A stretch of 64,000 nucleotides of DNA from Candidatus Oxydemutatoraceae bacterium (GTDB lineage: Bacteria > Pseudomonadota > Gammaproteobacteria > Poriferisulfidales > Oxydemutatoraceae). Below the pieces are notes generated by a model, which saw only the letters and a list, made by a program, of their open reading frames with translations, did not search any database and had not been told where the DNA came from. Both the position numbers and the translations under genes were made by a program. Where the stretch lies: positions 96,001 through 160,000 of the forward strand of contig CBDCOZ010000001.1 in the NCBI GenBank assembly GCA_965220085.1, in the 5' to 3' direction. Positions within the stretch are counted from its first letter, which is position 1; the number at the start of each line of letters is the position of its first letter. This document shows positions 1-64,000 of the stretch, piece after piece.

Positions 1-115
1 CGAATTGCGCCCAGCGCTCGGTCAGGGCGCGGCGTTGTGCGGTTGTGAGACGATTGCGCGAGACATAGGAGCGGATGTGTGGCCGGCCTCTGGCGGCGGT
101 TTCTGCGTTCATGGA

Positions 116-910
116 TTAAAAGAACAAGTCCTCGTCCGGCGAGGAGGCGGATGCAAAGCGACGCTTTGGCATGCGCCCGGCAAGCCATGCTTCGCGCCCG
201 GCTATGACAGCCTTCTTCATCGCGCTCGCCATCAGCGGCGGGTTTTGCGCTTGGGCGATGGCGGTGTTCATCAGCACGCCGTCGCAACCGAGTTCCATCG
301 CGATGGCGGCGTCCGAAGCGGTGCCGACACCGGCGTCAACGATGACCGGCAACGATGCATTCTCAACGATCGTCGCGATGTTATAGGGGTTGCGAATCCC
401 GAGCCCGGAACCGATCGGCGCGGCCAGCGGCATGATGGCGATACAGCCGATGTCTTCCAAGCGCCGCGCCGTAATCGGGTCGTCGTTGGTATAGACCATC
501 ACGTCAAAGCCGTCGGCTGCCAACTCGGCGGCGGCGGCGAGGGTTTGTGATACATCGGGGAAGAGCGTTCTCTCATCGCCGAGGACTTCCAGCTTGACCA
601 GCCGCTTGCCGTTTAACAACTCGCGCGCGAGGCGGCAAGTGCGTATCGCGTCGGCGGCGGTGTGGCAGCCGGCGGTGTTGGGAAGCACGACGCATTGCGG
701 CGGCAGGATGTCGAGCATGTTCGGTTGCGTTGTGTCTTGGCCGAGATTGGCGCGACGTATGGCGACTGTGACGATTTCTGCGCCGGAATTTTTGATCGCG
801 GCCTGCGCCAGTTCGGCATCGGCGTATTTGCCGGTGCCGACCAGCAGACGCGAGCGGAAGGTCTGTCCGGCGATGACAAGCGGCGCGTCGTTGCGTACTG
901 TGTCGGCCAT
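116..910 (-). CDS. thiG: Thiazole synthase
   Basis: [34 protein letters not shown] and [10 protein letters not shown] motifs; start set at MADTV (ATG 910), just downstream of thiS. Confidence 0.96.
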
Positions 911-918
911 CGCGATGC

Positions 919-1119
919 TCAGCCTCCGCCGACCGCTTCGATGATCTCTATGCGGTCGCCTTCCGCCAGCGGTGTGCAATGGCGTTTGCCCGCCGGAATG
1001 ATCTCAAGATTTACTTCAATCGCTATCTTGCGATCGGTCAGCGCAAGGCGCGCGATCAAGTCGGCGAGCGTCGTACCGCCGCCGAAGTCGCGTTGTTTGC
1101 CATTAACGATAATTTTCAC
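919..1119 (-). CDS. thiS: Sulfur carrier protein ThiS
   Basis: 66 aa, IxVNG start and C-terminal VGGG; adjacent to thiG. Confidence 0.95.
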
Positions 1120-2398
1120 GGATGACCTCTTTTATCGCGCCGCATAATTGCGATAGTTGCGCATCGCTTATTGTATAAGGCGGCATGATATAAACAAGGT
1201 TTCTAAACGGTCGTATCCACACGCCGCGCGCAACGAAAGCATCGCAGAATGTCCGCGGCACGGGATCTGTCGTTTCCACTGCGCCGATCGCGCCTTTCAC
1301 CCGCACATCGCTTACGCCGGGCAGCGTCTTCAAGTCGCCGAGTTCGGTTTGCAGCCGCCGCTCGAGGGCTTTGATGCGCTTGCGCCAGCCGCTCGCCTTA
1401 AGCAGGTCAATGTTGGCGGCGGCGACCGCACAGGCGAGCGGGTTGCCCATGTAAGTGGGGCCGTGTGCGAGCAAACCCGGCTCGCCGCTGTCTATCGTGT
1501 CGGCGACCGCATCGCTTGTGATCGTCGCCGCCATGCTCATATAGCCTGCGGTCAGGGATTTGCCGACGCAGAGGATGTCCGGGATACAGCGCTGTGCGTG
1601 TTCAAAGGCGAACATCTCGCCGCTGCGTCCGAATCCTGTCGCGATCTCATCCAGAATCAGCAACACGTCATACTCATTACATAAGTCCTGTACGTAGTCC
1701 AGATACTGCGGCGCGTATATCCGCATCCCGCCGGCGCCCTGTACGACGGGTTCAAGGATGACTGCGGCGATGTGGTCGTGGTGTTCTGCCAAGCGCTGTT
1801 TGATGCTGTTGTGCGCCGCTTCATCCGCAGTGTCACCGCATTGCGGTGCGCGCACAAATAGCTGTTGCGGCAATGTGTCCTTGAACATATGGTGCATGCC
1901 ATTGACCGGGTCACAGAGTGACATGGCGGCGAAGGTGTCGCCGTGATAGCCGTACTCCAGCGCGACGAAGCGCTTGCGCTGCGCTTGTCCGCGCGCGAAC
2001 TGGTACTGCAGCGCCATCTTGACGGCGACCTCCACCGCGACCGATCCCGAGTCACAGTAGAAAATGCGTCTCAGCTTTTGCGGCAGCAAGGCGTGCAGTC
2101 TTTGCCCGAGCGCGACTGCCGGCGGGTGGGTCAGGCCGCCGAACATGACGTGTGCCATGCGTCCGGCTTGTTGCGTCAGCGCAGCGTTTAATACGGGGTG
2201 GTTGTAGCCGTGAATCGCCGCCCACCACGATGACATGCCATCAATCAATTGCCGTCCGTCCGCCAGCTCCAGCAGACAACCGGCGGCGGCGACTACCGGA
2301 TAAGTATTGCTGTTGTCGCGTGACGGGCTGTACGGGTGCCACAGGTAATCGTGGTCAAATGCCGCCATGGATGGGTCAAAAGGAACCTTGGACGACAT
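1103..2398 (-). CDS. bioA: Adenosylmethionine-8-amino-7-oxononanoate aminotransferase
   Basis: LWHPY, DGMSSWWAAIHGY, DSGSVAVEVAVKMA, YHGDT, DEIATGFGR and PLP lysine in VGKSLT. Confidence 0.95.
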   Translation of the reverse strand: MSSKVPFDPSMAAFDHDYLWHPYSPSRDNSNTYPVVAAAGCLLELADGRQLIDGMSSWWAAIHGYNHPVLNAALTQQAGRMAHVMFGGLTHPPAVALGQRLHALLPQKLRRIFYCDSGSVAVEVAVKMALQYQFARGQAQRKRFVALEYGYHGDTFAAMSLCDPVNGMHHMFKDTLPQQLFVRAPQCGDTADEAAHNSIKQRLAEHHDHIAAVILEPVVQGAGGMRIYAPQYLDYVQDLCNEYDVLLILDEIATGFGRSGEMFAFEHAQRCIPDILCVGKSLTAGYMSMAATITSDAVADTIDSGEPGLLAHGPTYMGNPLACAVAAANIDLLKASGWRKRIKALERRLQTELGDLKTLPGVSDVRVKGAIGAVETTDPVPRTFCDAFVARGVWIRPFRNLVYIMPPYTISDAQLSQLCGAIKEVIRENYR

Positions 2399-2407
2399 CT
2401 TCGGGTT

Positions 2408-2797
2408 TTATGAGTCGGAGAGTGGCGGGTGATAAATGATTTGTACCTGATTACCCGCGGGATCGCGGCAGTAGAAACTGCGGGCGCCGTCGCGGTGAGA
2501 TTTCGGGGCGACATCTATTGTCACTCCGTGTTGCGACAGGAAGGTATGCCAGCAGTCAACGTCTTCGGGTTGTTTGACGATAATGCCCAAGTGGTCTAAT
2601 GCGCCGTCTGCGCTGACTGTGTTTGCCCGGTGCAGGGCGAGGTTGTCGGAACCGGAGGTCAGATACAGATTGTCATCATCGGGGCGCCATTCAACCTTGA
2701 AGCCGAGCAGGTCGGCATAGAACTTTTCGCAACTCGCAAGGTCGACAACATTCAGCGCCACATGGTGCATGCCGAGCATGGCCGGGCGTTTATTCAT
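2408..2797 (-). CDS. VOC/glyoxalase family protein
   Basis: HHVALNV...LDHLGI...FYCRDPAGN motifs. Confidence 0.85.
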   Translation of the reverse strand: MNKRPAMLGMHHVALNVVDLASCEKFYADLLGFKVEWRPDDDNLYLTSGSDNLALHRANTVSADGALDHLGIIVKQPEDVDCWHTFLSQHGVTIDVAPKSHRDGARSFYCRDPAGNQVQIIYHPPLSDS

Positions 2798-3209
2798 CGT
2801 TGATAATCTCGTAGTCCCACTCTATGACGGCGCTTTTTTCCAGCATCTTGGCAACCGATGACAGCTGTGTCGCCGACAAGGCTACGGCTTTGGCGACTGC
2901 GGCATCTTCTACATTGTGCCCGCTGACGATGAAGTGTCCCTTTATGTTTGTGAACACCGTCGGTGCGCTGTCAGCGCGGCTTGCTTGCAGTTTGAGTTCA
3001 ACGGAGCTTACTTCCTGTTTTGCATCCCGTAGCAATTTAACAATATCAAAGCTGCTGCAGCCGCCTAATCCGGCCAGTACCAGTTCCATCGGCCGCGGGG
3101 CCAGATTGCGTCCGCCCGCCTCCGGTGCGCCGTCCATTGTTATCGTGTGGCCGGAACCTGTCTCAGCATTGAAGGACATATTGCCGACCCATTTAATCTG
3201 TGCTTCCAT
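2790..3209 (-). CDS. OsmC/YhfA family protein
   Basis: SGHTITMDG, PRPMELVLAGLGGCSSFD. Confidence 0.85.
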   Translation of the reverse strand: MEAQIKWVGNMSFNAETGSGHTITMDGAPEAGGRNLAPRPMELVLAGLGGCSSFDIVKLLRDAKQEVSSVELKLQASRADSAPTVFTNIKGHFIVSGHNVEDAAVAKAVALSATQLSSVAKMLEKSAVIEWDYEIINDE

Positions 3210-3215
3210 ATCGTT

Positions 3216-4169
3216 TTATGCCGATACCGGTTTGATGTTGCGCAACTCGCGCGGTAGCGGAAAGGAAACATTCTCTTTTTCTCCATCCCACTCAATGACC
3301 TCGGATGCACCGAGCGTTTTCAGTTTTTCAATCATCGTTTTGACCAGCGCCTCGGGCGCCGAAGCGCCCGCCGACAAACCGATGTTTTTTTTGCCTTGAA
3401 GCCAGCGGGGGTTTATTTCGTCGGGGCCGTCTACCAGATATGCGTCAATGCCGAATTTTAGCGGAATCTCATACAGGCGGTTTGAGTTTGAGCTGTTGTG
3501 CGATCCGATGATGATAATCAGGTCACAAACTTTGACCAGTTGCTTGATGGCATTCTGCCTGTTTTGGGTGGCGTAGCAGATGTCGTCTTTGCGCGGTGCC
3601 CGAATGTGCGGGAAGCGTTGCAGCAACACGGCGACAATGTCTTTTGTGTCGTCAACAGACAGTGTCGTCTGCGTGACATATGCGATTCGTTGCGGGTCTT
3701 TAATCTCAATGTTGCGGGCATCGTCAACCGATTCGACCAGATATATTTTCCCTTTGCCATGCTCATCGTATTGTCCCATTGTGCCGTCAACTTCCGGGTG
3801 GCCGTGGTGACCGATGAGGATGGAGTCTATGCCTTCGCGGCTGTTTCTGGCGACTTCAATATGGACTTTTGTGACCAGCGGGCAGGTGGCATCGAGCACT
3901 TTGAGTTTGCGTTGTTCGGCTTCCTTGCGCACGCTTTGGGAGACGCCGTGGGCGCTGAAGATGACGATGCTGCCGTCGGGAACGTCTTCCAAGTCTTCAA
4001 TAAAAATAGCGCCCTTCTCTTTCAAACTATTGACGACATACACATTGTGGACCACTTCGTGGCGGACATAAATCGGCGGCGGAAACACTTCAAGCGCGTT
4101 TTCAACGACTGCGATTGCCCGGTCGACTCCGGCACAGAAACCGCGGGGATTGGCGAGCAGAACCTTCAT
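3216..4169 (-). CDS. ispH: 4-hydroxy-3-methylbut-2-enyl diphosphate reductase
   Basis: [31 protein letters not shown]. Confidence 0.97.
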
Positions 4170-4267
4170 AGGGTGATTATATAAGAAGCCGGGCGATGCG
4201 GTGTCGGCCGCAACAACTCATGACGGTTTTCACGTCGGGCGATGTCTTTTGGGGGGCGGGATATATA

Positions 4268-5134
4268 ATGTTTCTCGGGATATGTCCCCAAGGGCGGAAG
4301 ATGCTATTTCTGGCAGACCATAATCATAAAGTCATCGTCGGGTGGAGCCGAAAATGCGGCTGTACCAATGTCAAATTACTGTTCAAGATATATGCGGGTA
4401 CTTTTACGCACCGGGCTGATATACACCTTGATGCCTCCCATGCCTTCCCGCCGCAAGCGATGAACTCCGGGGAATGGCGCAAAATATTGATTATCCGCGA
4501 CCCATACCAAAGAGTCGTATCGGGTTTTCTTGAGAGATATTGTTCCCCGAATCGGAATTTCGTAACTGCGATGCTCAGAGCAATGGCGACGGATTTCAGG
4601 TTGATTTTTAAGCAAGGTAAAAAAGCAAAAAAGAAACACCCTATGTTGCGAGCCCTTCGCTATGTAATCAGGGATGCATTTGATGCCGGCCCGATAGTGA
4701 AATCTATGACATTTGCCGAGTTTGTTGATTCGTTGTGCAAGGGAGAAGAAGCGGTGAACTATGCGAAGGATCATTTTGAACCTCAGATGGGCGGCAAGTG
4801 GCGGGCGGACATTCATTTTGACAAGATATTTGATGTCGGGGATATAGGCTATAATCTTTTGGAATTCTTAAACACGGTTTTTAACAAGAACCTGCGCCGG
4901 GAAGACATCAAATTTTTCTCCGGACACCACACGAACTATGGCAGCGCGAAGCGCTTCCCGGCGTGGAAATTGAGCAACAGGCAGTTGAGCAAGATGGAAA
5001 AATACCCGCACTATGGCGATTTTTTCTATCTCAACGAAGAGCTTGCCGGAAAAGTTCGCGAGTTCTACCGCAAGGATTTTGAATATTTCCGGGCGAATGG
5101 ATTTAATTACACTCTGGAAGGAATGCTGAAATGA
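4268..5134 (+). CDS. Sulfotransferase family 2 protein
   Basis: PAPS-binding-like motifs RKCGCT and IIRDPYQRVVSGF, plus HFEPQ and FYRKDFEYF; lower GC than flanks; start uncertain (4268 or 4301). Confidence 0.7.
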   Translation: MFLGICPQGRKMLFLADHNHKVIVGWSRKCGCTNVKLLFKIYAGTFTHRADIHLDASHAFPPQAMNSGEWRKILIIRDPYQRVVSGFLERYCSPNRNFVTAMLRAMATDFRLIFKQGKKAKKKHPMLRALRYVIRDAFDAGPIVKSMTFAEFVDSLCKGEEAVNYAKDHFEPQMGGKWRADIHFDKIFDVGDIGYNLLEFLNTVFNKNLRREDIKFFSGHHTNYGSAKRFPAWKLSNRQLSKMEKYPHYGDFFYLNEELAGKVREFYRKDFEYFRANGFNYTLEGMLK

Positions 5135-6228
5135 AAAGAAGACATTTTGTTGGTCAAGCGACAGCGGGCGTGTTGCTAGGAGGTGGCATGGTCGGCTGCG
5201 ACAATGCCCGACAGGAGTCATCCGCTGCTAAGTCGGATAATAAAAAATACCGCTGGAAAATGGTCACTTCATGGCCGAAGAACTTCCCCGGTTTGGGTAC
5301 CGGCGCCGAACGTCTTGCAAAGACTATTGAAACGCTGTCCGACGGCCGGTTGACTGTCAAGGTATACGGCGCCGGCGAGTTAGTCCCCGCCTTGGAGGTG
5401 TTTGATGCGGTGCACAGCGGGGCCGCACAGATGGGGCATTCGGCGGCGTATTACTGGCAAGGCAAGGACCCCGCTTTTAACTTCTTTACGACGATTCCTT
5501 TCGGCATGACCGTCATGGAAATGAACGCCTGGCTTTATCAGGGCGGCGGTTTGAAATTATGGCAGGAGTTGTACCGGCCGTTTGGAGTGATACCGTTTCC
5601 GGCGGGCAACACCGGTATGCAGATGGCGGGATGGTTTAACCGCGAAATTAAAAGTGTCGAAGATTTTAAGGGACTTAAAATGCGCATGCCGGGGCTTGGC
5701 GGCAAGGTGCTCGAGCGGATGGGAGGGGTGCCGGTCAATCTGCCGGGCGGCGAGTTGTTCATCGCGATGCAAACCGGCACGATCGATGCGACCGAATGGG
5801 CGACGCCGTATAACGATCTGGCGTTGGGTCTGTACAAAGTCGCGAAGCATTACTACTACCCGGGTTGGCACGAGCCCGGCCCGGCGCTCGAATGCTCGGT
5901 CAATCAAAAGGCGTTTGAAGGATTGCCGCCGGACTTGCAAGAAGTCGTGCGCGCGGCGTGCTATGTGGCCAATACCGAGATTGCGGCCGAGTATATCGCG
6001 AACAATTACGATGCGATGGAGGTTTTGGAGAAAGAGCACGGCGTCAATATATTGCCTTTGCCGGACGATGTGATTGAGAAACTGCGCGCGCTTTCGGCGG
6101 ATGTGGTGCGCGAAGCGGTCGCCGACAGCCCTTTCGGCCAACGGGCTTATGCCGCATATCTGGAGTTCCAGAAGAAAGTTGCGGCGTGGCATAAGGTGTC
6201 CGAAGGCAACTATTTCTCGCTAAGATAA
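5131..6228 (+). CDS. dctP: TRAP transporter substrate-binding protein (DctP/TakP-like), Tat-type signal
   Basis: KRRHFV leader, WKMVTSWP, GNTGMQMAGWF, GLKMRMPG, YYYPGWHEP. Confidence 0.9.
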   Translation: MKRRHFVGQATAGVLLGGGMVGCDNARQESSAAKSDNKKYRWKMVTSWPKNFPGLGTGAERLAKTIETLSDGRLTVKVYGAGELVPALEVFDAVHSGAAQMGHSAAYYWQGKDPAFNFFTTIPFGMTVMEMNAWLYQGGGLKLWQELYRPFGVIPFPAGNTGMQMAGWFNREIKSVEDFKGLKMRMPGLGGKVLERMGGVPVNLPGGELFIAMQTGTIDATEWATPYNDLALGLYKVAKHYYYPGWHEPGPALECSVNQKAFEGLPPDLQEVVRAACYVANTEIAAEYIANNYDAMEVLEKEHGVNILPLPDDVIEKLRALSADVVREAVADSPFGQRAYAAYLEFQKKVAAWHKVSEGNYFSLR

Positions 6229-6270
6229 TATCCGCCCGCAGCGTTGCCGCGCTTGCAACCGGGCGGGTAT
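6229..6270. terminator. Hairpin between convergent dctP and dctM
   Basis: Imperfect stem tatccgcccg...gttgc/gcaac...cgggcgggtat. Confidence 0.5.
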
Positions 6271-7629
6271 CTACTTCAGCAGCAACGACGGCAACCAGGT
6301 AACGAGTTGCGGCCAGACGCTTAAAATCAGCAGCGTGAACACCTGCAGGCCGATGAACGGAATGACTCCCTTGTATATCTGCCGGGTTGCGACGCTTGGC
6401 GGCGCCACTCCGCGCAGGTAAAACAGTGAAAACCCGAAGGGCGGCGTCAGGAACGATGTTTGCAGATTGATAGCGATCATGATCGCAAGCCAGAGCGGGT
6501 CCGCTCCCAGTATGATCAGGCTGGGGCCTACGATGGGCACGATGATGAAAGTGATCTCTATGAAATCAAGGATGAAGCCGAGCAAAAACATCATCAGCAT
6601 GACAAGCAACATCGCCGTGAGCAGGCCGCCGGGAAGGTTGGACAACATATCGTGAATCAAATCATCGCCGCCAAATCCTCTGAATACAAGCGAGAAGAAG
6701 CTCGCACCAATCAGTATCATGAATACCATGCAACTGATTTTGACAGTGGTGCGGCATACCTCGCCGATGATTGAGCGTGACGTTAATTTCTTGAGATAAG
6801 CCAGTAGCAGTGATCCCACCGCTCCCACGGCGGCGGCTTCTGTCGGTGTTGCAGCGCCGCTTAGTATGGAACCGAGCACACCGGTAATCAATAGCAACGG
6901 TGCTACCAGAGCGCTGAGAATTCTTTTGAGGTCTATCGGGCTTGCATTTTGATGGGGGGGAGCAAGCGAAGGTTTGAAATATGCCATGGCAAACAATAAT
7001 GCGATGTAAAGGCCGACCAGGATAAATCCCGGTATGATTGCGCCTGCAAAAAGATCTGCGACCGAAATGGTATCGGGGGCGAACAAGCCCTGCATCAGTT
7101 GCGCTTGTTGGTATGCCGAGGACATGACTTCGCCGAGCAATACCAATACGATGGAAGGGGGGATGATCTGTCCGAGCGTGCCCGAAGCGCAGATCGTTCC
7201 GCAGGTGAGCGCGGGGTCGTAGTTGCGTTTGATCATCGCCGGCAAAGACAACAGCCCCATCGTGGTTACGGTCGCGCCGACAATACCCGTGCTCGCCGCC
7301 AGTATCGCGCCGATGACGACGACCGAGATGGCGAGACCGCCGCGCACTTTCTTCAGCAAGTCGGCGCCGGCCAGAAGCAATTCGTCGGCGATATGGGTCT
7401 TTTGCAATACCACTCCCATAAAGATAAACAACGGCACGGCGATCAACGTGCCGTTGATGAGAATGCCGTGGATGCGCGCGGGCAAAGCGTAGAGCAAACT
7501 GAACTCAAGGGCGCCGGTTGCGACCCCCGCCAGCGCAAACAATAACGAGACCCCGGCCAAGGTAAAAGCGACCGGATAGCCGGCCATGATCACGATGACG
7601 ATTGTCAGAAACAGCAGAATGGCCGTCAT
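6271..7629 (-). CDS. dctM: TRAP transporter large permease
   Basis: GYPVAFTL, LIAVPLFIFMG, GTLGQIIPPS, NLQTSFLTPPFG; start at MTAILLF. Confidence 0.92.
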   Translation of the reverse strand: MTAILLFLTIVIVIMAGYPVAFTLAGVSLLFALAGVATGALEFSLLYALPARIHGILINGTLIAVPLFIFMGVVLQKTHIADELLLAGADLLKKVRGGLAISVVVIGAILAASTGIVGATVTTMGLLSLPAMIKRNYDPALTCGTICASGTLGQIIPPSIVLVLLGEVMSSAYQQAQLMQGLFAPDTISVADLFAGAIIPGFILVGLYIALLFAMAYFKPSLAPPHQNASPIDLKRILSALVAPLLLITGVLGSILSGAATPTEAAAVGAVGSLLLAYLKKLTSRSIIGEVCRTTVKISCMVFMILIGASFFSLVFRGFGGDDLIHDMLSNLPGGLLTAMLLVMLMMFLLGFILDFIEITFIIVPIVGPSLIILGADPLWLAIMIAINLQTSFLTPPFGFSLFYLRGVAPPSVATRQIYKGVIPFIGLQVFTLLILSVWPQLVTWLPSLLLK

Positions 7630-8120
7630 TTTTTCATGTCGCGCAGTTTGAGCAGACAGCGAACGCTGTCGGATATGCCATGGATTATCAGCAACAGCGC
7701 CATCGCCAACGGCAGCGATTTGATGACGAACACAAACGGCAGCCCGCCTGTTTCCGCCGACTTCTCCAATACCTGCCATGAGATGAACGCGTAATCCCAA
7801 CTGGCAATCAGGATCGCAAGGCACACCGGAATCAGAAACAGCCAGTGTCCGACGAGGTTTATCCATGTCCGTCGCCGCTCGCCAAAGCCCTGATAAAAAA
7901 TATCGACGCGCACATGTTCGTCGTGTTTCATCGTATAACCCATGCACAGGGTCAGGATGATGACATGCAGATAGGTCGTTACTTCCTGAATATCGACTCG
8001 GCCGTAATTGAAAACATACCGCAGCACTACGACCGCAAATGTGGCGAATACCATCGCCACCATCAACCGCGATACGGCGCGGCCGAGCCGTTCGTTAATC
8101 TGTTTCAGGTGTCGTAGCAT
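7626..8120 (-). CDS. dctQ: TRAP transporter small permease
   Basis: VVLRYVF and HVRVDIFY motifs, four hydrophobic segments. Confidence 0.9.
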   Translation of the reverse strand: MLRHLKQINERLGRAVSRLMVAMVFATFAVVVLRYVFNYGRVDIQEVTTYLHVIILTLCMGYTMKHDEHVRVDIFYQGFGERRRTWINLVGHWLFLIPVCLAILIASWDYAFISWQVLEKSAETGGLPFVFVIKSLPLAMALLLIIHGISDSVRCLLKLRDMKK

Positions 8121-9081
8121 GCAATTTTACAAACAGCGGCGGGTTGTGTCGGCAGTCGCGCAGGATGTGTTTGAATGTGTCGGGGTCTTTGCAGGCGGCA
8201 ATCTGCTCTTTGCCGGGGGCGAAGCGGTAATGCAGGCGCAGCACCCAGAAGCGCAACGCCGTGCGGCGCATGACATCTTGCCACATATCGCATTCGTTTT
8301 GAGCGAAGGGCCGGCGCTCGCGGTAGCCCTCAAGCAGCGCGTCCTGGCGCTCGCCGTTGATCGAGAGGTCGTCGTTTCTGCACCAGTCGTTGACGGCGAC
8401 CGCCACATCGCAGAGCAGCGTGCCGTAGCAGGCGTAGTAGAAGTCTATCACCCCGCTCAAGGTGTCTCCGGCAAACAGCGCGTTGTCGCGAAACAAGTCG
8501 CCGTGGATGGTGCCGTGAGGCAGGACACTCAAGTCGCATTGCTTTTGGTAATCTATTTCCGACAGCAACAGTTCTTGATCCGCCGCGCTCAGCGTTGAGA
8601 GCATCATGTTCGCTTGCCGCCGACACCATTCAATGCTGTTGCTGTTGGCCCGCCGCGGTTCAAACGTACGCGTTGCGTTGTGTATCGAGGCGAGCGTCTC
8701 GCCGACGTGACGGCACTGCTTGGCATTGGGCCTGGCGGCATGGATCGTTTTGCCGTCCAAGCAGGTGATCAATGCGACCGGCTTATCGGCGTATTGGCCG
8801 AGGCGCTCGCCTTTGCGGTTGGCGATGGGGCGGGGGCACGGGATGCCGGCCCGCTCCAGGTGCGCCATCAGGTCAAGATAATACGGCAACTCCGCCCGTT
8901 GCAGCGATTCAAACACGGTCAGCACATAGCGTCCGTCATTGGGCCCGCCATCGGTGTTGACGAAGTAATTGGTGTTTTCCACCCCTTCGCTGGTGGCGGC
9001 AAAAGAAAGCAACCGCCCGGTCGGGTATGGTTCAAGCAAGCGGATGAGGTCTTGTTTGGGAATGGCGGTGTAAACGGACAT
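8095..9081 (-). CDS. thrB: Homoserine kinase type II
   Basis: MSVYT, EGVENTNY, IHGDLFRDN, IDFYYAC. Confidence 0.92.
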   Translation of the reverse strand: MSVYTAIPKQDLIRLLEPYPTGRLLSFAATSEGVENTNYFVNTDGGPNDGRYVLTVFESLQRAELPYYLDLMAHLERAGIPCPRPIANRKGERLGQYADKPVALITCLDGKTIHAARPNAKQCRHVGETLASIHNATRTFEPRRANSNSIEWCRRQANMMLSTLSAADQELLLSEIDYQKQCDLSVLPHGTIHGDLFRDNALFAGDTLSGVIDFYYACYGTLLCDVAVAVNDWCRNDDLSINGERQDALLEGYRERRPFAQNECDMWQDVMRRTALRFWVLRLHYRFAPGKEQIAACKDPDTFKHILRDCRHNPPLFVKLHATTPETD

Positions 9082-9294
9082 GATTCGGAGTTCGCAGATT
9101 GCGCAAATATTATATAAGAAAATGCGAGGGCGCGTCTTGGCTGTGCGGCGTGAGCCAAGGTTCGTATCGTTTTATCTGCGATAAACCGTTATAAATGTAT
9201 TGCATTCATGCGGTTTGGGTGGCTGGGCTATAATGAACCGCTCTATGGTTCGCTACTGTTGAGCGCACATGATCGGTAACACTGTTTTTCATCT

Positions 9295-9690
9295 ATGTTT
9301 GGTTTCAAAAGACAACGCATAACCCGCGAACTGTTGTTGCGCATCATGGCGTGCTTTGCGCCGGTGCAAGATGCGATAGGCAATGTTCCGGTTGCGATAC
9401 AGAGCGATGTGCGGGTGCTGGCGGCGCTGTATGCGGTGATTTACTCATCGCTTGCGGCAGAAGGTATCGATGCCGAATCCGACCGGCGGATTGTAACCGA
9501 CCGCATATTTGACGAGATTTTCCGTCGCGAAGCGACCGCTGTTCTCAAGCGTTGCGATCGATTGCTGGCCGAGAAGGACGGCGACTTTCGCCGCGTCTTT
9601 GAAACGAACTGCTCCAACCAGAGCGCGCTTGACGAACTCGCGAGCTATGTCGATCAGAATTATGAGAGGCAGGAATATCGCGACCTGTAA
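9295..9690 (+). CDS. Hypothetical protein
   Basis: 131-aa ORF directly upstream of polA, no recognisable motif. Confidence 0.6.
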   Translation: MFGFKRQRITRELLLRIMACFAPVQDAIGNVPVAIQSDVRVLAALYAVIYSSLAAEGIDAESDRRIVTDRIFDEIFRREATAVLKRCDRLLAEKDGDFRRVFETNCSNQSALDELASYVDQNYERQEYRDL

Positions 9691-9722
9691 CCGGTGCGCG
9701 GGGAGAAGGCAGTTTTTCGGAC

Positions 9723-12413
9723 ATGTCACAGCAACTTGTCTTGGTCGATGGTTCGTCGTATCTGCACAGAGCCTATCACGCGCTTGATTTAACCGGCCCC
9801 GAAGGCCGGCCGACCGGCGCGATCTATGGCGTGATCAATATGTTGCGCGCGCTGACCAAAACGTACGAGCCGGATTACTTTGCGGTGGTCTTCGATGCGC
9901 CCGGCAAAACGTTTCGTCACGAAATCTATCCCGGCTACAAAGCGCACCGCCCTCCGACGCCCGAAGACTTAAAACGTCAGTTTGAAATCACGCGCGACAT
10001 CATTGCGGCTTTGGGCTATCCGTTGTTGCAATACCAGGGGGTGGAAGCCGATGACGTCATCGGCACTTTGGCGCGGCAGGCTGTGGCGCAGGGGCTGAGC
10101 GTGCTCATCTCTACCGGCGACAAAGACATGGCGCAACTGGTCGACGACAAGACGCGCCTGATAGACACGATGAAGAAGAAGCAAGAAGAAGCCCTGACCG
10201 ACAGCGCCGCTAAGGTGAAGAAAAAATTCGGCGTGTTGCCGGAGCAGATAGCGGACTATCTCGCTCTGGTCGGCGATGCGTCCGACGGCATCCCCGGGGT
10301 TGCCGGGGTCGGGCCGAAGACCGCGGCGCAGTGGCTCAACGCGTGGGGTGATCTCGCCGGCGTGACGGAGCATATCGATGAGGTCAAGGGTGAGAAGACG
10401 AAGGAGGCGCTGCGAGAGACATTGCCGATGTTGGAGGTTTACCGAGATTTGACAACGATCAAATGCGCGCTGGAACTCAACGATGATCCGTTGTCTTTGA
10501 CCGTCGCCGACCCCGATATTGAAGCGTTGCGTCGCCTGTATCGGGATTGCGGATTTCGGCGCTGGCTTGAGGCGCTGGGCGATGACGGGGCGGCGGACGC
10601 TGCGCCCGACGACGGACCCGAGGTCGCGTATCGCCTGATACTGACCCAAGCGTCTTTGCAGGACTATTTGCGCCGCATACGCAAAGCCAAGCGCTTTGCT
10701 TTTGATATCGCGCTGTCCGGCGACCGCGCTGTTGACGCGCAGATCGTCGGCATCGCTTTGGCAATGGGGGAAGACGATGCCGTGTATATTCCGCTTGCGC
10801 ACAGCTACCCGGGCGCGCCGCAACAACTCGATCGCGAGCGCTGTCTGCGCCAACTCGCGCCGGTATTTGAGGATGCCGATTGCGCCAAGTCGGCGCACGA
10901 TGCAAAGCGCATGATACACGCCCTCGCCGCTTGCGACATCGCGTTGCGCGGCGTGAGCGATGACAGCATGCTCGCCTCTTATGTCTGTGACTCGGTCGCA
11001 AGCGATCACAGCATCGTCAAGGCGGCGCGCAAGTATCTCGCCATTGACACGATAGAACTCGAGACGATTGCGGGCAAAGGCGCGAAGCGGATCGCCTTCC
11101 CGCAGTTGGCGGTTAAAACGACCGGGGATTATCTGGCGCAGCGCGCGGATATGAGTCTGCGTTTGCAAGAATGCATCAAGCCGCGCCTCGCGCAAGACGG
11201 TTTGACGCGGGTGTATGAAGAGATTGAGATGCCCTTGCTGCCGGTGTTGGCGGCGATGGAGCGCAAGGGGGTTTTGCTCGATGCCGAGATACTCGCGCAA
11301 CAAAGCGCCGAACTCGAGCAGCGCGCGTCGGAGATCGAGCGCAAAGCGTTTGCGCAGGCCGGCAGCGAATTTAATATGAACTCGCCCAAGCAGATAGAAA
11401 CCATTCTCTATGATCAGATCGGTTTGCAACCCGAGAAAAAGACCAAAGGCGGCCAGCGCTCCACCGCCGAAGATGTTTTGAAGCAACTGGCGAACGAGCA
11501 CGAATTGCCGGAGTTGATCTTGCGGCATCGCGCTTTGAACAAACTCAAAACCTACGCCGATAGATTGCCGCTGATGGTCCATCCGCATAGCGGGCGCATC
11601 CACACGTCGTATCATCAGGCGGTGACGGCAACCGGACGGCTGTCGTCATCGGATCCCAACTTGCAGAACATCCCCATCAGGACCGAGGAGGGGCGCAGGA
11701 TCAGGCAAGCCTTCATCGCCCCGCCGGGCTGCCGCTTGCTGGCGATAGATTATTCGCAGATTGAGATGCGAATCATGGCGCACATGTCGGATGACGCCGC
11801 TTTGCTCAAGCGTTTTGCCGCCGGCGATGACATTCATTCGGCGACCGCCGCCGAGGTGTTCGGGTGCGCGCCGGCGCAGGTCGACAGAGACCAACGGCGC
11901 ATCGCGAAGGCGATCAACTTCGGCTTGATTTACGGCATGTCGGCATTCGGTCTGGCCAAGCAGCTCGGCATTGCGCGCAGCGAAGCGGTGCGCTACGTGG
12001 AGAAATACTTTGAGCATTATCCCGCGGTCAAGGATTATATGGAGCGCACACGCGCCCTCGCGCACGCGCAGGGTTTTGTCGAAACCATCAGCGGGCGGCG
12101 GTTGTATCTGCCCGATCTCAAATCACGCAACGCGCCGCTGAAACGTTATGCGGAGCGCACCGCCATCAACGCGCCGATGCAGGGTTCGGCGGCGGACATC
12201 ATCAAGCAAGCGATGATAGACATTCGCAAGGATTTGCCCGACGATGTGTTCATCATCATGCAGGTACACGACGAGCTCGTGCTGGAGGCGCCGCAAGACA
12301 AGGCGGCGGAAGTGCGCGAACAATGCTGTGACAAGATGTGCAAGGTGATGCCGTTCAAGGCGCCGTTGACGGTCGATGCGGGCGACGGCGCTAATTGGGA
12401 CGAAGCGCACTGA
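9723..12413 (+). CDS. polA: DNA polymerase I
   Basis: VDGSSYLHRAYHA 5'-3' exonuclease, TGRLSSSDPNLQNIP, DYSQIEMR, KAINFGLIYG, QVHDEL. Confidence 0.98.
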   Translation: MSQQLVLVDGSSYLHRAYHALDLTGPEGRPTGAIYGVINMLRALTKTYEPDYFAVVFDAPGKTFRHEIYPGYKAHRPPTPEDLKRQFEITRDIIAALGYPLLQYQGVEADDVIGTLARQAVAQGLSVLISTGDKDMAQLVDDKTRLIDTMKKKQEEALTDSAAKVKKKFGVLPEQIADYLALVGDASDGIPGVAGVGPKTAAQWLNAWGDLAGVTEHIDEVKGEKTKEALRETLPMLEVYRDLTTIKCALELNDDPLSLTVADPDIEALRRLYRDCGFRRWLEALGDDGAADAAPDDGPEVAYRLILTQASLQDYLRRIRKAKRFAFDIALSGDRAVDAQIVGIALAMGEDDAVYIPLAHSYPGAPQQLDRERCLRQLAPVFEDADCAKSAHDAKRMIHALAACDIALRGVSDDSMLASYVCDSVASDHSIVKAARKYLAIDTIELETIAGKGAKRIAFPQLAVKTTGDYLAQRADMSLRLQECIKPRLAQDGLTRVYEEIEMPLLPVLAAMERKGVLLDAEILAQQSAELEQRASEIERKAFAQAGSEFNMNSPKQIETILYDQIGLQPEKKTKGGQRSTAEDVLKQLANEHELPELILRHRALNKLKTYADRLPLMVHPHSGRIHTSYHQAVTATGRLSSSDPNLQNIPIRTEEGRRIRQAFIAPPGCRLLAIDYSQIEMRIMAHMSDDAALLKRFAAGDDIHSATAAEVFGCAPAQVDRDQRRIAKAINFGLIYGMSAFGLAKQLGIARSEAVRYVEKYFEHYPAVKDYMERTRALAHAQGFVETISGRRLYLPDLKSRNAPLKRYAERTAINAPMQGSAADIIKQAMIDIRKDLPDDVFIIMQVHDELVLEAPQDKAAEVREQCCDKMCKVMPFKAPLTVDAGDGANWDEAH

Positions 12414-12712
12414 GCCGCGCCCGCGCCGCTGAAACGTTATGCGGAGCGCACCGCCATCAACGCGCCGATGCAGGGTTCGGCGGCGGACATCATCAAGCAA
12501 GCGATGATAGACATTCGCAAGGATTTGCCCGACGATGTGTTCATCATCATGCAGGTATACGACGAGCTCGTGCTGGAGGCGCCGCAAGACAAGGCGGCGG
12601 AAGTGCGCGAACAATGCTGTGACAAGATGTGCAAGGTGATGCCGCTCAAGGCGCCGTTGACGGTCGATGCGGGCGACGGCGCTAATTGGGACGAAGCGCA
12701 CTGAGCCGCGCC
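12131..12712. repeat. 291-bp tandem duplication of the polA 3' end (2 copies)
   Basis: 12131-12421 repeated at 12422-12712 with two substitutions seen. Confidence 0.95.
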
Positions 12713-12721
12713 CGCCGCGCC

Positions 12722-13324
12722 TTACAACATCAGATAATCGCCGATTTTGCGCCGCGCCTCGCCTGCGCCTCTGCCTTTGTGGGCGGAAAATATTTGCGCG
12801 CCGATCGCGCTCCGCAGCATGCGCTCCAGTTGCGCCATCGTATCGCGCAGCGTTTGCGCGCCCGCGCTCCGCGACAACTTGTCGCTTTTTGTCAGCAATA
12901 TATGCAGCGGCAACTCGGGGCGGAGGGCGATGATCCAATCGATCACTTCCATATCCGGTGTGCCGAGCGCGCGCCGAATATCTGCGATTAAAAAGACGCA
13001 ACGAAGACTCTGCCGGTTTGAAAAATAATCGTTGAGTACCGCATCCCACTGCTGTCGGGTTTTTTCATTGACATTTGAATAACCGTAGCCGGGCAGATCC
13101 ACCAGCCGTTTTTCCGCGCTGACGGCAAAGAAGTTTATCGTCTGCGTGCGCCCGGGGGTCTTGCCGGTCTTGGCGATCTTTTGCTTGCAGATGGCATTGA
13201 TAGCGCTTGACTTGCCGGCGTTAGAACGGCCGATGAAGGCGAGTTCCGCGCCGCTGTCCGGCAAAAACTCTTGCGCCCGCATGGCGCTTTTGACGAAGCT
13301 GGTGTTAGCCAGGGGATTCTTCAT
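12722..13324 (-). CDS. engB: GTP-binding protein EngB/YihA
   Basis: GRSNAGKSS, PGRTQ, DLPGYG, TKSD. Confidence 0.95.
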   Translation of the reverse strand: MKNPLANTSFVKSAMRAQEFLPDSGAELAFIGRSNAGKSSAINAICKQKIAKTGKTPGRTQTINFFAVSAEKRLVDLPGYGYSNVNEKTRQQWDAVLNDYFSNRQSLRCVFLIADIRRALGTPDMEVIDWIIALRPELPLHILLTKSDKLSRSAGAQTLRDTMAQLERMLRSAIGAQIFSAHKGRGAGEARRKIGDYLML

Positions 13325-13340
13325 CGTCTCGCGCTGTCGG

Positions 13341-14462
13341 TCAATTGATCCGGCAGTAAAACCCGCCGCCGCCGCTGCTGACGTAGTTTTCCAACTCCAA
13401 CATCAGCAACATGGAGGCGACTTCTTCAATCGGCGTGTCGGTGCGCTCCGCCAGCGTGTCGGCGGTGACAGGGTCATAACCCATTTGCTCAAGTAACCGC
13501 AAATGCGACGCATCCAGCGCGCCCGCCTTGGCCGCGCCGGCGGCGGTGTCATCGTCTTCGCCGGCAGGCGACAGCGCTTCCAAGTCGACACAGGATCTGA
13601 TGCCGGCCAACACATCCGGAACGCTCTCGGCCAGTGTCGCGCCGCTGCGTATCAGATGGTGGCAACCTTTGCTCAGCGGGTTGTGGACGGAGCCGGGTAT
13701 CGCAAACACTTCGCGCCCTTGTTCGTTGGCGAGGCGCGCGGTGATCAGCGAGCCGCTTCGCATGCTCGCTTCCACGACGATAACGCCCAGCGACAGACCG
13801 CTGATGATGCGGTTGCGTTGCGGGAAGTTGCTCGGAATCGGCGGCGTGCCGCACGGGAACTCGGAGACGATCGCCCCGTTGCGCGCAATCGTCTGGGCCA
13901 GTTCTTTGTTCTGCGCCGGGTAGATGATATCGGGCCCGGTGGCGATGACCGCGACAGTCGGCGCCTTGGCATCCAACGCGCCGTGATGGGCGCGGCTGTC
14001 TATGCCGTATGCGAGACCGCTGGTGATGAGGATGCCCGCCTTGGCCAACTCGTTTGCAAAGTCATAAGCGATCTTTCTTCCGCCGACAGTCGGACTGCGC
14101 GAACCGACAATTGCAATTTGCGGATCGCGAAGCAGCGACCGATCGCCTTTGACAAACAGCGCCGGCGGCGCATCCGGCAAGGCGCTCAGACGTTCGGGAT
14201 AGTTTTGATCGAACAGACTGATGATCGTGTGCGCGGGGTCCCGCAACCACGCGAGGTCTTTCTCTATCAGGCTGCGGTCCGGGTTGCGCAGAAAGCCGAT
14301 CGCCTTGGCGGGCAAACCGGCCTTTGCCAGTTGATCGCGTTTTGCGCGGAGCACATCGGCGGGCGCGCCAAAGCGCTCGAGCAGCGCGCGGAAATGCTTG
14401 GCCCCGACACCCGGCGCGCGGTTTAATATCAGCAAGCTTTCCGAATTTGCGGTATCTGTCAT
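13341..14462 (-). CDS. dprA: DNA processing protein DprA
   Basis: IAIVGSR, SGLAYGID, FPQRNRIISGLS, SGSLITA. Confidence 0.96.
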   Translation of the reverse strand: MTDTANSESLLILNRAPGVGAKHFRALLERFGAPADVLRAKRDQLAKAGLPAKAIGFLRNPDRSLIEKDLAWLRDPAHTIISLFDQNYPERLSALPDAPPALFVKGDRSLLRDPQIAIVGSRSPTVGGRKIAYDFANELAKAGILITSGLAYGIDSRAHHGALDAKAPTVAVIATGPDIIYPAQNKELAQTIARNGAIVSEFPCGTPPIPSNFPQRNRIISGLSLGVIVVEASMRSGSLITARLANEQGREVFAIPGSVHNPLSKGCHHLIRSGATLAESVPDVLAGIRSCVDLEALSPAGEDDDTAAGAAKAGALDASHLRLLEQMGYDPVTADTLAERTDTPIEEVASMLLMLELENYVSSGGGGFYCRIN

Positions 14463-14620
14463 GATTCTATCGCGGTTTTGACCGTCATCGGGCTATATTA
14501 TTACCTGTTGCGGACTTCTGCCATAATGCGAGGCATGAAACGACCATATTTTCCGACACGTTGCACGAAAGTACGCCGAGGGCGTAGAATAAGCGCGATA
14601 TCAGGAGGCTGGAAATTGAT

Positions 14621-15154
14621 ATGAAAGAGATACTCAGATACCCGGACCCCAGGTTGCGCCACAAGGCCGAGCCGGTAACAGACTTCGACTCCGAAGTCGC
14701 GCGGATTGCGGACGAGCTGTTGGAGACGATGTATGCCGAGAACGGTATCGGTCTGGCGGCGACTCAGGTCAATATTCAAAAATCCATTCTGGTCGTCGAT
14801 GTGTCGGAGAAGCGCGACACCCCGATGCGTCTGGTCAATGCGCAGATTACGCGCCGAGAGGGCGAGGAAGTGATGCAAGAGGGTTGCTTATCGGTGCCCG
14901 GTATTTTTGCCGAGGTCAAGCGCGCCGAACGGATTCGGGTAAAAGCCTGCACGCCCGCGGGCGAAGCGCTGGACATTGAAGCCGACGGGATACTCGCTGT
15001 TTGCATTCAACACGAGATGGATCACCTTCGCGGCAAACTGTTCGTCGATTATCTGTCGCCGGAAAAACGCCGCCGCGTGCTGGAGCAACTGAGAAAGTTG
15101 CGCCCCGGAGAAAAGCCGCCGCCGCGGGAGAACGTCCCTTACGAACTGGTTTGA
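14621..15154 (+). CDS. def: Peptide deformylase
   Basis: [19 protein letters not shown]. Confidence 0.97.
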
Positions 15155-15174
15155 GCGCGTCCGCTAACTGAGAA

Positions 15175-16122
15175 ATGCGTATTGTTTTTGCCGGCACTCC
15201 CGATTTCGTTTTGCCGACTCTTGAGCGGCTCATCTGCTCGCCGCACCGAGTGGTTGCCGTTTACACCGCGCCCGATCGTCGCGCCGGTCGCGGCTTGAAG
15301 TTGCGGCAAAGCGCGGTCAAGGAATGCGCGCTCGCGCATCATCTGCCGCTTGAGCAGGCAACAAGTTTTGACGAAGCCGCTTGCCGAACGCTTGCCGCTT
15401 ACGAAGCGGATGTAATCGTCGTGATGGCGTACGGCTTGATATTGCCCGCGGCGGCGTTGCGCAGCGCCAAGCTTGCTTGTGTCAATGCGCATCTGTCATT
15501 GTTGCCGCGCTGGCGCGGAGCGGCGCCGGCCGTGCGCGCGATTGAAGCGGGCGACGAATACAGCGGGGTCTGCCTGATCAAGATGACAGAGGCGTTGGAT
15601 GCCGGGCCGATAATCGCTTCGCAAGCGTGCCGTCTGCTGGCGGATGATACGAGCGACAGCCTGTTGCGCCGGCTGGGCGGGATGGTTCCCGATGTGCTGC
15701 GACGCTTTATGGACAATCCCCAAGCGATGCTCGCCGCCGCGGCGGCACAAACGGCGCAAGGCGTGTGCTATGCGTCCAAGGCGCGCAAAGACGAGGCGTG
15801 GCTAGATTGGACGCAGCCTGCGGCAACGCTTGATTGCAAGATTCGCGCCTTGAACCCGTGGCCTGTTGCGCAGACGCAGCTCAATGATCGCGTCTTGAGG
15901 ATATGGCGCGCAAGCCCGTGTGCCGGGGAAGGCGAGCCCGGGCGGTTTATCGGCGACGGGCGGCCTGCGGTCGTCGTCGCTTGCGGCGACGGCGCGCTGG
16001 AGTTGCGGCAGGTGCAGATGCAGAATGGAAAGAAGATGTCCGCCGGCGAGTTTGCCAACGGGCGGGCGCTTGCGGGGCAATGCTTGGATTCGTTGGTTTC
16101 CGATGCGGCGGGCGCGAAATGA
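15175..16122 (+). CDS. fmt: Methionyl-tRNA formyltransferase
   Basis: FAGTPDF, NAHLSLLPRWRGAAP, LDAGP; follows def. Confidence 0.95.
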   Translation: MRIVFAGTPDFVLPTLERLICSPHRVVAVYTAPDRRAGRGLKLRQSAVKECALAHHLPLEQATSFDEAACRTLAAYEADVIVVMAYGLILPAAALRSAKLACVNAHLSLLPRWRGAAPAVRAIEAGDEYSGVCLIKMTEALDAGPIIASQACRLLADDTSDSLLRRLGGMVPDVLRRFMDNPQAMLAAAAAQTAQGVCYASKARKDEAWLDWTQPAATLDCKIRALNPWPVAQTQLNDRVLRIWRASPCAGEGEPGRFIGDGRPAVVVACGDGALELRQVQMQNGKKMSAGEFANGRALAGQCLDSLVSDAAGAK

Positions 16123-17777
16123 AGACGATGATCAGACTGTTTTTAATCTGCATACTGGCGGCGGCTCCGTTCGTTGCCGTTGCGAACGGATATGCGATTG
16201 CAACGGCGCATCCGCTGGCAACCCAAGCGGGAGAGAAGATCCTCGCCGACGGCGGCAACGCATTCGATGCGGCGGTGACGGTCAGCGCGGTGTTGGGAGT
16301 GGTCGAGCCGTCCGGCTCCGGTTTTGGCGGCGGCGGTTTCTGGTTGCTGCACGAGAGCAAGACCGGCAAAGACATCATGGTGGACGGGCGCGAAGTCGCG
16401 CCGTCTGCCGCCCACGCCAAGTTGTATCAAGATGAGAACGGCGACGTCATCGCCGGCTTGTCGGCGGATGGCGCATTGGCCGCGGGCATACCCGGCATGC
16501 CGGCGGCATTGGCGCATATCGCCGAGCGTTACGGCAGTTTGCCGTTAGCGCACTTGCTGGCGCCGGCTGTGCGTCATGCCGAAGAAGGTTTTGCGGCGGA
16601 TGCGCGGCTTGTCCGCTATGCGAAGTCGCGCCTTGACGCATTGCGGGCACAGCCGCAAGATAGCATGCCCTTTCTTATCGGCAACGATGCGCCGAAGGTC
16701 GGCGATCGCATCCGGCAACGGGCTTTGGCAAACACGATCGGCAAGATAGCACAGCACGGCAAAGACGGCTTTTACCGCGGCGCCATCGCACAAGAGTTGG
16801 TCGCTTCGGTGCGGCGCGCGGGCGGCATCTGGCGGCTCAATGATTTGGCCGAGTACAAAGTGGTTGAGAGGCAGCCGATACGCATCACGTATAAAGGCGC
16901 CGATATCATCAGCGCGTCTCCGCCGTCGTCGGGGGGAATCGTGATAGCCGAGATACTCAACATCCTGTCCGAGTTTGACCTGCAAGGGATGTCGCCGCTG
17001 CAAAGGAAGCATCACATCATTGAGGCGATGCGCAGAGCATACAAAGACCGTTCAATGTGGCTGGGCGATCCGGATTTTGTCGAGATACCGCGCTACCTGA
17101 CGGACAAGAAATATGCCGCCACACTGGCGCGCGGCATCGATGCGACTGCCGCGACACCGAGCGGCGACTCCGCCGCCCCGCGCGAAGGCGAGAACACGAC
17201 GCATTTTTCTATCATCGATGCCGAAGGCAATCGGGTGGCGGCAACCTTGTCAATCAATTACCCGTTCGGTTGCGGTCTGATTGCCGGTACCACCGGCGTG
17301 TTGCTAAATAATGAGATGGACGATTTTGCCGCCGCGCCGGGCGCGGCCAACCTCTATGGTTTGACCGGCAGCGAGGCGAATTCCATCGCCGCCGGCAAGC
17401 GCATGTTGTCCAGCATGTCGCCGACCTTTGTGGAAGACGACGAACGCCTTGCGGCGCTCGGCACGCCCGGCGGCAGTCGCATCATCACGATGGTTCTGCT
17501 CGGCATCATGCGTTTCCTTGACGGCGACAGCGCCGGCGACATCGTCGCAGCGCCGCGCTTTCATCACCAGTATCTGCCCGATGTCGTGACCTTTGAGAGC
17601 GGCGCGCTGAGTGTCGGGATGCAGCGCGGCCTGCAAAAGCTCGGTCACAGCCTGAAACAACGACAGCGCCCCTACGGCAACATGCAGATCGTCATCCAAG
17701 ATAAGCGCAACGGAGCCTTGTCCGCGGCTTCCGATTCGCGCGGCATCGGCGCCGCAGCGGCAGGCATATTGCGTTGA
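16119..17777 (+). CDS. ggt: Gamma-glutamyltransferase
   Basis: Signal peptide, GGNAFDAA, SGFGGGGF, ENTTHFS, LLNNEMDDF, LSSMSP, GTPGGSRI. Confidence 0.95.
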   Translation: MKTMIRLFLICILAAAPFVAVANGYAIATAHPLATQAGEKILADGGNAFDAAVTVSAVLGVVEPSGSGFGGGGFWLLHESKTGKDIMVDGREVAPSAAHAKLYQDENGDVIAGLSADGALAAGIPGMPAALAHIAERYGSLPLAHLLAPAVRHAEEGFAADARLVRYAKSRLDALRAQPQDSMPFLIGNDAPKVGDRIRQRALANTIGKIAQHGKDGFYRGAIAQELVASVRRAGGIWRLNDLAEYKVVERQPIRITYKGADIISASPPSSGGIVIAEILNILSEFDLQGMSPLQRKHHIIEAMRRAYKDRSMWLGDPDFVEIPRYLTDKKYAATLARGIDATAATPSGDSAAPREGENTTHFSIIDAEGNRVAATLSINYPFGCGLIAGTTGVLLNNEMDDFAAAPGAANLYGLTGSEANSIAAGKRMLSSMSPTFVEDDERLAALGTPGGSRIITMVLLGIMRFLDGDSAGDIVAAPRFHHQYLPDVVTFESGALSVGMQRGLQKLGHSLKQRQRPYGNMQIVIQDKRNGALSAASDSRGIGAAAAGILR

Positions 17778-18009
17778 TGGCCATCCGAAATGCGCGCAAA
17801 GTTGCCATACTCCGCTTGCGGCTTGCAAAAGCTCGGTCACAGCCTGAAACAACGACAGCGCGCCTGCGGCAACATGCAGATCGTCATCCAAGATAAGCGC
17901 AACGGAGCCTTGTCCGCGGCTTCCGATTCGCGCGGCATCGGCGCCGCAGCGGCAGGCGCATTGCGTTGATGGCCATCCGAAATGCGCGTAAAGTTGCTAT
18001 ACTCCGTTT
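17626..18009. repeat. 192-bp tandem duplication of ggt 3' end plus DUF4390 gene 5' end
   Basis: 17626-17817 repeated at 17818-18009 with several substitutions. Confidence 0.92.
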
Positions 18010-18625
18010 TATGTATCTCATGAGCAATCGGTTAGCGGTCGGCGCGGTCGGCATTTTGGCGGTGTGGTGTGTTGTCACAACTCCGGTTGTCGGTCAAAAC
18101 GCGCATCAACAACCCGGCACGACGACCCACGGTCAAAGCGGAGACATCATCACGATAGAGTTCGGCGAGCCGGCGGTGCGCGACGGTGTCATTTCCTTGA
18201 ACGCGCAAGCGTCGTTTGAGTTGCCCGCCATGTTGGTGACCGCGCTGAACAAAGGAGTGAATCTGATTTTTGTCGGCGAGGCGGTGGTGTTGCAAGAGAG
18301 AGAGATGTGGCCGGACAAAGAGATTGTCAACATCCGCTTGCCCAGACGTTTGCGTTTCCACGCTCTGACGCGCAAATACATCGTGGATGACTTGGCGACA
18401 TCCGCTCAGGAAGCCTTTGACTCGTTAAACGCCGCGCTGCGCTACCTCGGCCGCTATGAGGATATAGTCCTGATCAAATCGTCGCTGGCTGCGGCGTCAC
18501 AAGCGACCCACGTGCGCATGCGCATGCGCCTTCAGCGCAACAATCTGGCCTTGCCGTTGCGTCTGCAAACCTATTTTTCCGCGCCATGGCCCATGTCTTC
18601 GGACTGGCGTCAATGGGCCCTCTGA
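17969..18625 (+). CDS. DUF4390 family protein
   Basis: ALNKGV, LRFHALTRKY, LPLRL motifs; position upstream of ntrY; start uncertain. Confidence 0.75.
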   Translation: MAIRNARKVAILRFMYLMSNRLAVGAVGILAVWCVVTTPVVGQNAHQQPGTTTHGQSGDIITIEFGEPAVRDGVISLNAQASFELPAMLVTALNKGVNLIFVGEAVVLQEREMWPDKEIVNIRLPRRLRFHALTRKYIVDDLATSAQEAFDSLNAALRYLGRYEDIVLIKSSLAAASQATHVRMRMRLQRNNLALPLRLQTYFSAPWPMSSDWRQWAL

Positions 18626-18666
18626 GCGCGGCGGCGCGGTAATCATGTCTGCGCGAGGTATCCGGC

Positions 18667-20892
18667 ATGGCAGATGACAAGGGACTGGTCTCCGGCTTCT
18701 CCCGGTTGCGCGGCGCCGGCGCAGACAAGAGCATCTGGCTGGTCTCGGGATTGTTTTTCCTGCTGGTGCTGTCGCTCACGGTCAGCCGCGCCCTGATAGA
18801 AAACTCGCAGTTATTCGGTCAGTACCGCATCTGGCTGGTCGCTTTTATCTTTTTGATACTGGCGATGTTCGTGTTGCTTATCGTCATCAATGTCGCGCGC
18901 CTGATCGCCTCGTATGTTGCCAAACGGCCGGGTTCCAAGCTGACCCTGCGCCTGACCAAAGCCTTTGTCGTGCTGATGCTGATTCCGGCTCTGACGGTCT
19001 ATTGGTTTTCAAGTTGGCTGGTTGAGAAGGGCATGGACAGCTGGTTTGACGCCGACATTGAACTCGCGCTGCAAAACTCTATTGACCTCAGCCGCTGGTC
19101 CTTGGAATCGCGCAAACGCAGTCTGCAAGGTCGGGTCGAAGCGATCGCGTTGGAGTTGTCGGGCTCCTCGGACGAAATCGCGTCGTTGCAACTTGAATCT
19201 TTTCTTGAAGCCGACGACAGCATCGGCGAGTTGACCTTGTTGCACAGCAGCCGCGAGGTGATAGCGACGGCGAGCAGAGAGGCCGTCGGCGCGTTGATGG
19301 CGCTGCCCCCCGAAGCCGTGTTGCGCGAAGTGGGGCGCAGCGACGAGCCTTATGCGGGGGTCGATCTGGTCGGAGAAAACTTATACACCCGGCTTGTGTT
19401 TCCGGTCATATCCGACGAAGTGCTCGGCGATGCGCGCTTTTTGCAAGTGCTCTATCCGATGCCCCAGCGCGTCGGCGCTTGGGCGTCGTCCGTTGAGAAC
19501 GCGTTTACTCAGTATAACCAGTTGGTGTTCCTGCGCGACTCCCTGAAGCAGAGTTTTATTTTGACGCTGACACTGGTGCTGTTTTTGGGCGTCGTCTATG
19601 CCGGCTGGGCGGCGTTATATTTTGCCCGTCGGCTGGCGCAACCGATTGCGATTCTGGACGAGGGCACGCAAGCGGTGGCGGCGGGCAAACTGGACACGCG
19701 CTTGGAGCGCGTTTCGGATGATGAGTTCGGTTCGCTGGTCGAGTCGTTCAATGAGATGACCCGCCGTTTGGCCGCGGCACAGAATGTCGCGGAGATCAAC
19801 CGCTTTCAACTTGAGCGGCAGCGCAGTTACTTGCAGACCGTATTGGAACATGTGTCATCGGGTGTCATCAGTCTGGATGAAGACATGCAATTGAAAACGG
19901 CCAACACCGCCGCTTCGGAAATACTGCTATTCCGGCTGGACGAATGGATCAACAAGCCCTTGCGCGAGATTGCGGGCGATTCGGAAGTCGGCGAATTTCT
20001 TGCCAGCCTGTCGCGCGAGATTACAAGCGCGAAGAAAGAATGGCAAAAACGCTTTGAGTATGTGCGCGACGGGCGGTGGCGCATATTGGTCTGTCGCGGA
20101 ACGTGCGTGCCCGAAGGGGGGTATGTCATCGTCATCAACGATGTGACCGATCTGGTACAGGCACAGCGCCATCAGACCTGGGGCGAGATCGCGCAGCGCA
20201 TGGCGCACGAATTCAAGAACCCCCTGACACCGATACAACTCTCCGCCGAGCGGCTGAAGAACAAACTGAGCATGGAATTGGGCGATGAGGGCAAGGCTTT
20301 GTTGGGACGCTCAACGACGGTCATCACCCAGCAGGTGGAAGCGATGAAACGGATCGTCGACGACTTCAGTCAGTTTGCGCGATCGGCGCCGATGGATGTG
20401 CGCGAAGCGGACATCAAACAACTGATCGAAGACGTAGTCGAACTGTATCTGTCCGACAGCGACGGCGTGCGCATTGAGTATCGGCCCAGCGCTGCGATGC
20501 CTTTGGTCTGCGATGCCGGACGCATCCGCCAACTTTTGCATAACCTCCTGACGAATGCGACCGAAGCGCTCGCGGGCGCCGGCGCGCCGTTGATTACGAT
20601 CACGACCGAAAGCCCCAAGGACGATACGGTCGAGATACAAATACGCGACAACGGGCCGGGCTTTGCCGAGGAGATAAAAGAAAAAGCGTTTGAGCCGTAC
20701 GTGACGAACAAGGCGGGCGGAACCGGCTTGGGGCTTGCGATAGTCAAGCGCATAGCGGAGGAACACAACGGTTATATCCGCATTGACAATACCGCCGCCG
20801 GCGCGCTCGTCAAGGTGACGCTGCGCAGCGTCTCGGCGGGACAGTATGAGGGACAATACGAGCGCGATGACAGGACGGAGGCGGGACGGTGA
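18667..20892 (+). CDS. ntrY: NtrY-like sensor histidine kinase
   Basis: TM segments, HAMP, PAS, AHEFKNPLTPIQLSAERL, DNGPG, GTGLGL. Confidence 0.88.
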   Translation: MADDKGLVSGFSRLRGAGADKSIWLVSGLFFLLVLSLTVSRALIENSQLFGQYRIWLVAFIFLILAMFVLLIVINVARLIASYVAKRPGSKLTLRLTKAFVVLMLIPALTVYWFSSWLVEKGMDSWFDADIELALQNSIDLSRWSLESRKRSLQGRVEAIALELSGSSDEIASLQLESFLEADDSIGELTLLHSSREVIATASREAVGALMALPPEAVLREVGRSDEPYAGVDLVGENLYTRLVFPVISDEVLGDARFLQVLYPMPQRVGAWASSVENAFTQYNQLVFLRDSLKQSFILTLTLVLFLGVVYAGWAALYFARRLAQPIAILDEGTQAVAAGKLDTRLERVSDDEFGSLVESFNEMTRRLAAAQNVAEINRFQLERQRSYLQTVLEHVSSGVISLDEDMQLKTANTAASEILLFRLDEWINKPLREIAGDSEVGEFLASLSREITSAKKEWQKRFEYVRDGRWRILVCRGTCVPEGGYVIVINDVTDLVQAQRHQTWGEIAQRMAHEFKNPLTPIQLSAERLKNKLSMELGDEGKALLGRSTTVITQQVEAMKRIVDDFSQFARSAPMDVREADIKQLIEDVVELYLSDSDGVRIEYRPSAAMPLVCDAGRIRQLLHNLLTNATEALAGAGAPLITITTESPKDDTVEIQIRDNGPGFAEEIKEKAFEPYVTNKAGGTGLGLAIVKRIAEEHNGYIRIDNTAAGALVKVTLRSVSAGQYEGQYERDDRTEAGR

Positions 20893-22151
20893 AAAAGTTT
20901 CATATTCTGGTTGTCGATGATGAGACGGACATCTGCGAGTTGGTCAAGGACATTCTCGAAGACGAAGGTTTTGAAGTGAGCGTCGCCGGCAGCGGAACGG
21001 TCGCCCGCGAACGGGCAAGCAAAACCGATCCCGATCTCGTGTTGTTGGATATTTGGATGCCCGATGAGGACGGGATCAGTTTGCTCAGACACTGGCGGCG
21101 CGGCGGCGAGTTGCCCTTTCCGGTTATCGTCATGTCCGGACACGGCACGATCGACAGCGCGGTGGAGGCGACCCGTCTGGGCGCCAGCATCTTTATTGAA
21201 AAGCCGCTGACGACAGCCAAGTTGTTGCAGGCGATCAATCACACATTGCCCGGCGCGCGCATGACGGATGCGCCGGTGCGCATACCGGCGGGCACCGGCA
21301 AGGTCGCGCAATCGTTGCGCGAACAGGCAAAAGCCATGTCACACAGCGCCGAGCCGCTGATGATTCACGGGCCGACGGGTATCGGCAAGACCGATTTTGC
21401 ATTCTATGTGCATACGATGAGCGCGTATGCCAAGAAGAACTTCGTCGTGATCGATGAGAGGCACGTCGTTGCCGACCTGCCCCCGCCCAATCGCTGGGGG
21501 ACGCTGTTGATAAAGAATATCGGCATGCACGGCGAGGCGAACCAATACGAATTGGCGGCGGCGTTGAACAAGCACAAAGGAGATCGCATCGGCTTTCGCC
21601 TGATGTGTTCGGACGAAAGAGAGTTGGACTTGTTGACCAAGCAAAGAGTCGTCTGCCCGCCGCTGGCCGAACGGCTTGCCGGAAAGTCGGCATATCTGCC
21701 GCCGCTGACCGAGCGCAGCGGCGACATCCCCGATCTGATAGGCGCGTGCGTGGACTATCACTGCCAGACGAGTTCGCTGCCCTACCGGCGCTTTTCCATC
21801 GCGGCGCAGAATTTCCTCTTGCACCACTCGTGGCCGGGCAATATGCGCGAGTTGGATTCTCTGGTCGAGCGTCTGCTGAAAAGGGGCGACAACAATCAAA
21901 TCACTTTGGAAGAGGCGCGTGTCGTGATGCGCGAGGCGGGCAACGAAAGCGCCGATTTGGGTCACATGATGCAGATGCCGCTGCGCGAGGCGCGCGAGGA
22001 GTTTGAGCGCAGGTACTTGGAGTGCCGCTTGCGCGAGGTAGGCGGCAATGTGACCCATCTTGCGTTGCGCGTTGGCATCGAGAGAACACACCTGTATCGC
22101 AAACTGAAATCTCTGGGGATAAACTTCAGGGAGGGCAAGGGGTCGCAATGA
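20889..22151 (+). CDS. ntrX: NtrX-like response regulator (receiver, degenerate AAA+, Fis HTH)
   Basis: LLDIWMPD receiver, WPGNMREL, ERTHLYRKL. Confidence 0.85.
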   Translation: MKKFHILVVDDETDICELVKDILEDEGFEVSVAGSGTVARERASKTDPDLVLLDIWMPDEDGISLLRHWRRGGELPFPVIVMSGHGTIDSAVEATRLGASIFIEKPLTTAKLLQAINHTLPGARMTDAPVRIPAGTGKVAQSLREQAKAMSHSAEPLMIHGPTGIGKTDFAFYVHTMSAYAKKNFVVIDERHVVADLPPPNRWGTLLIKNIGMHGEANQYELAAALNKHKGDRIGFRLMCSDERELDLLTKQRVVCPPLAERLAGKSAYLPPLTERSGDIPDLIGACVDYHCQTSSLPYRRFSIAAQNFLLHHSWPGNMRELDSLVERLLKRGDNNQITLEEARVVMREAGNESADLGHMMQMPLREAREEFERRYLECRLREVGGNVTHLALRVGIERTHLYRKLKSLGINFREGKGSQ

Positions 22152-23527
22152 AAATTATCATTTTGGGAGCCGATGCCGTCGGGGTTGCTTTGGCGCGCAG
22201 CATGACCGAAGAAGGCAACGATGTGACGCTGATCGACGAGCGCCCCGAGCGGTTGCGCGACTTGCAACACCTGTTTGACATGAATGTGCTCGTCGGTCGC
22301 GGTTCGCATCCGCAAGTGTTGCGGCAAGCGGACATCGAAGACGCGGATATGTTGGTCGCTCTGACCAAACAAGACGAAGTGAATATCATCGGTTGCCGCG
22401 TCGCGCACACGCTGTTTAACGTGCCGACTAAAATCGCCGTGGTCAGAACCCGCGCCTACCTCGAAGAGAGCGACAAGTTGTTCGGCGACGGCCTGATTCC
22501 AATCGACGCGCTGCTCAATCCCGACCGGATTATTTCCAACCAGATATGCGGCCTCATTCGCTATCCTGGCACGCTGCAATTCGCCGAGTTTGGCGACGGC
22601 TGCCTGCTGCTGGTCTGTGTTGTCGCGCGGGAAGGCGGCAGTTTGATCGACCGCCCCCTGCGAGAATGTCGGCAGATGCTGACCGGAGTCGTGCGCATCG
22701 CCGCGGCATATCGCGATGACAAAGCCATCATACCCGACGGCGACACGCGCATCTATCCGGGAGATGAGATATTTTTCTTTGCCCCGCCGGAGCAGGTGGC
22801 GGAGTTGAACGCGGCGCTCGGCAAGCGGATTGATCCTTTCAAGCGGATCATCATTGCCGGCGGCAATGACATCGGGATTCATCTGGCCGAAGCCTTGCAG
22901 CACAAATACCGCGTCAAGTTGATCGAGCGCGACAAGGAACGCGCGCAGTTGTGCGACAGAAACTTGGACGGCATCGTGGTTTTGCACGGCGACCCCACGA
23001 ACAAGAATATGCTATCGGAAGAGAACATCCATCAAACCGACATATTCTGCGCCGTCACCGACGACGACGAGGACAACATCCTGTCCGCGTTGATAGCGAA
23101 GCATCTGGGCGCGCGCAAGGCGCTGGCGCTTGTCAACGACACCAACTACATAGAATTGATTCGGCGCGACCACATAGACATAGACATCGCCCTATCCATG
23201 CAGCAAATCACACTGAGCGAGTTGCTGTGCCATGTGCGCCACGGCGACACGGTCGCCGCCTATTCGCTGCGGCGCGGCAACACCGAAGCGCTGGAGATAG
23301 TCGTTCACGGCGACACCCGCACCTCAAAGATCGTCGGGCGTCCGGTGTCGCGCCTGCATCTGCCGCCGGGGTGCATGGTCTGCGGAATCATTCGCGGCGG
23401 GCGGGCGATTCCGGTCGAATCGGAGCGCGTCATCGAGTCGGGCGACCGCTTGATCTTTTTCGTCATTGACAAGAAGCACATCCCCGACATTGAGAAAGTC
23501 TTTCAAGTAAACGCGACCTTTCTATGA
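22148..23527 (+). CDS. trkA: Trk potassium uptake NAD-binding subunit
   Basis: MKIIILGA start, two RCK domains. Confidence 0.93.
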   Translation: MKIIILGADAVGVALARSMTEEGNDVTLIDERPERLRDLQHLFDMNVLVGRGSHPQVLRQADIEDADMLVALTKQDEVNIIGCRVAHTLFNVPTKIAVVRTRAYLEESDKLFGDGLIPIDALLNPDRIISNQICGLIRYPGTLQFAEFGDGCLLLVCVVAREGGSLIDRPLRECRQMLTGVVRIAAAYRDDKAIIPDGDTRIYPGDEIFFFAPPEQVAELNAALGKRIDPFKRIIIAGGNDIGIHLAEALQHKYRVKLIERDKERAQLCDRNLDGIVVLHGDPTNKNMLSEENIHQTDIFCAVTDDDEDNILSALIAKHLGARKALALVNDTNYIELIRRDHIDIDIALSMQQITLSELLCHVRHGDTVAAYSLRRGNTEALEIVVHGDTRTSKIVGRPVSRLHLPPGCMVCGIIRGGRAIPVESERVIESGDRLIFFVIDKKHIPDIEKVFQVNATFL

Positions 23528-24966
23528 GCCACTTCTTGTCCATCCAGCGGGTGCTGGGCATGCTCCTGATGATGTTCAGTTTTACGATGCTGGCGCCGGT
23601 CATGGTCGGCATCTGGCACGGAGAAAACACCGTGCCGTTTGCGCGCTCGTTTCTGATTATCTTCTCGGTCGGCGCGGCGGCGTGGTTTGTCGCGCGCAAC
23701 CATCGCGTCAATCTGCGCCTGAAGGAAGCGTTTTTAATCGTCGTGTTTGCCTGGAGCGTCATCAGCGCCGCCGGCGCCATGCCCCTGTACATGCTGGAAG
23801 TTCCGCAACTGGCTTTGCACGAAGCGGTCTTTGAATCCATCGCCGGTCTGACCACGACGGGCGCGACCGCGATCACGGGTCTGGATTCGCTGCCCCGCGC
23901 GGTGTTGCTGTATCGTCACCTCTTGCAATGGTTCGGCGGACTCGGCATCATCCTGATCGCGATAGCGATCACCCCGATTCTCGGCATCGGCGGGATGCAG
24001 CTGTACCGCACCGAGATGTTGTCTGCCAGCATGAGCGCCAGAATTCTGCCGCGCATTCGCGAGATGACGATGTTGCTGTGGCGCATCTACATGTCTTTGA
24101 CGGTCGCATGCGCGCTGGCGTACCGGCTTGCCGGCATGTCGTGGTTTGATGCGATATGCCACAGCTTTTCAACCATCGCCATCGGCGGCTTCTCAACCCA
24201 CGATGCGAGTTTCGGCTATTTTGCCGACAAACCGGCGGTGCTGGCGGTGGCGATCGTGTTTATGATTCTCGCGGCGACCAGTTTCAGTCTGCATTTTTTC
24301 GCCTGGCGCAAACACTCGCTGCTGGCATATTTCAAAGATGCGGAATTCAAAGTTTTTATCTCCCTGCTGGCCGTCGTCACAGTATTGACGCTCGCGGCGC
24401 TGGCCAACGCCGGCGCCTATGACGATTTAATCGCGGGGGTATTCCACGCCATTTCCATCACGACGACGACCGGATTTGTCGCCGCCTCTGCCGAGAGTTG
24501 GCCGCATGTGATTCCGATGCTCTTGTTGTTCGCCAGTTTTGTCGGCGGCTGCGTCGGTTCCACCGCCGGCGGGATGAAAGTCATCCGCTTTTGGTTGCTG
24601 TTAAAGCAAGGCTTTTTGGAGATGCGGCAACTGATCCATCCCGATGCGGTGACGCACCTGAAGGTCGGGCGCAAGGTGCTGGACAACAGCACGATTCAAT
24701 CGGTGTGGGGTTTTTTCTCCGCCTATGTGGGGTCGCTGATACTGATTACCTTGTTGCTGATGGCGAGCGGACTGAATCAAGAAAGCGCGTTTTCGGCGGC
24801 GGCGGCGGCGATTAACAACCTCGGTCCCGGGCTCGGAGATGTCGCCGAGAACTATGCGACGGTCAATCAATTCGGCAAGTGGGTCCTGTGTTTTTCCATG
24901 CTGCTTGGGCGTTTGGAGGTGTTTGCGCTGCTGATTGTCTTCTCGCCGGTGTTCTGGCGCAAGTAA
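23524..24966 (+). CDS. trkH: Trk potassium uptake membrane subunit
   Basis: GLTTTGA, IAIGGFS, GSTAGGMK, NLGPG, LGRLE. Confidence 0.94.
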   Translation: MSHFLSIQRVLGMLLMMFSFTMLAPVMVGIWHGENTVPFARSFLIIFSVGAAAWFVARNHRVNLRLKEAFLIVVFAWSVISAAGAMPLYMLEVPQLALHEAVFESIAGLTTTGATAITGLDSLPRAVLLYRHLLQWFGGLGIILIAIAITPILGIGGMQLYRTEMLSASMSARILPRIREMTMLLWRIYMSLTVACALAYRLAGMSWFDAICHSFSTIAIGGFSTHDASFGYFADKPAVLAVAIVFMILAATSFSLHFFAWRKHSLLAYFKDAEFKVFISLLAVVTVLTLAALANAGAYDDLIAGVFHAISITTTTGFVAASAESWPHVIPMLLLFASFVGGCVGSTAGGMKVIRFWLLLKQGFLEMRQLIHPDAVTHLKVGRKVLDNSTIQSVWGFFSAYVGSLILITLLLMASGLNQESAFSAAAAAINNLGPGLGDVAENYATVNQFGKWVLCFSMLLGRLEVFALLIVFSPVFWRK

Positions 24967-25044
24967 AGGGTGTATAATGCCGTTTCAGATATTCCCGTAT
25001 CTCGCTAATTTGACCTATCCGACTATTTGTAATAAATTGAAAAC

Positions 25045-26247
25045 ATGCTATTTGACCTGTTAACTGGAAAAGGGTTGTTGCAACCGGAGTGGTGGGCGCT
25101 TGTCCTGCTGGCTCTGGGGATGACCCACCTGACGATAATCTCCGTAACGCTTTACCTGCACCGTTGCCAAGCGCATTGCAGCCTGGCCTTGCACCCGATC
25201 GCGTCGCATCTGATGCGGCTGTGGCTGTGGCTGTCGACCGGGCTTGTGACCGCCCAGTGGGTCGCCGTGCACCGCAAGCATCACGCAAAAGTGGAAACCG
25301 CCGACGACCCGCACAGCCCCGCTATTTACGGCATTAACGAAGTGCTGTATCGCGGCGCGGAACTCTACCGCGACGAAGCCGTCAAAGAGGAGGTGGTCAA
25401 AGCCTACGGTCACCACCTGCTGCCGCGAGATTGGCTGGAAAGAAACCTATACGGCGCCCATCCCTCGTTCGGAATCGCCGCGATGTTGTTGATTCAATTC
25501 GCACTGTTCGGGTTCTTCGGGATCATGATTTGGGCCGTGCAAATGGCGTGGATACCGTTCTTTGCCGCCGGTGTCATCAACGGCTTGGGGCATTTCACGG
25601 GCTACCGCAATTTTGCGACAGATGACAATTCCACCAATATCGTCAATTTCGGAGCGCTCGTAGGCGGCGAGGAGTTGCACAACAACCACCACGCGTATCC
25701 GTCTTCGGCAAAGTTCTCCATGCGGTGGTGGGAGTTTGATATCGGTTGGTTCTACATCAAGTTGCTCAGCGCCTTCGGCTTGGCGCGCGTATTGCGCCGC
25801 GCTCCGGTGCCGAAAGATGATGCCAACGAGTTGACGGAAGTGACCCCGTCCACGCTAAAGGCTCTGATTCAAGGCCGCCCGCACGTGTTGTTGGAATATG
25901 CGACCGATGTCGTCAAACCCATTTTTAAGGCCGAACTGGCCGGCGCCGACAAATCGCGCCGCAAGTTGTTGGCCAAGGTAAAAAACGCATTGTTCCTGCA
26001 CCAGCGTCACATTACCGAGCAAGACATCAGCGCGTTAAAGGAAGCCGCCCTGAACAGTCGGCAGTTGCAAGTGATATACGAGTTCAAGCACACGCTTGAA
26101 GACCTGTTGCACAACTGCCGCGATCAGAATCAATTGCTAAAGTCTCTGCAGGATTGGTGCCGCAAGGCGGAAGAGAGCGGGATACAGGCGTTGTCGCAGT
26201 TTTCGGAGCGCATCTGCAATTATTCGTTGCATTCGCAACGCACTTGA
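25045..26247 (+). CDS. Acyl-CoA/fatty acid desaturase (DesA-like)
   Basis: His boxes HRCQAH, HRKHH, HNNHH. Confidence 0.9.
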   Translation: MLFDLLTGKGLLQPEWWALVLLALGMTHLTIISVTLYLHRCQAHCSLALHPIASHLMRLWLWLSTGLVTAQWVAVHRKHHAKVETADDPHSPAIYGINEVLYRGAELYRDEAVKEEVVKAYGHHLLPRDWLERNLYGAHPSFGIAAMLLIQFALFGFFGIMIWAVQMAWIPFFAAGVINGLGHFTGYRNFATDDNSTNIVNFGALVGGEELHNNHHAYPSSAKFSMRWWEFDIGWFYIKLLSAFGLARVLRRAPVPKDDANELTEVTPSTLKALIQGRPHVLLEYATDVVKPIFKAELAGADKSRRKLLAKVKNALFLHQRHITEQDISALKEAALNSRQLQVIYEFKHTLEDLLHNCRDQNQLLKSLQDWCRKAEESGIQALSQFSERICNYSLHSQRT

Positions 26248-26296
26248 GAAAGGCCCCGCTCGCGCGAGGCGCGCGGATGGCGCGACAGAAGGAGGG

Positions 26297-26315
26297 CGCC
26301 GATTACATCGGCGCG
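26297..26315. terminator. Hairpin between convergent desaturase and rpmG
   Basis: gcgccgat-tac-atcggcgc 8-bp stem. Confidence 0.45.
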
Positions 26316-26317
26316 CC

Positions 26318-26485
26318 TTACTTTGATATTTTGCTTTCTTTGTAGATGACGTGTTTGCGGACAACCGGATCGTACTTTTTCAATTCCAGTTTGGGCGCGT
26401 CGGCGCGCTTGCTTTTCACCGCGGTATAGTAATGACCGGTCTTGGCGCCGGAGACGAGTTTGATTTTCTCCTTCTTGCCGGCCAT
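26318..26485 (-). CDS. rpmG: 50S ribosomal protein L33
   Basis: Read manually: [27 protein letters not shown]...[21 protein letters not shown]; TAATG overlap with rpmB. Confidence 0.95.
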
Positions 26486-26721
26486 TAAACTTTCTCCCCG
26501 CGGTTGCGCAAGTCGTTTGCCACGCGCTCAATTCCTTTCTTCTCGATAATCCTAAGCCCCTTGCGCGACACCCTCAGCTTGATCCAACGGTTTTCTTTCG
26601 GATGCCAAAAGCGATGGGTGTGAAGGTTGGGCAAAAAGCGGCGGCGCGTTTTGTTATGCGCGTGCGAAACATTGTTGCCGCTCATGGGCCCCTTGTGCGT
26701 TATTTGACAAATTCTGGACAT
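26485..26721 (-). CDS. rpmB: 50S ribosomal protein L28
   Basis: [33 protein letters not shown]. Confidence 0.97.
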
Positions 26722-26756
26722 CGGTTTTTGTGGTTGCTCAATGAAACAAGGGACAG

Positions 26757-26765
26757 ATTGTACCA
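26757..26765 (-). promoter_or_regulatory. Probable extended -10 promoter of rpmB-rpmG
   Basis: TGgTACAAT about 36 nt upstream of the rpmB start. Confidence 0.55.
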
Positions 26766-26796
26766 CAAGCCGCCCCATCGCCGCAGGCAACTCGCA

Positions 26797-27318
26797 TTAC
26801 CGCAGGGGCCCTTCCAGGAAAAGGCGCAAGCGCAACAGCAGAGTCGGTTCCTGATCCGGTTCCTGCTGTTGGAGAATGCATTCCGTCGCGCCGTCCAGAT
26901 TCGCGCCTGCCGGAGACATGCCCGCCCCGCAGTTGAAAACATACGGTTCCATCGGCGGAATCCTCTCAAACGCCGCCGTGACTGCCGCGATTTCTTTCGC
27001 AGTAGTGTCCAGTGTGCCCAGCGACGGAAAGGGAATCCCGTTGTTCTTAAATGTTTGAATCAAAACGAATCCGAAGGAGGGGAAAGAGACTCTCAATTGG
27101 TCGAGGCTGGTTTGGGTGATGGCTTCGTTAATATAGTCCGGCTCGCCGTTGTATCGCCCCAAAACCGCGTCCGCATAAGCCAGCGCCACCGGGCCAACAT
27201 TGCCGCTAAGTCGGGTGTTTATCAACCGAAAGTCGTCAGTGAGCTTTTGCACCCGCGGCGGAATGACCGCATTGCCGCTCATGGGGCCTTTGTTGGTTAT
27301 TTGGCAAATTCTAGACAT
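26797..27318 (-). CDS. Chimeric ORF: L28 N-terminus, Cys-repeat fragment and LRLRLFLEGPLR tail
   Basis: [16 protein letters not shown] copy of rpmB; YVFNCGAGMSPAGANLDGATEC shared with 32629..33627. Confidence 0.65.
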   Translation of the reverse strand: MSRICQITNKGPMSGNAVIPPRVQKLTDDFRLINTRLSGNVGPVALAYADAVLGRYNGEPDYINEAITQTSLDQLRVSFPSFGFVLIQTFKNNGIPFPSLGTLDTTAKEIAAVTAAFERIPPMEPYVFNCGAGMSPAGANLDGATECILQQQEPDQEPTLLLRLRLFLEGPLR

Positions 27319-27393
27319 CGGTTTTTGTGGTTGCTCAATGAAACAAGGGACAGATTGTGCCACAAGCCGCCCCATCGCCGCAGGGGACTCGCA

Positions 27394-28275
27394 TTACCGC
27401 AGGGGCCCTTCCAGGAAAAGGCGCAAGCGCAACAGCAGGTTCTCTACGACTATGATGTTGCCGTCGGTGCATCGCGTCTCGTTAGCGGGAGTGGCATGCT
27501 GATCCATGAAAGAGGCGCAGACGCGGACGTATGTCCCCGCATGTGCCTGCCGGGGGGTAAAGGTGGCGGCGGTCGCGCCGTCGATGTCTTCGTATGCATC
27601 GGCGGCCGGGATGCCGCTGGCCGGGGCCGCGGCCGATTGCCATTGCCAGCGCAGGGTGCCGGTGTTTATGATGTTGTTGTCGGCTATAGTGCCGATGGCG
27701 GCGGTGATGGGCACATCCTTGTTCCAGGCGGTGCCTGTGTCGGCGGATACGACGGGGGCGCCGGTGGCGGCCTCTTGGGTGGGGTTGAACAGGCGGATGG
27801 TCATGGTGCCCTTTGCGTTGCCGAGGCTTCCTGCGGTGAGGACATAGAAAAAGAATGTGGCGTAGTTGCGCGTCTGTGCCTGGCCCGTGGGCGGATGGTA
27901 GCTGATGGTGGATATGGCGTTTGCGGTCACAACAACTCTGGTTCCAAAAGTCGTGCCGGTGACGGCGGAGGAGCCCGCCCGCAGAGTGCCCCTTGTGGGT
28001 TTCGATAATCCCACACTGACGAGGGCATCATCTTCCGCATCGGTGAAGCGGAAGTCGGATAGCTTGAAGTGGTACGGGGATGCGGCGGTGGCGTCTATGG
28101 ACACATCAACGCTGGACGGCTGTGCCTGAGGGTCGAAGTTTTGCGCCTGGGCCTGGCCGCAGACGGCAATCAGGGCCGGCAGAATAAGCGACCGGAGGTT
28201 GCGTCGGGTCATTGCCGAGTCAATCCCCTTGCTTACAAAACTGCGCGGGCGCGTATCAAAAGTTTGTCGTTTCAT
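27394..28275 (-). CDS. Exported Ig/cadherin-like protein with LRLRLFLEGPLR tail
   Basis: MKRQTFDT leader, AQAQ cleavage-like site, TGAPVVS...WQWQ...YVRVCASF...C module. Confidence 0.8.
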   Translation of the reverse strand: MKRQTFDTRPRSFVSKGIDSAMTRRNLRSLILPALIAVCGQAQAQNFDPQAQPSSVDVSIDATAASPYHFKLSDFRFTDAEDDALVSVGLSKPTRGTLRAGSSAVTGTTFGTRVVVTANAISTISYHPPTGQAQTRNYATFFFYVLTAGSLGNAKGTMTIRLFNPTQEAATGAPVVSADTGTAWNKDVPITAAIGTIADNNIINTGTLRWQWQSAAAPASGIPAADAYEDIDGATAATFTPRQAHAGTYVRVCASFMDQHATPANETRCTDGNIIVVENLLLRLRLFLEGPLR

Positions 28276-28318
28276 AATTCTGCTCCCGATGTGGTTTGCG
28301 CATACAGTGCGTTTCCTA

Positions 28319-30173
28319 TTAGCGCAACGGGCCTTCCAGGAAGAGGCGCAGGCGCAGTAGCAGACTTGAGCTGGCAACCGCAGGAAGGCCAAGGCTGCAT
28401 CGCTCCTCGTCTGCCGGTGTGGTGGGGTGCTGGTCCTTGAAGGAGGCGCATACGCGAATGTATTTGCCGATATGGGCGGCGCGAGGCGTGAAGCGGGAGG
28501 TGCTGCCCGTTGTCGCGGTGTCTTCTATATCGTCGTAGGCGCCGATTACAAAGGTGGGGCTGGAGGGGGCATCGGCTTCTTGCCACTTCCAACTCAGGGT
28601 GTTTGTATCAACGCCATTTTGATCGGCCACGCCATAGATGGAAGCTGTCAGCGGCGCATTGGCGGCATATGAAGCGCCCATGCCGCCCGTCACCGTGGGC
28701 GCCCCCCCGGCGACCTGTTGCGTGGTTTCTCCCAGAACCAGATTGATGGTGACAGTGCCATGCGAACTGATGGCGGTGGTATCACTCAGAGAGTAGCCGC
28801 GATAAGTGAAACTGGTAAAGCCGGGGGTGATGGAAATGGCCTCGGGGGGAGGTATCCAGAACAGATTTTGCGTAGCGTTGGCGGCAAAGTCGCTGGGGAT
28901 GACTGAGCTCGTATCCTCATTGCCGCGGAGAATGGTTCCGTTCCTCCTGACCAATCTGCCACGGTCAGGCACAGTGATTATTTCCACAATAAAATTGCTT
29001 CTGGTGACGGCGTTGCCATCCGCATCCTTGAAGGCAAAGTCGTTTAGCTGAAAGAGATAGCGATCGCTCCCAACCCCGACATCAACGCTGGTATCCTGGG
29101 CGGCGGGGATGCCGCTTGTCTGGGACGTACCGGCCACAGGAGCGCCGATGTTGCATCGCTCCTCGTCTGCCGGCGCGGGGTGCTGGTCCTTGAAGGAGGC
29201 GCAGACGCGAATGTATTTGCCGACATGGGCGGCGCGCGGCGTGAAGCCGGAGGTGAGGCCGCCCGTTGTCGCGGCGCCCGCTATATCGCTGTAGGCATCA
29301 TCACTGACTGCAGAGGAGCCGCTGGAGGGGATATCGGCCTGTTGCCACTGCCCAGGCAAGGGTGCTTGTATCAATGCCATTTCGATCCTCCACGCCATAG
29401 ATGGAAGCTGTCAGCGGCGCATTGGTGGCATATGAAGCGCCCATGCCGCCCGTCACCGTGGGCGCCCCCCCGGCGACCTGTTGCGTGGTTTCTCCCAGAA
29501 CCAGATTGATGGTGACAGTGCCATGCGAACTGATGGCGGTGGTATCACTCAGAGAGTAGCCGCGATAAGTGAAGCTGGCAAAGCCGGGGGTGATGGAAAT
29601 GGCCTCGGGGGGAGGTATCCAGAACAGATTTTGCGAAGAGTTGGCGGCAAAGTCGCCGGGGATGACTGAGCTCGTATCCTCATTGCCGCGGAGAATGGTT
29701 CCGTTCCTCCTGACCAATCTGCCACGGTCAGGCACAGTGATTATTTCCACAGCAAAATTGCTTCTGGTGACGGCGTTGCCATCCGCATCCTTGAAGGCAA
29801 AGTCGTTTAGCTGAAAGAGATAGCGATCGCTCGCAACCCCGACATCAATGCTGGTATCCTGGGCGGCGGGGATGCCGCTTGTCTGGGCCGAGGCGCAGGT
29901 CGCGCTTAATGCCAGGGACAGGGCCAGCAGGCAACGCGCGGCGGCTCCGGTCATAGCCCGGCGGGCGGTGCCCGCCACTCGCACAGACATCAGGCGCACT
30001 GCAACAGACCACAGCGACAGCATCAACCCACGCACCGCCGGGGGGCGAGACCGCTTTGCGGACTGCGGATATGCGGGTGATAAAAAACGGGTGAGAAGGC
30101 GATACGGCGAAACGCCGACAATCCTCTTATTGACAAGACTGCGCGGGCGTGTATCAAAAGTTTGTCGTTTCAT
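28319..30173 (-). pseudogene. Double-module exported protein split by a +1 frameshift (or sequencing error)
   Basis: ORFs 29301..30173 and 28319..29398 join if the extra C at about 29351-29353 is removed (ctgCCCagg here versus ctgCCagg in paralogs). Confidence 0.75.
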
Positions 30174-30215
30174 AATTCTGCTCCCGATGTGGTTGTTCAT
30201 AAAATGTGTTTCTCA

Positions 30216-31439
30216 TTACCGCAAGGGGCCTTCCAGGAAAAGGCGCAAGCGCAAGCGCACGGCAGTCAAACCTATGGTGAGGGTGGCCTCGTTGCTGTCG
30301 GCATCGCCATCGCTGAGGGTGAAGCCAAGGGTGGCGCTTACAAGGGGGGCGCTTGACGAATTGTCGTCGATTACGGTCAAGGTCAGGTCGCCGCCGCTGA
30401 AGTCGCCGTTTGTTATGGCCAGGGTCTGATCCTCCGTCACTGCTTCGTTGTTGAAGTTGAGGGTGAGGCCCGCCTGCGGGGGCAAGGCAGTGATGGTGAC
30501 CGATGCCAACTCATCGCCATCGTCATCGTCATATGCGCCTATGAAGACGCTGGCGGGTATGGTGATGGGCGCACTGTCACCAGCGGAGCGGGAGGCCTGG
30601 TATCTGGCATCGGCAGCCTTCGGCGCGAACTTCACCGTGATGGTGAAAGTGTAATCGGCAGACACGGCAGGGCTGGCAGAATCCGTCACCGTCAGAGTGT
30701 AGGTGGTGGTGGGCATGGCTTCCGTCGGGGTGCCGGAAAACAGATACCAGTAATCAAGAAGGGGATGGTTTCCACCGCTCATACCGGCGGGCAAGGCGGG
30801 TGAAATGCTGAATGTCAGGGGCCTGACGCCGCCGCCGGGGTTGATTGCATAATCAGCTGGCAAAGCCTCGCCAACTATCCAAACCTGATCAGTGCCTCCC
30901 CTATCCAGAGCGGCTTGCAAAGTGGTTAATACGCCGGAAAGACGCGGATGCCATGTGGGCCCCTGCAACACTTCAATGGTGAAGGTATCGCTCACCGTGT
31001 CGCCGTCTGCGTTGGTGGCCGTGTATGTGTAAGTGGTTTCGGCCTTGGCGGCTGTGGGGTTGCCCGCAAGCGCCCTGGTGGAGGCTGTGAATGTCAGACC
31101 CGCAGGCAGGGCGGGTGTGAGCGTATAGGTGTAGGTGCCGTCCGGCAGAGCATTGGGCAACGCGAAGTTTAGCGCGCCCCCATTTGTAGCATACAGCCGA
31201 TCGTGCAAGGCGGCATTGAAGCTGAGCGTCTGCGCGAACGCGGGGGAGGCCGCAACCGACAGCAGCAATATCGCAACCGACAGCCCGGCCACAGCTGGGC
31301 AACGCAACCGCACTGCGGTGCATGGCGAGTATATGAGGGATGGCGGCAGAAAGAGGGCGGCGAGGCGATGAAGCCAGGCGGCCGCAATCCCCTTATTTAA
31401 AAGACTGCGCAGGCGCGTATCAAAAATTTTTCGTTTCAT
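30216..31439 (-). CDS. Exported protein with He_PIG-like Ig repeats and LRLRLFLEGPLR tail
   Basis: AFAQ cleavage site; two PALPAG(L/M)...G(N/T)PT...TTYT repeats; cadherin-like D-rich module. Confidence 0.8.
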   Translation of the reverse strand: MKRKIFDTRLRSLLNKGIAAAWLHRLAALFLPPSLIYSPCTAVRLRCPAVAGLSVAILLLSVAASPAFAQTLSFNAALHDRLYATNGGALNFALPNALPDGTYTYTLTPALPAGLTFTASTRALAGNPTAAKAETTYTYTATNADGDTVSDTFTIEVLQGPTWHPRLSGVLTTLQAALDRGGTDQVWIVGEALPADYAINPGGGVRPLTFSISPALPAGMSGGNHPLLDYWYLFSGTPTEAMPTTTYTLTVTDSASPAVSADYTFTITVKFAPKAADARYQASRSAGDSAPITIPASVFIGAYDDDDGDELASVTITALPPQAGLTLNFNNEAVTEDQTLAITNGDFSGGDLTLTVIDDNSSSAPLVSATLGFTLSDGDADSNEATLTIGLTAVRLRLRLFLEGPLR

Positions 31440-31481
31440 AGTTCTACTCCCGATGTGGTTTGTATATAAAATGTGTTTCCA

Positions 31482-32585
31482 TTACCGTAGCGGGCCTTCG
31501 AGGAAAAGGCGCAGGCGCAGTAGCAGACTTGAGCCGGATGACGCACCTTCCACAGGAAGGCTAAAGCTGCATCGCTCCTCGGATACCGGCGTGGAGTGCT
31601 GGTCCTTGAAGGAGGCGCATACGCGAAGGTATTTGCCGGCATGCTCGGCGCGCGGCGTGAAGCCGGAGGTGAGGCCGCCCGTTGTCGCGGTGTCCGCTAT
31701 ATCGCTGTAGTCCTCCTCACTGACTACAGAGGTGCCGCTGGAGGGGGCAGCGGCCTCTTGCCACTGCCAGCCCAGGGTGCTTGTATCAATGCCATTTACA
31801 TCAGACACGCCATAGACGGAAGCTGTCAGCGGCGTATTGACGGCATATGAACCGCCCGTGCCGCCCGTCACCGTGGGCGCGCCCTTGGCGGCTGCCTGCG
31901 TGGTTGATGCCACCATGTTGATGGTGACGGTGCCATGCGAACTGAAGGTGCTGATATCATTGTAACTGTAGCCGCGATAAATGAAACTGGTATAGCCGGG
32001 GGCGGCAGAAATGACATCAAAGGGAGGCACCCAGTGCACATTTCCCAACCGACCGACGGGAAAGTCGGTAGGGGTGATTGAAGGCGGCTGATTACCGCTA
32101 GTGCGGAGAATGCCCCCGGCTCTTGTAACCAATACGCCACGGTCAGGCAAAGCGACCACTTCCACGACCCAATTACTTCTGGTGACGGCGTTGCCATTCG
32201 CATCCTTGAAGGCAAAGTCGTTTAACTCAAAGAGGTAGGTATCGTCCCCAATCTCGACATCAACGCTGGTATCCTGGGCGGCGGGGATGCCGCTGGTCTG
32301 GGCCGAGGCGCAGGTTGCGCCCAATGCCAGAGACAGCGCTAACAGGCAACGCATGGCGGTTCCGGATGCAACCCCGTCGATTGCTACCGCTACTCGTGCG
32401 GGCGCAAAGAGCGCCACAAACTGCCGCCACAGCGAAAGCCGCAGACCGGACACAGCCGGGCAACGCAACCGCACTGCGGCGAATGGCGGGTTGCGATGTG
32501 CGGGTGATGAAAACCGGGTGGAAACGCCCGCAATCCCCTTATTTAAAAGACTGCGCGGGCGCGTATCAAAAATTTGTCGTTTCAT
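31482..32585 (-). CDS. Exported Ig/cadherin-like protein with LRLRLFLEGPLR tail
   Basis: MKRQIFDT start after AGGAG RBS; ASAQ site; paralog of 34694..35782. Confidence 0.85.
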   Translation of the reverse strand: MKRQIFDTRPRSLLNKGIAGVSTRFSSPAHRNPPFAAVRLRCPAVSGLRLSLWRQFVALFAPARVAVAIDGVASGTAMRCLLALSLALGATCASAQTSGIPAAQDTSVDVEIGDDTYLFELNDFAFKDANGNAVTRSNWVVEVVALPDRGVLVTRAGGILRTSGNQPPSITPTDFPVGRLGNVHWVPPFDVISAAPGYTSFIYRGYSYNDISTFSSHGTVTINMVASTTQAAAKGAPTVTGGTGGSYAVNTPLTASVYGVSDVNGIDTSTLGWQWQEAAAPSSGTSVVSEEDYSDIADTATTGGLTSGFTPRAEHAGKYLRVCASFKDQHSTPVSEERCSFSLPVEGASSGSSLLLRLRLFLEGPLR

Positions 32586-32628
32586 GGCATTACTCCTATG
32601 GTGGTTTGCATATACAGTGTGTTTCCCA

Positions 32629-33627
32629 TTACCGCAACGGGCCCTCCAGGAAGAGGCGTAGCCGCAAGCGCAGGTTGGCGGCACATTCCGTCGCACCATT
32701 CAGATTCGCCCCCTGCGGAGACATGCCCGCTCCGCAATCGAAAACATACCGCACCGAATCCTCCTTTTCCGGAAAGGCGAGCTCTGCTGCGCCGAATACA
32801 TCCGCGCACTGCGGCGAACCCGAACCGAAAACGCACCATTCAAATTCCGTCTCGCCCGAAATCAGCGGGATGTTGCACCTGAAGAAGGCGGTGGCGGTGG
32901 AAATAGTCCACCCCTGATCCGCACATGTGCGAATCCCCTCCCGCTCGGCGGGGGTTAAGCCGGTCGGAAAGGCCGTGCAGTTCGGCCATGTGCCGACGTG
33001 CGAGTTCAAATCGCAGGAGCATTCGGTTGCGCCCTTCAGGTTTTGGTCCGGCGGATAGCCGCCGGGGATACTTCCGCCCTGGTCGCAATTTGCCACAAAG
33101 CGGTCCCCGCCCTCGGGTTTAACGGTGGGATGGTCCGCCGCTTTCGGAAAAACCGGCGGACTGCCGTATATATCCGTGCATAATGGCAGATTCCCTCGAA
33201 CAAAACAGAATTGGGCTCCCCTGTTGACTTCCGTCATGTCGCCGTAAAGAAAGGATGGAATTTCGCATCCTAACTCTCCGGTGAAAAAGGAAATTAAGCC
33301 GCTGACGGTGCCGTCCCCCCATCCCGCATTCCTGCAAGCATTCACAATAGCGAAGTCCGCATCGGCAAAACAACCGGTGTTAAATTCGGAACCCGGCGCT
33401 GTGGAAGAGATTCGCGTTTGCCCTTGGGGGCATGGGGTTTGCGCTGACGCGCCGTCCGCGGCGAATGCGAATGCGAGCATCATCGCCGCGCAAATTTTAA
33501 GAGGGTCAATTGACGCGAAGATTAATTCAGACATCCTGCGTGAAGACGCAACCAGCGACCGGAGGCTACGCCGAGTCATCGTCGCCCGGCAATGCGGGAG
33601 GGGAGTATCAAAAACTTGTCGTTTCAT
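32629..33627 (-). CDS. Exported cysteine-rich protein with LRLRLFLEGPLR tail
   Basis: MKRQVFDT leader, ASAQ site, two internal Cys-rich repeats ending NLxGATEC. Confidence 0.8.
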   Translation of the reverse strand: MKRQVFDTPLPHCRATMTRRSLRSLVASSRRMSELIFASIDPLKICAAMMLAFAFAADGASAQTPCPQGQTRISSTAPGSEFNTGCFADADFAIVNACRNAGWGDGTVSGLISFFTGELGCEIPSFLYGDMTEVNRGAQFCFVRGNLPLCTDIYGSPPVFPKAADHPTVKPEGGDRFVANCDQGGSIPGGYPPDQNLKGATECSCDLNSHVGTWPNCTAFPTGLTPAEREGIRTCADQGWTISTATAFFRCNIPLISGETEFEWCVFGSGSPQCADVFGAAELAFPEKEDSVRYVFDCGAGMSPQGANLNGATECAANLRLRLRLFLEGPLR

Positions 33628-33669
33628 AGTTCTACTCCCGATGTGGTTTGTATATAAAATGTGTTTCCA

Positions 33670-34650
33670 TTACCGCAACGGGCCTTCCAGGAAAAGCCGC
33701 AAGCGCAAGCGCAGACTTGAGCCGGATGTGCCGACCACAGGAAGGCCGAGGGTGCATCGCTCCTCGTCGTTCGGCGTGGAGTGCTGGTCCTTGAAGGAGG
33801 CGCATACGCGAATGTATTTGCCGGCATGGGCGGCAAGGGGCCTAAAGTTAGCATCGGTGGCATCCTCTATATCGCCGTAGACACCGACTATAGAGGTGCC
33901 GCTGGAGGGCGCAGCGGCCTGTTGCCACTGCCAGGCAAGGGTACTTGTATCAATGCCATTTTGATCCGCCACGCCGTATATGGAAGCCGTCAGCGGCGTA
34001 TTGAGGCGATATGAAATGGCCGTGCCGCCCGCCACCGTGGGCGTGCCGACGGCTTCCTGTTGTATGGGTGACCCCACCACCAGGTTGATGGTGATGATGC
34101 CGCGCGAACTGTCAATGGTGGTTGCATCAAGGGAGAAGCCCGTATAGGCGAAACTGGTGTAGTTGGGAGTGACAGAGATGGCGTCATCGGGGAGCACCCA
34201 AACGAGATTTCGTGAATCCCCGTCGGCAAAGTCGCCGGATACCAGCAAATTCAAGTCATTATCAATGCGGATAATGCTTCCGCTCCTCTTAATCAATATG
34301 CCGCGGTCAGGCAAAGTGGCCACTTCTATGGCAAAACCACCGATTGCAAGGCTGGCGCCACTCGCATCGGTGAAGGCAAAGTCGGTGGTCTTGAAGGTGT
34401 AGGCGGAGCCTCCAATCGGAACATCAACGCTGATATTCTTGGCTACGGGGACGCCGCCGGTCTGTGCCCAGGCGCAGGTTGCGCCCAATGCCCAGACACA
34501 GCAACAACAGACCGCGCACAGCCGGGTGCGCGACCGTGCTACGGCGGATGGCGGGTTGCGATGTGCGGGTGATAAAAAACGGGCGGAAATGCCGGCAATC
34601 CCCTTGTTTACAAGACTGCGCGGGCGCGTATCAAAAATTTGTCTGTTCAT
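33670..34650 (-). CDS. Exported Ig/cadherin-like protein with LRLRLFLEGPLR tail
   Basis: MNRQIFDT leader, AWAQ site; paralog of neighbours. Confidence 0.85.
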   Translation of the reverse strand: MNRQIFDTRPRSLVNKGIAGISARFLSPAHRNPPSAVARSRTRLCAVCCCCVWALGATCAWAQTGGVPVAKNISVDVPIGGSAYTFKTTDFAFTDASGASLAIGGFAIEVATLPDRGILIKRSGSIIRIDNDLNLLVSGDFADGDSRNLVWVLPDDAISVTPNYTSFAYTGFSLDATTIDSSRGIITINLVVGSPIQQEAVGTPTVAGGTAISYRLNTPLTASIYGVADQNGIDTSTLAWQWQQAAAPSSGTSIVGVYGDIEDATDANFRPLAAHAGKYIRVCASFKDQHSTPNDEERCTLGLPVVGTSGSSLRLRLRLFLEGPLR

Positions 34651-34693
34651 AGCATTACTCCTATGGTGGTTTGCATATACAGTGTGTTTCCCA

Positions 34694-35782
34694 TTACCGC
34701 AACGGGCCTTCCAGGAAGAGACGCAAGCGCAAGCGCAGACTTGAGCCGGACGACGTACCTTCCACAGGAGCGCCTATGCTGCATCGCTCCTCGTCTGCCG
34801 CCGCGGGGTGCTGGTCCTTGAAGGAGGCGCAGACGCGAATGTATTTGCCGACATGGGCGGCGCGCGGCGTGAAGCCGGAGGTGAGGCCGCCCGTTGTCGC
34901 GGCGCCCGCATCGCTGTAGGCATCATCACTGACTGCAGAGGTGCCGCTGGAGGGGATATCGGCCTGTTGCCACTGCCAGGCAAGGGTGCTTGTATCAATG
35001 CCATTTCGATCCTCCACGCCATAGATGGAAGCTGTCAGCGGCGCATTGGTGGCATATGAAGTGCCCATGCCGCCCGTCACCGTGGGCGCCCCCCCGGCGA
35101 CCTGTTGCGTGGTTTCTCCCAGAACCAGATTGATGGTGACAGTGCCATGCGAACTGATGGCGGTGGTATCACTCAGAGAGTAGCCGCGATAAGTGAAACT
35201 GGCAAAGCCGGGGGTGATGGAAATGGCCTCGGGGGGAGGTATCCAGAACAGATTTTGCGAAGAGTTGGCGCCAAAGTCGCTGGGGATGACTGAGCTCGTA
35301 TCCTCATTGCCGCGGAGAATGGTTCCGTTCCTCCTGACCAATCTGCCACGGTCAGGCACAGTGATTATTTCCACAACAAACTTGCTTCTGGTGGCGGCGT
35401 TGCCATCCGCATCCTCGAAGGCAAAGTCGTTTAGCTGAAAGAGATAGCGATCGCTCGCAACCCCGACATCAATGCTGGTATCCTGGGCGGCGGGGATGCC
35501 GCTTGTCTGGGCCGAGGCGCAGGTCGCGCCCAATGCCAGGGACAGCGCTAACAGGCAACGCGCGGCGGCTCCGGCCATAGCCCGGCGGGCGGTGTTTGCC
35601 GGGCGCACTGCAACAGACCGCAACGACAGCATCAACCCGCGCATCGCCGGGGGGCGAGACCGCTTTGCGGACTGCGGATATGCGGGTGATAAAAAACGGG
35701 TGAGAAGGCGATACGGCGAAACGCCGACAATCCCCTTATTGAGAAGACTGCGCGGGCGCGTATCAAAAGTTTGTCGTTTCAT
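34694..35782 (-). CDS. Exported Ig/cadherin-like protein with LRLRLFLEGPLR tail
   Basis: MKRQTFDT start after AGGAG RBS; nearly identical to both modules of 28319..30173. Confidence 0.85.
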   Translation of the reverse strand: MKRQTFDTRPRSLLNKGIVGVSPYRLLTRFLSPAYPQSAKRSRPPAMRGLMLSLRSVAVRPANTARRAMAGAAARCLLALSLALGATCASAQTSGIPAAQDTSIDVGVASDRYLFQLNDFAFEDADGNAATRSKFVVEIITVPDRGRLVRRNGTILRGNEDTSSVIPSDFGANSSQNLFWIPPPEAISITPGFASFTYRGYSLSDTTAISSHGTVTINLVLGETTQQVAGGAPTVTGGMGTSYATNAPLTASIYGVEDRNGIDTSTLAWQWQQADIPSSGTSAVSDDAYSDAGAATTGGLTSGFTPRAAHVGKYIRVCASFKDQHPAAADEERCSIGAPVEGTSSGSSLRLRLRLFLEGPLR

Positions 35783-35825
35783 AGCATTACTCCTATGGCG
35801 GTTTGCATATACAGTGTGTTTCCCA

Positions 35826-36990
35826 TTACCGCAACGGGCCTTCAAGGAAGAGACGCAGGCGCAAGCGCAGACTTGAGCCGGACGACGTACCTTCCACAGG
35901 AAGGCCGATGCCGCATTGCTCCTCGCCTTTCGGTGTGGAGTGCTGGTCCTTGAAGGAGGCGCATACGCGAAGGTATTTGCCGACATGCTCGGCACGAGGC
36001 GTGAAGCCGGAGGAGAGGCCGCCCGTTGTCGCGGTGCCCTGTATAGGGCTGTAGTCACCCTCACTGACTACAGAGGTGCCGCTGGAGGGGATATCGGCCT
36101 GTTCCCACTGCCAGGCAAGGGTGCTTGTATCAATGCCATTTCGATCAGCCACGCCATAGATGGAGGCTGTCAGCGGCGTATTGACGGCATATGAAGTGCC
36201 CGTGCCGCCCGTCACCGTGGGCGCACCAGTGGGGCTTAGTTGCGAGGATGCTCCCACCAGATTGATGGTGATGGTGCCATGCAAACTGTCGGTGTCGACA
36301 TCATTGAAACTGTAGCCGCGATAAGTAAAACTGGTATAGGCGGGGGTGACAGAAATGGCATCAAAGGGAGGAACCCAGAGTGGATTTGCTAAATTTTGGT
36401 CCCCAAAGTCGCCAGGGAGGAATACACTCCCCGTATGATTGCTGCGGATAACGGTAGCGTTTCTTTTAACCAATATGCCATGGGCAGGCAAAGTGACCAC
36501 TTCCACGACGAAACTATTTCTGTTGGCGGTGTTGCCATTCGCATCCTTGAAGGCAAAGTCGTTGAGCCGAAACTCGTAGGCGCTACTCCCAATCCGGACA
36601 TCAATGCTGGTATCCTGGGCGGCGGGGATGCCGCCTGTCTGGGCCCAGACGCAGGTTGCGCCTAATGCCAGAGACAGGGCCAGCAGGCAACGCGCGGCGG
36701 CTCCGGTCATAGCCCGGCGGGCGGTGTTTGCCGGGCGCACTGCAACAGACCACAGCGACAGCATCAACCCACGCACCGCCGGGGGGCGAGACCGCTTTGC
36801 GGACTGCGGATATGCGGGTGATAAAAACCGGGTGAGAAGGCGATACGGCGAAACGCCGACAGGCCCCTTGCTTGTAAGGCTAGGGGGGGGGGGGGGGTAG
36901 TATTAACATTCTCTGCTTCGCACTATATGCTTGCAAATACAACCGCTTCCGCCTGCTTGAGGGGGCGGTATTAGAAGCTTGTCGGTTCAT
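35826..36990 (-). CDS. First gene of the array, out of frame at a poly-G/C tract (putatively phase-variable)
   Basis: GAGGAG RBS plus ATG at 36990 (MNRQASNT...); C15 gives LPPPPP-stop, C14 or C17 reads into SLTSKGPVGVSPYRLLTRF as in paralogs. Confidence 0.7.
36883..36897. repeat. G15 homopolymer
   Basis: 15 consecutive G residues. Confidence 0.95.
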
Positions 36991-37037
36991 GCTATTACTC
37001 CTCATGGTTTACCTCCGGTAAATGCAATCATTATATA

Positions 37038-37137
37038 CGCAAACAGTATTTAGAGGCACAAACAACTTTGTTGTTTGTGGCTTCTTGATGAGAGCACAAA
37101 CATATTTAATTGTTTGTGGTTCCTCAAATTGTTTGCG
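37038..37137. promoter_or_regulatory. Palindromic operator-like sites upstream of the array
   Basis: CACAAACA-N7-TGTTTGTG (37057-37079), CACAAACA-N8-TGTTTGTG (37095-37118), outer CGCAAACA/TGTTTGCG. Confidence 0.55.
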
Positions 37138-37356
37138 TTCCATAAACTGTTTCATGTCGGTACTCCTAGCACCGTATGCCGTAGTCTGCTACAAAGCGCA
37201 AGTCACTTGCAAGTCAAACCGCCTGAAATTCTATTAAAAGCCGCACTATACCATAAAGCAAGATATTTGCAAGCGCCTGTGGGATGCCGTGAAATATGGA
37301 GCATATGGGGGCAAGTATTGTGCGGTGGCATGGGATAAAACCGCCTGAGACCGGCT

Positions 37357-37749
37357 TTATTCGGCATTGCGTTTTCCAAAGCCGGCGCTGACCCATAGCA
37401 GGGAGAGCCAGCCGCCCATCAGTGCGATGCCGCCCAGCGGGGTGATGGCGGTTACCGCCGCTATTCCGGTTGAGACAGAAACATAGATGCTGAATGAAAA
37501 CAGGATCGCGCCGGCGCAAAATATCGCGCCCGCTACGGAGAGCCTTTTCACCACCGCAGCGGGCATGTCGGTAAAACGCATCAGCGCCAGTCCGATGACC
37601 AGCGCCGCGTGGACGATGCCGTAGCGGGTGGCCACCTCCAAGCTGCCCGCTTGCTTGGCGGACAGTTCCAGAAAATGGCTGCCGAGCGCGTCATAGATGT
37701 ATGATGCCAAGACATATTGGACACTTGGGCAAATATTGTGCGGTGTCAT
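37357..37749 (-). CDS. DUF423 family membrane protein, N-terminus atypical
   Basis: ALGSH, TRYGIVH, LFSFSIY, ITPLGG...GW motifs. Confidence 0.75.
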   Translation of the reverse strand: MTPHNICPSVQYVLASYIYDALGSHFLELSAKQAGSLEVATRYGIVHAALVIGLALMRFTDMPAAVVKRLSVAGAIFCAGAILFSFSIYVSVSTGIAAVTAITPLGGIALMGGWLSLLWVSAGFGKRNAE

Positions 37750-38015
37750 GGCGCTTGAGGCTTCGGCCGTAGTGTGGTCGTTGGGTGTTAAACCATAGCA
37801 GATAGTCTATCCGCTAATCGTTGAATGTCCGCATATTCGGTCTGCAACAAGCCCGCTTCAAATGCCACAGACTCTCTCTGAGAAGGCGGTGAAAGCGTTC
37901 GTAGTAAGAATAGCCCGCCTATAAAGTTTGAGAATTTGGGAGACTTTGATACTTATCGGAAAAGTCTTGAGTGTCTTCACAAGCGCCCAGAAAATAGCAT
38001 TCCCAGAGAACAGCA

Positions 38016-38933
38016 CTAATTAAAAATCTCGTTGAAGATCTGAGTTACATCTTTATCAAGGTTGTCGTCGCTATAGTCGGCATGCGGAATGCTTAAATTC
38101 TCCAACACTTTCTTAAAGCGTCTAAAGCCGGGCTCGCTTCTTAATTCTACCCACTCAACTTCCCGACTATCCAGTTGCTTCTTATTTGTATCAGAAAGTT
38201 TATCGGCAATAAAAACTTGGCTATCTCTCGCTATTACAGCATCCGCACTCTCGGGATTGCCTTTCCCCATAAGTTTGACTTCGCATTTATATTCTTTTTT
38301 GCCATGTCGCAAATAGAAATCTGCCTCTCTTACAATGGTTTCATCGGAGGAACTCTTTTTGGATATGGCGGCGTAATTTTCTTCGGGGACGTGATAAAGT
38401 TTGCACAGGGTCTGCATGAGAGGTTTCTCAACTCTTTTCCCGGCCGTGCTCCACAGACCTCCTCTTAAAGCCGCTCGTTTAACCGCCAGTGAGTTAATCA
38501 CTATCAGGCTTTCGCTTACATTTAAGTCTATTGAAACGCTTTTTAGTTTAATGGTGAGTGTTAAATCAACTTCATTTTCAGTCTCAACCAATTCTTTTAT
38601 TGCGTTGTAAAGGGTTTCATAATGATTATTTGAGGCATCTATAACAATTTCTTTTCTGGTTGAGTTGAACATGTTCCTGATGGTTTTCATATTTAGCCCC
38701 GAATGGATGGCAATTTCTTCTTTGGGGAAGCTTGAATCAAGCAAAAAAGCTTTTTTGCACCAATCAACACCTATTGCTTGGTTGGCAAGTTTGGCGTCCA
38801 CAATTTTTTTGAAAAAGTCTATTGCGCATTGAAGGAATTTCGCATTGATGCGCGCGACAACTTCTATCCTATAGTCATCTCCGTTCAAAAGTCTCTTGAT
38901 AATATTTTGTATTGCTTGTTCTGTTAGTGTCAT
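38016..38933 (-). CDS. Type II restriction endonuclease, CfrBI-like
   Basis: LRGGLWSTAGKRVEKPLM, READF...CEVKLMGKGNPESAD (PD-(D/E)xK-like); coupled to a methyltransferase; low GC. Confidence 0.8.
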   Translation of the reverse strand: MTLTEQAIQNIIKRLLNGDDYRIEVVARINAKFLQCAIDFFKKIVDAKLANQAIGVDWCKKAFLLDSSFPKEEIAIHSGLNMKTIRNMFNSTRKEIVIDASNNHYETLYNAIKELVETENEVDLTLTIKLKSVSIDLNVSESLIVINSLAVKRAALRGGLWSTAGKRVEKPLMQTLCKLYHVPEENYAAISKKSSSDETIVREADFYLRHGKKEYKCEVKLMGKGNPESADAVIARDSQVFIADKLSDTNKKQLDSREVEWVELRSEPGFRRFKKVLENLSIPHADYSDDNLDKDVTQIFNEIFN

Positions 38934-40312
38934 TTTCCAATCGTTTTCTTAAATTCGGACAAAGATAAAAAACATGTTTCTCGCTTATCAAACAAACTAT
39001 GTTTCTTAAAATGCTTTTTCATATAAGCAAAATATTTTGGTTCTTGTTCGGCTAAGAAGAAATACCTGTTCATGGTTCGGGCTGCTCGGCCAAAGGTTCC
39101 GCTGCCCGCAAAAGGATCAAATACCAGGTCTCCCTTGTAGCTATAGTACTTGATAACCTTTTCACACAGGTCTGCCGGGAATACCGCAGAATGGACTTTA
39201 TTGAATGTCGGGTCTATGTGCCATGCGTTTGTTGACTCAAACTCGCCTTCAACCTTGCTTTCTTGCATCGTTTCTCTGTCGTACTGTCTGATATTCCAAT
39301 CGAGGAGTTTGGATGTCTGCTTGCGATACACCATGAGATATTCTGTAACAGTATTAGGCTTGTATCCGAGCGGTTTTCTGTGCTGCATGAAACCTCCCAC
39401 CCGATTTTTGACACTGGCTTCTGGCTTTATCCACACGATGTCGTCAATGAACTCCCAATCCATCTGAACCAGCAGATGGTGGAGATCAAAAGGAATCGGA
39501 TAACGTTTTGAAGAGTGTTGTCGGCTTATTCTTGGGATTATGATTGGTGAAGTATTTACTATGAGAAAACGCCCTTCTTTGGTCTTGTCAGAAGTCAACT
39601 GAAACACTTCTTTTAGAAAGTCCAAGTATGCTTGGTAGCTTGGATAAATTGAGTAGTCGCGCGCGTTGTAATACGGCGGCGATGTAAATGTCAGATGAAA
39701 GCTATCATCGGGGACGAGTTTAAGAACCTCTCTGACGTCATCATGTACCGCGACATTTTTGAGGAAGTCATAGGATTCCGCATGAGGCTGTCCTGATTCT
39801 TTTTCGCGCGCATTTGAAAAGTACTCCTTGCGAATGACTTTTGTCACCATTTCATTTTCATGTTTGATCAGAGATTTGAGTTTTTTGTCAACGTCTGGTC
39901 GCCCTTTGAATACCAACAAGGCTCTGATGGCTTGGCAGATTATTTTGGGGTCTTTGTCATCAAGAATTTTGAAGAGAATCTGCCGAGTGTTCTCAGAGCG
40001 TTGTCGGCCTATTGACGAAACCGCTTCGCGTCTAATATCTGTCACATTGTCTTGCAAAGCGGTTTTCTCCAAGTATGGAATAAATGCCTGGTTCTTTAAT
40101 TTGCCTATGGTTTTAACCGCGCCAAGGCGAACATGCTTGCTTTTGTGTCCCAAAAGGTCGGGCAACCAACTGCCGTCAAAATCTTCGGGCAAATGGCCTA
40201 AGTTCTCAAGTATATGGACTATTGCGCCGCTCTCATTTTGAGATTTTACCAATTTAGCAATCTCTCCATTGCCCGCTCTTTTAAGTTCGTTTATGTGATG
40301 TTTTGAAATCAT
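38930..40312 (-). CDS. DNA methyltransferase (N4-cytosine-like, beta order) with N-terminal HEAT-like repeats
   Basis: TSPPYY then DPFAGSGT; VRLGAVKTIG / IRREAVSSIG / IICQAIRAL repeats. Confidence 0.88.
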   Translation of the reverse strand: MISKHHINELKRAGNGEIAKLVKSQNESGAIVHILENLGHLPEDFDGSWLPDLLGHKSKHVRLGAVKTIGKLKNQAFIPYLEKTALQDNVTDIRREAVSSIGRQRSENTRQILFKILDDKDPKIICQAIRALLVFKGRPDVDKKLKSLIKHENEMVTKVIRKEYFSNAREKESGQPHAESYDFLKNVAVHDDVREVLKLVPDDSFHLTFTSPPYYNARDYSIYPSYQAYLDFLKEVFQLTSDKTKEGRFLIVNTSPIIIPRISRQHSSKRYPIPFDLHHLLVQMDWEFIDDIVWIKPEASVKNRVGGFMQHRKPLGYKPNTVTEYLMVYRKQTSKLLDWNIRQYDRETMQESKVEGEFESTNAWHIDPTFNKVHSAVFPADLCEKVIKYYSYKGDLVFDPFAGSGTFGRAARTMNRYFFLAEQEPKYFAYMKKHFKKHSLFDKRETCFLSLSEFKKTIGK

Positions 40313-40763
40313 ATTAAAAGCGCCCGATATGCGCGGAGCAAAGTTCTTTTAACTTATGCGCCGATACTTGCAATGTAATTTTGTGATGCAACCATAATTA
40401 CATTAAACCATAAAATTGATTTTAGCAGAGGATGGTTAAAACGAGCGAGCGTATATATCGCGCTTTTTGAACTGTTCATCGGGATTGCGTAATTTTGCCC
40501 ATTGCCATTTTTAGTTATCGGCAGAAATCTATCTTCTGTTTGATGCCATGACATATCGGGCACATGGGGGCAAATGTTGTGTGTGTCATGAGCGCTTGAA
40601 GCTTCGGCCTATAGCGTGCTCCGTTATCCATAGCGATGCGCGGGATGCGCCGCCTTGAAACCTTGCCAAGACGGGGTTTGCGTTGCGGGGTGTTCCGCCG
40701 ATATGCCGATTGGGCTTATAATCCGAACTTCTGTTTCTTTTGCGCACTTGATAAGCTTCGGCA

Positions 40764-41120
40764 ATGGACAAAATTTTCATAAAAAGTCTGGTAGTAGAGA
40801 CCGCCATCGGCGTGTTTGAGTGGGAGAAGCATGTGCCGCAACGTCTGTGTCTTGATTTGGAGATCGGCGCCGATATCGCAGCGGCCGCTGCGAGCGATCA
40901 ATTGCAGGATACGATCGATTACAAAGCGGTGGCCAAACGGGCGCAGGCTTTTATGCAAGGGGAGCGGTTTGATTTGGTCGAGACCCTCGCCCACAGACTG
41001 GCCGATACGTTGGCGGCGGAGTTTGGCATGGCATACATTCGCCTGACGTTGAGCAAACCCGGCGCGGTACGCGGCTCGGATGCGGTGGGCATCGTCATCG
41101 AGCGCGGCAAGCGCGATTGA
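40764..41120 (+). CDS. folB: Dihydroneopterin aldolase
   Basis: IGVFEWEK, TIDY, LVETLA, KPGA. Confidence 0.95.
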   Translation: MDKIFIKSLVVETAIGVFEWEKHVPQRLCLDLEIGADIAAAAASDQLQDTIDYKAVAKRAQAFMQGERFDLVETLAHRLADTLAAEFGMAYIRLTLSKPGAVRGSDAVGIVIERGKRD

Positions 41121-41123
41121 GAC

Positions 41124-41618
41124 ATGGCCCGAGTGTTTGTCGGCGTCGGGAGCAATATTGACAAAGAGGAGAACATCGTTTCTTGCATCGGCATGTTGCG
41201 CGAGTCTTTTGGCGCGCTAAAGATGTCTTCGGTGTATCTCTCCAAGGCGGTCGGGTTTGAAGGAGATGATTTCTTGAACATGGTCGTGTCTTTCAAAACG
41301 GACATGTTGCCGCAAGAAGTGACGGCGGCGCTGAGCGCAATAGAAAAGCGACACGGCAGGGTCAAAAGCGAAAACAGCTTTGTGTCGCGGCAACTGGACC
41401 TTGACCAACTGCTGTATGACGATTTGGTCTGTGCGCGCGACGGGCTGTGTCTGCCGCACAAAGATGTTACCGAGAGTGTGTTTGTCATCGTGCCTTTGGC
41501 GGAGATTTGCGGCGCGTTGAAGCACCCGGTTTCGGGAGTCAGTTATAGCGAGTTGCGCGACGGCTTCGGCGATGTGTCCGATCAGATTCAGAAGGCGGAC
41601 TTCCGCTGGCGCCGCTAG
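41124..41618 (+). CDS. folK: 2-amino-4-hydroxy-6-hydroxymethyldihydropteridine diphosphokinase
   Basis: GVGSNI, FLNMV, RQLDLD, LPH. Confidence 0.93.
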   Translation: MARVFVGVGSNIDKEENIVSCIGMLRESFGALKMSSVYLSKAVGFEGDDFLNMVVSFKTDMLPQEVTAALSAIEKRHGRVKSENSFVSRQLDLDQLLYDDLVCARDGLCLPHKDVTESVFVIVPLAEICGALKHPVSGVSYSELRDGFGDVSDQIQKADFRWRR

Positions 41619-41799
41619 CGCGGCATCGACCGCCCTCAGTTGCCGAGGGTGCGCCCGCCGTCGACTTCGGGAGTCAGTTATAGCGAATTGCGCGACGGCT
41701 TCGGCGATGTGTCCGATCAGATTCAGAAGGCGGACTTCCGCTGGCTGTTAGCGCGGCAAGGAGCGCTCTCAGTTGCCGAGGGTGCGCCCGCCGTCGACT
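41531..41799. repeat. ~135-bp tandem duplication of the folK/folM convergent junction
   Basis: 41531-41665 repeated at 41666-41799 with a diverged spacer. Confidence 0.9.
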
Positions 41800-42509
41800 G
41801 TGATCGTTTGTCCGGTGATGTACTGCGCATCTTGTATCAGAAACAGGGCGGTGTTTGCAATGTCCAGCGGGTCGCCGGCGCGTTTTAGGGCGGTGCGCGA
41901 GATGATTGCTTCCCGCTGCCGCGGGTCGTCGTTTTCGGGCCACAGGATCGCTCCCGGCGCGATACCGTTGCAACGCACATCGGGCGCGAGTTCCCGTGCC
42001 AGAGAACGGGTCAGCATGGCCAAACCGGCTTTGCTGGCGCAATAGACCGGATGCCCTTTCAGCGAACGCTCGCCGTGGATGTCCAGCATGTTGATGATGC
42101 ATCCTTTGCGCCGGCGCAGTTCGTCGGCGAGGCGGCGAATCAGGAACAGCGGCGCTTTCAGGTTCACCGAGATGATCTCATCCCACTGCGCTTCGGTTAC
42201 GGTGTCTATCGCGGTCGGGTAGAAGACAGAGGCGTTGTTGATCAGGACATCGATGCGGTCTCGGATGCCGCGCGCTTCGTCGGCGAGGGCCTTGACTTGG
42301 TCGCAGCGGCGCAGGTCGGCTGTGAGCATATGCGCCGAGGCGGGCCGTTGCCGATTGAATGTCTCGATTAATTCTTGCGTCTCCTGTTGCGAGCGGCGGC
42401 AGTGCAGGATGATATGAAAGCCCGCGCAATGCAGTTTTTTGGCAATCTGTGCGCCGATGCGCCGTCCGGCGCCGGTAATCAAAATAACTTTTGCGGTTTT
42501 CTCGTCCAT
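41769..42509 (-). CDS. folM: Pteridine reductase (FolM-like SDR)
   Basis: TGAGRRIG, NNASVF, YCASK; located next to folBK. Confidence 0.85.
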   Translation of the reverse strand: MDEKTAKVILITGAGRRIGAQIAKKLHCAGFHIILHCRRSQQETQELIETFNRQRPASAHMLTADLRRCDQVKALADEARGIRDRIDVLINNASVFYPTAIDTVTEAQWDEIISVNLKAPLFLIRRLADELRRRKGCIINMLDIHGERSLKGHPVYCASKAGLAMLTRSLARELAPDVRCNGIAPGAILWPENDDPRQREAIISRTALKRAGDPLDIANTALFLIQDAQYITGQTITVDGGRTLGN

Positions 42510-42582
42510 CGTACGGTTTTGTCGTCCCATAGAAAAGTTTCTATTCTATACTGTTAGGGTAATCTCAGAAGCGCATCACCTC

Positions 42583-43362
42583 ATGGATATTCTTCAATCT
42601 GCTTTTTTGGCCTTGGTGCAAGGCATAACCGAATTTTTGCCGATCTCAAGTTCGGCCCATCTCATATTGGCGCCGGAGTTGCTCGGCTGGAGCGGCAGTC
42701 TGACATTTGATGTGGTCGCGCACGGCGGGACGCTGTGCGCGGTTGCGTTGCACTACCGCCGGCCGTTAGCGCTCGCTTTGCGCGCGTCCGATGACATCGC
42801 CTTGGGCGGCATCAGGGGCAAAGACCTGCTGTGGCATATGGTCATCGGGTCGTTGCCGATATTGGCGGCGGGTTTCTTTTTGTACGGCTTCGTCGATCTG
42901 CGCCTGCGCTCGCCGTTGTTGATAGCGGGCACGACGATCTTCTTTGCGCTGCTCTTGTGGCTTGCCGATCGCACGCGCCGCCGTCCCCGCGCGCTCGGCC
43001 CGATGGTGGCCTTGTGGGTGGGCTTGGCTCAGGTTCTCGCGCTGATTCCGGGCGTGTCGCGCGCCGGAATTACGCTGACGGCGGCGCGCTTTCTCGGCGT
43101 GTCCCGCAGCGATGCGGCGAACTTCTCTTTTTTGCTTGCGTTGCCGGTGATCGCGGCGGCAACGGCATATGAAGCATTCGTTTTGTTTGACGGATACGAG
43201 GATGTCGCGCTTGACGCGCTGCTGACCGGCTTTGTCGTTGCGGCGGTATTTGCGCTGATGACGATCCGCCTGTTTCTGCGCTTTGTGGAAACCGTCGGTC
43301 TGTTGCCGTTTGTGATATACCGCGTGATAGTCGGCTGCGTGTTGCTTTTTATATATCTTTGA
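42583..43362 (+). CDS. uppP: Undecaprenyl-diphosphatase
   Basis: QGITEFLPISSSAH, PGVSRAG. Confidence 0.95.
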   Translation: MDILQSAFLALVQGITEFLPISSSAHLILAPELLGWSGSLTFDVVAHGGTLCAVALHYRRPLALALRASDDIALGGIRGKDLLWHMVIGSLPILAAGFFLYGFVDLRLRSPLLIAGTTIFFALLLWLADRTRRRPRALGPMVALWVGLAQVLALIPGVSRAGITLTAARFLGVSRSDAANFSFLLALPVIAAATAYEAFVLFDGYEDVALDALLTGFVVAAVFALMTIRLFLRFVETVGLLPFVIYRVIVGCVLLFIYL

Positions 43363-44177
43363 GCGCGGCCAGTCGTATCTTGCGCACGCGCTCGCGAATA
43401 TCGCGATGAGGCTTGGCGGTAAGCTCTATATCATGAACATCTTGCGCACGGATACGAGGATGTCGCGCTTGACGCGCTGCTGACCGGCTTTGTCGTTGCG
43501 GCGGTATTTGCGCTGATGACGATCCGCCTGTTTCTGCGCTTTGTGGAAACCGTCGGTCTGTTGCCGTTTGTGGTCTGCCGCGTGATAGTCGGCTGCGTGT
43601 TGCTTTTTATATATCTTTGAGCGCGGCCAGTCGTATCTTGCGCACGCGCTCGCGAATATCGCGATGAGGCTTGGCGGTAAGCTCTATATCATGAACATCT
43701 TGCGCACGGATACGAGGATGTCGCGCTTGACGCGCTGCTGACCGGCTTTGTCGTTGCGGCGGTATTTGCGCTGATGACGATCCGCCTGTTTCTGCGCTTT
43801 GTGGAAACCGTCGGTCTGTTGCCGTTTGTGGTCTGCCGCATGATAGTCGGCTGCGTGTTGCTTTTTATATGCCTTTGAGCGCGGCCAGTCGTATCTTGCG
43901 CACGCGCTCGCGAATATCGCGATGAGGCTTGGCGGTAAGCTCTATATCATGAACATCTTGCGCACGGATACGAGGATGTCGCGCTTGACGCGCTGCTGAC
44001 CGGCTTTGTCGTTGCGGCGGTATTTGCGCTGATGACGATCCGCCTGTTTCTGCGCTTTGTGGAAACCGTCGGTCTGTTGCCGTTTGTGGTCTGCCGCGTG
44101 ATAGTCGGCTGCGTATTGCTTTTTATATGCCTTTGAGCGCGGCCAGTCGTATCTTGCGCACACGCTCGCGAATATCG
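43190..44177. repeat. 258-bp tandem repeat (3 full copies plus 1 partial) of the uppP/cca overlap
   Basis: Units start at 43190, 43448, 43706 and 43964. Confidence 0.95.
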
Positions 44178-45217
44178 TCTTGGTCGTAATCTTTTAATTC
44201 CGTTTTGAAGTCAATTTTCTTTAGTGTAGCAATCGCGCGGCGCAGTCGCTCCGCGCCGACCGGCGTCGTTTGTTCGCACAGCAGGCACGCCGTCAGCAGC
44301 GTGTCAAAAACGGATGTTTTGCGCAAGGCGTCATTCCGCTCGATGACATCCAGCGCCTCCGCTTCCGACATATCGGCCGCTTGCATCAGCCGCCCGCCGT
44401 TGCGAATCGCCAGCGCGGCGAGCCGGTGGTAATCCTGTTTGAGTTTGAGCCTGTGGCACAGCGGCAACAACGAGGCGCCGCTAGCGCGCGCGAGCAGGGC
44501 GAGCGCCGCAAACAATGTCGCGGGGGGGTGATTCGCCGCGCAGTCATCCAGTATGCGCGCACAGGCCGCGGATTTTGTCAGGAACTCCAACTCGGGAAAG
44601 GTCTTCTGCAAAGCGCCCGCTTGGTTGAGCGCGCCGAAGAAAACGGACGGGTTCTCTCCCTCCAACGTTTTCTCCGCCTCCTGCCATACGCGTTCGGCGA
44701 CGAGATGGTCGGCTTCTCCGGCGGCAACCATTTTTTGCATCAGCGCCTGTGTCTGCGCAACGATGACAAAGCCGAGGGCATGAAGTTTTGCGGCAAAGCG
44801 CGCGGCGCGCAGGATTCTGACCGGGTCTTCGGCAAATGCGTCCGACACATGTCGCAACTTGCGATTTTTGAGATCGTCAAGCCCGCCCCACGGGTCGATG
44901 AGTCGTTCGTTGGCATCAAACGCCATGGCATTGACAGTCAGGTCGCGTCTTTTCAGATCTTCGGCAAGGCTGACTTCGGGCGATGCGTCAAACTCAAAAC
45001 CGTGATAGCCCGGCGCGGTTTTGCGTTCGGTCCTGGCGAGGGCATATTCCTCGCCGCTGTCGGGATGGATGAATACCGGGAAATGCCGTCCGACCGGTTT
45101 GAAGCCTTTGGCGACCATGTCGGCGGCCGTCGTTCCGACGACGACCCAGTCTTTTTCGTCGCTGGGCATGCCAAGAAGTGTATCGCGAACCGCGCCGCCG
45201 ACAAGGTAGATTTGCAT
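44123..45217 (-). CDS. cca: CCA tRNA nucleotidyltransferase (short form)
   Basis: VGGAVRD, EYALARTERK, RRDLTVNAMA, EDPVRILRAARF. Confidence 0.93.
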   Translation of the reverse strand: MQIYLVGGAVRDTLLGMPSDEKDWVVVGTTAADMVAKGFKPVGRHFPVFIHPDSGEEYALARTERKTAPGYHGFEFDASPEVSLAEDLKRRDLTVNAMAFDANERLIDPWGGLDDLKNRKLRHVSDAFAEDPVRILRAARFAAKLHALGFVIVAQTQALMQKMVAAGEADHLVAERVWQEAEKTLEGENPSVFFGALNQAGALQKTFPELEFLTKSAACARILDDCAANHPPATLFAALALLARASGASLLPLCHRLKLKQDYHRLAALAIRNGGRLMQAADMSEAEALDVIERNDALRKTSVFDTLLTACLLCEQTTPVGAERLRRAIATLKKIDFKTELKDYDQDDIRERVRKIRLAALKGI

Positions 45218-45326
45218 ATTGTTATTCCGATGATATGTTCGTCTATTATAGACTTGTTATCGCGGCGGGTCTGTTCTTTTTTCCGTCTCCGCTCTCCGTT
45301 GAAGCGGATATTGTTATGATATTGCA

Positions 45327-46214
45327 GTGATGACTCCGTCTATAAAGATAATCAGAGCAGGTCTCGGCGGCTTTGCCTTGTCCGTGTTTCTGCTCGCGCC
45401 GGCTGCGGCTTCCGACAAGGTCTTTGCCGAGGATCTGTATCGGCAAGCGCTGGAACGGTTTCGGGCAAACGATTTCAAAAAGGCGCACAGACTGTTGCAG
45501 GCGCTCGATGAAAAATATCCGGATCATCCCGTCGTTCTCAATAATCTCGGCGTGGTGTCGGGCAAACTCGGCAAGTTGCAACTGGCCGAAGATCTGTTTG
45601 AACGCGTGATAGCGCTCAACCGCGCGACAGCGGCGAGTTACCACAACCTGCAAAAGATATACGACCGTCGCGCCGCCGAAACCTATCGCCGGGCCTTGGT
45701 GCTGGATGCGGAGCCGCTGCCCGCGCCCGACTTCAGATTTATCACGCCTGCCGCGCCGCCGGCAGCGGTTGCGGAGGCTTCCGCCGCCGAGCGGGTGCTG
45801 GCCGATGAACGGGTGGCGAAGCCGATGGTTGAGGAGCCGCAACGCGCGGATGGCTTGGTTGCGGAGGAGGAAGAGCAGGAGGTTCTTCGCTTTGTTACGA
45901 GTTGGGCGCGGGCGTGGTCGGCGCGCGATACCGATGCCTATTTTTCGCACTATGCGGATGATTATCGCCCGCGCGCCAGCGTCACGAACGCCAAGTGGAA
46001 AAAGAGCCGGACGAAGCGGCTGCGCGCGCCCGAATTTATTGCGGTCAACGTGTCCGCAGTGCGTGTGACGGAGAACGAGGACGGGCGCGATGTGACCTTC
46101 GTCCAGAGTTATGAGTCAAACCTTTTGCGCAGCGTAGTGACCAAGAGGCTGTTGCTGAAAAGAACCGCCGACGGGTGGAAGATTGCCAGAGAAAGGGTCG
46201 CGGAGAGGCAGTGA
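45327..46214 (+). CDS. Exported TPR plus NTF2-like domain protein
   Basis: Signal peptide, NNLGV TPR, WARAWS...YFSHY...FVQSY...WKIARE. Confidence 0.75.
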   Translation: MMTPSIKIIRAGLGGFALSVFLLAPAAASDKVFAEDLYRQALERFRANDFKKAHRLLQALDEKYPDHPVVLNNLGVVSGKLGKLQLAEDLFERVIALNRATAASYHNLQKIYDRRAAETYRRALVLDAEPLPAPDFRFITPAAPPAAVAEASAAERVLADERVAKPMVEEPQRADGLVAEEEEQEVLRFVTSWARAWSARDTDAYFSHYADDYRPRASVTNAKWKKSRTKRLRAPEFIAVNVSAVRVTENEDGRDVTFVQSYESNLLRSVVTKRLLLKRTADGWKIARERVAERQ

Positions 46215-46225
46215 GGGGCTTGAGT

Positions 46226-47422
46226 ATGCGTACGCTTAAATCGTGTGTGCTGCTGTGTGTCGGCGGCTTTGCCTGTGGCTTTGCCGGCGGGCTTGCCAGC
46301 GCACAGCCCGCCGCAGACGCGTTGCGCGAACCGCTTGAGACCGAACTCGGCGAAGCGCTGTCGCTGCTCGTGTCGGGGGATTCCGCCGCCGCGGGCGCAG
46401 CGCTGGAGGCGATCATCCGGGAGTATCCCGAGTTTCGTCCGGCGCAGATGATTCAAGGCGACCTCTATGCCGCTCGCAGCGGCGGCAAACCCTTGCTGCC
46501 GTCGGCGGCCGGACAGCGCAAAGTGCGCATCGCCGACATGATGAAAGAGCTCAAAGCGCGTTACGACTATCGTCCCGATTACGCCGACAAGATGCCGGAT
46601 GCCATTTTGCGCTTGTCGTCCGTGCATCCTTACGCGCTGCTGTTTGATGCCGATGATTCGCGCCTTTACTTGTTGCGCAATCACAAGGACGGCCCGCAGT
46701 TGGTCGCGGATTATTATGCGTCGTATGGCAGGAACGGCATGGATAAGCGCGATGAGGGCGACAGCCGCACGCCGACCGGCGTATACCGGGTGGGGCATAT
46801 CTATGCCGATGATGAGTTGCCGGAACTCTACGGCAACGGCGCGTACGCGCTCAATTACCCGAACCGCTGGGACCGGTTGCAAGGGCATGACGGCGGCGGC
46901 ATTTGGTTGCACGGGGTGCCGCGCATAACCCATAGCCGTCCGCCGCAAGCCAGCCGCGGTTGCATCGTCATCAGCAACGATGCGATCGATTGGCTGCGCG
47001 AACTTGGCGGCGCGGAATCGGCGCCGGTGGTGCTCGCCGCGCGGGTCAAGTGGTTGCGCAGAAAAGAATGGCTCAGCCGGCGCAAGGCCTTGATCGGCGC
47101 CCTGCGCGCTTGGCAGCAGGACTGGCAGAGTTTGGATGTTGAGAAATATTTGTCCCATTATTCCGCCGCCTATCGCGATGAGAAGTTTGATTATCAGGCG
47201 ATGCTTGCGAGCGCGCGGCGCAACGCAAAAGCAAAGACTTCGATCAACGTGGAGATTAAGAATCTGGACTTGATGTTGTATTCGGGGCAGCCGAACCCGG
47301 TGTTTGTCGCCAGGTTTGATCAGGATTATAAGAGCAATAATTATTCGGTCGCGTATCGCAAGCAGCAGATGTGGCGCCTGCAAGACGGAGAGTGGAAGAT
47401 AATCTTTGAGGGGCGCGCCTAG
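46226..47422 (+). CDS. L,D-transpeptidase (YkuD) family protein with C-terminal NTF2-like domain
   Basis: EGDSRTPTGVY, IWLHG...SRGC. Confidence 0.85.
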   Translation: MRTLKSCVLLCVGGFACGFAGGLASAQPAADALREPLETELGEALSLLVSGDSAAAGAALEAIIREYPEFRPAQMIQGDLYAARSGGKPLLPSAAGQRKVRIADMMKELKARYDYRPDYADKMPDAILRLSSVHPYALLFDADDSRLYLLRNHKDGPQLVADYYASYGRNGMDKRDEGDSRTPTGVYRVGHIYADDELPELYGNGAYALNYPNRWDRLQGHDGGGIWLHGVPRITHSRPPQASRGCIVISNDAIDWLRELGGAESAPVVLAARVKWLRRKEWLSRRKALIGALRAWQQDWQSLDVEKYLSHYSAAYRDEKFDYQAMLASARRNAKAKTSINVEIKNLDLMLYSGQPNPVFVARFDQDYKSNNYSVAYRKQQMWRLQDGEWKIIFEGRA

Positions 47423-47957
47423 CCTCGCAGTCAGGGCGATCGTTGCGGGATGTTGAGGCGCAACCAGCGCGCCAGATCGACCCACATATCGCGCAGGTCT
47501 CGGTCCGCGGGCATGTAGCGCGATGATGCGAGTTCGATCGTCAGCGTCGGTATCCGCAAATCCTCGCCGGCGTAGCGCCCGAGAGCCGGGGAAAGTCGGC
47601 AGGTCTCTGAACGGCAACGGGCCGAGGCGTGACGGCGGTTTGATCGCGGCGGGGCCGTCGTAATCCACGAGGCCGTAAGGCGAGGGGGGCGCCTAGCCTC
47701 GCAGTCAGGGCGATCGTTGCGGGATGTTGAGGCGCAACCAGCGCACCAGATCGACCCACATATCGCGCAGGTCTCGGTCCGCGGGCATGTAGCGCGATGA
47801 TGCGAGTTCGATCGTCAGCGTCGGTATCCGCAAATCCTCGCCGGCGTAGCGCCCGAGAGAGCCGGGGAAAGTCGGCAGGTCTCTGAACGGCAACGGGCCG
47901 AGGCGTGACGGCGGTTTGATCGCGGCGGGGCCGTCGTAATCCACGAGGCCGTAAGGC
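47408..47957. repeat. ~276-bp tandem duplication of the L,D-transpeptidase/peptidase junction
   Basis: 47408-47681 (carrying a 2-bp deletion) and 47682-47957. Confidence 0.92.
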
Positions 47958-48586
47958 GAGTGCAAACTGACGATGACATCGGGCTTGAACGCATCGATGT
48001 GCTCGGAAAGCCAGCGGCTTTCGCTTTCGCTCAAAGCCTGTTTGCCCGGGTTGCGGCGCGCGTCTCCTCCGGCGCGGCTTTGCCAGTAAGCGTTGGCCGT
48101 GCTGTCCCAGTCTTTGCTGGCCATGTTTCGGTTGAGGTCCACTCGGTTGTCATTGGTTCGTGTCGCGGGCCGCTTGAGCAATCCGTCGATATTGACAGAG
48201 GGGGCGATATGCCAATGGAACAGACCGGAGTGGTGGCGGTCGAGAATTTTCATCCACTTGATCATGACGCTGAACGAAGCGTATTCATCTCCGTGTATGC
48301 CGCCGATCAACAGCACCCTCGCATGGGGCGGCTTGTCGCCCAAGGGCGGATATTCTTTGTAGACCAGCGCGCGCCCTTGGGCGGTGCGCGCGCCGGTATC
48401 CGCCAGATTGAGGTCCAAGCATTCGCGGACGCCGACCGAACTCAGTTTATTGCCCAATAACTCGCATATCTCGGCGACGCCCGAAGTTTGCGGGTTTTGG
48501 GCCAATACCGATGTTGCGGAAAATACCAATAGTGGCAAAAATCGGCAAAGTATTGTAGACTCGGCTTTGGTATATCTTTCAAGCAT
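47705..48586 (-). CDS. M14 zinc peptidase, murein peptide amidase MpaA-like
   Basis: GGIHGDE, VDLNRN, SLH, PGSLG, TIEL. Confidence 0.82.
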   Translation of the reverse strand: MLERYTKAESTILCRFLPLLVFSATSVLAQNPQTSGVAEICELLGNKLSSVGVRECLDLNLADTGARTAQGRALVYKEYPPLGDKPPHARVLLIGGIHGDEYASFSVMIKWMKILDRHHSGLFHWHIAPSVNIDGLLKRPATRTNDNRVDLNRNMASKDWDSTANAYWQSRAGGDARRNPGKQALSESESRWLSEHIDAFKPDVIVSLHSPYGLVDYDGPAAIKPPSRLGPLPFRDLPTFPGSLGRYAGEDLRIPTLTIELASSRYMPADRDLRDMWVDLVRWLRLNIPQRSP

Positions 48587-48635
48587 TGCTAGAATAGCTT
48601 ACCACTCATATTCATCCCATATCGGAGTTTAACAA

Positions 48636-48962
48636 TTGAACGAACATATTATCAAAGGAAGCGAAGATAATTTCCAGAAAGAAGTTATTGAATCGGACCT
48701 CCCGGTGCTGGTAGACTTTTGGGCCGACTGGTGCGGGCCGTGCAAGATGATTGCCCCCATACTGGATAATTTCTCGGAGAAGTACAAAGACCGTCTCAAG
48801 ATCGTGAAGGTCAATGTGGACGAGAATAAGGAACTGCCGGCGAAATACGGTGTGCGAGGCATTCCGACCCTGATTATTTTCAATAATGGCAGCGTCAAGG
48901 ATCAGAGCGTAGGGGCCTTGTCCCCCGCTCAACTTGCGGCATTTATAGACAAATCACTGTAG
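48636..48962 (+). CDS. trxA: Thioredoxin
   Basis: WCGPC; upstream of rho. Confidence 0.96.
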   Translation: MNEHIIKGSEDNFQKEVIESDLPVLVDFWADWCGPCKMIAPILDNFSEKYKDRLKIVKVNVDENKELPAKYGVRGIPTLIIFNNGSVKDQSVGALSPAQLAAFIDKSL

Positions 48963-49144
48963 TCGTTTAAGCCCGATTGACACATGAGCGGATATTTGTG
49001 GTAGGATAGTCCCCGTCGCCGGACATTTTGCATAAAAAGCCCGGCGGAATCCCGAAGCCACGTTTCGTAATTCCCTTAGTACCCAATTTTTTTATTACCT
49101 TTATTACCTTGTTGAATCAATTTGACTGAAAGAAGAACAATCTT

Positions 49145-50398
49145 ATGGATCTCGCACAACTGAAAAAACAACCGACCGAAGAGCTGTTAAAAACAGCCGA
49201 GTCTTTGGGCATAGAAAATATTGCCCGCGCCCGTCGCCAAGACATCATCTTTTCCATCCTCAAGGCGAAAGCCCGCAACCGCGAGGACATCATGAGCGAA
49301 GGCGTTCTTGAAATCCTGCAAGACGGGTTCGGGTTTCTGCGTTCGCCCGACGGCTCTTATCTTGCCGGCCCGGACGATGTGTATGTCTCGCCAAGCCAGA
49401 TAAGACGTTTTGATCTGCGCACCGGCGATACCGTTTCCGGCAAGATTCGCCCGCCGAAAGACGGCGAGCGGTATTTTGCCCTGCTCAAGATAAGCACCAT
49501 CAACTTTGAAGCGCCGGAGCAGGCGCGCAACAAGGTGCTGTTTGAGAATCTGACGCCTTTGCATGCCGATGAGCGGTTGCGGATGGAGCGCGGCGACGGC
49601 AGTTCCGAAGACATTACCGCCAGAGTCATAGATATCTGCGCGCCGATCGGCATGGGGCAAAGGGGTTTGATCGTCTCGCCGCCGAAGGCGGGCAAGACCC
49701 TGATGTTGCAAAACATCGCCCAGAGTATCGCGCTGAATTCGGAGTGCTATCTGATCGTGTTGCTGATCGATGAGCGTCCGGAGGAAGTGACCGAGATGCA
49801 ACGTTCTGTCAGGGGGGAAGTGCTCTCCAGCACGTTTGACGAACCCGCTTCTCGCCATGTGCAGGTTGCGAATATGGCGATAGAAAAAGCCAAGCGTCTG
49901 GTCGAGCACAAGAAAAATGTCATCATCTTGTTGGATTCCATCACCCGTTTGGCGCGCGCCTACAATACGGTGGTGCCGTCTTCGGGCAAAGTGCTGACCG
50001 GCGGCGTTGACGCCAATGCCCTGCATCGTCCCAAACGATTCTTTGGCGCCGCGCGCAACATAGAAGAGGGCGGCAGCCTGACGATTATTGCCACGGCGCT
50101 GATCGATACCGGTTCCAAGATGGACGAGGTCATCTACGAGGAATTCAAGGGCACCGGCAATATGGAGATTCACCTCGACCGCCACCTTGCCGAGCGCAGA
50201 ATCTATCCGGCGATCAACCTGAAGCGTTCCGGCACTCGGCGCGAAGAGTTGCTGATGGGCGAGGAGGAGTTGCAGAAGGTGTGGGTGTTGCGCAAGTTTA
50301 TCGACCCGATGGACGCCGCCGAAGCCACCTCGTTTTTGGTGCCGAGGTTGCAGAATACGAAGACCAACGGCGAATTCTTTGATGCGATGAAGAACTGA
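49145..50398 (+). CDS. rho: Transcription termination factor Rho
   Basis: [31 protein letters not shown]. Confidence 0.98.
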
Positions 50399-51169
50399 GC
50401 GTTCTCCCCGCCCGCTCAGTCGCGGGCGCGGCGCAACGCGCGCCACCCGATGTCCTTGCGATAAAAGACTCCGTCCCAGGAGATGCGGCGGCAGGTTTCG
50501 TACGCCCGTTGCCGCGCTTGCGCGATATCCTCGCCGAGCGATGTCACGCACAACACCCGCCCGCCGGCGGTCACCGCCCGGTTTTGTCTGATTCCGATGG
50601 ACGCCGCCGAAGCCGCCGCGTTTTTGGCGCCGAGGTTGCAGAATACGAAGACCAACGGCGAATTCTTTGATGCGATGAAGAACTGAGCGTTCTCCCCGCC
50701 CGCTCAGTCGCGGGCGCGGCGCAACGCGCGCCACCCGATGTCCTTGCGATAAAAGACTCCGTCCCAGGAGATGCGGCGGCAGGTTTCGTACGCCCGTTGC
50801 CGCGCTTGCGCGATATCCTCGCCGAGCGATGTCACGCACAACACCCGCCCGCCGGCGGTCACCGCCCGGTTTTGTCTGATTCCGATGGATGCCGCCGAAG
50901 CCGCCGCGTTTTTGGCGCCGAGGTTGCAGGATACGAAGACCAACGGCGAATTCTTTGATGCGATGAAGAACTGAGCGTTCTCCCCGCCCGCTCAGTCGCG
51001 GGCGCGGCGCAACGCGCGCCACCCGATGTCCTTGCGATAAAAGACTCCGTCCCAGGAGATGCGGCGGCAGGTTTCGTACGCCCGTTGCCGCGCTTGCGCG
51101 ATATCCTCGCCGAGCGATGTCACGCACAACACCCGCCCGCCGGCGGTCACCGCCCGGTTTTGTTTGATC
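50306..51169. repeat. 288-bp tandem triplication of the rho/purD convergent junction
   Basis: Units start at 50306, 50594 and 50882. Confidence 0.95.
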
Positions 51170-52281
51170 TGCGTGCCGGCGTGGAAGACTTTTGTGTGTT
51201 CGTCGGTTGCCTCATCCAAGCCGCTGATGTCCCGGCCTTTGCGATAAGCGCCGGGGTAGCCGTCGGCAGCGAGGACGACACCGAGAGCCGGCTGCGGCGC
51301 CCATTCAATGTCTGCCGCATCCAGCGCGCCTCCTATCGCGCGCAGGCACAACTCAAGCAAATCGGAGCGCATGCGCATTAAAAGCGGTTGGGTTTCGGGG
51401 TCGCCCAGGCGGCAATTAAACTCCAGTACCGAAGGCTCGCCCCGGTCATCTATCATCAGGCCGGCATAGAGAAAACCGACGAAAGGCCGGCCCTCCTTTG
51501 CCATGCCTTCAAGCGCCGGTCGCATGATGCGCTCCATCACCCGCGCGCGCACCGCATCATCGATCACAGGCGCCGGCGAATAAGCGCCCATGCCGCCGGT
51601 GTTCGGCCCGGTATCGCCGTCGTCTCTGGCTTTGTGGTCTTGCGAACTGGCCAAAGCGAGCAGGCGTTTGCCGTCGGCAAGACCGATGAAGCTCGCTTCT
51701 TCGCCTTGCAGGAAGTCCTCAATGACGATCTGTCGCCCGGCTTCGCCGAAACGCTTTTGATTCAGCATCATGTCGACGGCGCTGCGCGCCTCCGCCAGCG
51801 TGCGGGCGATGATGACTCCTTTGCCGGCGGCAATCCCGTCGGCTTTGATCACCGTCGGCAGAGATACTTTTGTCAGGTAGTCGCGCGCCGCCCGATAGTC
51901 GTCAAAGCAACGGTAGTCGGCGCTCGGTATGCCGTAGCGGCGCATGAAACTCTTGCAAAACGATTTTGAAGTTTCCAGTTGCGCGGCGGCTTTCGTCGGC
52001 CCGAATATCGGCAGGCCGGCGCGCTTGAATCTATCGACGATGCCGGCGGCAAGCGGGGCTTCGGGGCCTACGATGGTCAGGCGCGCATCGTTTTGTTCGG
52101 CAAATTCAACCAGCGCATCGGTCGCATCGGCGCCGATATCCACATTGACGACCTTGTCGCCCTCACGGGCGGTGCCGGCGTTGCCCGGCGCGACAAACAC
52201 GGTCTTTGCCCGCGCACTTTGCGCGCATTTCCACGCGAGCGCGTGTTCTCTTCCGCCGCCGCCGATGATGAGAACGTTCAT
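50992..52281 (-). CDS. purD: Phosphoribosylamine-glycine ligase
   Basis: GGGGREHAL, KADGIAAGKGV, NTGGMGAY, EFNCRLGDPE. Confidence 0.97.
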   Translation of the reverse strand: MNVLIIGGGGREHALAWKCAQSARAKTVFVAPGNAGTAREGDKVVNVDIGADATDALVEFAEQNDARLTIVGPEAPLAAGIVDRFKRAGLPIFGPTKAAAQLETSKSFCKSFMRRYGIPSADYRCFDDYRAARDYLTKVSLPTVIKADGIAAGKGVIIARTLAEARSAVDMMLNQKRFGEAGRQIVIEDFLQGEEASFIGLADGKRLLALASSQDHKARDDGDTGPNTGGMGAYSPAPVIDDAVRARVMERIMRPALEGMAKEGRPFVGFLYAGLMIDDRGEPSVLEFNCRLGDPETQPLLMRMRSDLLELCLRAIGGALDAADIEWAPQPALGVVLAADGYPGAYRKGRDISGLDEATDEHTKVFHAGTQIKQNRAVTAGGRVLCVTSLGEDIAQARQRAYETCRRISWDGVFYRKDIGWRALRRARD

Positions 52282-53804
52282 CAGTGCTTAAAGTGTCTTA
52301 TGCCGGTGAACACCATGGCGATGCCAAGTTCATCCGCCGCCGCGATCACGTCGGCGTCATTTTTTGATCCGCCCGGTTGTATGATGGCGCGGATGCCCGC
52401 CTCGCCCGCCCGCTCTATGCCGTCGCGGAAAGGAAAGAAGGCATCGGATGCCATCACGCAACCGTCGGCCAGCCCCGCTTTGGCGGCTTTGTTGACGGCG
52501 ATTTGCACCGAGTCGGCGCGGCTCGTTTGTCCGGCCCCGATGCCGACGGCGGCTTCGTCACGCGCCAAGACGATTGCGTTTGAGCGGGTGTGCTTCGCTA
52601 TCCGCCACGCAAACAGCAGGTCGCGGATGTCGTTTTCGCGCGGCTTGCGTTTGCTGACAGTGCGCAGTTGCTTTGCATCGATATGCGCGCTGTCGGTTTG
52701 CTGCAACAGCAGGCCGCCGCCGATGGCGCGCATTTCCGCGGTGTGCGCCGATGGCGCTCCGCCGGTCACCGCCCGCACATTCTTCTTCGTTGCCAACACC
52801 TTCAATGCGCGGTCGGAAAATGCCGGCGCGACGATGACCTCGACGAATTGCCGCTCGATGATCGCTTGTGCGACATCATCGGTGACATCCCGGTTCAACG
52901 CGATGATGCCGCCGAATGCCGAGTCCGGGTCGGTGTCAAAAGCGCGCCGGTATGCGGCCGCTGCCGTATCGCCGCAGGCCGCGCCGCACGGGTTGTTGTG
53001 TTTGACGATGACGCAGGCGGCGCGGGCGCCGTCAATTTCTCGCACCGCTTTCATCGCCGCATCGGCGTCCAGATAGTTGTTATACGAGAGCGGCTTGCCT
53101 TGCAACAGGCGCGGCGCGGTGTCGCTGTGGTGGCGGTAGAAGGCTCCCGTCTGGTGCGGGTTTTCGCCATAACGCAAATCGCCTTCCTTTTGATAGCCGC
53201 CGCAAGCGGGCGGGAAGCCGTCGTCGTTGCGCGCAAACCAGTCGCCGATCATCGCATCGTAGCGGGCGGTATGCGCAAACGCTTTGGCCGCCAGTTCGGC
53301 GCGCTTTTCTTGCGCCAACTCCCCGTCCTGCAAAGCGCGGATGAGCATTGCGTAATCCGCCGGATCGACGACAACGATGACACGGGCGTGGTTTTTTGCG
53401 GCGGCTCTGATGAGCGCGACGCCGCCGATATCTATCTGCTCAAGCGCTTCTTCGCGGGTGTGTTGTTTGGCGACGGTACGCGCGAACGGGTAGAGATTCG
53501 CCGCCAGCAGATCGATCGGCTCGATGCCGTGTTCGCGCATGACGCGCTCGTCCTCGTCGCCGCGCGCGAGCAATCCGCCGTGAATTTTCGGGTGCAGGGT
53601 CTTGACTCTGCCGCCCATGATTTCCGGGAAACCGGTGTATTCGGAAACATCGCTGACCGCTATGTCGTTTTGGCGGATGCGTTCCGCGGTGCCGGCGCTG
53701 GATAGGATGGTTGCGCCCGCCCGCTGCAAGGCGCGCGCCAGTTCTTCAATTCCGGTCTTGTCCGATACGCTCAAAAGGGCGCGGCCAATTTTCTGGTTTG
53801 TCAC
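52281..53804 (-). CDS. purH: AICAR transformylase/IMP cyclohydrolase
   Basis: ALLSVSDK, GRVKTLHP, LRYGENPHQ, KHNNPCG, SDAFFPF. Confidence 0.97.
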   Translation of the reverse strand: MTNQKIGRALLSVSDKTGIEELARALQRAGATILSSAGTAERIRQNDIAVSDVSEYTGFPEIMGGRVKTLHPKIHGGLLARGDEDERVMREHGIEPIDLLAANLYPFARTVAKQHTREEALEQIDIGGVALIRAAAKNHARVIVVVDPADYAMLIRALQDGELAQEKRAELAAKAFAHTARYDAMIGDWFARNDDGFPPACGGYQKEGDLRYGENPHQTGAFYRHHSDTAPRLLQGKPLSYNNYLDADAAMKAVREIDGARAACVIVKHNNPCGAACGDTAAAAYRRAFDTDPDSAFGGIIALNRDVTDDVAQAIIERQFVEVIVAPAFSDRALKVLATKKNVRAVTGGAPSAHTAEMRAIGGGLLLQQTDSAHIDAKQLRTVSKRKPRENDIRDLLFAWRIAKHTRSNAIVLARDEAAVGIGAGQTSRADSVQIAVNKAAKAGLADGCVMASDAFFPFRDGIERAGEAGIRAIIQPGGSKNDADVIAAADELGIAMVFTGIRHFKH

Positions 53805-53831
53805 TGCGATGTTTTGTTTTCCGACGGTGAA

Positions 53832-54746
53832 TTATATGTGCTTCGCTTCCGCGGGCGCCAACTCGGCAAAGAGATTGGCAAACTCCCCGAACTCGATGCC
53901 CCGTTCGCTGTCTTTGCGCCAGCCGAAACCGATTTCCCGGTAGGCGCGGTCGGGCATGTCAACGGTGGCGATGTCCGTGTTTTTCAGCAAGCCGCCGGCA
54001 ATCGCAATATCGGTGACAAAGGTGACGCCGAGGTCGTTATCGACCAACTGGATCAGGGTTTGCAGACTGCTGGCGGAGTAGGGACTGATCTTTTTCTGAT
54101 GTTCGGTATTGCACACATGCAAGGCGTGATTGCGCAGGCAGTGGCCGTCTTCAAGCAACAATATGCTGGACGGCGGCAGCGTGCTTTCATCAAAACTCGT
54201 TTCGCGCAACAACTTGCTTTGCTTGCTCAGAGCAATCTTGAAATAATCTTTGAACAGGCTCATCGTTTCCACCCCGCTGAGGTCATACGGCAACGCGATC
54301 AAAATCAAATCGAGTTCGCCGTCGATCAGGTCTTTGTGCAGGCTCGCCGTCATGTTTTCGCGGATGGAAAGGCTCAGCCGCGGCCAACGCGCTTTTATCT
54401 TCGGCAGCATCTTTGGCAACACAAAGGGGGCGATGGTCGGAATCACGCCCAAGCGCAACTTGCCCGTGAACGGCTCTTTGCTGGCCATGACGATTTCTTC
54501 CAGCCGTTGCGTTTCGCCCAGAATCTGTTCCGCTTGCTCGACGACTCGCAACCCGGCGGCGGTGAGAAAAACATTTTTGTTGGTGCGATCGATCAACTTG
54601 AGGTCGAGTTGGTCCTCCAGCTTTTTGATGCCGATGCTAAACGCCGCTTGGGTGAGGCAACACTCTTTTGCCGCCTTGCCAAAGTGCAGGTGCCTGGCAA
54701 GGCTCGTCAAGAATTGCAACTGGCGCAATGTGATATGTGGATTCAT
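53832..54746 (-). CDS. oxyR: LysR regulator, OxyR-like
   Basis: LysR HTH, GVIPTIAP, LEDGHCLRNHALHVC with both redox cysteines. Confidence 0.85.
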   Translation of the reverse strand: MNPHITLRQLQFLTSLARHLHFGKAAKECCLTQAAFSIGIKKLEDQLDLKLIDRTNKNVFLTAAGLRVVEQAEQILGETQRLEEIVMASKEPFTGKLRLGVIPTIAPFVLPKMLPKIKARWPRLSLSIRENMTASLHKDLIDGELDLILIALPYDLSGVETMSLFKDYFKIALSKQSKLLRETSFDESTLPPSSILLLEDGHCLRNHALHVCNTEHQKKISPYSASSLQTLIQLVDNDLGVTFVTDIAIAGGLLKNTDIATVDMPDRAYREIGFGWRKDSERGIEFGEFANLFAELAPAEAKHI

Positions 54747-54900
54747 ATAATAAATATATCATAGAAAGGGCAAAACAATGGGAATTATGTATTTAACTTG
54801 ACAGAGGCAGATTATGTCAGGCAGGAAACTTGACAAAGATACCAGTACGCTATATACCTATATCTTAATTCGTTGTTAAACCACTTTGGGGATTAGGACT

Positions 54901-55821
54901 ATGAGTAAGAGAAAAGCAGAAATATTAAGCCTATATCAGATTATGGAGCAATACCCGACCGATGAAGCGACCATACGATACCTTGAAAGTCTGGCATGGA
55001 GTGATAAGCCGGTATGTTCTAAATGCGGATGTGATAACAAAATTACAGAGCAAAAGAAAGCTGGCGATTATTGGTGCGGTAGCTGTCGTTCATACTTCAA
55101 TGTATTCACCAATACACCGCTAGAGCGGAATAAAGTAGATGCCAGAAAATGGGTTTATGCTTCCTATACCCTGCTCACTTCACGCAAAGGGATAAGCAGT
55201 CTGCAATTAAGCAAAGAGATTGGAGTGCAACAAAGAACAGCGTGGTATATGCTTCACCGCTTGCGGGTTATATGTGGCGGGGATATGCAGGCGCTGCATG
55301 GGCAAGTAGAGACAGATGAAACTTATATCGGCGGCAAGGAGAAAAACCGCCATCCCAACAAGAAAAAGCGGGCGGGTCGCGGTGGTGCTGGCAAGACTGC
55401 TATACTGGGTATGCGAGAGCGTAAAGGCAGAGTAAAGGCCATGCCAGTAGAGAACACTACAAAGGAAACACTACAGACCGCCGTACATAAAAATGTCCGC
55501 AAGGGTTCTACCCTTTTTACTGATGAAAACCCCTCATACAATGGTGTTGCCAATCGCCACTATGCGGTTAATCATTCTGCGAAGGAATATGTAAATGGTA
55601 TGGCGCACACTAACGGCATAGAATCCGTATGGGCTGTACTCAAGAGAGGTTTTAGCGGTGTGTATCACAACTGGAGTAAGAAGCATTGCAGGGCTTATGT
55701 CAATGAGTTTTCCTTCCGTCTTAACGATGGCAATTGTGAGATAGATACCCAAGACAGATTAAACAGTTTGTTTGCCGGTATGCACGGCAAGCAGATTACT
55801 TATAAGGAATTGACAGGATGA
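54901..55821 (+). CDS. IS1595-family DDE transposase
   Basis: CxxC...CxxC zinc ribbon, VETDETY, FTDE, VNHS, HTNGIESVW, YVNEF. Confidence 0.93.
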   Translation: MSKRKAEILSLYQIMEQYPTDEATIRYLESLAWSDKPVCSKCGCDNKITEQKKAGDYWCGSCRSYFNVFTNTPLERNKVDARKWVYASYTLLTSRKGISSLQLSKEIGVQQRTAWYMLHRLRVICGGDMQALHGQVETDETYIGGKEKNRHPNKKKRAGRGGAGKTAILGMRERKGRVKAMPVENTTKETLQTAVHKNVRKGSTLFTDENPSYNGVANRHYAVNHSAKEYVNGMAHTNGIESVWAVLKRGFSGVYHNWSKKHCRAYVNEFSFRLNDGNCEIDTQDRLNSLFAGMHGKQITYKELTG

Positions 55822-55972
55822 AAACCACCCACAGCATAACTACAGTTTCGGTGAAGGTAGATAATTCAAAAAGGGTTCCTTTGAAATAGATTTATCGGTG
55901 GTGCTATCCTTCCTTTGAGTATGAAATAGACAATGTAGAGCATGACACATCTAATCAGTCAGATATGCAAAT

Positions 55973-56131
55973 ATGAAACAGAAAGACTTAGACAGAGCGG
56001 CTACGGCACTACTTAAAGCAGGGAAACCGCCGAAGGATAAAGATTGCCCGATACCGACAAAAGCAGACTTAAACCGTAAGTTTGTCATGCGGGTAGACCG
56101 TCAAGGCAAACCCACAATTATTGAGAAATAA
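55973..56131 (+). CDS. Small basic passenger ORF inside the IS (52 aa)
   Basis: MKQKDLDRAATALLKAGKPP...IIEK; stops 2 bp before the right TIR. Confidence 0.45.
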   Translation: MKQKDLDRAATALLKAGKPPKDKDCPIPTKADLNRKFVMRVDRQGKPTIIEK

Positions 56132-56233
56132 TACCTCTGTCAAGTTAAATACATAATTCCCAAAACAATATGCTTGGGGAATTCTGTTATACTATCCCCC
56201 GACTTTTTGAATTTTGATACGGAGGTATTTGTT

Positions 56234-57133
56234 ATGACAGAAGAAAAATCGCAAAGAGTATGGATGAACCGTTGCAAGCCTGTTGGCAATAATCAACTGG
56301 AGGATTGCAAGAGGGAACGCATCATAACCATCGGCTGGCCGGATGTGGACCTGAGCCAAGACGGTTGGGAAAATACCAAGTGGTTGACTCCGCGTGGCAG
56401 AAGCATGCTTTGGAGGTTTTGTGAAATGAGAAAAGGAGACTGGGTCTTGGTGCCTCGCGGGGGAGACTTACACCGTGCCCAAATAGCATGTGATAAACCG
56501 CTCTACTTAAAAGATAAACCCGACTGGGCAGAACACGCGGGCAGTTACTACGAGACCGAAGAATGGAAAGAGGAACCTTGGGAACGGTCAAAAATGCCGG
56601 CAAGCGTACAATCGCGCCTGAAGTACAGGGGCACACACCTGTGGTTGCACGACAACTACTCGGAACTGGAAAAGGCATATGGCAAGTCCCTCTCTGCTCG
56701 GATGGTGGAGGAATTGCGGGAGATCTTTCAGGTGCCGAGAGAATCCACTCTGCATGCGGATTCGCTGGAGAGAATGATAAAGGGATTGTTTGAAAGCATG
56801 CACTTTGAGGGTGTAAGGATACCCGGGAAAAAACAGTCCCAAGCCGGCGATGTGGATGTTGAGGCAATGACACCCTTGGGCATACAGGTATATGCGCAGG
56901 TGAAGTGGCATCAGGGAACATCGGGGGGTGCGGGTATTGACCAGTTGATAAAGCGCAAAGAGGATGATGGAAAGAAACCTGATAACGAAGCCAACGCCAT
57001 CTATCTCTTCATAACCACTGCCAAAGAAATTAACGAAGATGCAAAAAACAAGGCAAACCAGAATGATATTCTGTGCTGGGATGGTGAGAAATTAGCCGCC
57101 ATGCTTATAGAGCACGGCATCCCGAAGGATTAA
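56234..57133 (+). CDS. Mrr-like restriction endonuclease
   Basis: GGAGG RBS; ITIGW...MRKGDWVLVP N-terminal domain; GDVDV...QVK...FITT...WDGEKL catalytic domain. Confidence 0.78.
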   Translation: MTEEKSQRVWMNRCKPVGNNQLEDCKRERIITIGWPDVDLSQDGWENTKWLTPRGRSMLWRFCEMRKGDWVLVPRGGDLHRAQIACDKPLYLKDKPDWAEHAGSYYETEEWKEEPWERSKMPASVQSRLKYRGTHLWLHDNYSELEKAYGKSLSARMVEELREIFQVPRESTLHADSLERMIKGLFESMHFEGVRIPGKKQSQAGDVDVEAMTPLGIQVYAQVKWHQGTSGGAGIDQLIKRKEDDGKKPDNEANAIYLFITTAKEINEDAKNKANQNDILCWDGEKLAAMLIEHGIPKD

Positions 57134-57152
57134 TTCGCTCAATCGCTATCCG

Positions 57153-57183
57153 CCGCCTTGCCCGTCTTTGACGGGCAAGGCGG
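57153..57183. terminator. 14-bp stem hairpin
   Basis: ccgccttgcccgtc-ttt-gacgggcaaggcgg; no clear U-tract. Confidence 0.6.
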
Positions 57184-57258
57184 TCGCCGCCCGCCCCTTG
57201 TTCCGTCGGCAGAACACGGCTTGTCAAACGAAACGCCTAACCCTCTGTATTTCCGCAT

Positions 57259-59739
57259 ATGGCAATAATCATATATCATGCGGGAAACACCCTATATCAA
57301 ATGTGCCAAATGATTAACATCCGCTTACGCATATGCGGGCTTGCCTGTCTCATCGCGTGCATATCGGCGCCGCAGGCATACGCGCAGGAAGAGGCCGAGC
57401 ATCTGGTGGTTGTCGGTTCGCGCACCGCCGTGCGCGCCGCATACGACACCAATGTGCCGGTCGATGTGATCAGCAGCGAGGACATCGCCCGCACCCATGT
57501 GACGGAGACCGCGAAGCTGATTCAAACGTTGGTGCCGTCATTCAACTTCTCGGTTTCCACCGTCAGCGACGGTACCGATGCGGTGCGCCCGGCGACTCTG
57601 CGCGGTCTGTATCCGGATCAAGTGCTGGTGCTGGTCAATGGCAAACGCCGGCACACCAGCGCCTTGTTGCATGTCAATGGTTCGGTCGGTCGCGGTTCGG
57701 TCGGCGTCGATCTCAATGCGATTCCGCCGTCGGCGATAGAACGGATTGAGGTGTTGCGCGACGGCGCCGCCGCCCAGTACGGCTCGGATGCGGTGGCCGG
57801 CATTATCAACATCGTGCTCAAGGAGCGGGTCGGCGAGACCGAGGCGCAGGCTTACTACGGGGAGACCTATCAGGGCGATGGCGAGCAACGCCGCTATAGT
57901 TTCAACGGCGGATTCGCCCTCGCCGAAACGGGTTTCTTTAACCTGACCGCCGAGCGGCGCGATCGCAACCCGACCAACCGCGCGGGCGAGGACATACGGT
58001 GCCAATACGGAGGAACAGCCCCCGACTGCAATGACCCGGCCAGAGAAGCGCGTTTTGACCGCGTCAGTCATCGGGTCGGCGATGCCGAGTCGGATAACGA
58101 TTATGTGTTTTTTAATTCCGCGCTGCCTTTGCGCAACGGCGTTGAACTCTATGCGTTCGGCGGCATCAGTCAGCGCGAGACCGAGGCGGGCGGGTTCTAC
58201 CGCCGCGCTTCCGACCGGCGCAACCTGCCGTCGGTTTATGCGGACGGTTTTCTGCCGCTGATCACAACCGATGTGGATGACGATTCGCTGGCGCTCGGGG
58301 CCAAGTTTGATCTCGGCGCGTGGCGGGCGGATGTCAGCGCGCATTATGGCGAGAACACTTTTGATTTCCGGGTAAAGGATTCGCTCAATGTGTCTTTGGG
58401 CGCGGCGTCGCCGCGACAAGCCGATTCCGGCGGTTTGAAGTTTGATCAAACGGTATTCAAAGCCGATGCGACCCGTCCCTTGGAAATAGCGGATTTTGCG
58501 TTGGATATCGCGACCGGATACGAGTATCGCCGCGACGGCTATCGCATCCGCGCCGGTGATCCGGCTTCTTACATAGACGGCGGTCAACGCGCGCAGGACG
58601 GCGAGCGCGCCGACCCGGGCATTCAGGTGTTCCCCGGTTTCAGGCCCGAGAACGAGGTCGATGTCAGCCGCCACAATCATTCGCTCTATCTCGATGGAGA
58701 AAGTTGGGTGAGCGATAATCTGTCCCTTGCCGCCGCGGCGCGGTGGGAGAGTTACAGCGATTTTGGAAACGATATGAACGGCAAGCTGAGCATGCGCTAC
58801 GAGATGTCGGATGTGTTCGCACTGCGCGGCGCGGTGTCGTCGGGCTTTCGCGCGCCGTCTCTGGCACAGCAGTACTTCAACAACATCAGCACGCAATTTG
58901 TCCGAGGCGTTCCCAGAGAAGTGCTGACGGCCAATAACGCCAGCGGTTTTGTCCGCGCCATCGGCGGCGAAGCGCTGGAAGAGGAGAACTCGGTCAGCCT
59001 GAGTTTCGGTTTTGTCGCCAACCCGTTGCCCAGGCTGACTGTCACAGCGGACGCATACCGCGCGAAAATCAGGGATCGCATCGTCTTGTCAAGACAGTTT
59101 GTCAAGGACGACATACGCCCGGGCTTTGTGGCGGGCGCTGCCGATGCCTTGATGCGCGAGCACGATGTCGATATTGACGCTGTGCGGTTTCAGTTTTTCA
59201 GCAACGCGATGGATACGGTGACCCGCGGCCTGGATGTGATCGTTGATTATGACTATCCGTTGGACAGCGGCGCGGCGATAGATTTCACCGCGGCCTTGAA
59301 TTTCAACACCACCCGCAGGGACGGCGATATTGAGAATGTCGCCGGTCTGAGAGACGGGACGGCGCCGTTTACCGATATTGAGTCGTACCTCGAAGAGGGC
59401 AGCCCGCGACAGCGCTACAGTTTCACGACCAATTATGCCGACGGCGACAATAACTGGACATGGCGGCTGAATCACTATGGCAGCGTCGTATCCAGAGTGG
59501 ATACGGAGCCGCAACACTATGGCGCGCGCTGGCTGGCGGATGTTGAATATACCCGCAGTTTCGGCAACGAGATAGATTGGACGGTCGGCGCGCTAAACCT
59601 CTTTGATACCAGACCGGAGAGGAATTCGGATGCGAACCGATACGGTTCGGCCGGCGGCAGCTTCGTCTATAGCCGCCGCGTATCGCCGTTCGGCTTCAAC
59701 GGCGGCTTCTACTTCACCAACCTGAAGTACCGTTTCTAA
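57259..59739 (+). CDS. TonB-dependent outer membrane receptor
   Basis: LVVVGSR TonB box, LRGL...VLVNGKR plug, IERIEVLRDGAAAQYGSDAVAGIINI, C-terminal YRF; start may be 57301 or 57310. Confidence 0.92.
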   Translation: MAIIIYHAGNTLYQMCQMINIRLRICGLACLIACISAPQAYAQEEAEHLVVVGSRTAVRAAYDTNVPVDVISSEDIARTHVTETAKLIQTLVPSFNFSVSTVSDGTDAVRPATLRGLYPDQVLVLVNGKRRHTSALLHVNGSVGRGSVGVDLNAIPPSAIERIEVLRDGAAAQYGSDAVAGIINIVLKERVGETEAQAYYGETYQGDGEQRRYSFNGGFALAETGFFNLTAERRDRNPTNRAGEDIRCQYGGTAPDCNDPAREARFDRVSHRVGDAESDNDYVFFNSALPLRNGVELYAFGGISQRETEAGGFYRRASDRRNLPSVYADGFLPLITTDVDDDSLALGAKFDLGAWRADVSAHYGENTFDFRVKDSLNVSLGAASPRQADSGGLKFDQTVFKADATRPLEIADFALDIATGYEYRRDGYRIRAGDPASYIDGGQRAQDGERADPGIQVFPGFRPENEVDVSRHNHSLYLDGESWVSDNLSLAAAARWESYSDFGNDMNGKLSMRYEMSDVFALRGAVSSGFRAPSLAQQYFNNISTQFVRGVPREVLTANNASGFVRAIGGEALEEENSVSLSFGFVANPLPRLTVTADAYRAKIRDRIVLSRQFVKDDIRPGFVAGAADALMREHDVDIDAVRFQFFSNAMDTVTRGLDVIVDYDYPLDSGAAIDFTAALNFNTTRRDGDIENVAGLRDGTAPFTDIESYLEEGSPRQRYSFTTNYADGDNNWTWRLNHYGSVVSRVDTEPQHYGARWLADVEYTRSFGNEIDWTVGALNLFDTRPERNSDANRYGSAGGSFVYSRRVSPFGFNGGFYFTNLKYRF

Positions 59740-59816
59740 ATTCGCGCGCCCCGCATCGTATCGGCGGTCACATGTGTGATACCGATAAGTCGCGAAACTG
59801 ATAGAATGACAGGCGC

Positions 59817-62800
59817 GTGCGGGACACTTTCTTCAAAAACCGATACTTGACAGCGGCCATCGCGGTTGCGCTGGGGCTGTTTTTCGTGTTGCAACGCGAA
59901 GAACCGCAGCCGCTGATCCCGGACGACCCCTCTATGCCGCAGGCGTTGCGCGCGGCGATGGTCGAGCGCGATTTCGCCGCCGGCGCGCGCCAGATCAAGA
60001 CGCGCGCAACGGCGGTTGCCGCCGCGGCGGCTGCCGTCGTCGGTCGCAAAGCGCGGCAACGGTTAATTGTCCTTCATGATCCGGATGTCACGCGTATCGA
60101 CGGTGTCATGGAGACGCTCGCAAACTTTCCGGAGGTGACGGTGGAGGATATGCCGTTATTCAATATGTCGATCATAGAGGCGCCGGCGAGTTGGAACCTG
60201 CAATGGCTGAATGCGCTCGTCTCACTCGACGACTCCATTGAAGCGGTCGGCCCCGATATGATCGCCAAAGGTCTGGCGGTGACGCCGAACGATCCCGACT
60301 TCGGACAGCAACGCCACTTGTATCACGCGAGTTCTCCGGGCTCGGATATCAATGCGCGGGAAGCGTGGGCCTATACGACCGGCAACCCCGATGTCATCGT
60401 GGCGGTGATAGATTCGGGCATAGACTATACATACGACGATTTGGCTTCCAACCTGTGGGTCAATCGCGCGGAAGCCGACGGCGTTGCCGGTGTCGATGAC
60501 GATAACAACGGTTGTATCGATGACATACACGGCTGTGATTTTGTCAATGACGACGGCGACCCGTGGGATGACCGCGGGCACGGCACCCCGGTGGCGAGCG
60601 TTATCGGCATGCAAGGGAATAACGGGAGATTGGGCGCCGGCATCAACTGGAATGCCTCGATTATGTCGCTCAAGACGATCGACTACGACAACGACGGGCG
60701 CGTATCCGATAGCGTGCGGGCGTACTACTATGTTCTGAAGATGCGTTTGGCCGGGCACAACATACGGCTTATCAATGCCAGTTACGGAACGATTATCAGC
60801 GGCACAAACAGCTGTGCCCGGGAGGATTTGCCGACCGCCATAAGAGCCGAGCATATCGCGCTTGAGGAGTTGGGGCGCAACGGCGTGATGACCGTCGCCG
60901 CCGCCGGCAACGAAGGCAGGGACATTGACGACCCGAGCGCAAACCGCATCACTACGCCGGCTTGCCTGGACATAGACGGGTTGTTGAGCGTCGCCTCTTT
61001 GTCTTCCCGCGGTCTTCTGGCGGGCAGTTCCAATTACGGCGCCGAGTCGGTGGACTTGGCGGCCCCCGGCACGGGCGTGTTTGCGCTTGCCCCCGGGCGG
61101 AGGAACTTTCGCGGAGACTACGGGCAGGTCTCAAGCTATGTTCCCGCGGAGCGCAAAGCCCAAGCCGCGCGGTTGGAGACCGTCGTTTCAATTCCCGCCG
61201 ATACGACGGCAACGGCGGGCTGGAGCGTCGAAGGCGGCTGGGCGCGGGTGGCGGAAGGGGAAAGAATCTATTGGACCGACAGCCCCGATGGCAACCACCC
61301 CAATCAGGCCGATTTCAGCGTGACCCGCGACCCGATCGATTTGAGCATGTACGGCGAGAATGATTACTTGTTTCTGTCATTTGAACTTGCCACCGACCTG
61401 GAGTATGAGCCAAACCCTTCGTTGCCTCCGATATACTGCGCTTCTTCGTTTTGCGACGCCCTGTTTTTGGAAATCAGCGTCGATGGTCGGGATTGGCGGG
61501 CGCTGGATGCGTGGAGCAATATTAATTTTGCATCCGATGTTTCCATAGGCATTCCCCGCTGGGCGTATCGTGAGAACTTTCAATTCCGCTTCCGCCTGGT
61601 TTCGGATCCCGGCACGAACAAAGATGGCGTCAGGATCTACGATATTGCGCTGACCCGCTCCGATACGGGCAGCGATGTTTCGGTGCGCTTGAGCGGCACC
61701 TCGTTTGCCGCTCCGATGGTCACCGGCGCGGCCGCGTTGCTGTGGTCTTTCAAGCCCGATTTAACGCTCGCCGAAGTGCGTTCGGCGATACTTGACAACG
61801 TGCGGCCTTCCGCTGTCGCGGCGGTGCAAAACGGCACGGCAAGCGGCGGCACGCTCGATGCCGCCGCCGCGTTGCATTCTGTCGCCGAAGACGGCATTGA
61901 CTTGCAAGCGGGAGAAATCGCGCTGGTCGAAGGCGAGGAAGGGATGTTTGCGTTGCGCCTGACCCGCCCTCCGCAAGCGCCCGACAGCGTCGATCCCGGC
62001 GGCACATTGTCGAGTGACGACCCGCCGCCGACCATGCCGGACGCCGTTGCGGAGCAAGTGGCGCTGGCTGTCACCGCCGACCCGGCATCGCGTATTCGGG
62101 TGGATACGCCCGCTATCACGTTTACTCCGCAGAACTGGCACATCCCCCAAGCGGTTCGCTTCACAGCGGTTGACGATAACTTGGCCAATGGCGATGTGAT
62201 GGCGAGGCTGCAAGTTGCGGTGCGCGCGGACGAGTCTGTGCCTTCGTATCGCGAGTTGCCGCCACAGACGGTCGTCGTCAGCGTGGCGGACAATGAGTCA
62301 AAGTTATCGTTAGCCCCCGGCGCTCCGACACAAGTGGCGGAAGGCGCGAGCGCCACCTTCGCATTGTTGCTTGAGCCGGCCTTGAGCGAAGACCTGACCG
62401 TCACGTTGAGCGCGACCGGCAGCGCAATCGCAGGACAGGATTATCGGGCATTGCCCGCTGCTATAACGATAGCCGCCGGTGCGGGGCGCGCGGAACTGAC
62501 CCTGACGACGATTGATGATGCGTCGGCCGAGCGCACAAAAAACGTTTTGATACGGGTTGTGCCGCCGCCGTCGGCATCGGTCGTTCAAGATCCCGTATTG
62601 ATTCCGCTGGACATAGAAGACGATGACGCGCAACGTTTTTCGGTTGCGCTTGACAGAGACCGTATCAAGGAAGGCGAGCGCGCGCTTGTCACTATCGACA
62701 CGTCTATCGGCACGACCGAGGCTGTCGTCCTTTTGACAGACCGTATCGGCGGAGATGCAAGCGCCGAAGACTATCACATACCTGCGCCGGTCACGTTGCC

Positions 62801-63887
62801 GGCGGGTCAAACACAGCAACAGTTCTTTGTGACCGCCCGGACCGATGACCAAGACGAAGCCGACGAAGAGTTAATCATCCGCATAAGGTCCGCGGACGAA
62901 ACCCGGTTGCGAGGGGAGCGCCGATTTGCTCTGACGCTGGAAGATACGACGATTCCCAAGTTATTGCCCCTGTCGCCGGCAGAGGCAGAGGAAGGCGAGA
63001 CGGTGCGCATTGAGTTGCAAGTCGATACGCCGCCGTTGCAAGCCGTATCCGTGTGGGTGGCGGCGACGGGCACCGCCGTGCTCGGCGCGGATTATCCGTA
63101 TTTGCCGCATCAACTGCGTATTCCGGCGGGCGGAACCCGCACTTCGTTTTCGTTGCTGACCACCGAGGATAATCTTTTTGAGCCGGATGAACAGATTCGC
63201 TTGGTGTTTGCGCCGACGACTGCGACCGACGGACACCCGTTGTTGGCGAGCAGTCAAACGATGACGGTGACGATTCGCAATACCGACGGGCGGCCGCAAT
63301 TGGCATTGGACTCGCGGCTTCGTACCGACGCCGATGGCGACGCCGACCCTCAGCACCCCCCGCTCGTGATTCCGCCGAATACTCCGGACTTTGAGATGTA
63401 CGGCGTTGAGCTGGCTCGCTACCTCTCGTCGGTTCTTCCGCCGAGCGCCGCCGCCGAGTTGATCACCGTTGTGGCGACGGAAGAGGCGGGAGTGCGGCAC
63501 GGTTTTCGCGTTCGTATCGATCCCGCATCCGCGTATGCCGAAGCGATCACGATAGAGACATCGGGCACCGCTATTTACGGGCGCGACTACCGGATACATT
63601 TTCAACAGCCCGGCATGGAGTCGGTCGAACTGACCGAAGCGTCGGCGCGGACGAATATCGCGACAGGCACTCGAGTCGTCGCTGTTTTTGTCGAACCGCT
63701 TGCGGATGATACCGACGAAGACTTGTTTGAATTCGTCGAGGTTCGCGTATCGCCCGACGCAGGCGCGAACTTGGAAGGGGATGCGGCATTCGGATTTGTC
63801 ATCGCTTCCACTTCTGCGCTCATCTTTCAAGAGGCGGAGCCCATCAGGCTGCGCTTGCGCCTCTTTCTGGAAGGCCCGCTGCGGTAG
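59817..63887 (+). CDS. S8 subtilase with inserted beta domain, Calx-beta-like repeats and LRLRLFLEGPLR tail
   Basis: VIDSG, HGT, AAGN and GTSFAAP catalytic motifs; repeated TA..G.DY / DD..E..E; N-terminal hydrophobic segment. Confidence 0.9.
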   Translation: MRDTFFKNRYLTAAIAVALGLFFVLQREEPQPLIPDDPSMPQALRAAMVERDFAAGARQIKTRATAVAAAAAAVVGRKARQRLIVLHDPDVTRIDGVMETLANFPEVTVEDMPLFNMSIIEAPASWNLQWLNALVSLDDSIEAVGPDMIAKGLAVTPNDPDFGQQRHLYHASSPGSDINAREAWAYTTGNPDVIVAVIDSGIDYTYDDLASNLWVNRAEADGVAGVDDDNNGCIDDIHGCDFVNDDGDPWDDRGHGTPVASVIGMQGNNGRLGAGINWNASIMSLKTIDYDNDGRVSDSVRAYYYVLKMRLAGHNIRLINASYGTIISGTNSCAREDLPTAIRAEHIALEELGRNGVMTVAAAGNEGRDIDDPSANRITTPACLDIDGLLSVASLSSRGLLAGSSNYGAESVDLAAPGTGVFALAPGRRNFRGDYGQVSSYVPAERKAQAARLETVVSIPADTTATAGWSVEGGWARVAEGERIYWTDSPDGNHPNQADFSVTRDPIDLSMYGENDYLFLSFELATDLEYEPNPSLPPIYCASSFCDALFLEISVDGRDWRALDAWSNINFASDVSIGIPRWAYRENFQFRFRLVSDPGTNKDGVRIYDIALTRSDTGSDVSVRLSGTSFAAPMVTGAAALLWSFKPDLTLAEVRSAILDNVRPSAVAAVQNGTASGGTLDAAAALHSVAEDGIDLQAGEIALVEGEEGMFALRLTRPPQAPDSVDPGGTLSSDDPPPTMPDAVAEQVALAVTADPASRIRVDTPAITFTPQNWHIPQAVRFTAVDDNLANGDVMARLQVAVRADESVPSYRELPPQTVVVSVADNESKLSLAPGAPTQVAEGASATFALLLEPALSEDLTVTLSATGSAIAGQDYRALPAAITIAAGAGRAELTLTTIDDASAERTKNVLIRVVPPPSASVVQDPVLIPLDIEDDDAQRFSVALDRDRIKEGERALVTIDTSIGTTEAVVLLTDRIGGDASAEDYHIPAPVTLPAGQTQQQFFVTARTDDQDEADEELIIRIRSADETRLRGERRFALTLEDTTIPKLLPLSPAEAEEGETVRIELQVDTPPLQAVSVWVAATGTAVLGADYPYLPHQLRIPAGGTRTSFSLLTTEDNLFEPDEQIRLVFAPTTATDGHPLLASSQTMTVTIRNTDGRPQLALDSRLRTDADGDADPQHPPLVIPPNTPDFEMYGVELARYLSSVLPPSAAAELITVVATEEAGVRHGFRVRIDPASAYAEAITIETSGTAIYGRDYRIHFQQPGMESVELTEASARTNIATGTRVVAVFVEPLADDTDEDLFEFVEVRVSPDAGANLEGDAAFGFVIASTSALIFQEAEPIRLRLRLFLEGPLR

Positions 63888-64000
63888 CTTCGGGCGGCTG
63901 GCGGCGGCAAGCAAGCGCCGCCCGCCGGCGATGGCCGCCGGACTTTCTATAAGCGGCATTTTCTCCCGAGTTTCCATGCTGCCGGCGGCGGCTTCGTTTA

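Follow-up and report, generated by a model that had tools for sequence, protein, structure and literature searches.

The 64,000-nt window analysed here, by which we mean the whole stretch of DNA, carries six tandem arrays. These are probably local tandem duplications of an ordinary kind, produced unusually often by this genome and its bacterial family and then filtered by purifying selection. More broadly, the evidence favors a small, uncultured marine bacterium that repeatedly makes head-to-tail copies of 60–500 bp throughout its genome, with survival mainly where nothing breaks, and most of all at convergent gene ends. To our knowledge, tandem duplications are normally seen only under gene-dosage selection or as a handful of typing loci.

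Tandem Arrays in the Window

Tandem Repeats Finder detected the six arrays at 93–99% identity and with 2 to 3.8 copies (Table 1), all where the original prediction had placed them, although the uppP–cca array contains 3.8 copies instead of the four proposed. All six consist of head-to-tail direct copies with nothing between them; the exception is a 43–44 bp end segment in the uppP–cca array, present in copies 1–3 only and missing from the last copy. A 43-mer of this unit has three matches in the window, all within its own array. The units are local sequence, composed of the tails of flanking genes, and the six are unrelated to each other. Two further Tandem Repeats Finder rows in the window are trivial (15 bp, 1.9 copies; 24 bp, 2 copies).

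Table 1. Positions of tandem arrays, selected flanking genes, and array-free convergent junctions in the window.
Feature	Position	Strand	Description
polA–engB array	12131..12715		291 bp, 2.0 copies, 99% identity
ggt array	17626..18006		192 bp, 2.0 copies, 96% identity
folK–pteridine reductase (folM) array	41531..41799		135 bp, 2.0 copies, 93% identity, one indel
uppP–cca array	43190..44177		258 bp, 3.8 copies, 98% identity
Array at the junction of gene 46175–47422 and the MpaA-like amidase gene	47408..47960		274 bp, 2.0 copies, 98% identity, one indel
rho–purD array	50306..51168		288 bp, 3.0 copies, 98% identity
polA	9741..12413	+	intact, ends in copy 1; residues 1–890 match 5–889 of 889 of NF004397
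engB/yihA	12722..13324	-	intact; stop codon 7 bp beyond the array
rho	49145..50398	+	intact, ends in copy 1; residues 1–415 match 1–413 of 413
purD	50992..52281	-	intact, ends in copy 3; residues 1–424 match 1–424 of 425
Unaffected convergent junction	6229..6270		42-bp spacer; hairpin -27.3 kcal/mol, z -3.26, 0 of 200 shuffles as good
Unaffected convergent junction	26248..26317		70-bp spacer; hairpin -40.3 kcal/mol, z -2.25, 4 of 200 shuffles as good

The polA–engB unit takes in the final 283 bp of polA, stop codon included, and 8 bp of the 17-bp spacer. In the folK–folM unit, 15 bp of spacer separate the last 88 bp of folK from the last 31 bp of the pteridine reductase gene, and the uppP–cca unit includes 173 bp of the uppP tail and a 14-bp overlap with the tail of the convergent cca. 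In the array at 47408..47960, the unit contains 15 bp from the tail of the plus-strand gene 46175–47422, an 8-bp spacer, and 251 bp from the tail of the MpaA-like amidase gene; in the rho–purD unit, the tails of rho (93 bp) and purD (178 bp) flank a 17-bp spacer. The spacers within one unit are thus as originally given, except that of folK–folM, which is 15 rather than 17 bp, its copies differing by an indel. A stop codon had been assigned to each unit; both stops do lie inside the folK–folM unit, but the engB stop codon falls outside the polA–engB unit. The ggt array, whose unit is the last 152 bp of ggt with 40 bp of downstream spacer, is real and has two copies, but our gene map places it at a co-directional junction, not a convergent one.

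The copies have diverged without breaking any gene, as first proposed: every flanking gene is intact, and the spare rho tails differ from the working rho tail by 3–4 residues. Full-length NCBIfam matches bear out the names polA, engB/YihA, ggt, folK, pteridine reductase (folM), uppP, cca, rho, and purD, whereas the gene called a peptidase matches an MpaA-like amidase only in part. Of the 12 window proteins compared, two (17966–18625 and 46175–47422, the latter being the plus-strand partner of the amidase gene) have no NCBIfam match.

Our gene map reproduces the count of five array-bearing junctions among the seven convergent junctions of the window. The two unaffected ones (named dctP–dctM and desaturase–rpmG) have longer spacers with hairpins, and the five affected ones show no significant folding relative to shuffles (z +0.68, -0.69, -0.53, +1.13, and -1.58), in agreement with the original description. 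At the genome-wide rate of 47 in 246, at least five of seven would be expected with P = 0.004; therefore, the window is richer in arrays than average.

Genome-Wide Distribution of Arrays

The 2.49-Mb genome contains 343 merged arrays: 141 recent (period 60–500 bp, at least 90% identity, and at least 1.8 copies), 79 older, 18 with a period above 500 bp, and 105 with a period below 60 bp. Copy numbers of the recent arrays range from 2 to 14, and 53 of the 141 end in a partial copy. Among the classes of recent array are 24 at co-directional junctions, 40 intergenic, 21 over a single 3′ end, 11 over a single 5′ end, and 19 intragenic and in frame, all counts resting on a crude gene caller (hexamer log-odds, greedy choice) that was checked in the window only and by which about 85% of the genome is coding.

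Recent arrays occur at 47 of 246 convergent junctions (19%), 64 of 1394 co-directional junctions (4.6%), and 8 of 243 divergent junctions (3.3%), and the convergent excess is significant against both other classes (Fisher p = 4e-13 and 1.5e-8, respectively). The arrays are thus not random with respect to gene orientation. The predicted excess at tight convergent junctions is confirmed across the genome: where the ancestral spacer is shorter than 25 bp, an array is present at 30 of 106 convergent but 23 of 672 co-directional junctions (p = 1e-14), and at longer spacers it is present at 17 of 140 convergent junctions. Duplication is nonetheless not peculiar to convergent junctions; their enrichment is one face of a tendency that spans the genome and the family.

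To obtain a placement null, arrays were collapsed, genes were re-called, and 500 random placements were made. Intragenic arrays are 4x rarer than expected (24 observed, 100.1 expected), and the period is divisible by 3 in all 19 intragenic recent arrays of the genome (P = 9e-10). Units that include both convergent stops exceed expectation 15x (23 observed, 1.54 expected, with a largest simulated value of 6). Units of a 3′ end plus spacer (20 against 7.73) and of a co-directional junction (23 against 9.45) are also in excess, 5′ end plus spacer units are close to expectation (10 against 9.20), and divergent units number 0 against 0.95. For intergenic units, 41 were observed and 12.04 expected, a ratio that would be lower if the caller missed genes in long spacers. 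By context, observed/expected is 1.1x for divergent, 2.4x for co-directional, and 7.6x for convergent. At convergent junctions the period is 0, 1, or 2 modulo 3 in 19, 13, and 15 arrays, and where the junction falls within the unit is consistent with uniformity (25 arrays, KS p = 0.36).

Arrays in Related Genomes

Comparison with relatives, which include only one genome of this genus, found similar array densities in some related genera but not in all. Against 5.7 recent arrays per 100 kb here, 200-kb samples gave 7.0 in G009, 3.0 in G003, 1.0 in G001, and 0 in G002. Most arrays in G009 and G003 again lie at gene ends, and every intragenic one keeps the reading frame. At the rho–purD junction, G008 carries a two-copy array of its own with a 200-bp unit, which consists solely of purD tail; this is a recurrence independent of the array in the present genome (G000).

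Probable Route: Duplication Followed by Purifying Selection

We infer the following route of formation. A random stretch of 60–500 bp would first be duplicated, in part via slippage or template switching between short direct repeats, and copy number could then rise or fall by unequal exchange between copies (RecA is present). Harmful duplications would be removed by purifying selection. Those over 5′ ends and promoters would be costly, and those over co-directional junctions might disturb coupling to the next gene, while those over two tails that meet without a terminator would disturb nothing. A unit that includes a gene end leaves the gene whole because tandem duplication preserves all original adjacencies; a unit inside a gene would amount to sequence inserted into it. 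If two-tail duplications are harmless, surviving arrays would therefore pile up at tight convergent junctions.

Such a filter explains the order divergent < co-directional < convergent, and selection alone might set the distribution of the arrays. An unrelated second element supports this reading by showing the same order of permissiveness: per kb of spacer, a REP-like hairpin of this genome is found at 0.25 convergent, 0.11 co-directional, and 0.09 divergent junctions. Regarding the first duplication step, microhomology of at least 4 bp is found at the borders of 39% of 82 near-integer arrays versus 2.7% of control positions, but its median is only 1.5 bp and 28 of the 82 have none; in the window, border remainders are about 3 and 5 bp in two arrays and absent in three. 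Given the partial last copy in 53 recent arrays, no single simple route fits all of them.

A plain filter is nevertheless insufficient. It predicts equal survival of all duplications in convergent context because none of them breaks anything, yet within that context both-stop units are enriched 15x, one-stop units 5.2x, and spacer-only units 4.1x, the last being a ratio that missed genes would lower. Both-stop units account for 23 of the 42 arrays in convergent context, where a share of 0.28 would be expected (binomial p = 2e-4), and the pooled intergenic-only ratio of 3.4x predicts 5.2 both-stop arrays where 23 are seen (Poisson P = 7e-9). Moreover, if selection acts over time, older arrays should be richer in the harmless class, and the opposite is seen: convergent arrays make up 47 of 114 non-intragenic arrays (41%) at 92% identity or above and 6 of 39 (15%) below it (Fisher p = 0.003). 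The filter thus does not explain the excess of both-stop units, about 4x over the intergenic-only rate and 3x within convergent context, or the youth of convergent arrays, and these two features keep a mutational hotspot or a benefit as candidates.

A Possible Higher Duplication Rate at Convergent Junctions

It is possible, though rather unlikely, that duplications arise more often at tight convergent junctions without a terminator than in other DNA, with harmful events elsewhere still purged, such that the excess is partly one of birth and not of survival. Converging RNA polymerases could trap positive supercoils or collide, forks could stall, and the nascent strand could switch template. In support, the enrichment of both-stop units is about 4x that of spacer-only units, whether taken overall or in convergent context alone, and the young age of convergent arrays is what frequent birth with fast loss would give. 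Independent duplication events at rho–purD in both G000 and G008 point the same way, but 20–28% of tight junctions are occupied, which makes a coincidence of two genomes at one junction unremarkable.

Convergent transcription had been proposed as the trigger. The enrichment at convergent junctions agrees with this, but the tests of replication orientation and of hairpins were null. Arrays at co-directional junctions show no lagging-strand bias (leading 38 of 64 versus 914 of 1330; p = 0.13). At convergent arrays, no preference emerges for the tail of the head-on gene over that of the co-directional gene (medians of 72 and 93 bp; p = 0.13), and hairpin content does not distinguish the 30 tight convergent junctions with arrays from the 76 without (p = 0.38). 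Unit borders are scattered, with no preferred break site, and Topo IV (parC) is present in array-rich genomes and absent only from the array-poor G002. A stronger form, in which the terminator-less tail-to-tail junctions of this family of small marine gammaproteobacteria are true hotspots where convergent transcription triggers short, fast-turnover duplications and spare tails are perhaps kept transiently as room for Rho termination, is about equally unlikely; if true, the genome would be a natural record of a mutation process that depends on transcription geometry.

Possible Retention for Transcription Termination

We consider it improbable that the arrays are retained for a benefit, namely that spare copies provide 135–800 bp of extra untranslated spacer, between converging genes with no intrinsic terminator, in which Rho could stop transcripts before they enter the working part of the neighboring gene in antisense. 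The affected junctions of the window, with spacers of at most 17 bp and no significant hairpin, beside two unaffected ones with strong hairpins, are compatible with this role, as are an intact rho gene and the higher frequency of arrays at convergent spacers under 25 bp. However, geometry alone favors tight junctions for both-stop units, and 76 of the 106 tight convergent junctions do without an array and fold no differently from those with one. Read-through would still yield antisense RNA to the mRNA of the neighbor because the spare copies are its own coding tail, and no old arrays of the convergent kind persist, which is unexpected under selection. Terminator-like sites are not enriched in the array region (24 versus 18.9 ± 5.3 in shuffles); together with the equal folding, this speaks against the earlier suggestion of a 3′ termination buffer.

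Read Support for the Arrays

The arrays do not stem from faulty assembly. Array borders coincide with breaks in the Logan contigs of run X1, which collapse repeats, and in the three arrays checked the k-mer depth inside is 1.7–3.4x that of the flanks and follows copy number: 102.6 versus 27.7–34 for the repeat-internal contig of uppP–cca (3.8 copies), 49.1 versus about 28–30 for the array at 47408..47960 (2 copies), and 88.4 versus about 30 for rho–purD (3 copies). For these three, the reads thus do not show single copies. That assembly or polishing falsely doubled short segments is extremely improbable, even for a metagenome-derived assembly in three contigs whose best-matching run may be its own source data, such that read support is not fully independent: besides the depth, copies differ by 1–7% and neighboring copies have variants in common, an assembler is blind to both the reading frame that all 19 intragenic arrays keep and the gene orientation that placement tracks, and the same kind of arrays occurs in other genera.

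Comparison with Known Repeat Systems

The MIRU-VNTR of mycobacteria are a dispersed family with a shared consensus. Like them, the arrays described here are of minisatellite size and lie at gene junctions with flanking genes intact; unlike them, each is built from its own local sequence. No MIRU-like consensus unit was found: the six window units have no common sequence, and genome-wide periods range from 60 to 500 bp. REP/BIME elements also prefer the space between convergent genes, where this genome has its own REP-like hairpin family, but the arrays lack a palindromic structure, and the window contains none of the 142 genome matches to the REP-like motif.

In E. coli, tandem duplication and amplification have been studied as the outcome of slipped-strand or template-switch events at microhomology with subsequent unequal exchange (PMC1428787). 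The arrays resemble that description in having local head-to-tail copies, 2 to 14 per array, microhomology at many though fewer than half of the borders, and RecA. They depart from it in being 60–500 bp events, 141 in 2.49 Mb, fixed in a natural genome without gene-dosage selection, many of them with borders that have no microhomology and 53 with a partial last copy. An account of Ehrlichia ruminantium describes its tandem repeats as non-coding and actively expanding and contracting, in a genome of which about 64% is coding and whose intergenic regions are long (PMC10710844). As far as that account goes, both are small host-associated genomes with very many tandem repeats and signs of turnover, but here about 85% is coding, the units are mostly gene ends, and the strongest excess is at convergent stop-to-stop junctions.

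Implications

Such arrays may be under-reported, as arrays with units of 150–300 bp at 95–99% identity interrupt the de Bruijn contigs assembled from a public run. Spare tails also invite false small gene calls, three of which were made in the window by the gene caller used. The 141 young arrays are a direct read-out of the duplications that a compact bacterial genome tolerates: inside genes only in frame, at 5′ ends rarely, at divergent promoters never found, and over two gene tails freely. Together with relatives of high and low array density, this genome provides a natural system for asking what makes a lineage prone to duplication and whether convergent transcription itself raises the duplication rate.

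Tandem Arrays in the Window

Tandem Repeats Finder recovers, as substantial arrays at the same coordinates, all six duplications of gene 3' ends that the original prediction had drawn from the sequence alone. Viewed copy by copy, these arrays contain point differences, two indels, and variants common to adjacent copies.

Tandem arrays detected in the window (positions are those of the window)
Position	Unit and copies	Identity	Gene or junction
12131-12715	291 bp x2	99%	polA/engB
17626-18006	192 bp x2	96%	ggt
41531-41799	135 bp x2	93%	folK/pteridine reductase (folM)
43190-44177	258 bp x3.8	98%	uppP/cca
47408-47960	274 bp x2	98%	L,D-transpeptidase/peptidase
50306-51168	288 bp x3	98%	rho/purD

NCBIfam scans give full-length matches for polA, engB/YihA, ggt, folK, pteridine reductase, uppP, cca, rho, and purD and a partial match for an MpaA-like amidase, while two of the 12 submitted proteins have no family match. 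None of the flanking genes is truncated in these scans, in agreement with the proposal that no gene is broken; for + strand genes the working copy terminates within the first unit, and for - strand genes within the last.

In our own gene map, arrays occupy five of the seven convergent junctions of the window, as proposed, with single-unit spacers of 17, 15, -14 (an overlap), 8, and 17 bp; these are as tiny as had been claimed, the second being 15 rather than 17 bp. None of the five folds at the affected junctions is significant, and the two unaffected junctions do have the longer spacers (42 and 70 bp) and hairpins (z -3.26 and -2.25) ascribed to them. Some details of the original prediction require revision: the ggt array, listed with the convergent ones, lies at a co-directional junction; the unit named for both polA and engB carries the polA tail alone; and the uppP/cca array is real, with the last of its four supposed copies being partial. 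This array also has an end segment of 43-44 bp that, within the window, is confined to it. Elsewhere in the window, at 34586-36869 (C1:130586-132869 on contig C1), a period of 1132 bp is present in two copies at 85% identity; the adjacent - strand paralogues of ~300 aa at 34694-35608 and 35826-36767 represent an older whole-gene tandem duplication.

Census of Arrays in the Genome and the Family

The studied genome (G000; 2.49 Mb in three contigs, with the window at C1:96001-160000) contains 343 merged arrays, of which 243 have a period of at least 60 bp. Classes were separated before counting into 141 recent arrays (period 60-500 bp, at least 90% identity, at least 1.8 copies), 79 older ones in this size range, 18 with periods >500 bp, and 105 with periods <60 bp. 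The main tests use only the recent arrays, which occur at 5.7 per 100 kb. Array copy numbers range from 2 to 14. Regional clustering was rejected, as array numbers in ~102-kb stretches of contig C3 are near Poisson (mean 4.68, variance 5.89). For the window arrays, a MIRU-like family is ruled out by the lack of a shared consensus among units, and REP elements by the lack of palindromy in the units. Arrays of 60-75 bp with a half-unit end were considered as CRISPR-like, a reading discarded because whole units are 91-100% alike and have no common repeat. Two arrays of 73-76 bp, at C1:160121-160273 (starting 121 bp past the window end) and C3:1503465-1503651, are each internally 100% identical and have in common an AT-rich unit in which the words GTTTGTGCTC and CACAAACAA recur.

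Four relatives from other genera of the family, each sampled over 200 kb (ten 20-kb stretches) with the same pipeline, contain 7.0 (G009), 3.0 (G003), 1.0 (G001), and 0 (G002) recent arrays per 100 kb. Gene ends are the main array site in G009 and G003 too; in G009, six arrays span a 3' end and spacer, one is convergent, two include a 5' end, three are intergenic, and two are intragenic and in frame. The convergent order of rho and purD is kept across the family, and at this junction a further relative (G008) has its own 200 bp x2 array, comprising only the purD tail, with ancestral stop codons that overlap; in another (G007), the spacer contains a repeat of 38 bp x4.3. The closest named relatives of the Rho of G000 are from Granulosicoccaceae and unclassified Gammaproteobacteria MAGs (78-80% identity).

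We also compared repair and topology genes. G000 encodes recA, mutS, mutL, xseA, a full-length uvrD-like gene, parC, and a RecB-like protein. recJ is present in G009 and G003 and missing from G000, G001, and G002; G001 alone has a clear recQ, which is missing from both G000 and the array-poor G002; and an ExoI domain is found in none of the five genomes searched and in only one of 14 control genomes. Array density is high in G000, G009, and G003 and low in G001 and G002, and since no tested gene tracks this ranking across the five genomes, gene content of this kind was rejected as the cause. In G002, given as 99% complete, no protein passes the family cut-off for parC, and a gyrA-like paralogue is all that is found.

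Placement of Arrays Relative to Genes

Gene positions come from our own crude caller (hexamer log-odds from long ORFs, greedy choice, start trimming), which yields ~2,000 genes and 85% coding sequence in G000, its accuracy having been checked in the window. Recent arrays touch 47 of 246 convergent junctions (19.1%), as compared with 64 of 1394 co-directional (4.6%; Fisher p = 4e-13) and eight of 243 divergent junctions (3.3%; p = 1.5e-8). Where the ancestral spacer is <25 bp, arrays are found at 30/106 convergent versus 23/672 co-directional junctions (p = 1e-14). The enrichment at tight convergent junctions proposed for the window is therefore found genome-wide, and placement follows gene orientation instead of being random to it.

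For a null expectation, recent arrays were collapsed to one copy plus any partial copy, genes were re-called, and units of the observed lengths were placed at random 500 times. The ratio of observed to expected is 1.1 in divergent, 2.4 in co-directional, and 7.6 in convergent contexts.

Contexts of recent arrays compared with random placement
Context	Observed	Expected
Both convergent stops in unit	23	1.54 (simulated maximum 6)
One 3' end + spacer	20	7.73
Co-directional junction	23	9.45
One 5' end + spacer	10	9.20
Divergent junction	0	0.95
Intergenic only	41	12.04
Intragenic	24	100.1

Probable Selection and Array Formation

We consider it probable that the distribution of arrays is set by purifying selection acting on a duplication-prone genome. 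From geometry, a duplication converting A-B-C to A-B-B-C would retain all original adjacencies, so a gene would stay whole if the unit includes its end, and only intragenic units would alter a protein. The placement data are consistent with such selection: intragenic arrays are 4x less frequent than under random placement, and all of them are in frame. The pattern also fits 5' ends and divergent promoters as the least tolerated non-coding targets and two tails without regulatory sequence as the best. A REP-like hairpin, CTCYCC-N3-9-GGRGAG, which is unrelated to the arrays, has a matching order of permissiveness: for each kb of spacer, it occurs at 0.25 convergent, 0.11 co-directional, and 0.09 divergent junctions, roughly a twofold higher density at convergent junctions than elsewhere. 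It has 142 matches in G000 (129 intergenic) versus 7 expected from shuffles. None of the 142 matches falls inside the window, and the hairpin is found within several short (60-66 bp) tandem arrays.

No fixed break site is seen at the unit borders of convergent-junction arrays. The periods of these arrays are 0, 1, and 2 modulo 3 in 19, 13, and 15 cases, and where the junction falls along the unit is consistent with uniformity (25 arrays, KS p = 0.36). Microhomology of at least 4 bp is present in 39% of 82 near-integer arrays versus 2.7% of control positions. However, 28 of the 82 have no microhomology at all, and 53 of the 141 recent arrays have a partial last copy, indicating that short-repeat slippage accounts for some births and not all. 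Unequal exchange plausibly changes copy number at a later stage; recA is intact in G000.

Excess at Convergent Junctions

Because no duplication in a convergent context breaks anything, purifying selection predicts equal survival of units with both stops, one stop, or spacer only. The observed enrichments are 15x, 5.2x, and 4.1x, respectively, a gap for which any genes overlooked in long spacers, which would inflate apparent spacer tolerance, could account in part. Both-stops units make up 23 of 42 convergent-context arrays, where random placement predicts a share of 0.28 (p = 2e-4), and 5.2 would be expected at the pooled intergenic-only ratio of 3.4x (P = 7e-9). Convergent arrays are also young, constituting 47/114 of non-intragenic arrays at ≥92% identity and 6/39 below (p = 0.003), in a comparison where one copy of a convergent array is under selection and diverges more slowly. 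Slow selection predicts the opposite trend; frequent birth with fast loss, or a mutational hotspot, fits better.

An added hotspot at convergent junctions, triggered by transcription as the original prediction suggested, has a physical basis, since positive supercoils build up between convergent genes in E. coli (PMC8360656). The convergent enrichment partly supports that interpretation, but the orientation and hairpin tests give no signal, and we regard the hotspot as unlikely. GC skew defines clear replichores in G000, with 63.4% of genes on the leading strand. Co-directional junctions with arrays show no significant excess on the lagging strand (leading, 38/64 versus 914/1330; p = 0.13), and convergent arrays do not favour the head-on gene's tail (medians 72 versus 93 bp; p = 0.13). 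Head-on replication conflict was accordingly rejected as the cause.

Nor is hairpin absence a determinant among tight convergent junctions (30 with and 76 without arrays), where the median folding z is -0.66 with arrays and -0.36 without (p = 0.38). Structure is more common in the longer convergent spacers (z below -2 in 19%, n = 73); array presence thus follows spacer length, not hairpin content, and the contrast between affected and unaffected junctions in the window is mostly a difference in spacer length. That arrays are retained as a buffer for termination appears improbable: old arrays are absent and 76 tight convergent junctions are unduplicated, both of which argue against a strong benefit. 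Terminator-like sites at 40000-52500 of the window number 24 versus 18.9 +/- 5.3 in shuffles.

Evidence from Reads

A public sequencing run with matching reads contains 94% of sampled words from a 9.9-kb stretch with four arrays, and its de Bruijn contigs end at array borders, as expected of repeats. The trait may thus show up solely where an assembly has resolved repeats of this type. The k-mer depth of repeat-internal pieces is 102.6 (3.8 copies), 49.1 (2), and 88.4 (3), with flanks at 27.7-34, so that read depth scales with assembled copy number, contrary to single copies in the raw reads; the run is possibly the source of the assembly and is thus independent of the assembler while not an independent sample. 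All 19 of the 19 intragenic recent arrays examined have a period divisible by three (P = 9e-10), which, together with placement that follows gene orientation, leaves an assembly artefact a negligible probability.

Comparison with Known Systems and Spare Gene Tails

The closest mechanism is the microhomology-based tandem duplication and amplification of E. coli (PMC1428787), and the closest natural case is Ehrlichia ruminantium, in which tandem repeats actively expand and contract in non-coding regions and the coding ratio is ~64% (PMC10710844). G000 differs in that its genome is compact, its units are made up of gene tails, and convergent stop-to-stop junctions show the strongest quantified excess. 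A literature word search found no published case of systematic gene-tail duplication at convergent bacterial junctions, the original E. ruminantium genome papers being outside its scope and absence therefore unproven.

Duplication leaves spare gene tails. In the rho/purD array, the spare rho tails read AEAAAFLA and the working copy AEATSFLV; all three changes in the spare tails are A/T to G/C, each yielding an alanine codon, and Rho of relatives at this position reads EA(V/T/I/M)EF(L/M/I)L, nearer the working copy. At C3:133512-133977, right after the uvrD-like gene C3:131469-133655, there is a spare uvrD tail, a 94-aa open frame that matches uvrD family positions 663-715 and falls together with a convergent-junction array of 227 bp x2.1. 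In the window, array tails at 12468-12704, 50416-50655, and 50704-50943 score as genes of 78-79 aa with a composition-based caller. Spare tails of this kind would probably be entered as hypothetical proteins by automatic annotation of this genome.

Follow-up and report, generated by a model that had tools for sequence, protein, structure and literature searches.

In the bacterial genome studied here, about 190 proteins end in the same short peptide. This tail is probably the first beta-strand of a larger C-terminal module, one for which neither Pfam nor NCBIfam holds a model, detached from its module and left behind on the cargo. The reading that best explains our observations as a whole, and in which we have moderate confidence, is that the detached strand serves as a tag that docks on a separately secreted acceptor, namely the remainder of the module from which it was split.

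The window, by which we mean the whole stretch of 64,000 nucleotides that was analysed, contains ten open reading frames that an earlier note on this DNA had singled out for a shared terminal motif. All ten indeed end in LRLRLFLEGPLR, directly followed by a stop codon (TAA in nine, TAG in one), and their tail DNAs differ from one another at synonymous sites only. The scale is far larger than the note had claimed: in the window's genome (G000), the genome-wide motif search that it proposed returns 190 ORFs that run from stop to stop over at least 60 aa and end in LEGPLR, and relatives of the same family have related forms of the tail. Throughout G000, a stop stands directly after EGPLR in 224 of 229 six-frame occurrences (TAG 144, TAA 52, TGA 28), and arginine is the last residue in 220 of the 220 tails with 20 residues of context. 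Tail ORFs of at least 95 aa sum to ~19% of the 2.5 Mb genome, and the tail is also found on unrelated bodies distant from the arrays, for example a subtilase and giant proteins reaching 15,193 aa. The exact tail occurs in 0 of 40 genomes of relatives, and scans of a genome-contig and a metagenome-contig collection, either of which may omit the window's own genome, likewise returned 0 occurrences.

The 190 tail ORFs contain 163 distinct versions of the 36-nt tail sequence. Over the last nine codons all variation across G000 is synonymous, so that the note's claim of a constant peptide under changing codons holds well beyond the window; the leucine at position -6, for example, is written with six different codons. 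A strict degenerate DNA pattern of the tail occurs 201 times in G000, and the same pattern read backwards, our control, occurs 0 times. Given the 163 DNA versions, the purely synonymous change over the last nine codons and the use of all three stop codons, it appears that selection on the tail acts at the level of the peptide. We also considered, and rejected, stop recoding or read-through, since each of the three stop codons occurs after the tail and the start of the next gene lies ~40 nt downstream, as well as a repetitive DNA element (CRISPR-like or REP, for example), since the variation is purely synonymous and 213 of the 218 DNA-level occurrences in G000 are in frame before a stop.

The conserved 3' end might still be mainly a DNA-level handle for recombination or gene conversion, which shuffles tandem cassettes and leaves the peptide with little function. 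The array genes do share 5' ends and intergenic DNA conserved between copies as well as their 3' ends; in one gene two body units are fused, one window ORF is chimeric with rpmB DNA, and 93 of 190 tail ORFs have the hexamer [CT]GC[GA]AG behind the stop. We nevertheless give this reading a very small probability, for the same counts of DNA versions and of in-frame occurrences tell against it, as does the presence of one peptide on unrelated bodies outside the arrays (the subtilase and the giants). Terminator-like folding was not found 3' of the tails, where the mean energy is -14.34 as compared with a shuffled mean of -14.38.

Table 1. Features of the window, together with the acceptor gene elsewhere in G000.
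Feature	Coordinates	Strand	Tail and stop	Remarks
Tail ORF, 192 aa	26797..27375	-	26797-26835	Probably a chimeric fragment
Tail array gene, 293 aa	27394..28275	-	27394-27432	MKRQTF start; signal peptide ending AQAQAQ
Tail open frame, 359 aa	28319..29398	-	28319-28357	Without own signal peptide
ORF, 290 aa	29301..30173	-		MKRQTF start; signal peptide; without tail; overlaps 28319..29398
Tail array gene, 407 aa	30216..31439	-	30216-30254	He_PIG Ig-like domains (Pfam, E 6.8e-15)
Tail array gene, 367 aa	31482..32585	-	31482-31520	MKRQIF start
Tail array gene, 332 aa	32629..33627	-	32629-32667	Cys-rich body, no family match
Tail array gene, 326 aa	33670..34650	-	33670-33708	Query for paralogue count
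Tail array gene, 362 aa	34694..35782	-	34694-34732	MKRQTF start
First array gene, tail open frame, 316 aa	35826..36776	-	35826-35864	
C15 run on coding strand (G15 on plus)	36883..36897	-		5' region of first array gene; reading frame changes here
S8 subtilase with tail, 1356 aa	59817..63887	+	63849-63887	N-terminal hydrophobic segment
Secreted acceptor gene	G000 C3:469169-470137			Module positions 19-219 of 227, E 2.8e-26

The genes of the window are listed in Table 1. The bodies in front of the tails had been described in the note as unrelated. This is right for the He_PIG, the Cys-rich and the S8/Calx-beta bodies, the last of which is that of the subtilase (Pfam Peptidase_S8, E 3.2e-39; Calx-beta, E 1.5e-11; DUF5006, E 3.2e-10), but among the nine array genes there are seven with the same type of body, paralogues at 43-59% identity, and the bodies are therefore not all unrelated. 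The 326-aa array gene, used as a query, finds 147 matches within G000; the 18 family relatives together yield 1, a weak one. A count of body families by single linkage was dropped as uninformative, since 182 of 189 ORFs fell into one group through the domains and signal peptides that they share.

The first ~38 residues of the 192-aa ORF duplicate the start of ribosomal protein L28 (rpmB; TIGR00009, E 2.4e-4, residues 20-38), and the DNA 3' of its tail repeats the DNA 3' of the next tail. The 359-aa frame and the 290-aa ORF that overlaps it are, in our reading, the downstream and upstream parts of one frame-broken gene, given their overlapping frames and their likeness to the intact paralogue at 34694-35782. 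These two tail frames, one with its rpmB start and the other with its signal peptide in the overlapping ORF, are also the exceptions in our count of N-terminal export segments, which comes to 8 of the 10 proteins and not to the nine reported before.

The first array gene has an MNRQ-type start upstream, in a different frame, and the C15 tract in its 5' region is a candidate slipped-strand phase-variation tract; one of the short X1 contigs spans the tract unchanged. Genome-wide, the 5' regions of tail ORFs hold 82 of the 100 C/G runs of at least 8 nt, and a 5' poly-C tract is found on 82 of 189 tail genes. These tracts suggest phase variation of the tail genes, and suggest that only some of them are made at any one time. 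As called by a crude heuristic only, a signal-peptide-like start is present in 133 of 189 tail ORFs, compared with 454 of 1578 background ORFs, and the remaining 56 have the same adhesin-like bodies; by this crude measure, the tail-bearing cargo would be exported. Because it marks ~190 proteins and so large a share of the genome, we take the tag to define the organism's whole surface repertoire, a repertoire that seems to be switched by the poly-C tracts.

The tail matches the first strand, with consensus LNLKVFLEGPFNG, of a C-terminal module that has a dockerin-like end and whose fused form has a consensus starting EAAGIKLNLKVFLEGPFNG. The module's first segment has the form h-x-h-[KR]-h-F-L-E-G-P-[FY], and it is with this segment that the tail aligns. 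The core motifs of the module (LP..PY, VDWVLVELR, A.LL..G.IVD and HRNH) and its C-terminal GD.N.DG repeat pair, ending in QVP, are present in the acceptor protein and not in the tail proteins. We compared the tails with a strand profile of 21 positions, made from 57 fused sequences of other organisms and zero G000 tails. This profile aligns at the C-terminus of 186 of 186 G000 tail ORFs, from profile positions 1-7 to position 16. Single G000 tails score low against it (median 9.3 bits, median E 0.3), and the tails of relatives score 14-22 bits. Since single-tail scores are low, the case is built on the consistency of all 186 alignments, together with the evidence from relatives and the acceptor's complementary truncation. 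A global MAFFT alignment of tails and modules misplaced the short tails, and profile mapping was relied on instead. The note had pointed to a likeness to the LxVFLEGP strand of some Bacteroidota surface proteins, and within the reach of sequence comparison this likeness holds.

Searching with a profile of the module yields 12,267 proteins (cluster representatives), mostly labelled Bacteroidota or Ignavibacteriota. Neither Pfam nor NCBIfam has a model that matches the acceptor or three fused relatives. PDB dockerins match the C-terminal part of the module with E-values of 0.0033-0.9, and Dockerin_1 (PF00404) reaches 15.8 bits on acceptors against a Pfam cut-off of 22.9; one fused relative also contains Pfam Cohesin domains (E 2.4e-15). 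The beta domain of the module has no sequence match in PDB.

The acceptor is the only match in G000 to the module profile. Its module part starts at residue 31, right behind the signal peptide, and the end of the tail fits the point of truncation to within about three residues. Among 169 members of the module family, 114 have the strand, 39 are without it and 16 are partial or other. In 36 of the 39 strand-less members the remainder begins at most 75 residues from the N-terminus, for most of them behind a signal peptide; four of the 36 are fragments starting at residue 1. The sister genome G001, of the same family, has 27 module matches, all within giant ORFs of 1272-17496 aa, and there the module reaches the ORF end in 9 of 11 fetched loci, with strands such as ARVVLQGAL and AGVFLQGAY. 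In G002, G015 and G017, the acceptor gene comes directly after 5 of 5 genes that end in LFLEGPFR and a stop. The module family is present in 16 of 18 family relatives and in 0 of the 34 genomes outside the family, within an order of 53 genomes. Across 80 loci taken from 185,579 species genomes, 99 module copies have the strand and 6 do not; of these six, five lie in genomes labelled Ca. Porisulfidus, and a contig edge truncates the sixth. By these counts the split of the module is lineage-specific.

The note had proposed that the tail is an amphipathic beta-strand that docks on a scaffold, for example by strand complementation. This proposal is supported as far as sequence comparison reaches, for the acceptor is separate from module position 19 onwards and the sister genome has the module unsplit. 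What the comparison establishes at that level is that tail and strand are homologous, that the acceptor is truncated in a complementary way and that fused and adjacent-gene intermediates exist, along with the gene cluster described below.

Tails occur in genera g1, g3, g4 and g5, in the variants FLEGPLR, FLEGPLQ, FLEGALE and FLGGMVR, which vary together with the family. Stand-alone acceptors are present in G006, G010 and G005, and in these genomes, as in G014 and G001, counts of tails by a looser pattern are at control level. Acceptor and tail are thus not strictly coupled in these data. This is one reason to consider that the tail may be a linear export signal for an outer-membrane translocon, type II or an unknown channel, that works independently of the acceptor, the likeness to a strand being a relic. 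Proteins with Sec-type N-termini, as on 133 of the 189, would still have the outer membrane to cross, and a type II system is present. We consider such a signal quite unlikely. Type II secretion is not known to read a linear terminal signal, and neither the fit between tail and acceptor truncation, nor the adjacency of acceptor and tail genes in all five LEGPFR cases, nor the joint variation of tail and family between genera would be expected of it. Furthermore, the tag occurs at N-termini: three G000 proteins carry LRLRLRVFLEGPLRGG right behind the signal peptide, followed by a GGSS linker. The tag would thus work at either end of a protein, as is more readily understood for docking than for a signal that depends on a free C-terminus.

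The surroundings of the acceptor gene suggest where a docked complex might be held. In G000 the gene order is gspL, a gspM-like gene, the acceptor, a 1369-aa protein and a rhombosortase, the last scoring 95.9 bits against an NCBIfam cut-off of 84 and lying 0.7 kb from the 1369-aa protein. The C-terminus of the 1369-aa protein consists of G8, a hydrophobic stretch and RRQRR, and among 24 candidate ORFs it alone has a C-terminal signal with a poly-Gly start. This anchor candidate has no Pfam family, TIGR03501 (GlyGly_CTERM) has no match in the whole of G000 at E up to 1, and Pfam Cohesin has none in G000. The arrangement recurs: G006 has GspD/E/F/G/L, all above cut-off, with three acceptors, a 3634-aa protein with a like end and then a rhombosortase, and in G003, G012 and G016 the acceptor is followed by a protein of the same GlyGly-CTERM-like kind. 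Within the order, a rhombosortase scores above cut-off in 17 of 18 family relatives and in 0 of 34 genomes outside the family. Since G000 has no Cohesin match and the anchor candidate no Pfam family, the step from acceptor to anchor is a matter of neighbourhood only.

Under the docking reading, these observations would be put together as follows. The ancestral module would have consisted of a beta-rich domain and a dockerin-like pair of calcium-binding repeats, and in most organisms it would still be in one piece, terminal on surface proteins. In the present family the gene would have been split just behind the first strand; the strand would have remained on the cargo as a tag, and the rest of the module would have gained its own signal peptide to become a separate secreted acceptor. 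Sec would export both cargo and acceptor, the tag would fill the groove left in the acceptor by the missing strand, and the acceptor would hold the complex at the cell surface via its dockerin-like end. Its likely partner would be the neighbouring large protein with the GlyGly-CTERM-like end, which the adjacent rhombosortase would process and the adjacent type II system would deliver. Three parts of this scheme are inferred: that tail and acceptor bind physically, what the anchor protein does, and by which route export proceeds.

One number speaks against a simple socket, namely the single acceptor gene in G000 as compared with ~190 tagged genes. If only a subset of the tail genes is expressed, this mismatch would be eased. 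Alternatively, the acceptor could be an enzyme: the ancestral module would act on the junction N-terminal to itself and process it, and the split form would bind the tail in the same groove and cleave the cargo or ligate it to a surface molecule or an anchor protein. A single catalytic gene could serve ~190 substrates, which fits the ratio. The H, R, N and H of HRNH are invariant in 22 of 22 acceptor-type sequences and invariant or nearly so in 57 module sequences, which is unusual in a purely structural beta domain, and HRNH could mark an active site instead of a structural feature; DPYC, CPD and an ARKP..LSNGRVVDA block are also invariant in acceptors. Against this, no family, Pfam, NCBIfam or PDB sequence match points to a catalytic fold, a sortase-like reaction would part the three N-terminal tags, with their GGSS linker, from their cargo, and the position of the fused module at the very end of proteins, with its dockerin-like part, fits a module for attachment. 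We regard an enzymatic acceptor as unlikely.

It remains to compare the docking reading with known systems. The note had distinguished the tail from LPXTG, PEP-CTERM, GlyGly-CTERM and MYXO-CTERM signals, rightly so: it has 12 residues, ends in EGPLR and a stop, and contains no hydrophobic helix. In scans of six window proteins the tail drew no NCBIfam sorting model, with E up to 1 allowed, and no C-terminal sorting model of Pfam; the match to a described TIGRFAM or Pfam C-terminal domain that the note had named as counting against its proposal is thus found in neither Pfam nor NCBIfam. The BAM beta-signal has a C-terminal aromatic residue, and the tail is unlike it, as had been claimed, in ending with arginine, without exception among the G000 tails with enough context. 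Type I secretion substrates have no N-terminal Sec signal and carry a C-terminal signal of ~50 residues, often with RTX repeats; most tail proteins, in contrast, have a signal-peptide-like N-terminus, and the conserved part of the tail comprises only 12-14 residues. Searches of the literature for the motif strings found nothing relevant, and searches joining rhombosortase and dockerin found nothing; for strand complementation and sorting signals, none of the listed matches is on topic by its title or the start of its abstract.

The C-terminal domains of T9SS, which are whole beta-sandwich domains of ~70-100 residues, resemble the tail as C-terminal signals on many unrelated surface proteins per genome, and the same phyla often carry the unsplit module. 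However, the type A and type B sorting models of NCBIfam for T9SS match neither the six window proteins nor the three fused relatives, and the relatives described here sit in an order that also holds genomes of small, SUP05-like sizes. Sorting by GlyGly-CTERM and rhombosortase has reportedly been tied to type II secretion for Vibrio VesB, and a protein with poly-Gly, helix and Arg cluster likewise lies here beside a rhombosortase and gsp genes. This likeness belongs to the 1369-aa neighbour and not to the tail, which has neither helix nor basic cluster, and TIGR03501 has no match in G000.

In the X-Doc dyads of cellulosomes, an X-module adjoins the dockerin. Our module is similar in having a beta domain followed by two calcium-binding repeats, C-terminal on secreted proteins, and the weak PDB dockerin matches (best E 0.0033) and the Cohesin domains of one fused relative point the same way. 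It differs in that Dockerin_1 stays below cut-off on the acceptor, G000 has no Pfam Cohesin and the beta domain is without a PDB match; moreover, cellulosomes are not known to have a split that leaves a single strand on the cargo. Donor-strand complementation, as in chaperone-usher pili and Bacteroidota type V pili, offers a beta domain short of one strand that is completed by another polypeptide with alternating hydrophobic residues. The pilus strand, however, links subunits of one kind into a polymer and depends on a chaperone and an usher, whereas here one type of acceptor would take ~190 unrelated cargos via a 12-residue terminal tag, and the split would have come from the fission of a module that is whole elsewhere.

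If docking by fold completion is real, it would be a mode of sorting and anchoring covered by none of the known signal classes, a new class in which fold complementation replaces a membrane anchor or a translocon signal. A host-associated bacterium would gain a switchable surface coat. The location of the acceptor within a type II secretion and rhombosortase cluster provides a handle on the choice of cargo for that route, and a name for the module would allow many proteins to be annotated in Bacteroidota, Ignavibacteriota and related phyla. Close parallels in form are laboratory split-domain tags, SpyTag/SpyCatcher, in which SpyTag forms an isopeptide bond, and strand 11 of split GFP. In these, too, a short peptide that derives from a beta domain restores the fold together with the rest of that domain and can be used at either end of the cargo, but the tail system is natural and nothing in it indicates covalent chemistry. 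Tentatively, then, and with rather less than even confidence in the scheme at its full extent, we picture a natural tag and catcher: a 12-residue plug, at either end of ~190 phase-variable adhesin-like, protease and giant proteins, which loads them onto one secreted adaptor, itself seated on a scaffold that a rhombosortase anchors and type II secretion delivers, and which would supply a ready natural peptide tag together with its partner.

All ten open reading frames (ORFs) in the window for which the earlier note had claimed an invariant C-terminal motif do end in LRLRLFLEGPLR, immediately before the stop codon, and the DNA of the ten copies differs at synonymous sites only. In scans of the window's proteins no Pfam family covers this 12-residue tail and no NCBIfam sorting-domain match was obtained, in agreement with its status there as a candidate new signal. 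The further claim, that the bodies bearing the tail are unrelated, holds only in part. The domains of the subtilase (see table) and a Pfam He_PIG match in one array gene speak for it, but the nine array genes (26797-36776, minus strand) are tandem paralogues, since their 5' ends (MKRQ.FDT...), ribosome-binding regions and short intergenic DNA are all conserved. Two of the nine are damaged.

Several rearrangements are visible in and around this array. Both the start of rpmB (ribosomal protein L28) and the DNA upstream of it occur in duplicate, identical DNA follows the tails at 26797 and at 27394, and a recent duplication joined the 3' end of a tail gene to rpmB (26485-27375). In the downstream part of the frame-broken array gene two body units are fused directly (...APVAGTS to QTSGIPAAQ...), the intervening tail, spacer and signal peptide having been deleted, which points to recombination between array members. 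Elsewhere in the window, the presence of a TonB-dependent receptor gene shows that the organism has an outer membrane.

Locations of individual features, in window coordinates unless a contig (C1 or C3) of the same genome is named
Feature	Location	Strand or length	Description
Duplicated rpmB start and upstream DNA	26485-26790 and 26797-27375		copy forms first ~38 residues of the damaged tail ORF
Damaged tail ORF	26797-27375	minus	starts with duplicated piece of adjoining rpmB
Frame-broken array gene	ORFs 29301-30173 and 28319-29398	minus	two ORFs read as one gene
Poly-C tract	36883-36897	15 nt	frame of first array gene changes there
TonB-dependent receptor gene	57259-59739		immediately upstream of tail-bearing subtilase
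Tail-bearing subtilase	59817-63887		Pfam S8, Calx-beta, DUF5006
Second tail-bearing subtilase	C1:160379-166492		just past window end
N-terminal tag protein	C1:23868-25292		outside window; signal peptide, NPMTVPQDVLT..., LRLRLRVFLEGPLRGGSS
N-terminal tag protein	C1:36358-38001		outside window; signal peptide, NPMTVPQDVLT..., LRLRLRVFLEGPLRGGSS
N-terminal tag protein	C3:1171425-1173515		outside window; signal peptide, NPMTVPQDVLT..., LRLRLRVFLEGPLRGGSS
Three near-identical small units	C3:466200-468500 (acceptor locus L031, 2200-4500)		between gsp genes and acceptor
Acceptor gene	C3:469169-470137		homologue of the secreted proteins of G015 and G017
Four tail-coding copies	C3:513720-514226		outside window; spacing 156 nt

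The tail is enormously expanded in the genome to which the window belongs (G000; 2.49 Mb assembled in three contigs). Its exact pattern occurs 201 times, compared with 0 in the reversed reading, and in a six-frame translation EGPLR is directly followed by a stop in 224 of 229 cases, with TAG, TAA and TGA all used. In 190 open frames with a length of 60 aa or more, LEGPLR is the C-terminal end; the 189 tail ORFs of at least 95 aa, the longest of 15,193 aa, sum to ~19% of the genome. According to a crude test, 133 of these 189 have a signal-peptide-like start, versus 454 of 1578 background ORFs, and in the other 56, adhesin-like bodies of the same type follow starts that are truncated or frame-shifted. 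One might suppose that the tail is a recombination handle acting at the level of DNA. The 190 tails are encoded by 163 different 36-nt sequences, and their last nine residues vary synonymously only, so that the claim of changing codons under fixed residues, correct for the ten window copies, extends over those nine positions to the whole genome.

Four tail-coding copies at a regular spacing on contig C3, along with ~30 tail remnants on very short frames (2-49 aa), resemble gene ends that have decayed or been repeated in tandem. Directly 3' of the stop, 93 of the 190 tail ORFs carry a hexamer [CT]GC[GA]AG (for example at window 63888-63893), in the versions CGCGAG (53), TGCGAG (19), CGCAAG (9), CGCGAA (7) and TGCAAG (5). 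The folding energy downstream of tail genes equals the shuffled mean.

A possible partner of the tail emerges from related genomes. In G015 and G017, every giant gene that ends in LLRVKLFLEGPFR and a stop is followed, within ~30 nt, by the gene of a secreted protein of 264-276 aa with the motifs DPYC, VVDWVLxELR, ARKPAFLLSNGRVVDA and RHRNH; the same pairing is found in G002, for a total of five out of five genes with this end. G000 encodes one homologue of this protein, which we call the acceptor, and neither in Pfam nor in NCBIfam did it match any family. Among 5.8 billion proteins searched there were 22 relatives of similar length, and a profile of their alignment (A1) matched 12,267 proteins among 1.84 billion representatives (E up to 0.001), mostly at the C-terminus. 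Immediately upstream of the C-terminal match, these proteins carry segments such as NIKAFLEGPFNG, DIKVFLEGPFNG or LNLKIFLEGPFMG. Since FLEGP-like segments lie just upstream of the match in unsplit proteins, the tail sequence is the start of an ordinary, unsplit module: an unnamed, beta-rich C-terminal module whose last part resembles dockerins (PDB match with E 0.0033; Pfam Dockerin_1 score under its cut-off). One unsplit relative contains cohesin domains. The titles of unsplit-module hosts name Ignavibacteriota, Bacteroidota, Calditrichota, Cloacimonadota and others, and the likeness to an LxVFLEGP strand of Bacteroidota surface proteins, to which the earlier note had pointed, is borne out in that a tail-like segment starts these modules.

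The tail and the acceptor divide the module between them. When compared with a 227-position module profile built from 57 unsplit modules, the G000 acceptor covers positions 19-219, and its match begins at residue 31, immediately past the signal peptide; the part that it lacks is exactly the part supplied by tails. For the first segment by itself, a 21-position profile that contains no G000 tail was prepared; it aligns at the C-terminus in 186 of 186 tail ORFs, and each alignment stops at position 16, which is the Pro of FLEGP. Since single G000 tails score low against this profile (median 9.3 bits, versus 14-22 bits for relatives' tails), we place weight on the uniformity of the alignments and on the relatives' tails. 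Among 169 members of the module family, 114 have the first segment, 39 lack it, and 16 are partial or of another kind. In 36 of the 39 the remainder begins no more than 75 residues from the N-terminus, in most cases after a signal peptide, four of these 36 being fragments that start at residue 1. That the tail and the first segment of the module share one origin, and that the acceptor is truncated in a complementary way, is well supported and very probably correct.

The exact tail pattern occurs in none of 40 relatives, nor in the species genomes and JGI metagenome contigs scanned, from which the source genome itself may have been omitted. In G017, a protein of 3324 aa that was reached through a weak match of the body ends ...LRIRSRVFLEGPLQ. 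The pattern FLEGPLx-stop has 11-34 copies in each of the five genomes of genus g3, 4 copies in G012 and one stray match in G021, with none in the remaining genomes of the order (53 genomes). A still looser pattern yields 27 copies in G016 (RVFLEGALE-stop), 16 in G018, 8 in G003, 26 in G009 and 11 in G004, where a giant protein ends LRLKVFLGGMVR. Because variant tails are found across genera, the tail is a feature of the family that drifts from genus to genus.

Fused forms persist in the same family. G001 has 27 A1 matches inside open frames of 1272-17496 aa, and in 9 of the 11 loci examined the giant protein closes with the module, including a first segment (ARVVLQGAL, AHVYLQGAY, AGVFLQGAY and similar). 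Across 80 loci of the species-genome collection, the first segment is present on 99 module copies and absent from 6, of which five come from genomes with the title 'uncultured candidatus Porisulfidus sp.' and the sixth lies at the edge of a contig. In the likely history, giant proteins ended in a whole module; a stop codon and a new signal peptide would then have produced adjacent tail and acceptor genes; and the tail would have spread onto many genes that share one acceptor.

The simplest reading of these patterns is that the tail docks on the acceptor by complementation, which we consider rather probable. The best non-tail matches to the strand profile are three G000 proteins in which a signal peptide is followed, near the N-terminus, by the tag ...LRLRLRVFLEGPLRGGSS...; two of them have repeated GTYYI...GSYTL units which, judged by eye, look like pre-peptidase C-terminal repeats, and the third looks trypsin-like. 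A tag usable at either end fits docking through strand insertion and speaks against any signal dependent on a free C-terminus or on cutting in the manner of a sortase. The acceptor might instead be an enzyme that acts on the tail, as its invariant HRNH motif would suggest, or a translocon might read the tail, whose homology to the module would then be a relic. Two facts weigh against docking: a single acceptor gene would serve ~190 tags, and G006, G010 and G005 have acceptors while pattern searches detected no tails there.

The first of these difficulties may be lessened by the pattern of homopolymers. In G000, C or G is repeated for 8 nt or more at 100 places, mostly for 13-28 nt. Of these tracts, 82 belong to the 5' regions of tail ORFs, every one poly-C on the coding strand, so that 82 of the 189 tail ORFs have one in their 5' coding part. 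The 82 lengths are evenly distributed modulo 3 (26/25/31), and only 29 tracts have an in-frame start upstream. Assembly homopolymer errors could mimic some of the frame states. This looks like a set of slipped-strand contingency loci, which would subject the whole tail-protein repertoire to phase variation. If the tracts switch, only part of the repertoire would be made at one time, easing the 1-to-190 ratio of acceptor to tags.

The surroundings of the acceptor suggest what it may be attached to. The G000 locus reads gspL, a gspM-like gene, a further ORF, small repeated ORFs, the acceptor, a 1369-aa secreted protein and a rhombosortase (95.9 bits against a cut-off of 84). In each of the small units, a coiled-coil-like ORF of ~95 aa, hydrophobic at its C-terminal end, precedes an ORF of ~175 aa. 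The 1369-aa protein has a 'choice-of-anchor U' match near the cut-off, and its C-terminus consists of eight Gly, a hydrophobic stretch and RRQRR; among the 24 G000 ORFs with a hydrophobic-plus-basic C-terminus, it alone has poly-Gly. In G006, GspD, E, F, G ... L (all over cut-off) precede three acceptors, then a 3634-aa protein whose end is of the same kind, and a rhombosortase, while in G003, G012 and G016 the acceptor is followed by a protein with such an end. Within the order, the module family (16 of 18 relatives in the family, 0 of 34 genomes outside it) and rhombosortase (17 of 18 and 0 of 34) follow one phyletic pattern. From this conserved neighbourhood and pattern we tentatively propose that the acceptor could be linked to an anchor protein and to type II secretion, although we think it somewhat doubtful. 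G000 has no Pfam cohesin and no match to TIGR03501, and the 1369-aa protein belongs to no Pfam family, all of which count against an anchor.

Since no description of the module or of its split form was found in Pfam, NCBIfam or the literature searched, we rate the split-strand tag, on comparative evidence, as a putative new kind of sorting or anchoring signal. The tail does not have what defines a tripartite sorting signal, the BAM signal, a T9SS domain or a type I signal; and the feature of this system that resembles a GlyGly-CTERM substrate is the 1369-aa neighbour of the acceptor, not the tail. The acceptor is similar to the dyad of X-module plus dockerin, and the tail would work, in principle, as in donor-strand complementation.

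Follow-up and report, generated by a model that had tools for sequence, protein, structure and literature searches.

A probable phase-variable, operon-like array of tagged Ig-like surface or secreted protein genes beside rpmB

What is the nature of the sequences that join a row of genes with unrelated bodies and nearly identical ends? This question is raised by a locus within the 64-kb window (the whole stretch of DNA analyzed here), where the minus strand carries, between positions 26797 and 36990, eight tandem genes and one gene fragment with seven near-identical junctions. Three unrelated kinds of bodies are found there between a common leader and a common tail. A preliminary description of this DNA viewed the junctions as recombinogenic elements of a cassette array. 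In our view, the locus is probably a phase-variable, operon-like array encoding tagged, Sec-exported Ig-like surface or secreted proteins that belong to a family of 214 reading frames specific to the lineage. Its features are the following:

37245-37272, minus strand: sigma-70-like promoter match (TTGCAA-16-TATAGT with TG), the sole match upstream of the array; a consensus match only, total hits being no more frequent than in shuffled sequences
35826-36990, minus strand: G1, head gene; Shine-Dalgarno site, ATG at 36990, poly-C leader, signal peptide, two-domain Ig-like body, tail
36883-36897, minus strand: poly-C tract of 15 nt (C on the coding strand), 93 nt 3' of the G1 ATG; candidate slipped-strand switch
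35783-35825, minus strand: spacer J1, type A, 43 nt, contains AGGAG
34694-35782, minus strand: G2, type-I cassette, 362 aa; leader, signal peptide, two Ig-like domains, tail
34651-34693, minus strand: spacer J2, type A
33670-34650, minus strand: G3, type-I cassette, 326 aa
33628-33669, minus strand: spacer J3, type B, 42 nt
32629-33627, minus strand: G4, cysteine-rich body unrelated to type I; first 8 leader codons and tail as in the others
32586-32628, minus strand: spacer J4, type A
31482-32585, minus strand: G5, type-I cassette, 367 aa
31440-31481, minus strand: spacer J5, type B, same sequence as J3
30216-31439, minus strand: G6, He_PIG Ig-domain body (PF05345, E 6.8e-15) with the common leader and tail
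30174-30215, minus strand: spacer J6, a type-B relative
28319-30173, minus strand: G7, in-frame fusion of two type-I cassettes at about 29122-29124
28276-28318, minus strand: spacer J7, hybrid of an A-like 5' half and a B-like 3' half as in J6
27394-28275, minus strand: G8, diverged cassette of type-I architecture, 293 aa
27272-27438, minus strand: direct repeat R1; tail, TAA, 75 nt of the rpmB upstream region and the first 47 nt of rpmB
26797-27318, minus strand: G9, start of rpmB fused in frame to a 3' fragment of a G4-type body with tail
26675-26841, minus strand: direct repeat R2, running into the intact rpmB
26485-26721, minus strand: rpmB (ribosomal protein L28), followed by rpmG; directly downstream of the array

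The array lies beside rpmB, as had been stated, and on the minus strand, which the preliminary description does not mention. A promoter consensus scan found no internal match in the spacers. In all seven junctions, the tail codons are followed by TAA, a spacer of 42-43 nt and the leader, and LRLRLFLEGPLR-TAA terminates all nine frames. A 39-nt leader pattern, searched for in the 64-kb window with up to three mismatches, yielded six matches (at 28237, 30135, 31401, 32547, 34612 and 35744) versus none in 100 shuffles; the seventh leader, that of G4 (ATG at 33627), has kept only about its first 30 nt. The seven shared junctions of the preliminary description are therefore real, and so are its two spacer types (A: J1, J2 and J4; B: J3 and J5, which are identical, with J6 as a relative) and its hybrid spacer J7, in which an A-like 5' half is joined to 17 nt at the 3' end that are identical to J6. 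That unrelated bodies reside between the same ends was likewise confirmed: G2 and G4 share only MKRQxFDT and FLEGPLR, and, apart from the common tail, only a 67-aa leader is common to G2 and G6.

The tail extends far beyond this locus, since ...RLRLRLFLEGPLR-stop ends 214 reading frames in this 2.49-Mb genome; together, these frames account for 480,357 nt, or 19.3% of the genome. A six-frame search recovered the FLEG[PS]L motif 219 times, followed in 214 cases by an arginine and a stop. Codon positions 1 and 2 of the tail carry 2.0 bits of information and position 3 carries 0.6-1.5 bits, while the flanks remain below 0.5 bits except for about 6 nt 3' of the stop codon, which is TAG in 135, TAA in 51 and TGA in 28 cases. 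Because synonymous sites vary and all three stop codons occur, it is as a protein that the tail is conserved. From two positions before the Phe to the C-terminus, the only differences among the 214 tails are the preceding L/I/V and one Pro-to-Ser exchange; positions farther upstream are somewhat variable. The motif is also present at the mature N-terminus of three proteins, from which we infer that it acts independently of position. The tag is restricted to part of one family. Neither a partner nor a machinery for the tail turned up; the trypsin-like domain on which an N-terminal tag is found is present in 11 of the 19 family genomes, irrespective of whether these genomes possess the tail. In the AlphaFold model of G2, residues 345-362 are unstructured (block pLDDT 54, 50, 44) and adjoin two confident beta domains, and the array proteins end 14 residues past the last Ig-like domain. 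The tail gave no match to NCBIfam or Pfam models, sorting domains included, and its end (...FLEGPLR-stop) has no hydrophobic helix as in the tripartite signals of the LPXTG, PEP-CTERM or GlyGly-CTERM type. The tail is most likely a sorting or docking tag.

The two beta domains of the G2 model (block pLDDT 72-95) form a tandem Ig-like pair. Top Foldseek matches include Siglec-10, CD2, intimin D00-D0 and protocadherins; these tandem Ig/FN3/cadherin pairs were matched with probabilities of 0.84 to 1.00, most of them above 0.95, at low TM-scores (0.15-0.26 on the query). The combination of a signal peptide with tandem beta-sandwich domains is that of Ig-like/He_PIG surface proteins, and a crude signal-peptide test was positive for 137 of the 181 tail ORFs of at least 150 aa. 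No PF03797 beta-barrel was matched in the genome at E<=0.001, which does not fit a classical autotransporter (type Va). Among the bodies, dN/dS ranges from 0.6 to 2.3 at dS values of 0.01-0.52.

Poly-C tracts with 11 or more C on the coding strand number 85 in the genome; their median length is 19, they span 11-28 C, and 81 precede a tail-bearing ORF. An ATG 22-28 nt upstream, an AGGAG-like site and a consensus leader peptide are present at 55 of the 85; the peptide is encoded with synonymous variants (AAT/AAC, AAA/AAG, CGA/AGA), and in-frame copies read ...NT-PPPPP-signal peptide. The leader at the junctions studied here (Shine-Dalgarno site, ATG, MKRQxF(D/N)T) is the tract-less form of this module. 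Tracts are found in the first gene of 24 of 35 arrays, in 18 of 83 internal genes and in 39 of 69 singletons. Tight arrays, that of G1-G9 included, have a tract at the head and none in the genes that follow, and our array is best read as one of about 35 such arrays.

In G1, the C15 tract (36883-36897) is a long uninterrupted repeat in the 5' coding region of a gene for a surface structure, one feature of simple-sequence contingency loci. As assembled, the G1 ATG is out of frame with the body (offset 1) and the leader ORF stops just past the tract; the frames would join with one C fewer or two more, but since homopolymer lengths in long reads can be wrong, this OFF state may in part be an assembly error. 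Contigs from short reads, which break at the junctions over this stretch, revealed no variation in tract length within a population; their one indel near the G1 tract (36909) is outside the tract itself. Under a model that uses the nearest Shine-Dalgarno site and ATG, 24 of the 85 tracts are ON and 61 are OFF, a split to which homopolymer assembly errors may have contributed; tract lengths modulo 3 are distributed 26/27/32. Seven of ten paralogue pairs with at most three mismatches in the 60 nt upstream differ in tract length, a comparison made within one genome; two of these seven have no mismatch at all (17 versus 19 and 13 versus 19), and homopolymer assembly errors may again have contributed to the differences. 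The preliminary description does not mention the 15-C tract of G1.

The members of this family are composed of three modules. A leader consisting of a Shine-Dalgarno site, an ATG and about seven codons, M-(K/N)-(R/K/Q)-(Q/K)-x-F-(N/D)-T, is placed upstream of an ordinary signal peptide; a variable, fast-evolving body follows; and the invariant C-terminal peptide is the putative sorting or docking tag. We propose that, in head genes, the length of the hypermutable poly-C tract decides whether translation from the start codon continues in the frame of the signal peptide and body; G1 with its C15 reads OFF as assembled. Internal cassettes have the same leader with a stable, interrupted sequence in place of the tract. 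The switch at the head may gate the downstream cassettes via polarity, and the conserved junctions would correspond to a tail module followed by a leader module. Every internal gene has a Shine-Dalgarno site of its own, an observation that runs counter to polarity, as would a possible promoter within the spacers.

A different history, which we consider unlikely, is one of passive expansion and decay, in which recent tandem duplications of a duplication-prone genome drift in many cases into pseudogenes and the poly-C tracts are mutational or assembly noise or non-switching proline linkers. It would account for dN/dS values of about 1 in several pairs, for the 61 out-of-frame tracts, for 27 tail ORFs shorter than 100 aa, and for two damaged members of the array. 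The frame of G7 is broken by a 1-nt insertion at about 29351 (the inserted base is absent in contigs of runs X2 and X3, which may derive from paralogues), and G9 is a fusion fragment that begins with L28 residues 1-19 and has no signal peptide. However, the last ten positions of the tail are invariant or nearly so as protein in 214 copies (three positions farther upstream are less so) while synonymous change is free, and this requires ongoing purifying selection. Nor are the tracts placed at random: on the coding strand, 81 of 85 occupy an equivalent position within one and the same module, and array heads are preferred; proline linkers would stay in frame, which these tracts do not, their lengths modulo 3 being uniform. 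Some dN/dS values exceed 1 (1.77 and 1.26). Decay of only a part of the family would also agree with the dN/dS values near 1, the frameshift in G7 and the large number of OFF frames.

The view that the junction of about 120 bp is a dedicated recombination substrate, integron-like but without an integrase, for shuffling, excising and amplifying whole cassettes is improbable as well, although recombination has left clear traces. The identities of junctions and bodies are mosaic: G2 and G7a differ at 14 of 757 sites in their bodies and at 16 of 42 in their spacers (P=6.6e-11), and G1 and G7a differ at 10 of 216 sites in the leader and at 148 of 757 in the body (P=9e-9). Spacers are far closer to each other than synonymous sites of the bodies (J1 and J2 differ at 1 of 43 sites, dS between G2 and G3 is 0.50), J7 is a hybrid, and the G8 and G9 tails, 100% identical, begin a direct repeat of tail and rpmB start (R1 and R2; 167 nt, about 95% identical, period 597). 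In the G7 fusion, tail, spacer and leader were deleted between the two cassettes, with breakpoints outside the junction. The earlier statement that no integrase, reverse transcriptase or transposase lies nearby holds for the first two within about 10 kb on either side, but about 240 nt beyond rpmB-rpmG, the desaturase ORF at 25045-26247 has a fragment of an ISL3 transposase (E 1.7e-9) at its C-terminus. A Pfam scan of 15 flanking ORFs detected neither IntI nor another tyrosine recombinase; the suggested genome-wide search for recombinases returned three tyrosine recombinases (PF00589), all on contig C3 and none on the array contig, and no resolvase in the genome. RecA is present.

Four junctions folded as single-stranded DNA were no more stable than shuffled sequences (z -0.34 to +0.11), and the junctions had no Rfam match. 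Moreover, 69 of the 214 genes that carry the tail are singletons of at least 100 aa, the synonymous sites of the tail vary, and the leader represents the genome-wide Shine-Dalgarno-ATG-poly-C module without its tract. Since the tail ends 214 ORFs, the Shine-Dalgarno site and leader are family-wide and folding is not in excess, the homology of the junctions is a by-product of functional modules: the junction is two such family-wide modules back to back and not a dedicated recombination site. Hence, of the recombination element proposed earlier, exchange at or near the junctions stands, while its specificity to this array and its dedication to recombination do not. Likewise, the proposed recombination of cassettes is borne out by the mosaic identities, the G7 fusion and the 167-nt repeat, and it proceeds by no site-specific recombinase or dedicated mechanism; as a side effect of the homology between junctions, cassettes can be duplicated, deleted, fused and re-paired by recombination of the RecA type and by illegitimate recombination. 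With integron arrays, the locus shares co-oriented, promoterless-looking cassettes of unrelated contents and a repeated junction between them; it differs in having no IntI, attC hairpin or attI and in a junction made of coding sequence and a ribosome-binding site. An integron cassette array was rejected on account of the missing adjacent IntI, the shuffle-like folding and spacers of only 42-43 nt.

A transcriptional switch, in which the poly-C would affect spacing or attenuation within a promoter or 5' UTR while the short ORF upstream is incidental, is very unlikely: 30 of the 85 tracts have no ATG 22-28 nt upstream and some tract classes are 91-139 nt from the nearest ATG (a looser search places an open ATG within 140 nt of all 85, 12 of them without a Shine-Dalgarno-like site), but the other 55 directly follow a conserved, synonymously varying peptide that starts at an ATG with a Shine-Dalgarno-like site, in-frame copies go on into a canonical signal peptide, and the G1 frame from the ATG at 36990 is open through the tract.

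The translational switch that we favor resembles contingency loci of Neisseria, where translational phase variation depends on poly-G in the part of pilC1 and pilC2 that encodes the signal peptide and on CTCTT repeats in the leader of opa: a hypermutable simple repeat separates the start codon of a surface-protein gene from its export signal, its length sets the frame, and many independent loci exist per genome. Here, however, 85 putative switch tracts of 11-28 C are found in a 2.5-Mb genome of a sponge-symbiont family; all are in one conserved leader module that often heads multi-gene arrays, and the products share a C-terminal tag. The surface lipoprotein loci of mycoplasmas, vlp (M. hyorhinis), vsp (M. 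bovis), vpma (M. agalactiae) and vsa (M. pulmonis), are similar in their tandem surface-protein genes with near-identical 5' regions (leader/signal peptide) and divergent bodies, in on/off variation and in chimeras formed by recombination between conserved ends. Those loci encode lipoproteins of wall-less bacteria, and they are switched either by poly-A tracts in promoters or by a site-specific recombinase that acts on defined sites; our array has no recombinase, a coding poly-C tract and an additional conserved C-terminal tag. As in the families defined by C-terminal sorting tags (PEP-CTERM/exosortase, GlyGly-CTERM/rhombosortase, LPXTG/sortase and the T9SS C-terminal domain), dozens to hundreds of otherwise unrelated secreted proteins of a single genome combine a signal peptide with one short C-terminal signature. 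Unlike those signatures, the tag described here comprises about 12-14 amphipathic, arginine-rich residues with a final Arg and no transmembrane helix or basic tail, and it also occurs at the mature N-terminus.

These features would be compatible with a wider and more speculative picture, which we advance tentatively, of a combinatorial surface coat. In it, each of about 85 poly-C switches would independently control a single gene or an entire operon for fast-evolving Ig-like proteins, a new arginine/leucine tag of 14 residues that works at either end would send all products to one receptor or assembly, and the junctions would be the seams along which cassettes are copied, fused and re-paired. 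If true, no larger phase-variable repertoire per megabase would be known, and this one would be found in a family of sponge symbionts and not in pathogens, whose textbook devices phase-variable surface repertoires are. For annotation, the locus teaches that "conserved recombinogenic junctions" can merely be two abutting functional modules, and that the tract should be checked before frameshifts in array head genes are called pseudogenes. As a candidate for a new sorting or docking signal, the tail comes with a very large natural list of substrates, so that its receptor should be findable by experiment. The investment of about one-fifth of the DNA in one tagged family with some 85 slippery tracts suggests that the same bet-hedging may operate in beneficial or commensal animal symbioses, possibly against host phagocytosis or phages, for example.

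The minus strand upstream of rpmB carries eight genes (G1-G8) and a gene fragment (G9), which follow one another from position 36990 down to 26485 in the order G1-G8, G9, rpmB, rpmG:

38016-40312, minus strand: CfrBI-type restriction endonuclease (PF09516, E 2.3e-27) and N4/N6 DNA methylase with N-terminal HEAT repeats, in a low-GC island
35826-36990, minus strand: G1, first gene, two-domain type-I body
34694-35782, minus strand: G2, type-I body
33670-34650, minus strand: G3, type-I body
32629-33627, minus strand: G4, cysteine-rich body
31482-32585, minus strand: G5, type-I body
30216-31439, minus strand: G6, He_PIG Ig body
28319-30173, minus strand: G7, type-I body, two cassettes fused
27394-28275, minus strand: G8, diverged type-I body
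26797-27318, minus strand: G9, fragment, 3' part of a G4-type cysteine-rich body
26485-26721, minus strand: rpmB, after G9 and followed by rpmG

All frames of the array terminate in the same C-terminal peptide (the tail; ...LRLRLFLEGPLR-TAA), and G1 to G8 are separated by seven gaps of 42-43 nt each. Between shared leaders and tails lie three mutually unrelated kinds of body, namely two-domain type I, cysteine-rich and He_PIG Ig. The leader pattern put forward in the preliminary description was recovered six times at ≤3 mismatches, versus no match in 100 shuffles; G4 retains just the first ~30 nt of it. The two spacer types described there were also found again, with type A at J1, J2 and J4 (spacers are numbered J1-J7 from G1 to G8), type B at J3 and J5, and a hybrid at J7. 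A consensus scan detected no sigma-70 promoter in the spacers that could serve individual cassettes, and the three matches found region-wide do not exceed those in shuffled sequence (mean 5.0). Neither leader nor tail matched a Pfam or NCBIfam family. AlphaFold, run on G2 with 33 paralogues, leaves leader residues 1-67 and tail residues 345-362 unstructured and predicts with confidence two beta-sandwich domains similar to tandem Ig, FN3 or cadherin pairs.

The low-GC island at 38001-41000 (GC 39-47%) adjoins the array upstream, past a DUF423 gene, and a second low-GC stretch lies at 54001-57000 (44-49% GC versus ~58-60% around it). Beside rpmG, a fatty-acid desaturase ORF (25045-26247, plus strand) matches an ISL3 DDE transposase over residues 284-393 (E 1.7e-9), and appears to be fused to what is left of a transposase.

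The junctions (tail, TAA, spacer and leader) had been proposed to permit duplication, deletion and swapping of whole cassettes by homologous recombination. Footprints of recombination are indeed real, but the junction shows no sign of being a dedicated site, and recombination there is incidental. Comparison of the paralogues revealed mosaic identities between junctions and bodies. G2 and G7a, one of the two type-I cassettes fused in G7, differ at 14 of 757 sites in their bodies and at 16 of 42 in the preceding spacers (P=6.6e-11); between G1 and G7a, the post-tract leader has 10 differences in 216 sites and the body 148 in 757 (P=9e-9); and G7a and G8 are alike at their junctions (14/99 sites differ) and not in their bodies (312/690). 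G7 is an in-frame fusion of two cassettes at ~29122-29124, from which tail, spacer and leader are gone, and it carries a 1-nt insertion at ~29351. The identical tails of G8 and G9 head a direct repeat of 167 nt (copies at 27438-27272 and 26841-26675; period 597, ~95% identity) that crosses the rpmB upstream region and reaches codon 16 of rpmB; G9 is therefore the rpmB start fused in frame to a G4-type 3' fragment. A tandem duplication straddling a junction, followed by a tail-to-tail deletion, would account for this structure.

As to a dedicated site, the predicted fold of the junctions does not go beyond that of shuffled sequence, and a scan of 26000-37600 at E≤0.1 gave no Rfam match. The 15 flanking ORFs include no recombinase, in agreement with the preliminary description, and a genome-wide search found three tyrosine recombinases, all of them off this contig, and no resolvase. 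RecA and MutS are present. The read evidence consists of short-read contigs from three runs of one study; these break at the junctions, and most contig joints have sides of <30 nt. One contig skips 597 nt (26716 to 27314), an ambiguous case because a contig of the skipped part coexists at equal depth. An indel in one contig, at 36909, is near but outside the C15 tract of G1.

A six-frame scan of the organism's own genome (three contigs totalling 2,492,841 nt at 55-56% GC, in which the window spans C1:96001-160000) yielded 219 FLEG[PS]L motifs, 214 of which are directly followed by Arg and a stop codon (TAG 135, TAA 51, TGA 28). Across these 214 tails, information stands at 2.0 bits for the first two codon positions and at 0.6-1.5 bits for the third, and it is down to background within ~25 nt upstream and ~10 nt downstream. 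A DNA repeat or mobile element is ruled out by this 3-base periodicity and by the use of all three stop codons; the tail is, by its codon pattern, a peptide under purifying selection. The sole common element 3' of the tail is a (C/T)GCGAG hexamer, which many of the 214 carry immediately past the stop codon (0.6-1.0 bit per position). The tail-bearing frames take up 19.3% of the genome (480,357 nt in total); they have a median length of 397 aa, the longest reaches 15,193 aa, and 27 are mini-ORFs of <100 aa. Runs of mini-ORFs (42 aa or 14 aa), each ending in the tail and regularly spaced by 27 or 123 nt, occur at C3:501980-524849 and C3:908934-911021, and their arrangement marks them as tandem duplications of gene ends within other arrays. 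The window itself holds a further tail-bearing gene on the plus strand (59817-63887; C1:155817-159887; 1,356 aa); after it comes a paralogue of 2,037 aa, which extends beyond the window end.

Three secreted proteins (C1:36355-38001, C1:23865-25292 and C3:1171407-1173515; loci L045-L047) carry the tail motif (RLRLRVFLEGPLR), and then GGSS, at the mature N-terminus instead, just past the signal peptide. Two are PPC-domain repeat proteins, and one is trypsin-like, as judged by eye from its His and Ser motifs, no Pfam model having been found. As a candidate tail-processing protease the latter was rejected: of 19 family genomes, 11 have homologues of it, among them genera devoid of the tail, and it thus does not co-occur with the tail.

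Our literature search found the FLEGPL motif in no paper. The tail would address or dock the products. No autotransporter barrel was found in the genome and two secretins are present, and we therefore propose that the products would exit the periplasm by a secretin-type pathway.

Oxydemutatoraceae are placed under Gammaproteobacteria by NCBI, and a list of symbionts of the sponge Stylissa includes Oxydemutator (PMC11685487). FLEGPLx-stop, present 214 times here, recurs in all five genomes of one sister genus (11-34 times), in a single genome of another genus (four times) and in a single genome of a second family (once); a search of the order's other 45 genomes did not find it. Among 401 genomes sampled from the class, six others have the pattern once each, and a reversed control gave single matches in five; in genome contigs, those among the matches listed were mostly single chance ones. 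Used as a query, G2 matched 56 times within its own genome and once, weakly, among 40 relatives; the weak match is a 3,324-aa open frame ending ...RVFLEGPLQ-stop. Against 5.8 billion clustered proteins it gave 51 matches, 49 of them on contigs of this genome; the two others include P0004, which is 81% identical and fused to He_PIG repeats. The genome and metagenome contigs searched contained no relative of G2. With dS of 0.01-0.52 and dN/dS of 0.6-2.3, the type-I paralogues are, on these rates, young and fast-changing as proteins; change in the tail is slight. Part of the tail family may be decaying.

In G1, a C15 tract (36883-36897) lies 93 nt past the ATG; as assembled, the ATG frame stops right after it, with the body one base out of register. 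Genome-wide, coding strands carry 85 runs of at least 11 C (range 11-28, median 19), 81 of which are followed by a tail-bearing frame; shorter G/C runs outside them amount to a handful. At 55 of the 85 tracts an ATG, preceded by an AGGAG-like site, lies 22-28 nt upstream, and the encoded peptide reads M-(N/K)-(R/Q/K)-(Q/K)-x-(F/L/Y)-N-T, with synonymous variants present. In-frame copies continue into a run of prolines, after which a canonical signal peptide follows. The internal leaders of the array in the window (MKRQxFDT-RPRS...) are, by their resemblance, this module too, with a short, interrupted GC-rich sequence in place of the tract. By assembled homopolymer lengths, which may be wrong, 24 tracts are in frame and 61 out (length mod 3 = 26/27/32), and tract length, again as assembled, differs in seven of ten paralogue pairs with ≤3 mismatches in the 60 upstream bases. 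Counting genes of at least 100 aa, the tract is found at the first gene in 24 of 35 arrays, at 18 of 83 internal genes and at 39 of 69 singletons; tight arrays, that of the window included, read tract, 0, 0 and so on.

In 18 family genomes the pattern of leader end plus C11 occurs 0-2 times, versus 46 here. Relatives from other genera also carry long poly-C tracts, one or two in number (L041, G003:C1:543675; L044, G001:C1:359208). Since the G003 tract sits between its start (ATG-CTT-TCT-AAT-AC) and a signal-peptide-like stretch, its position suggests that the leader design is older than its expansion in this genome. Judged from search listings, our literature search on homopolymeric phase variation or contingency loci in sponge symbionts turned up nothing relevant. 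Slipped-strand mispairing would alter tract length, tract length would decide if translation of the head gene continues through the signal peptide, and an untranslated head gene would lower the expression of the downstream cassettes by polarity.
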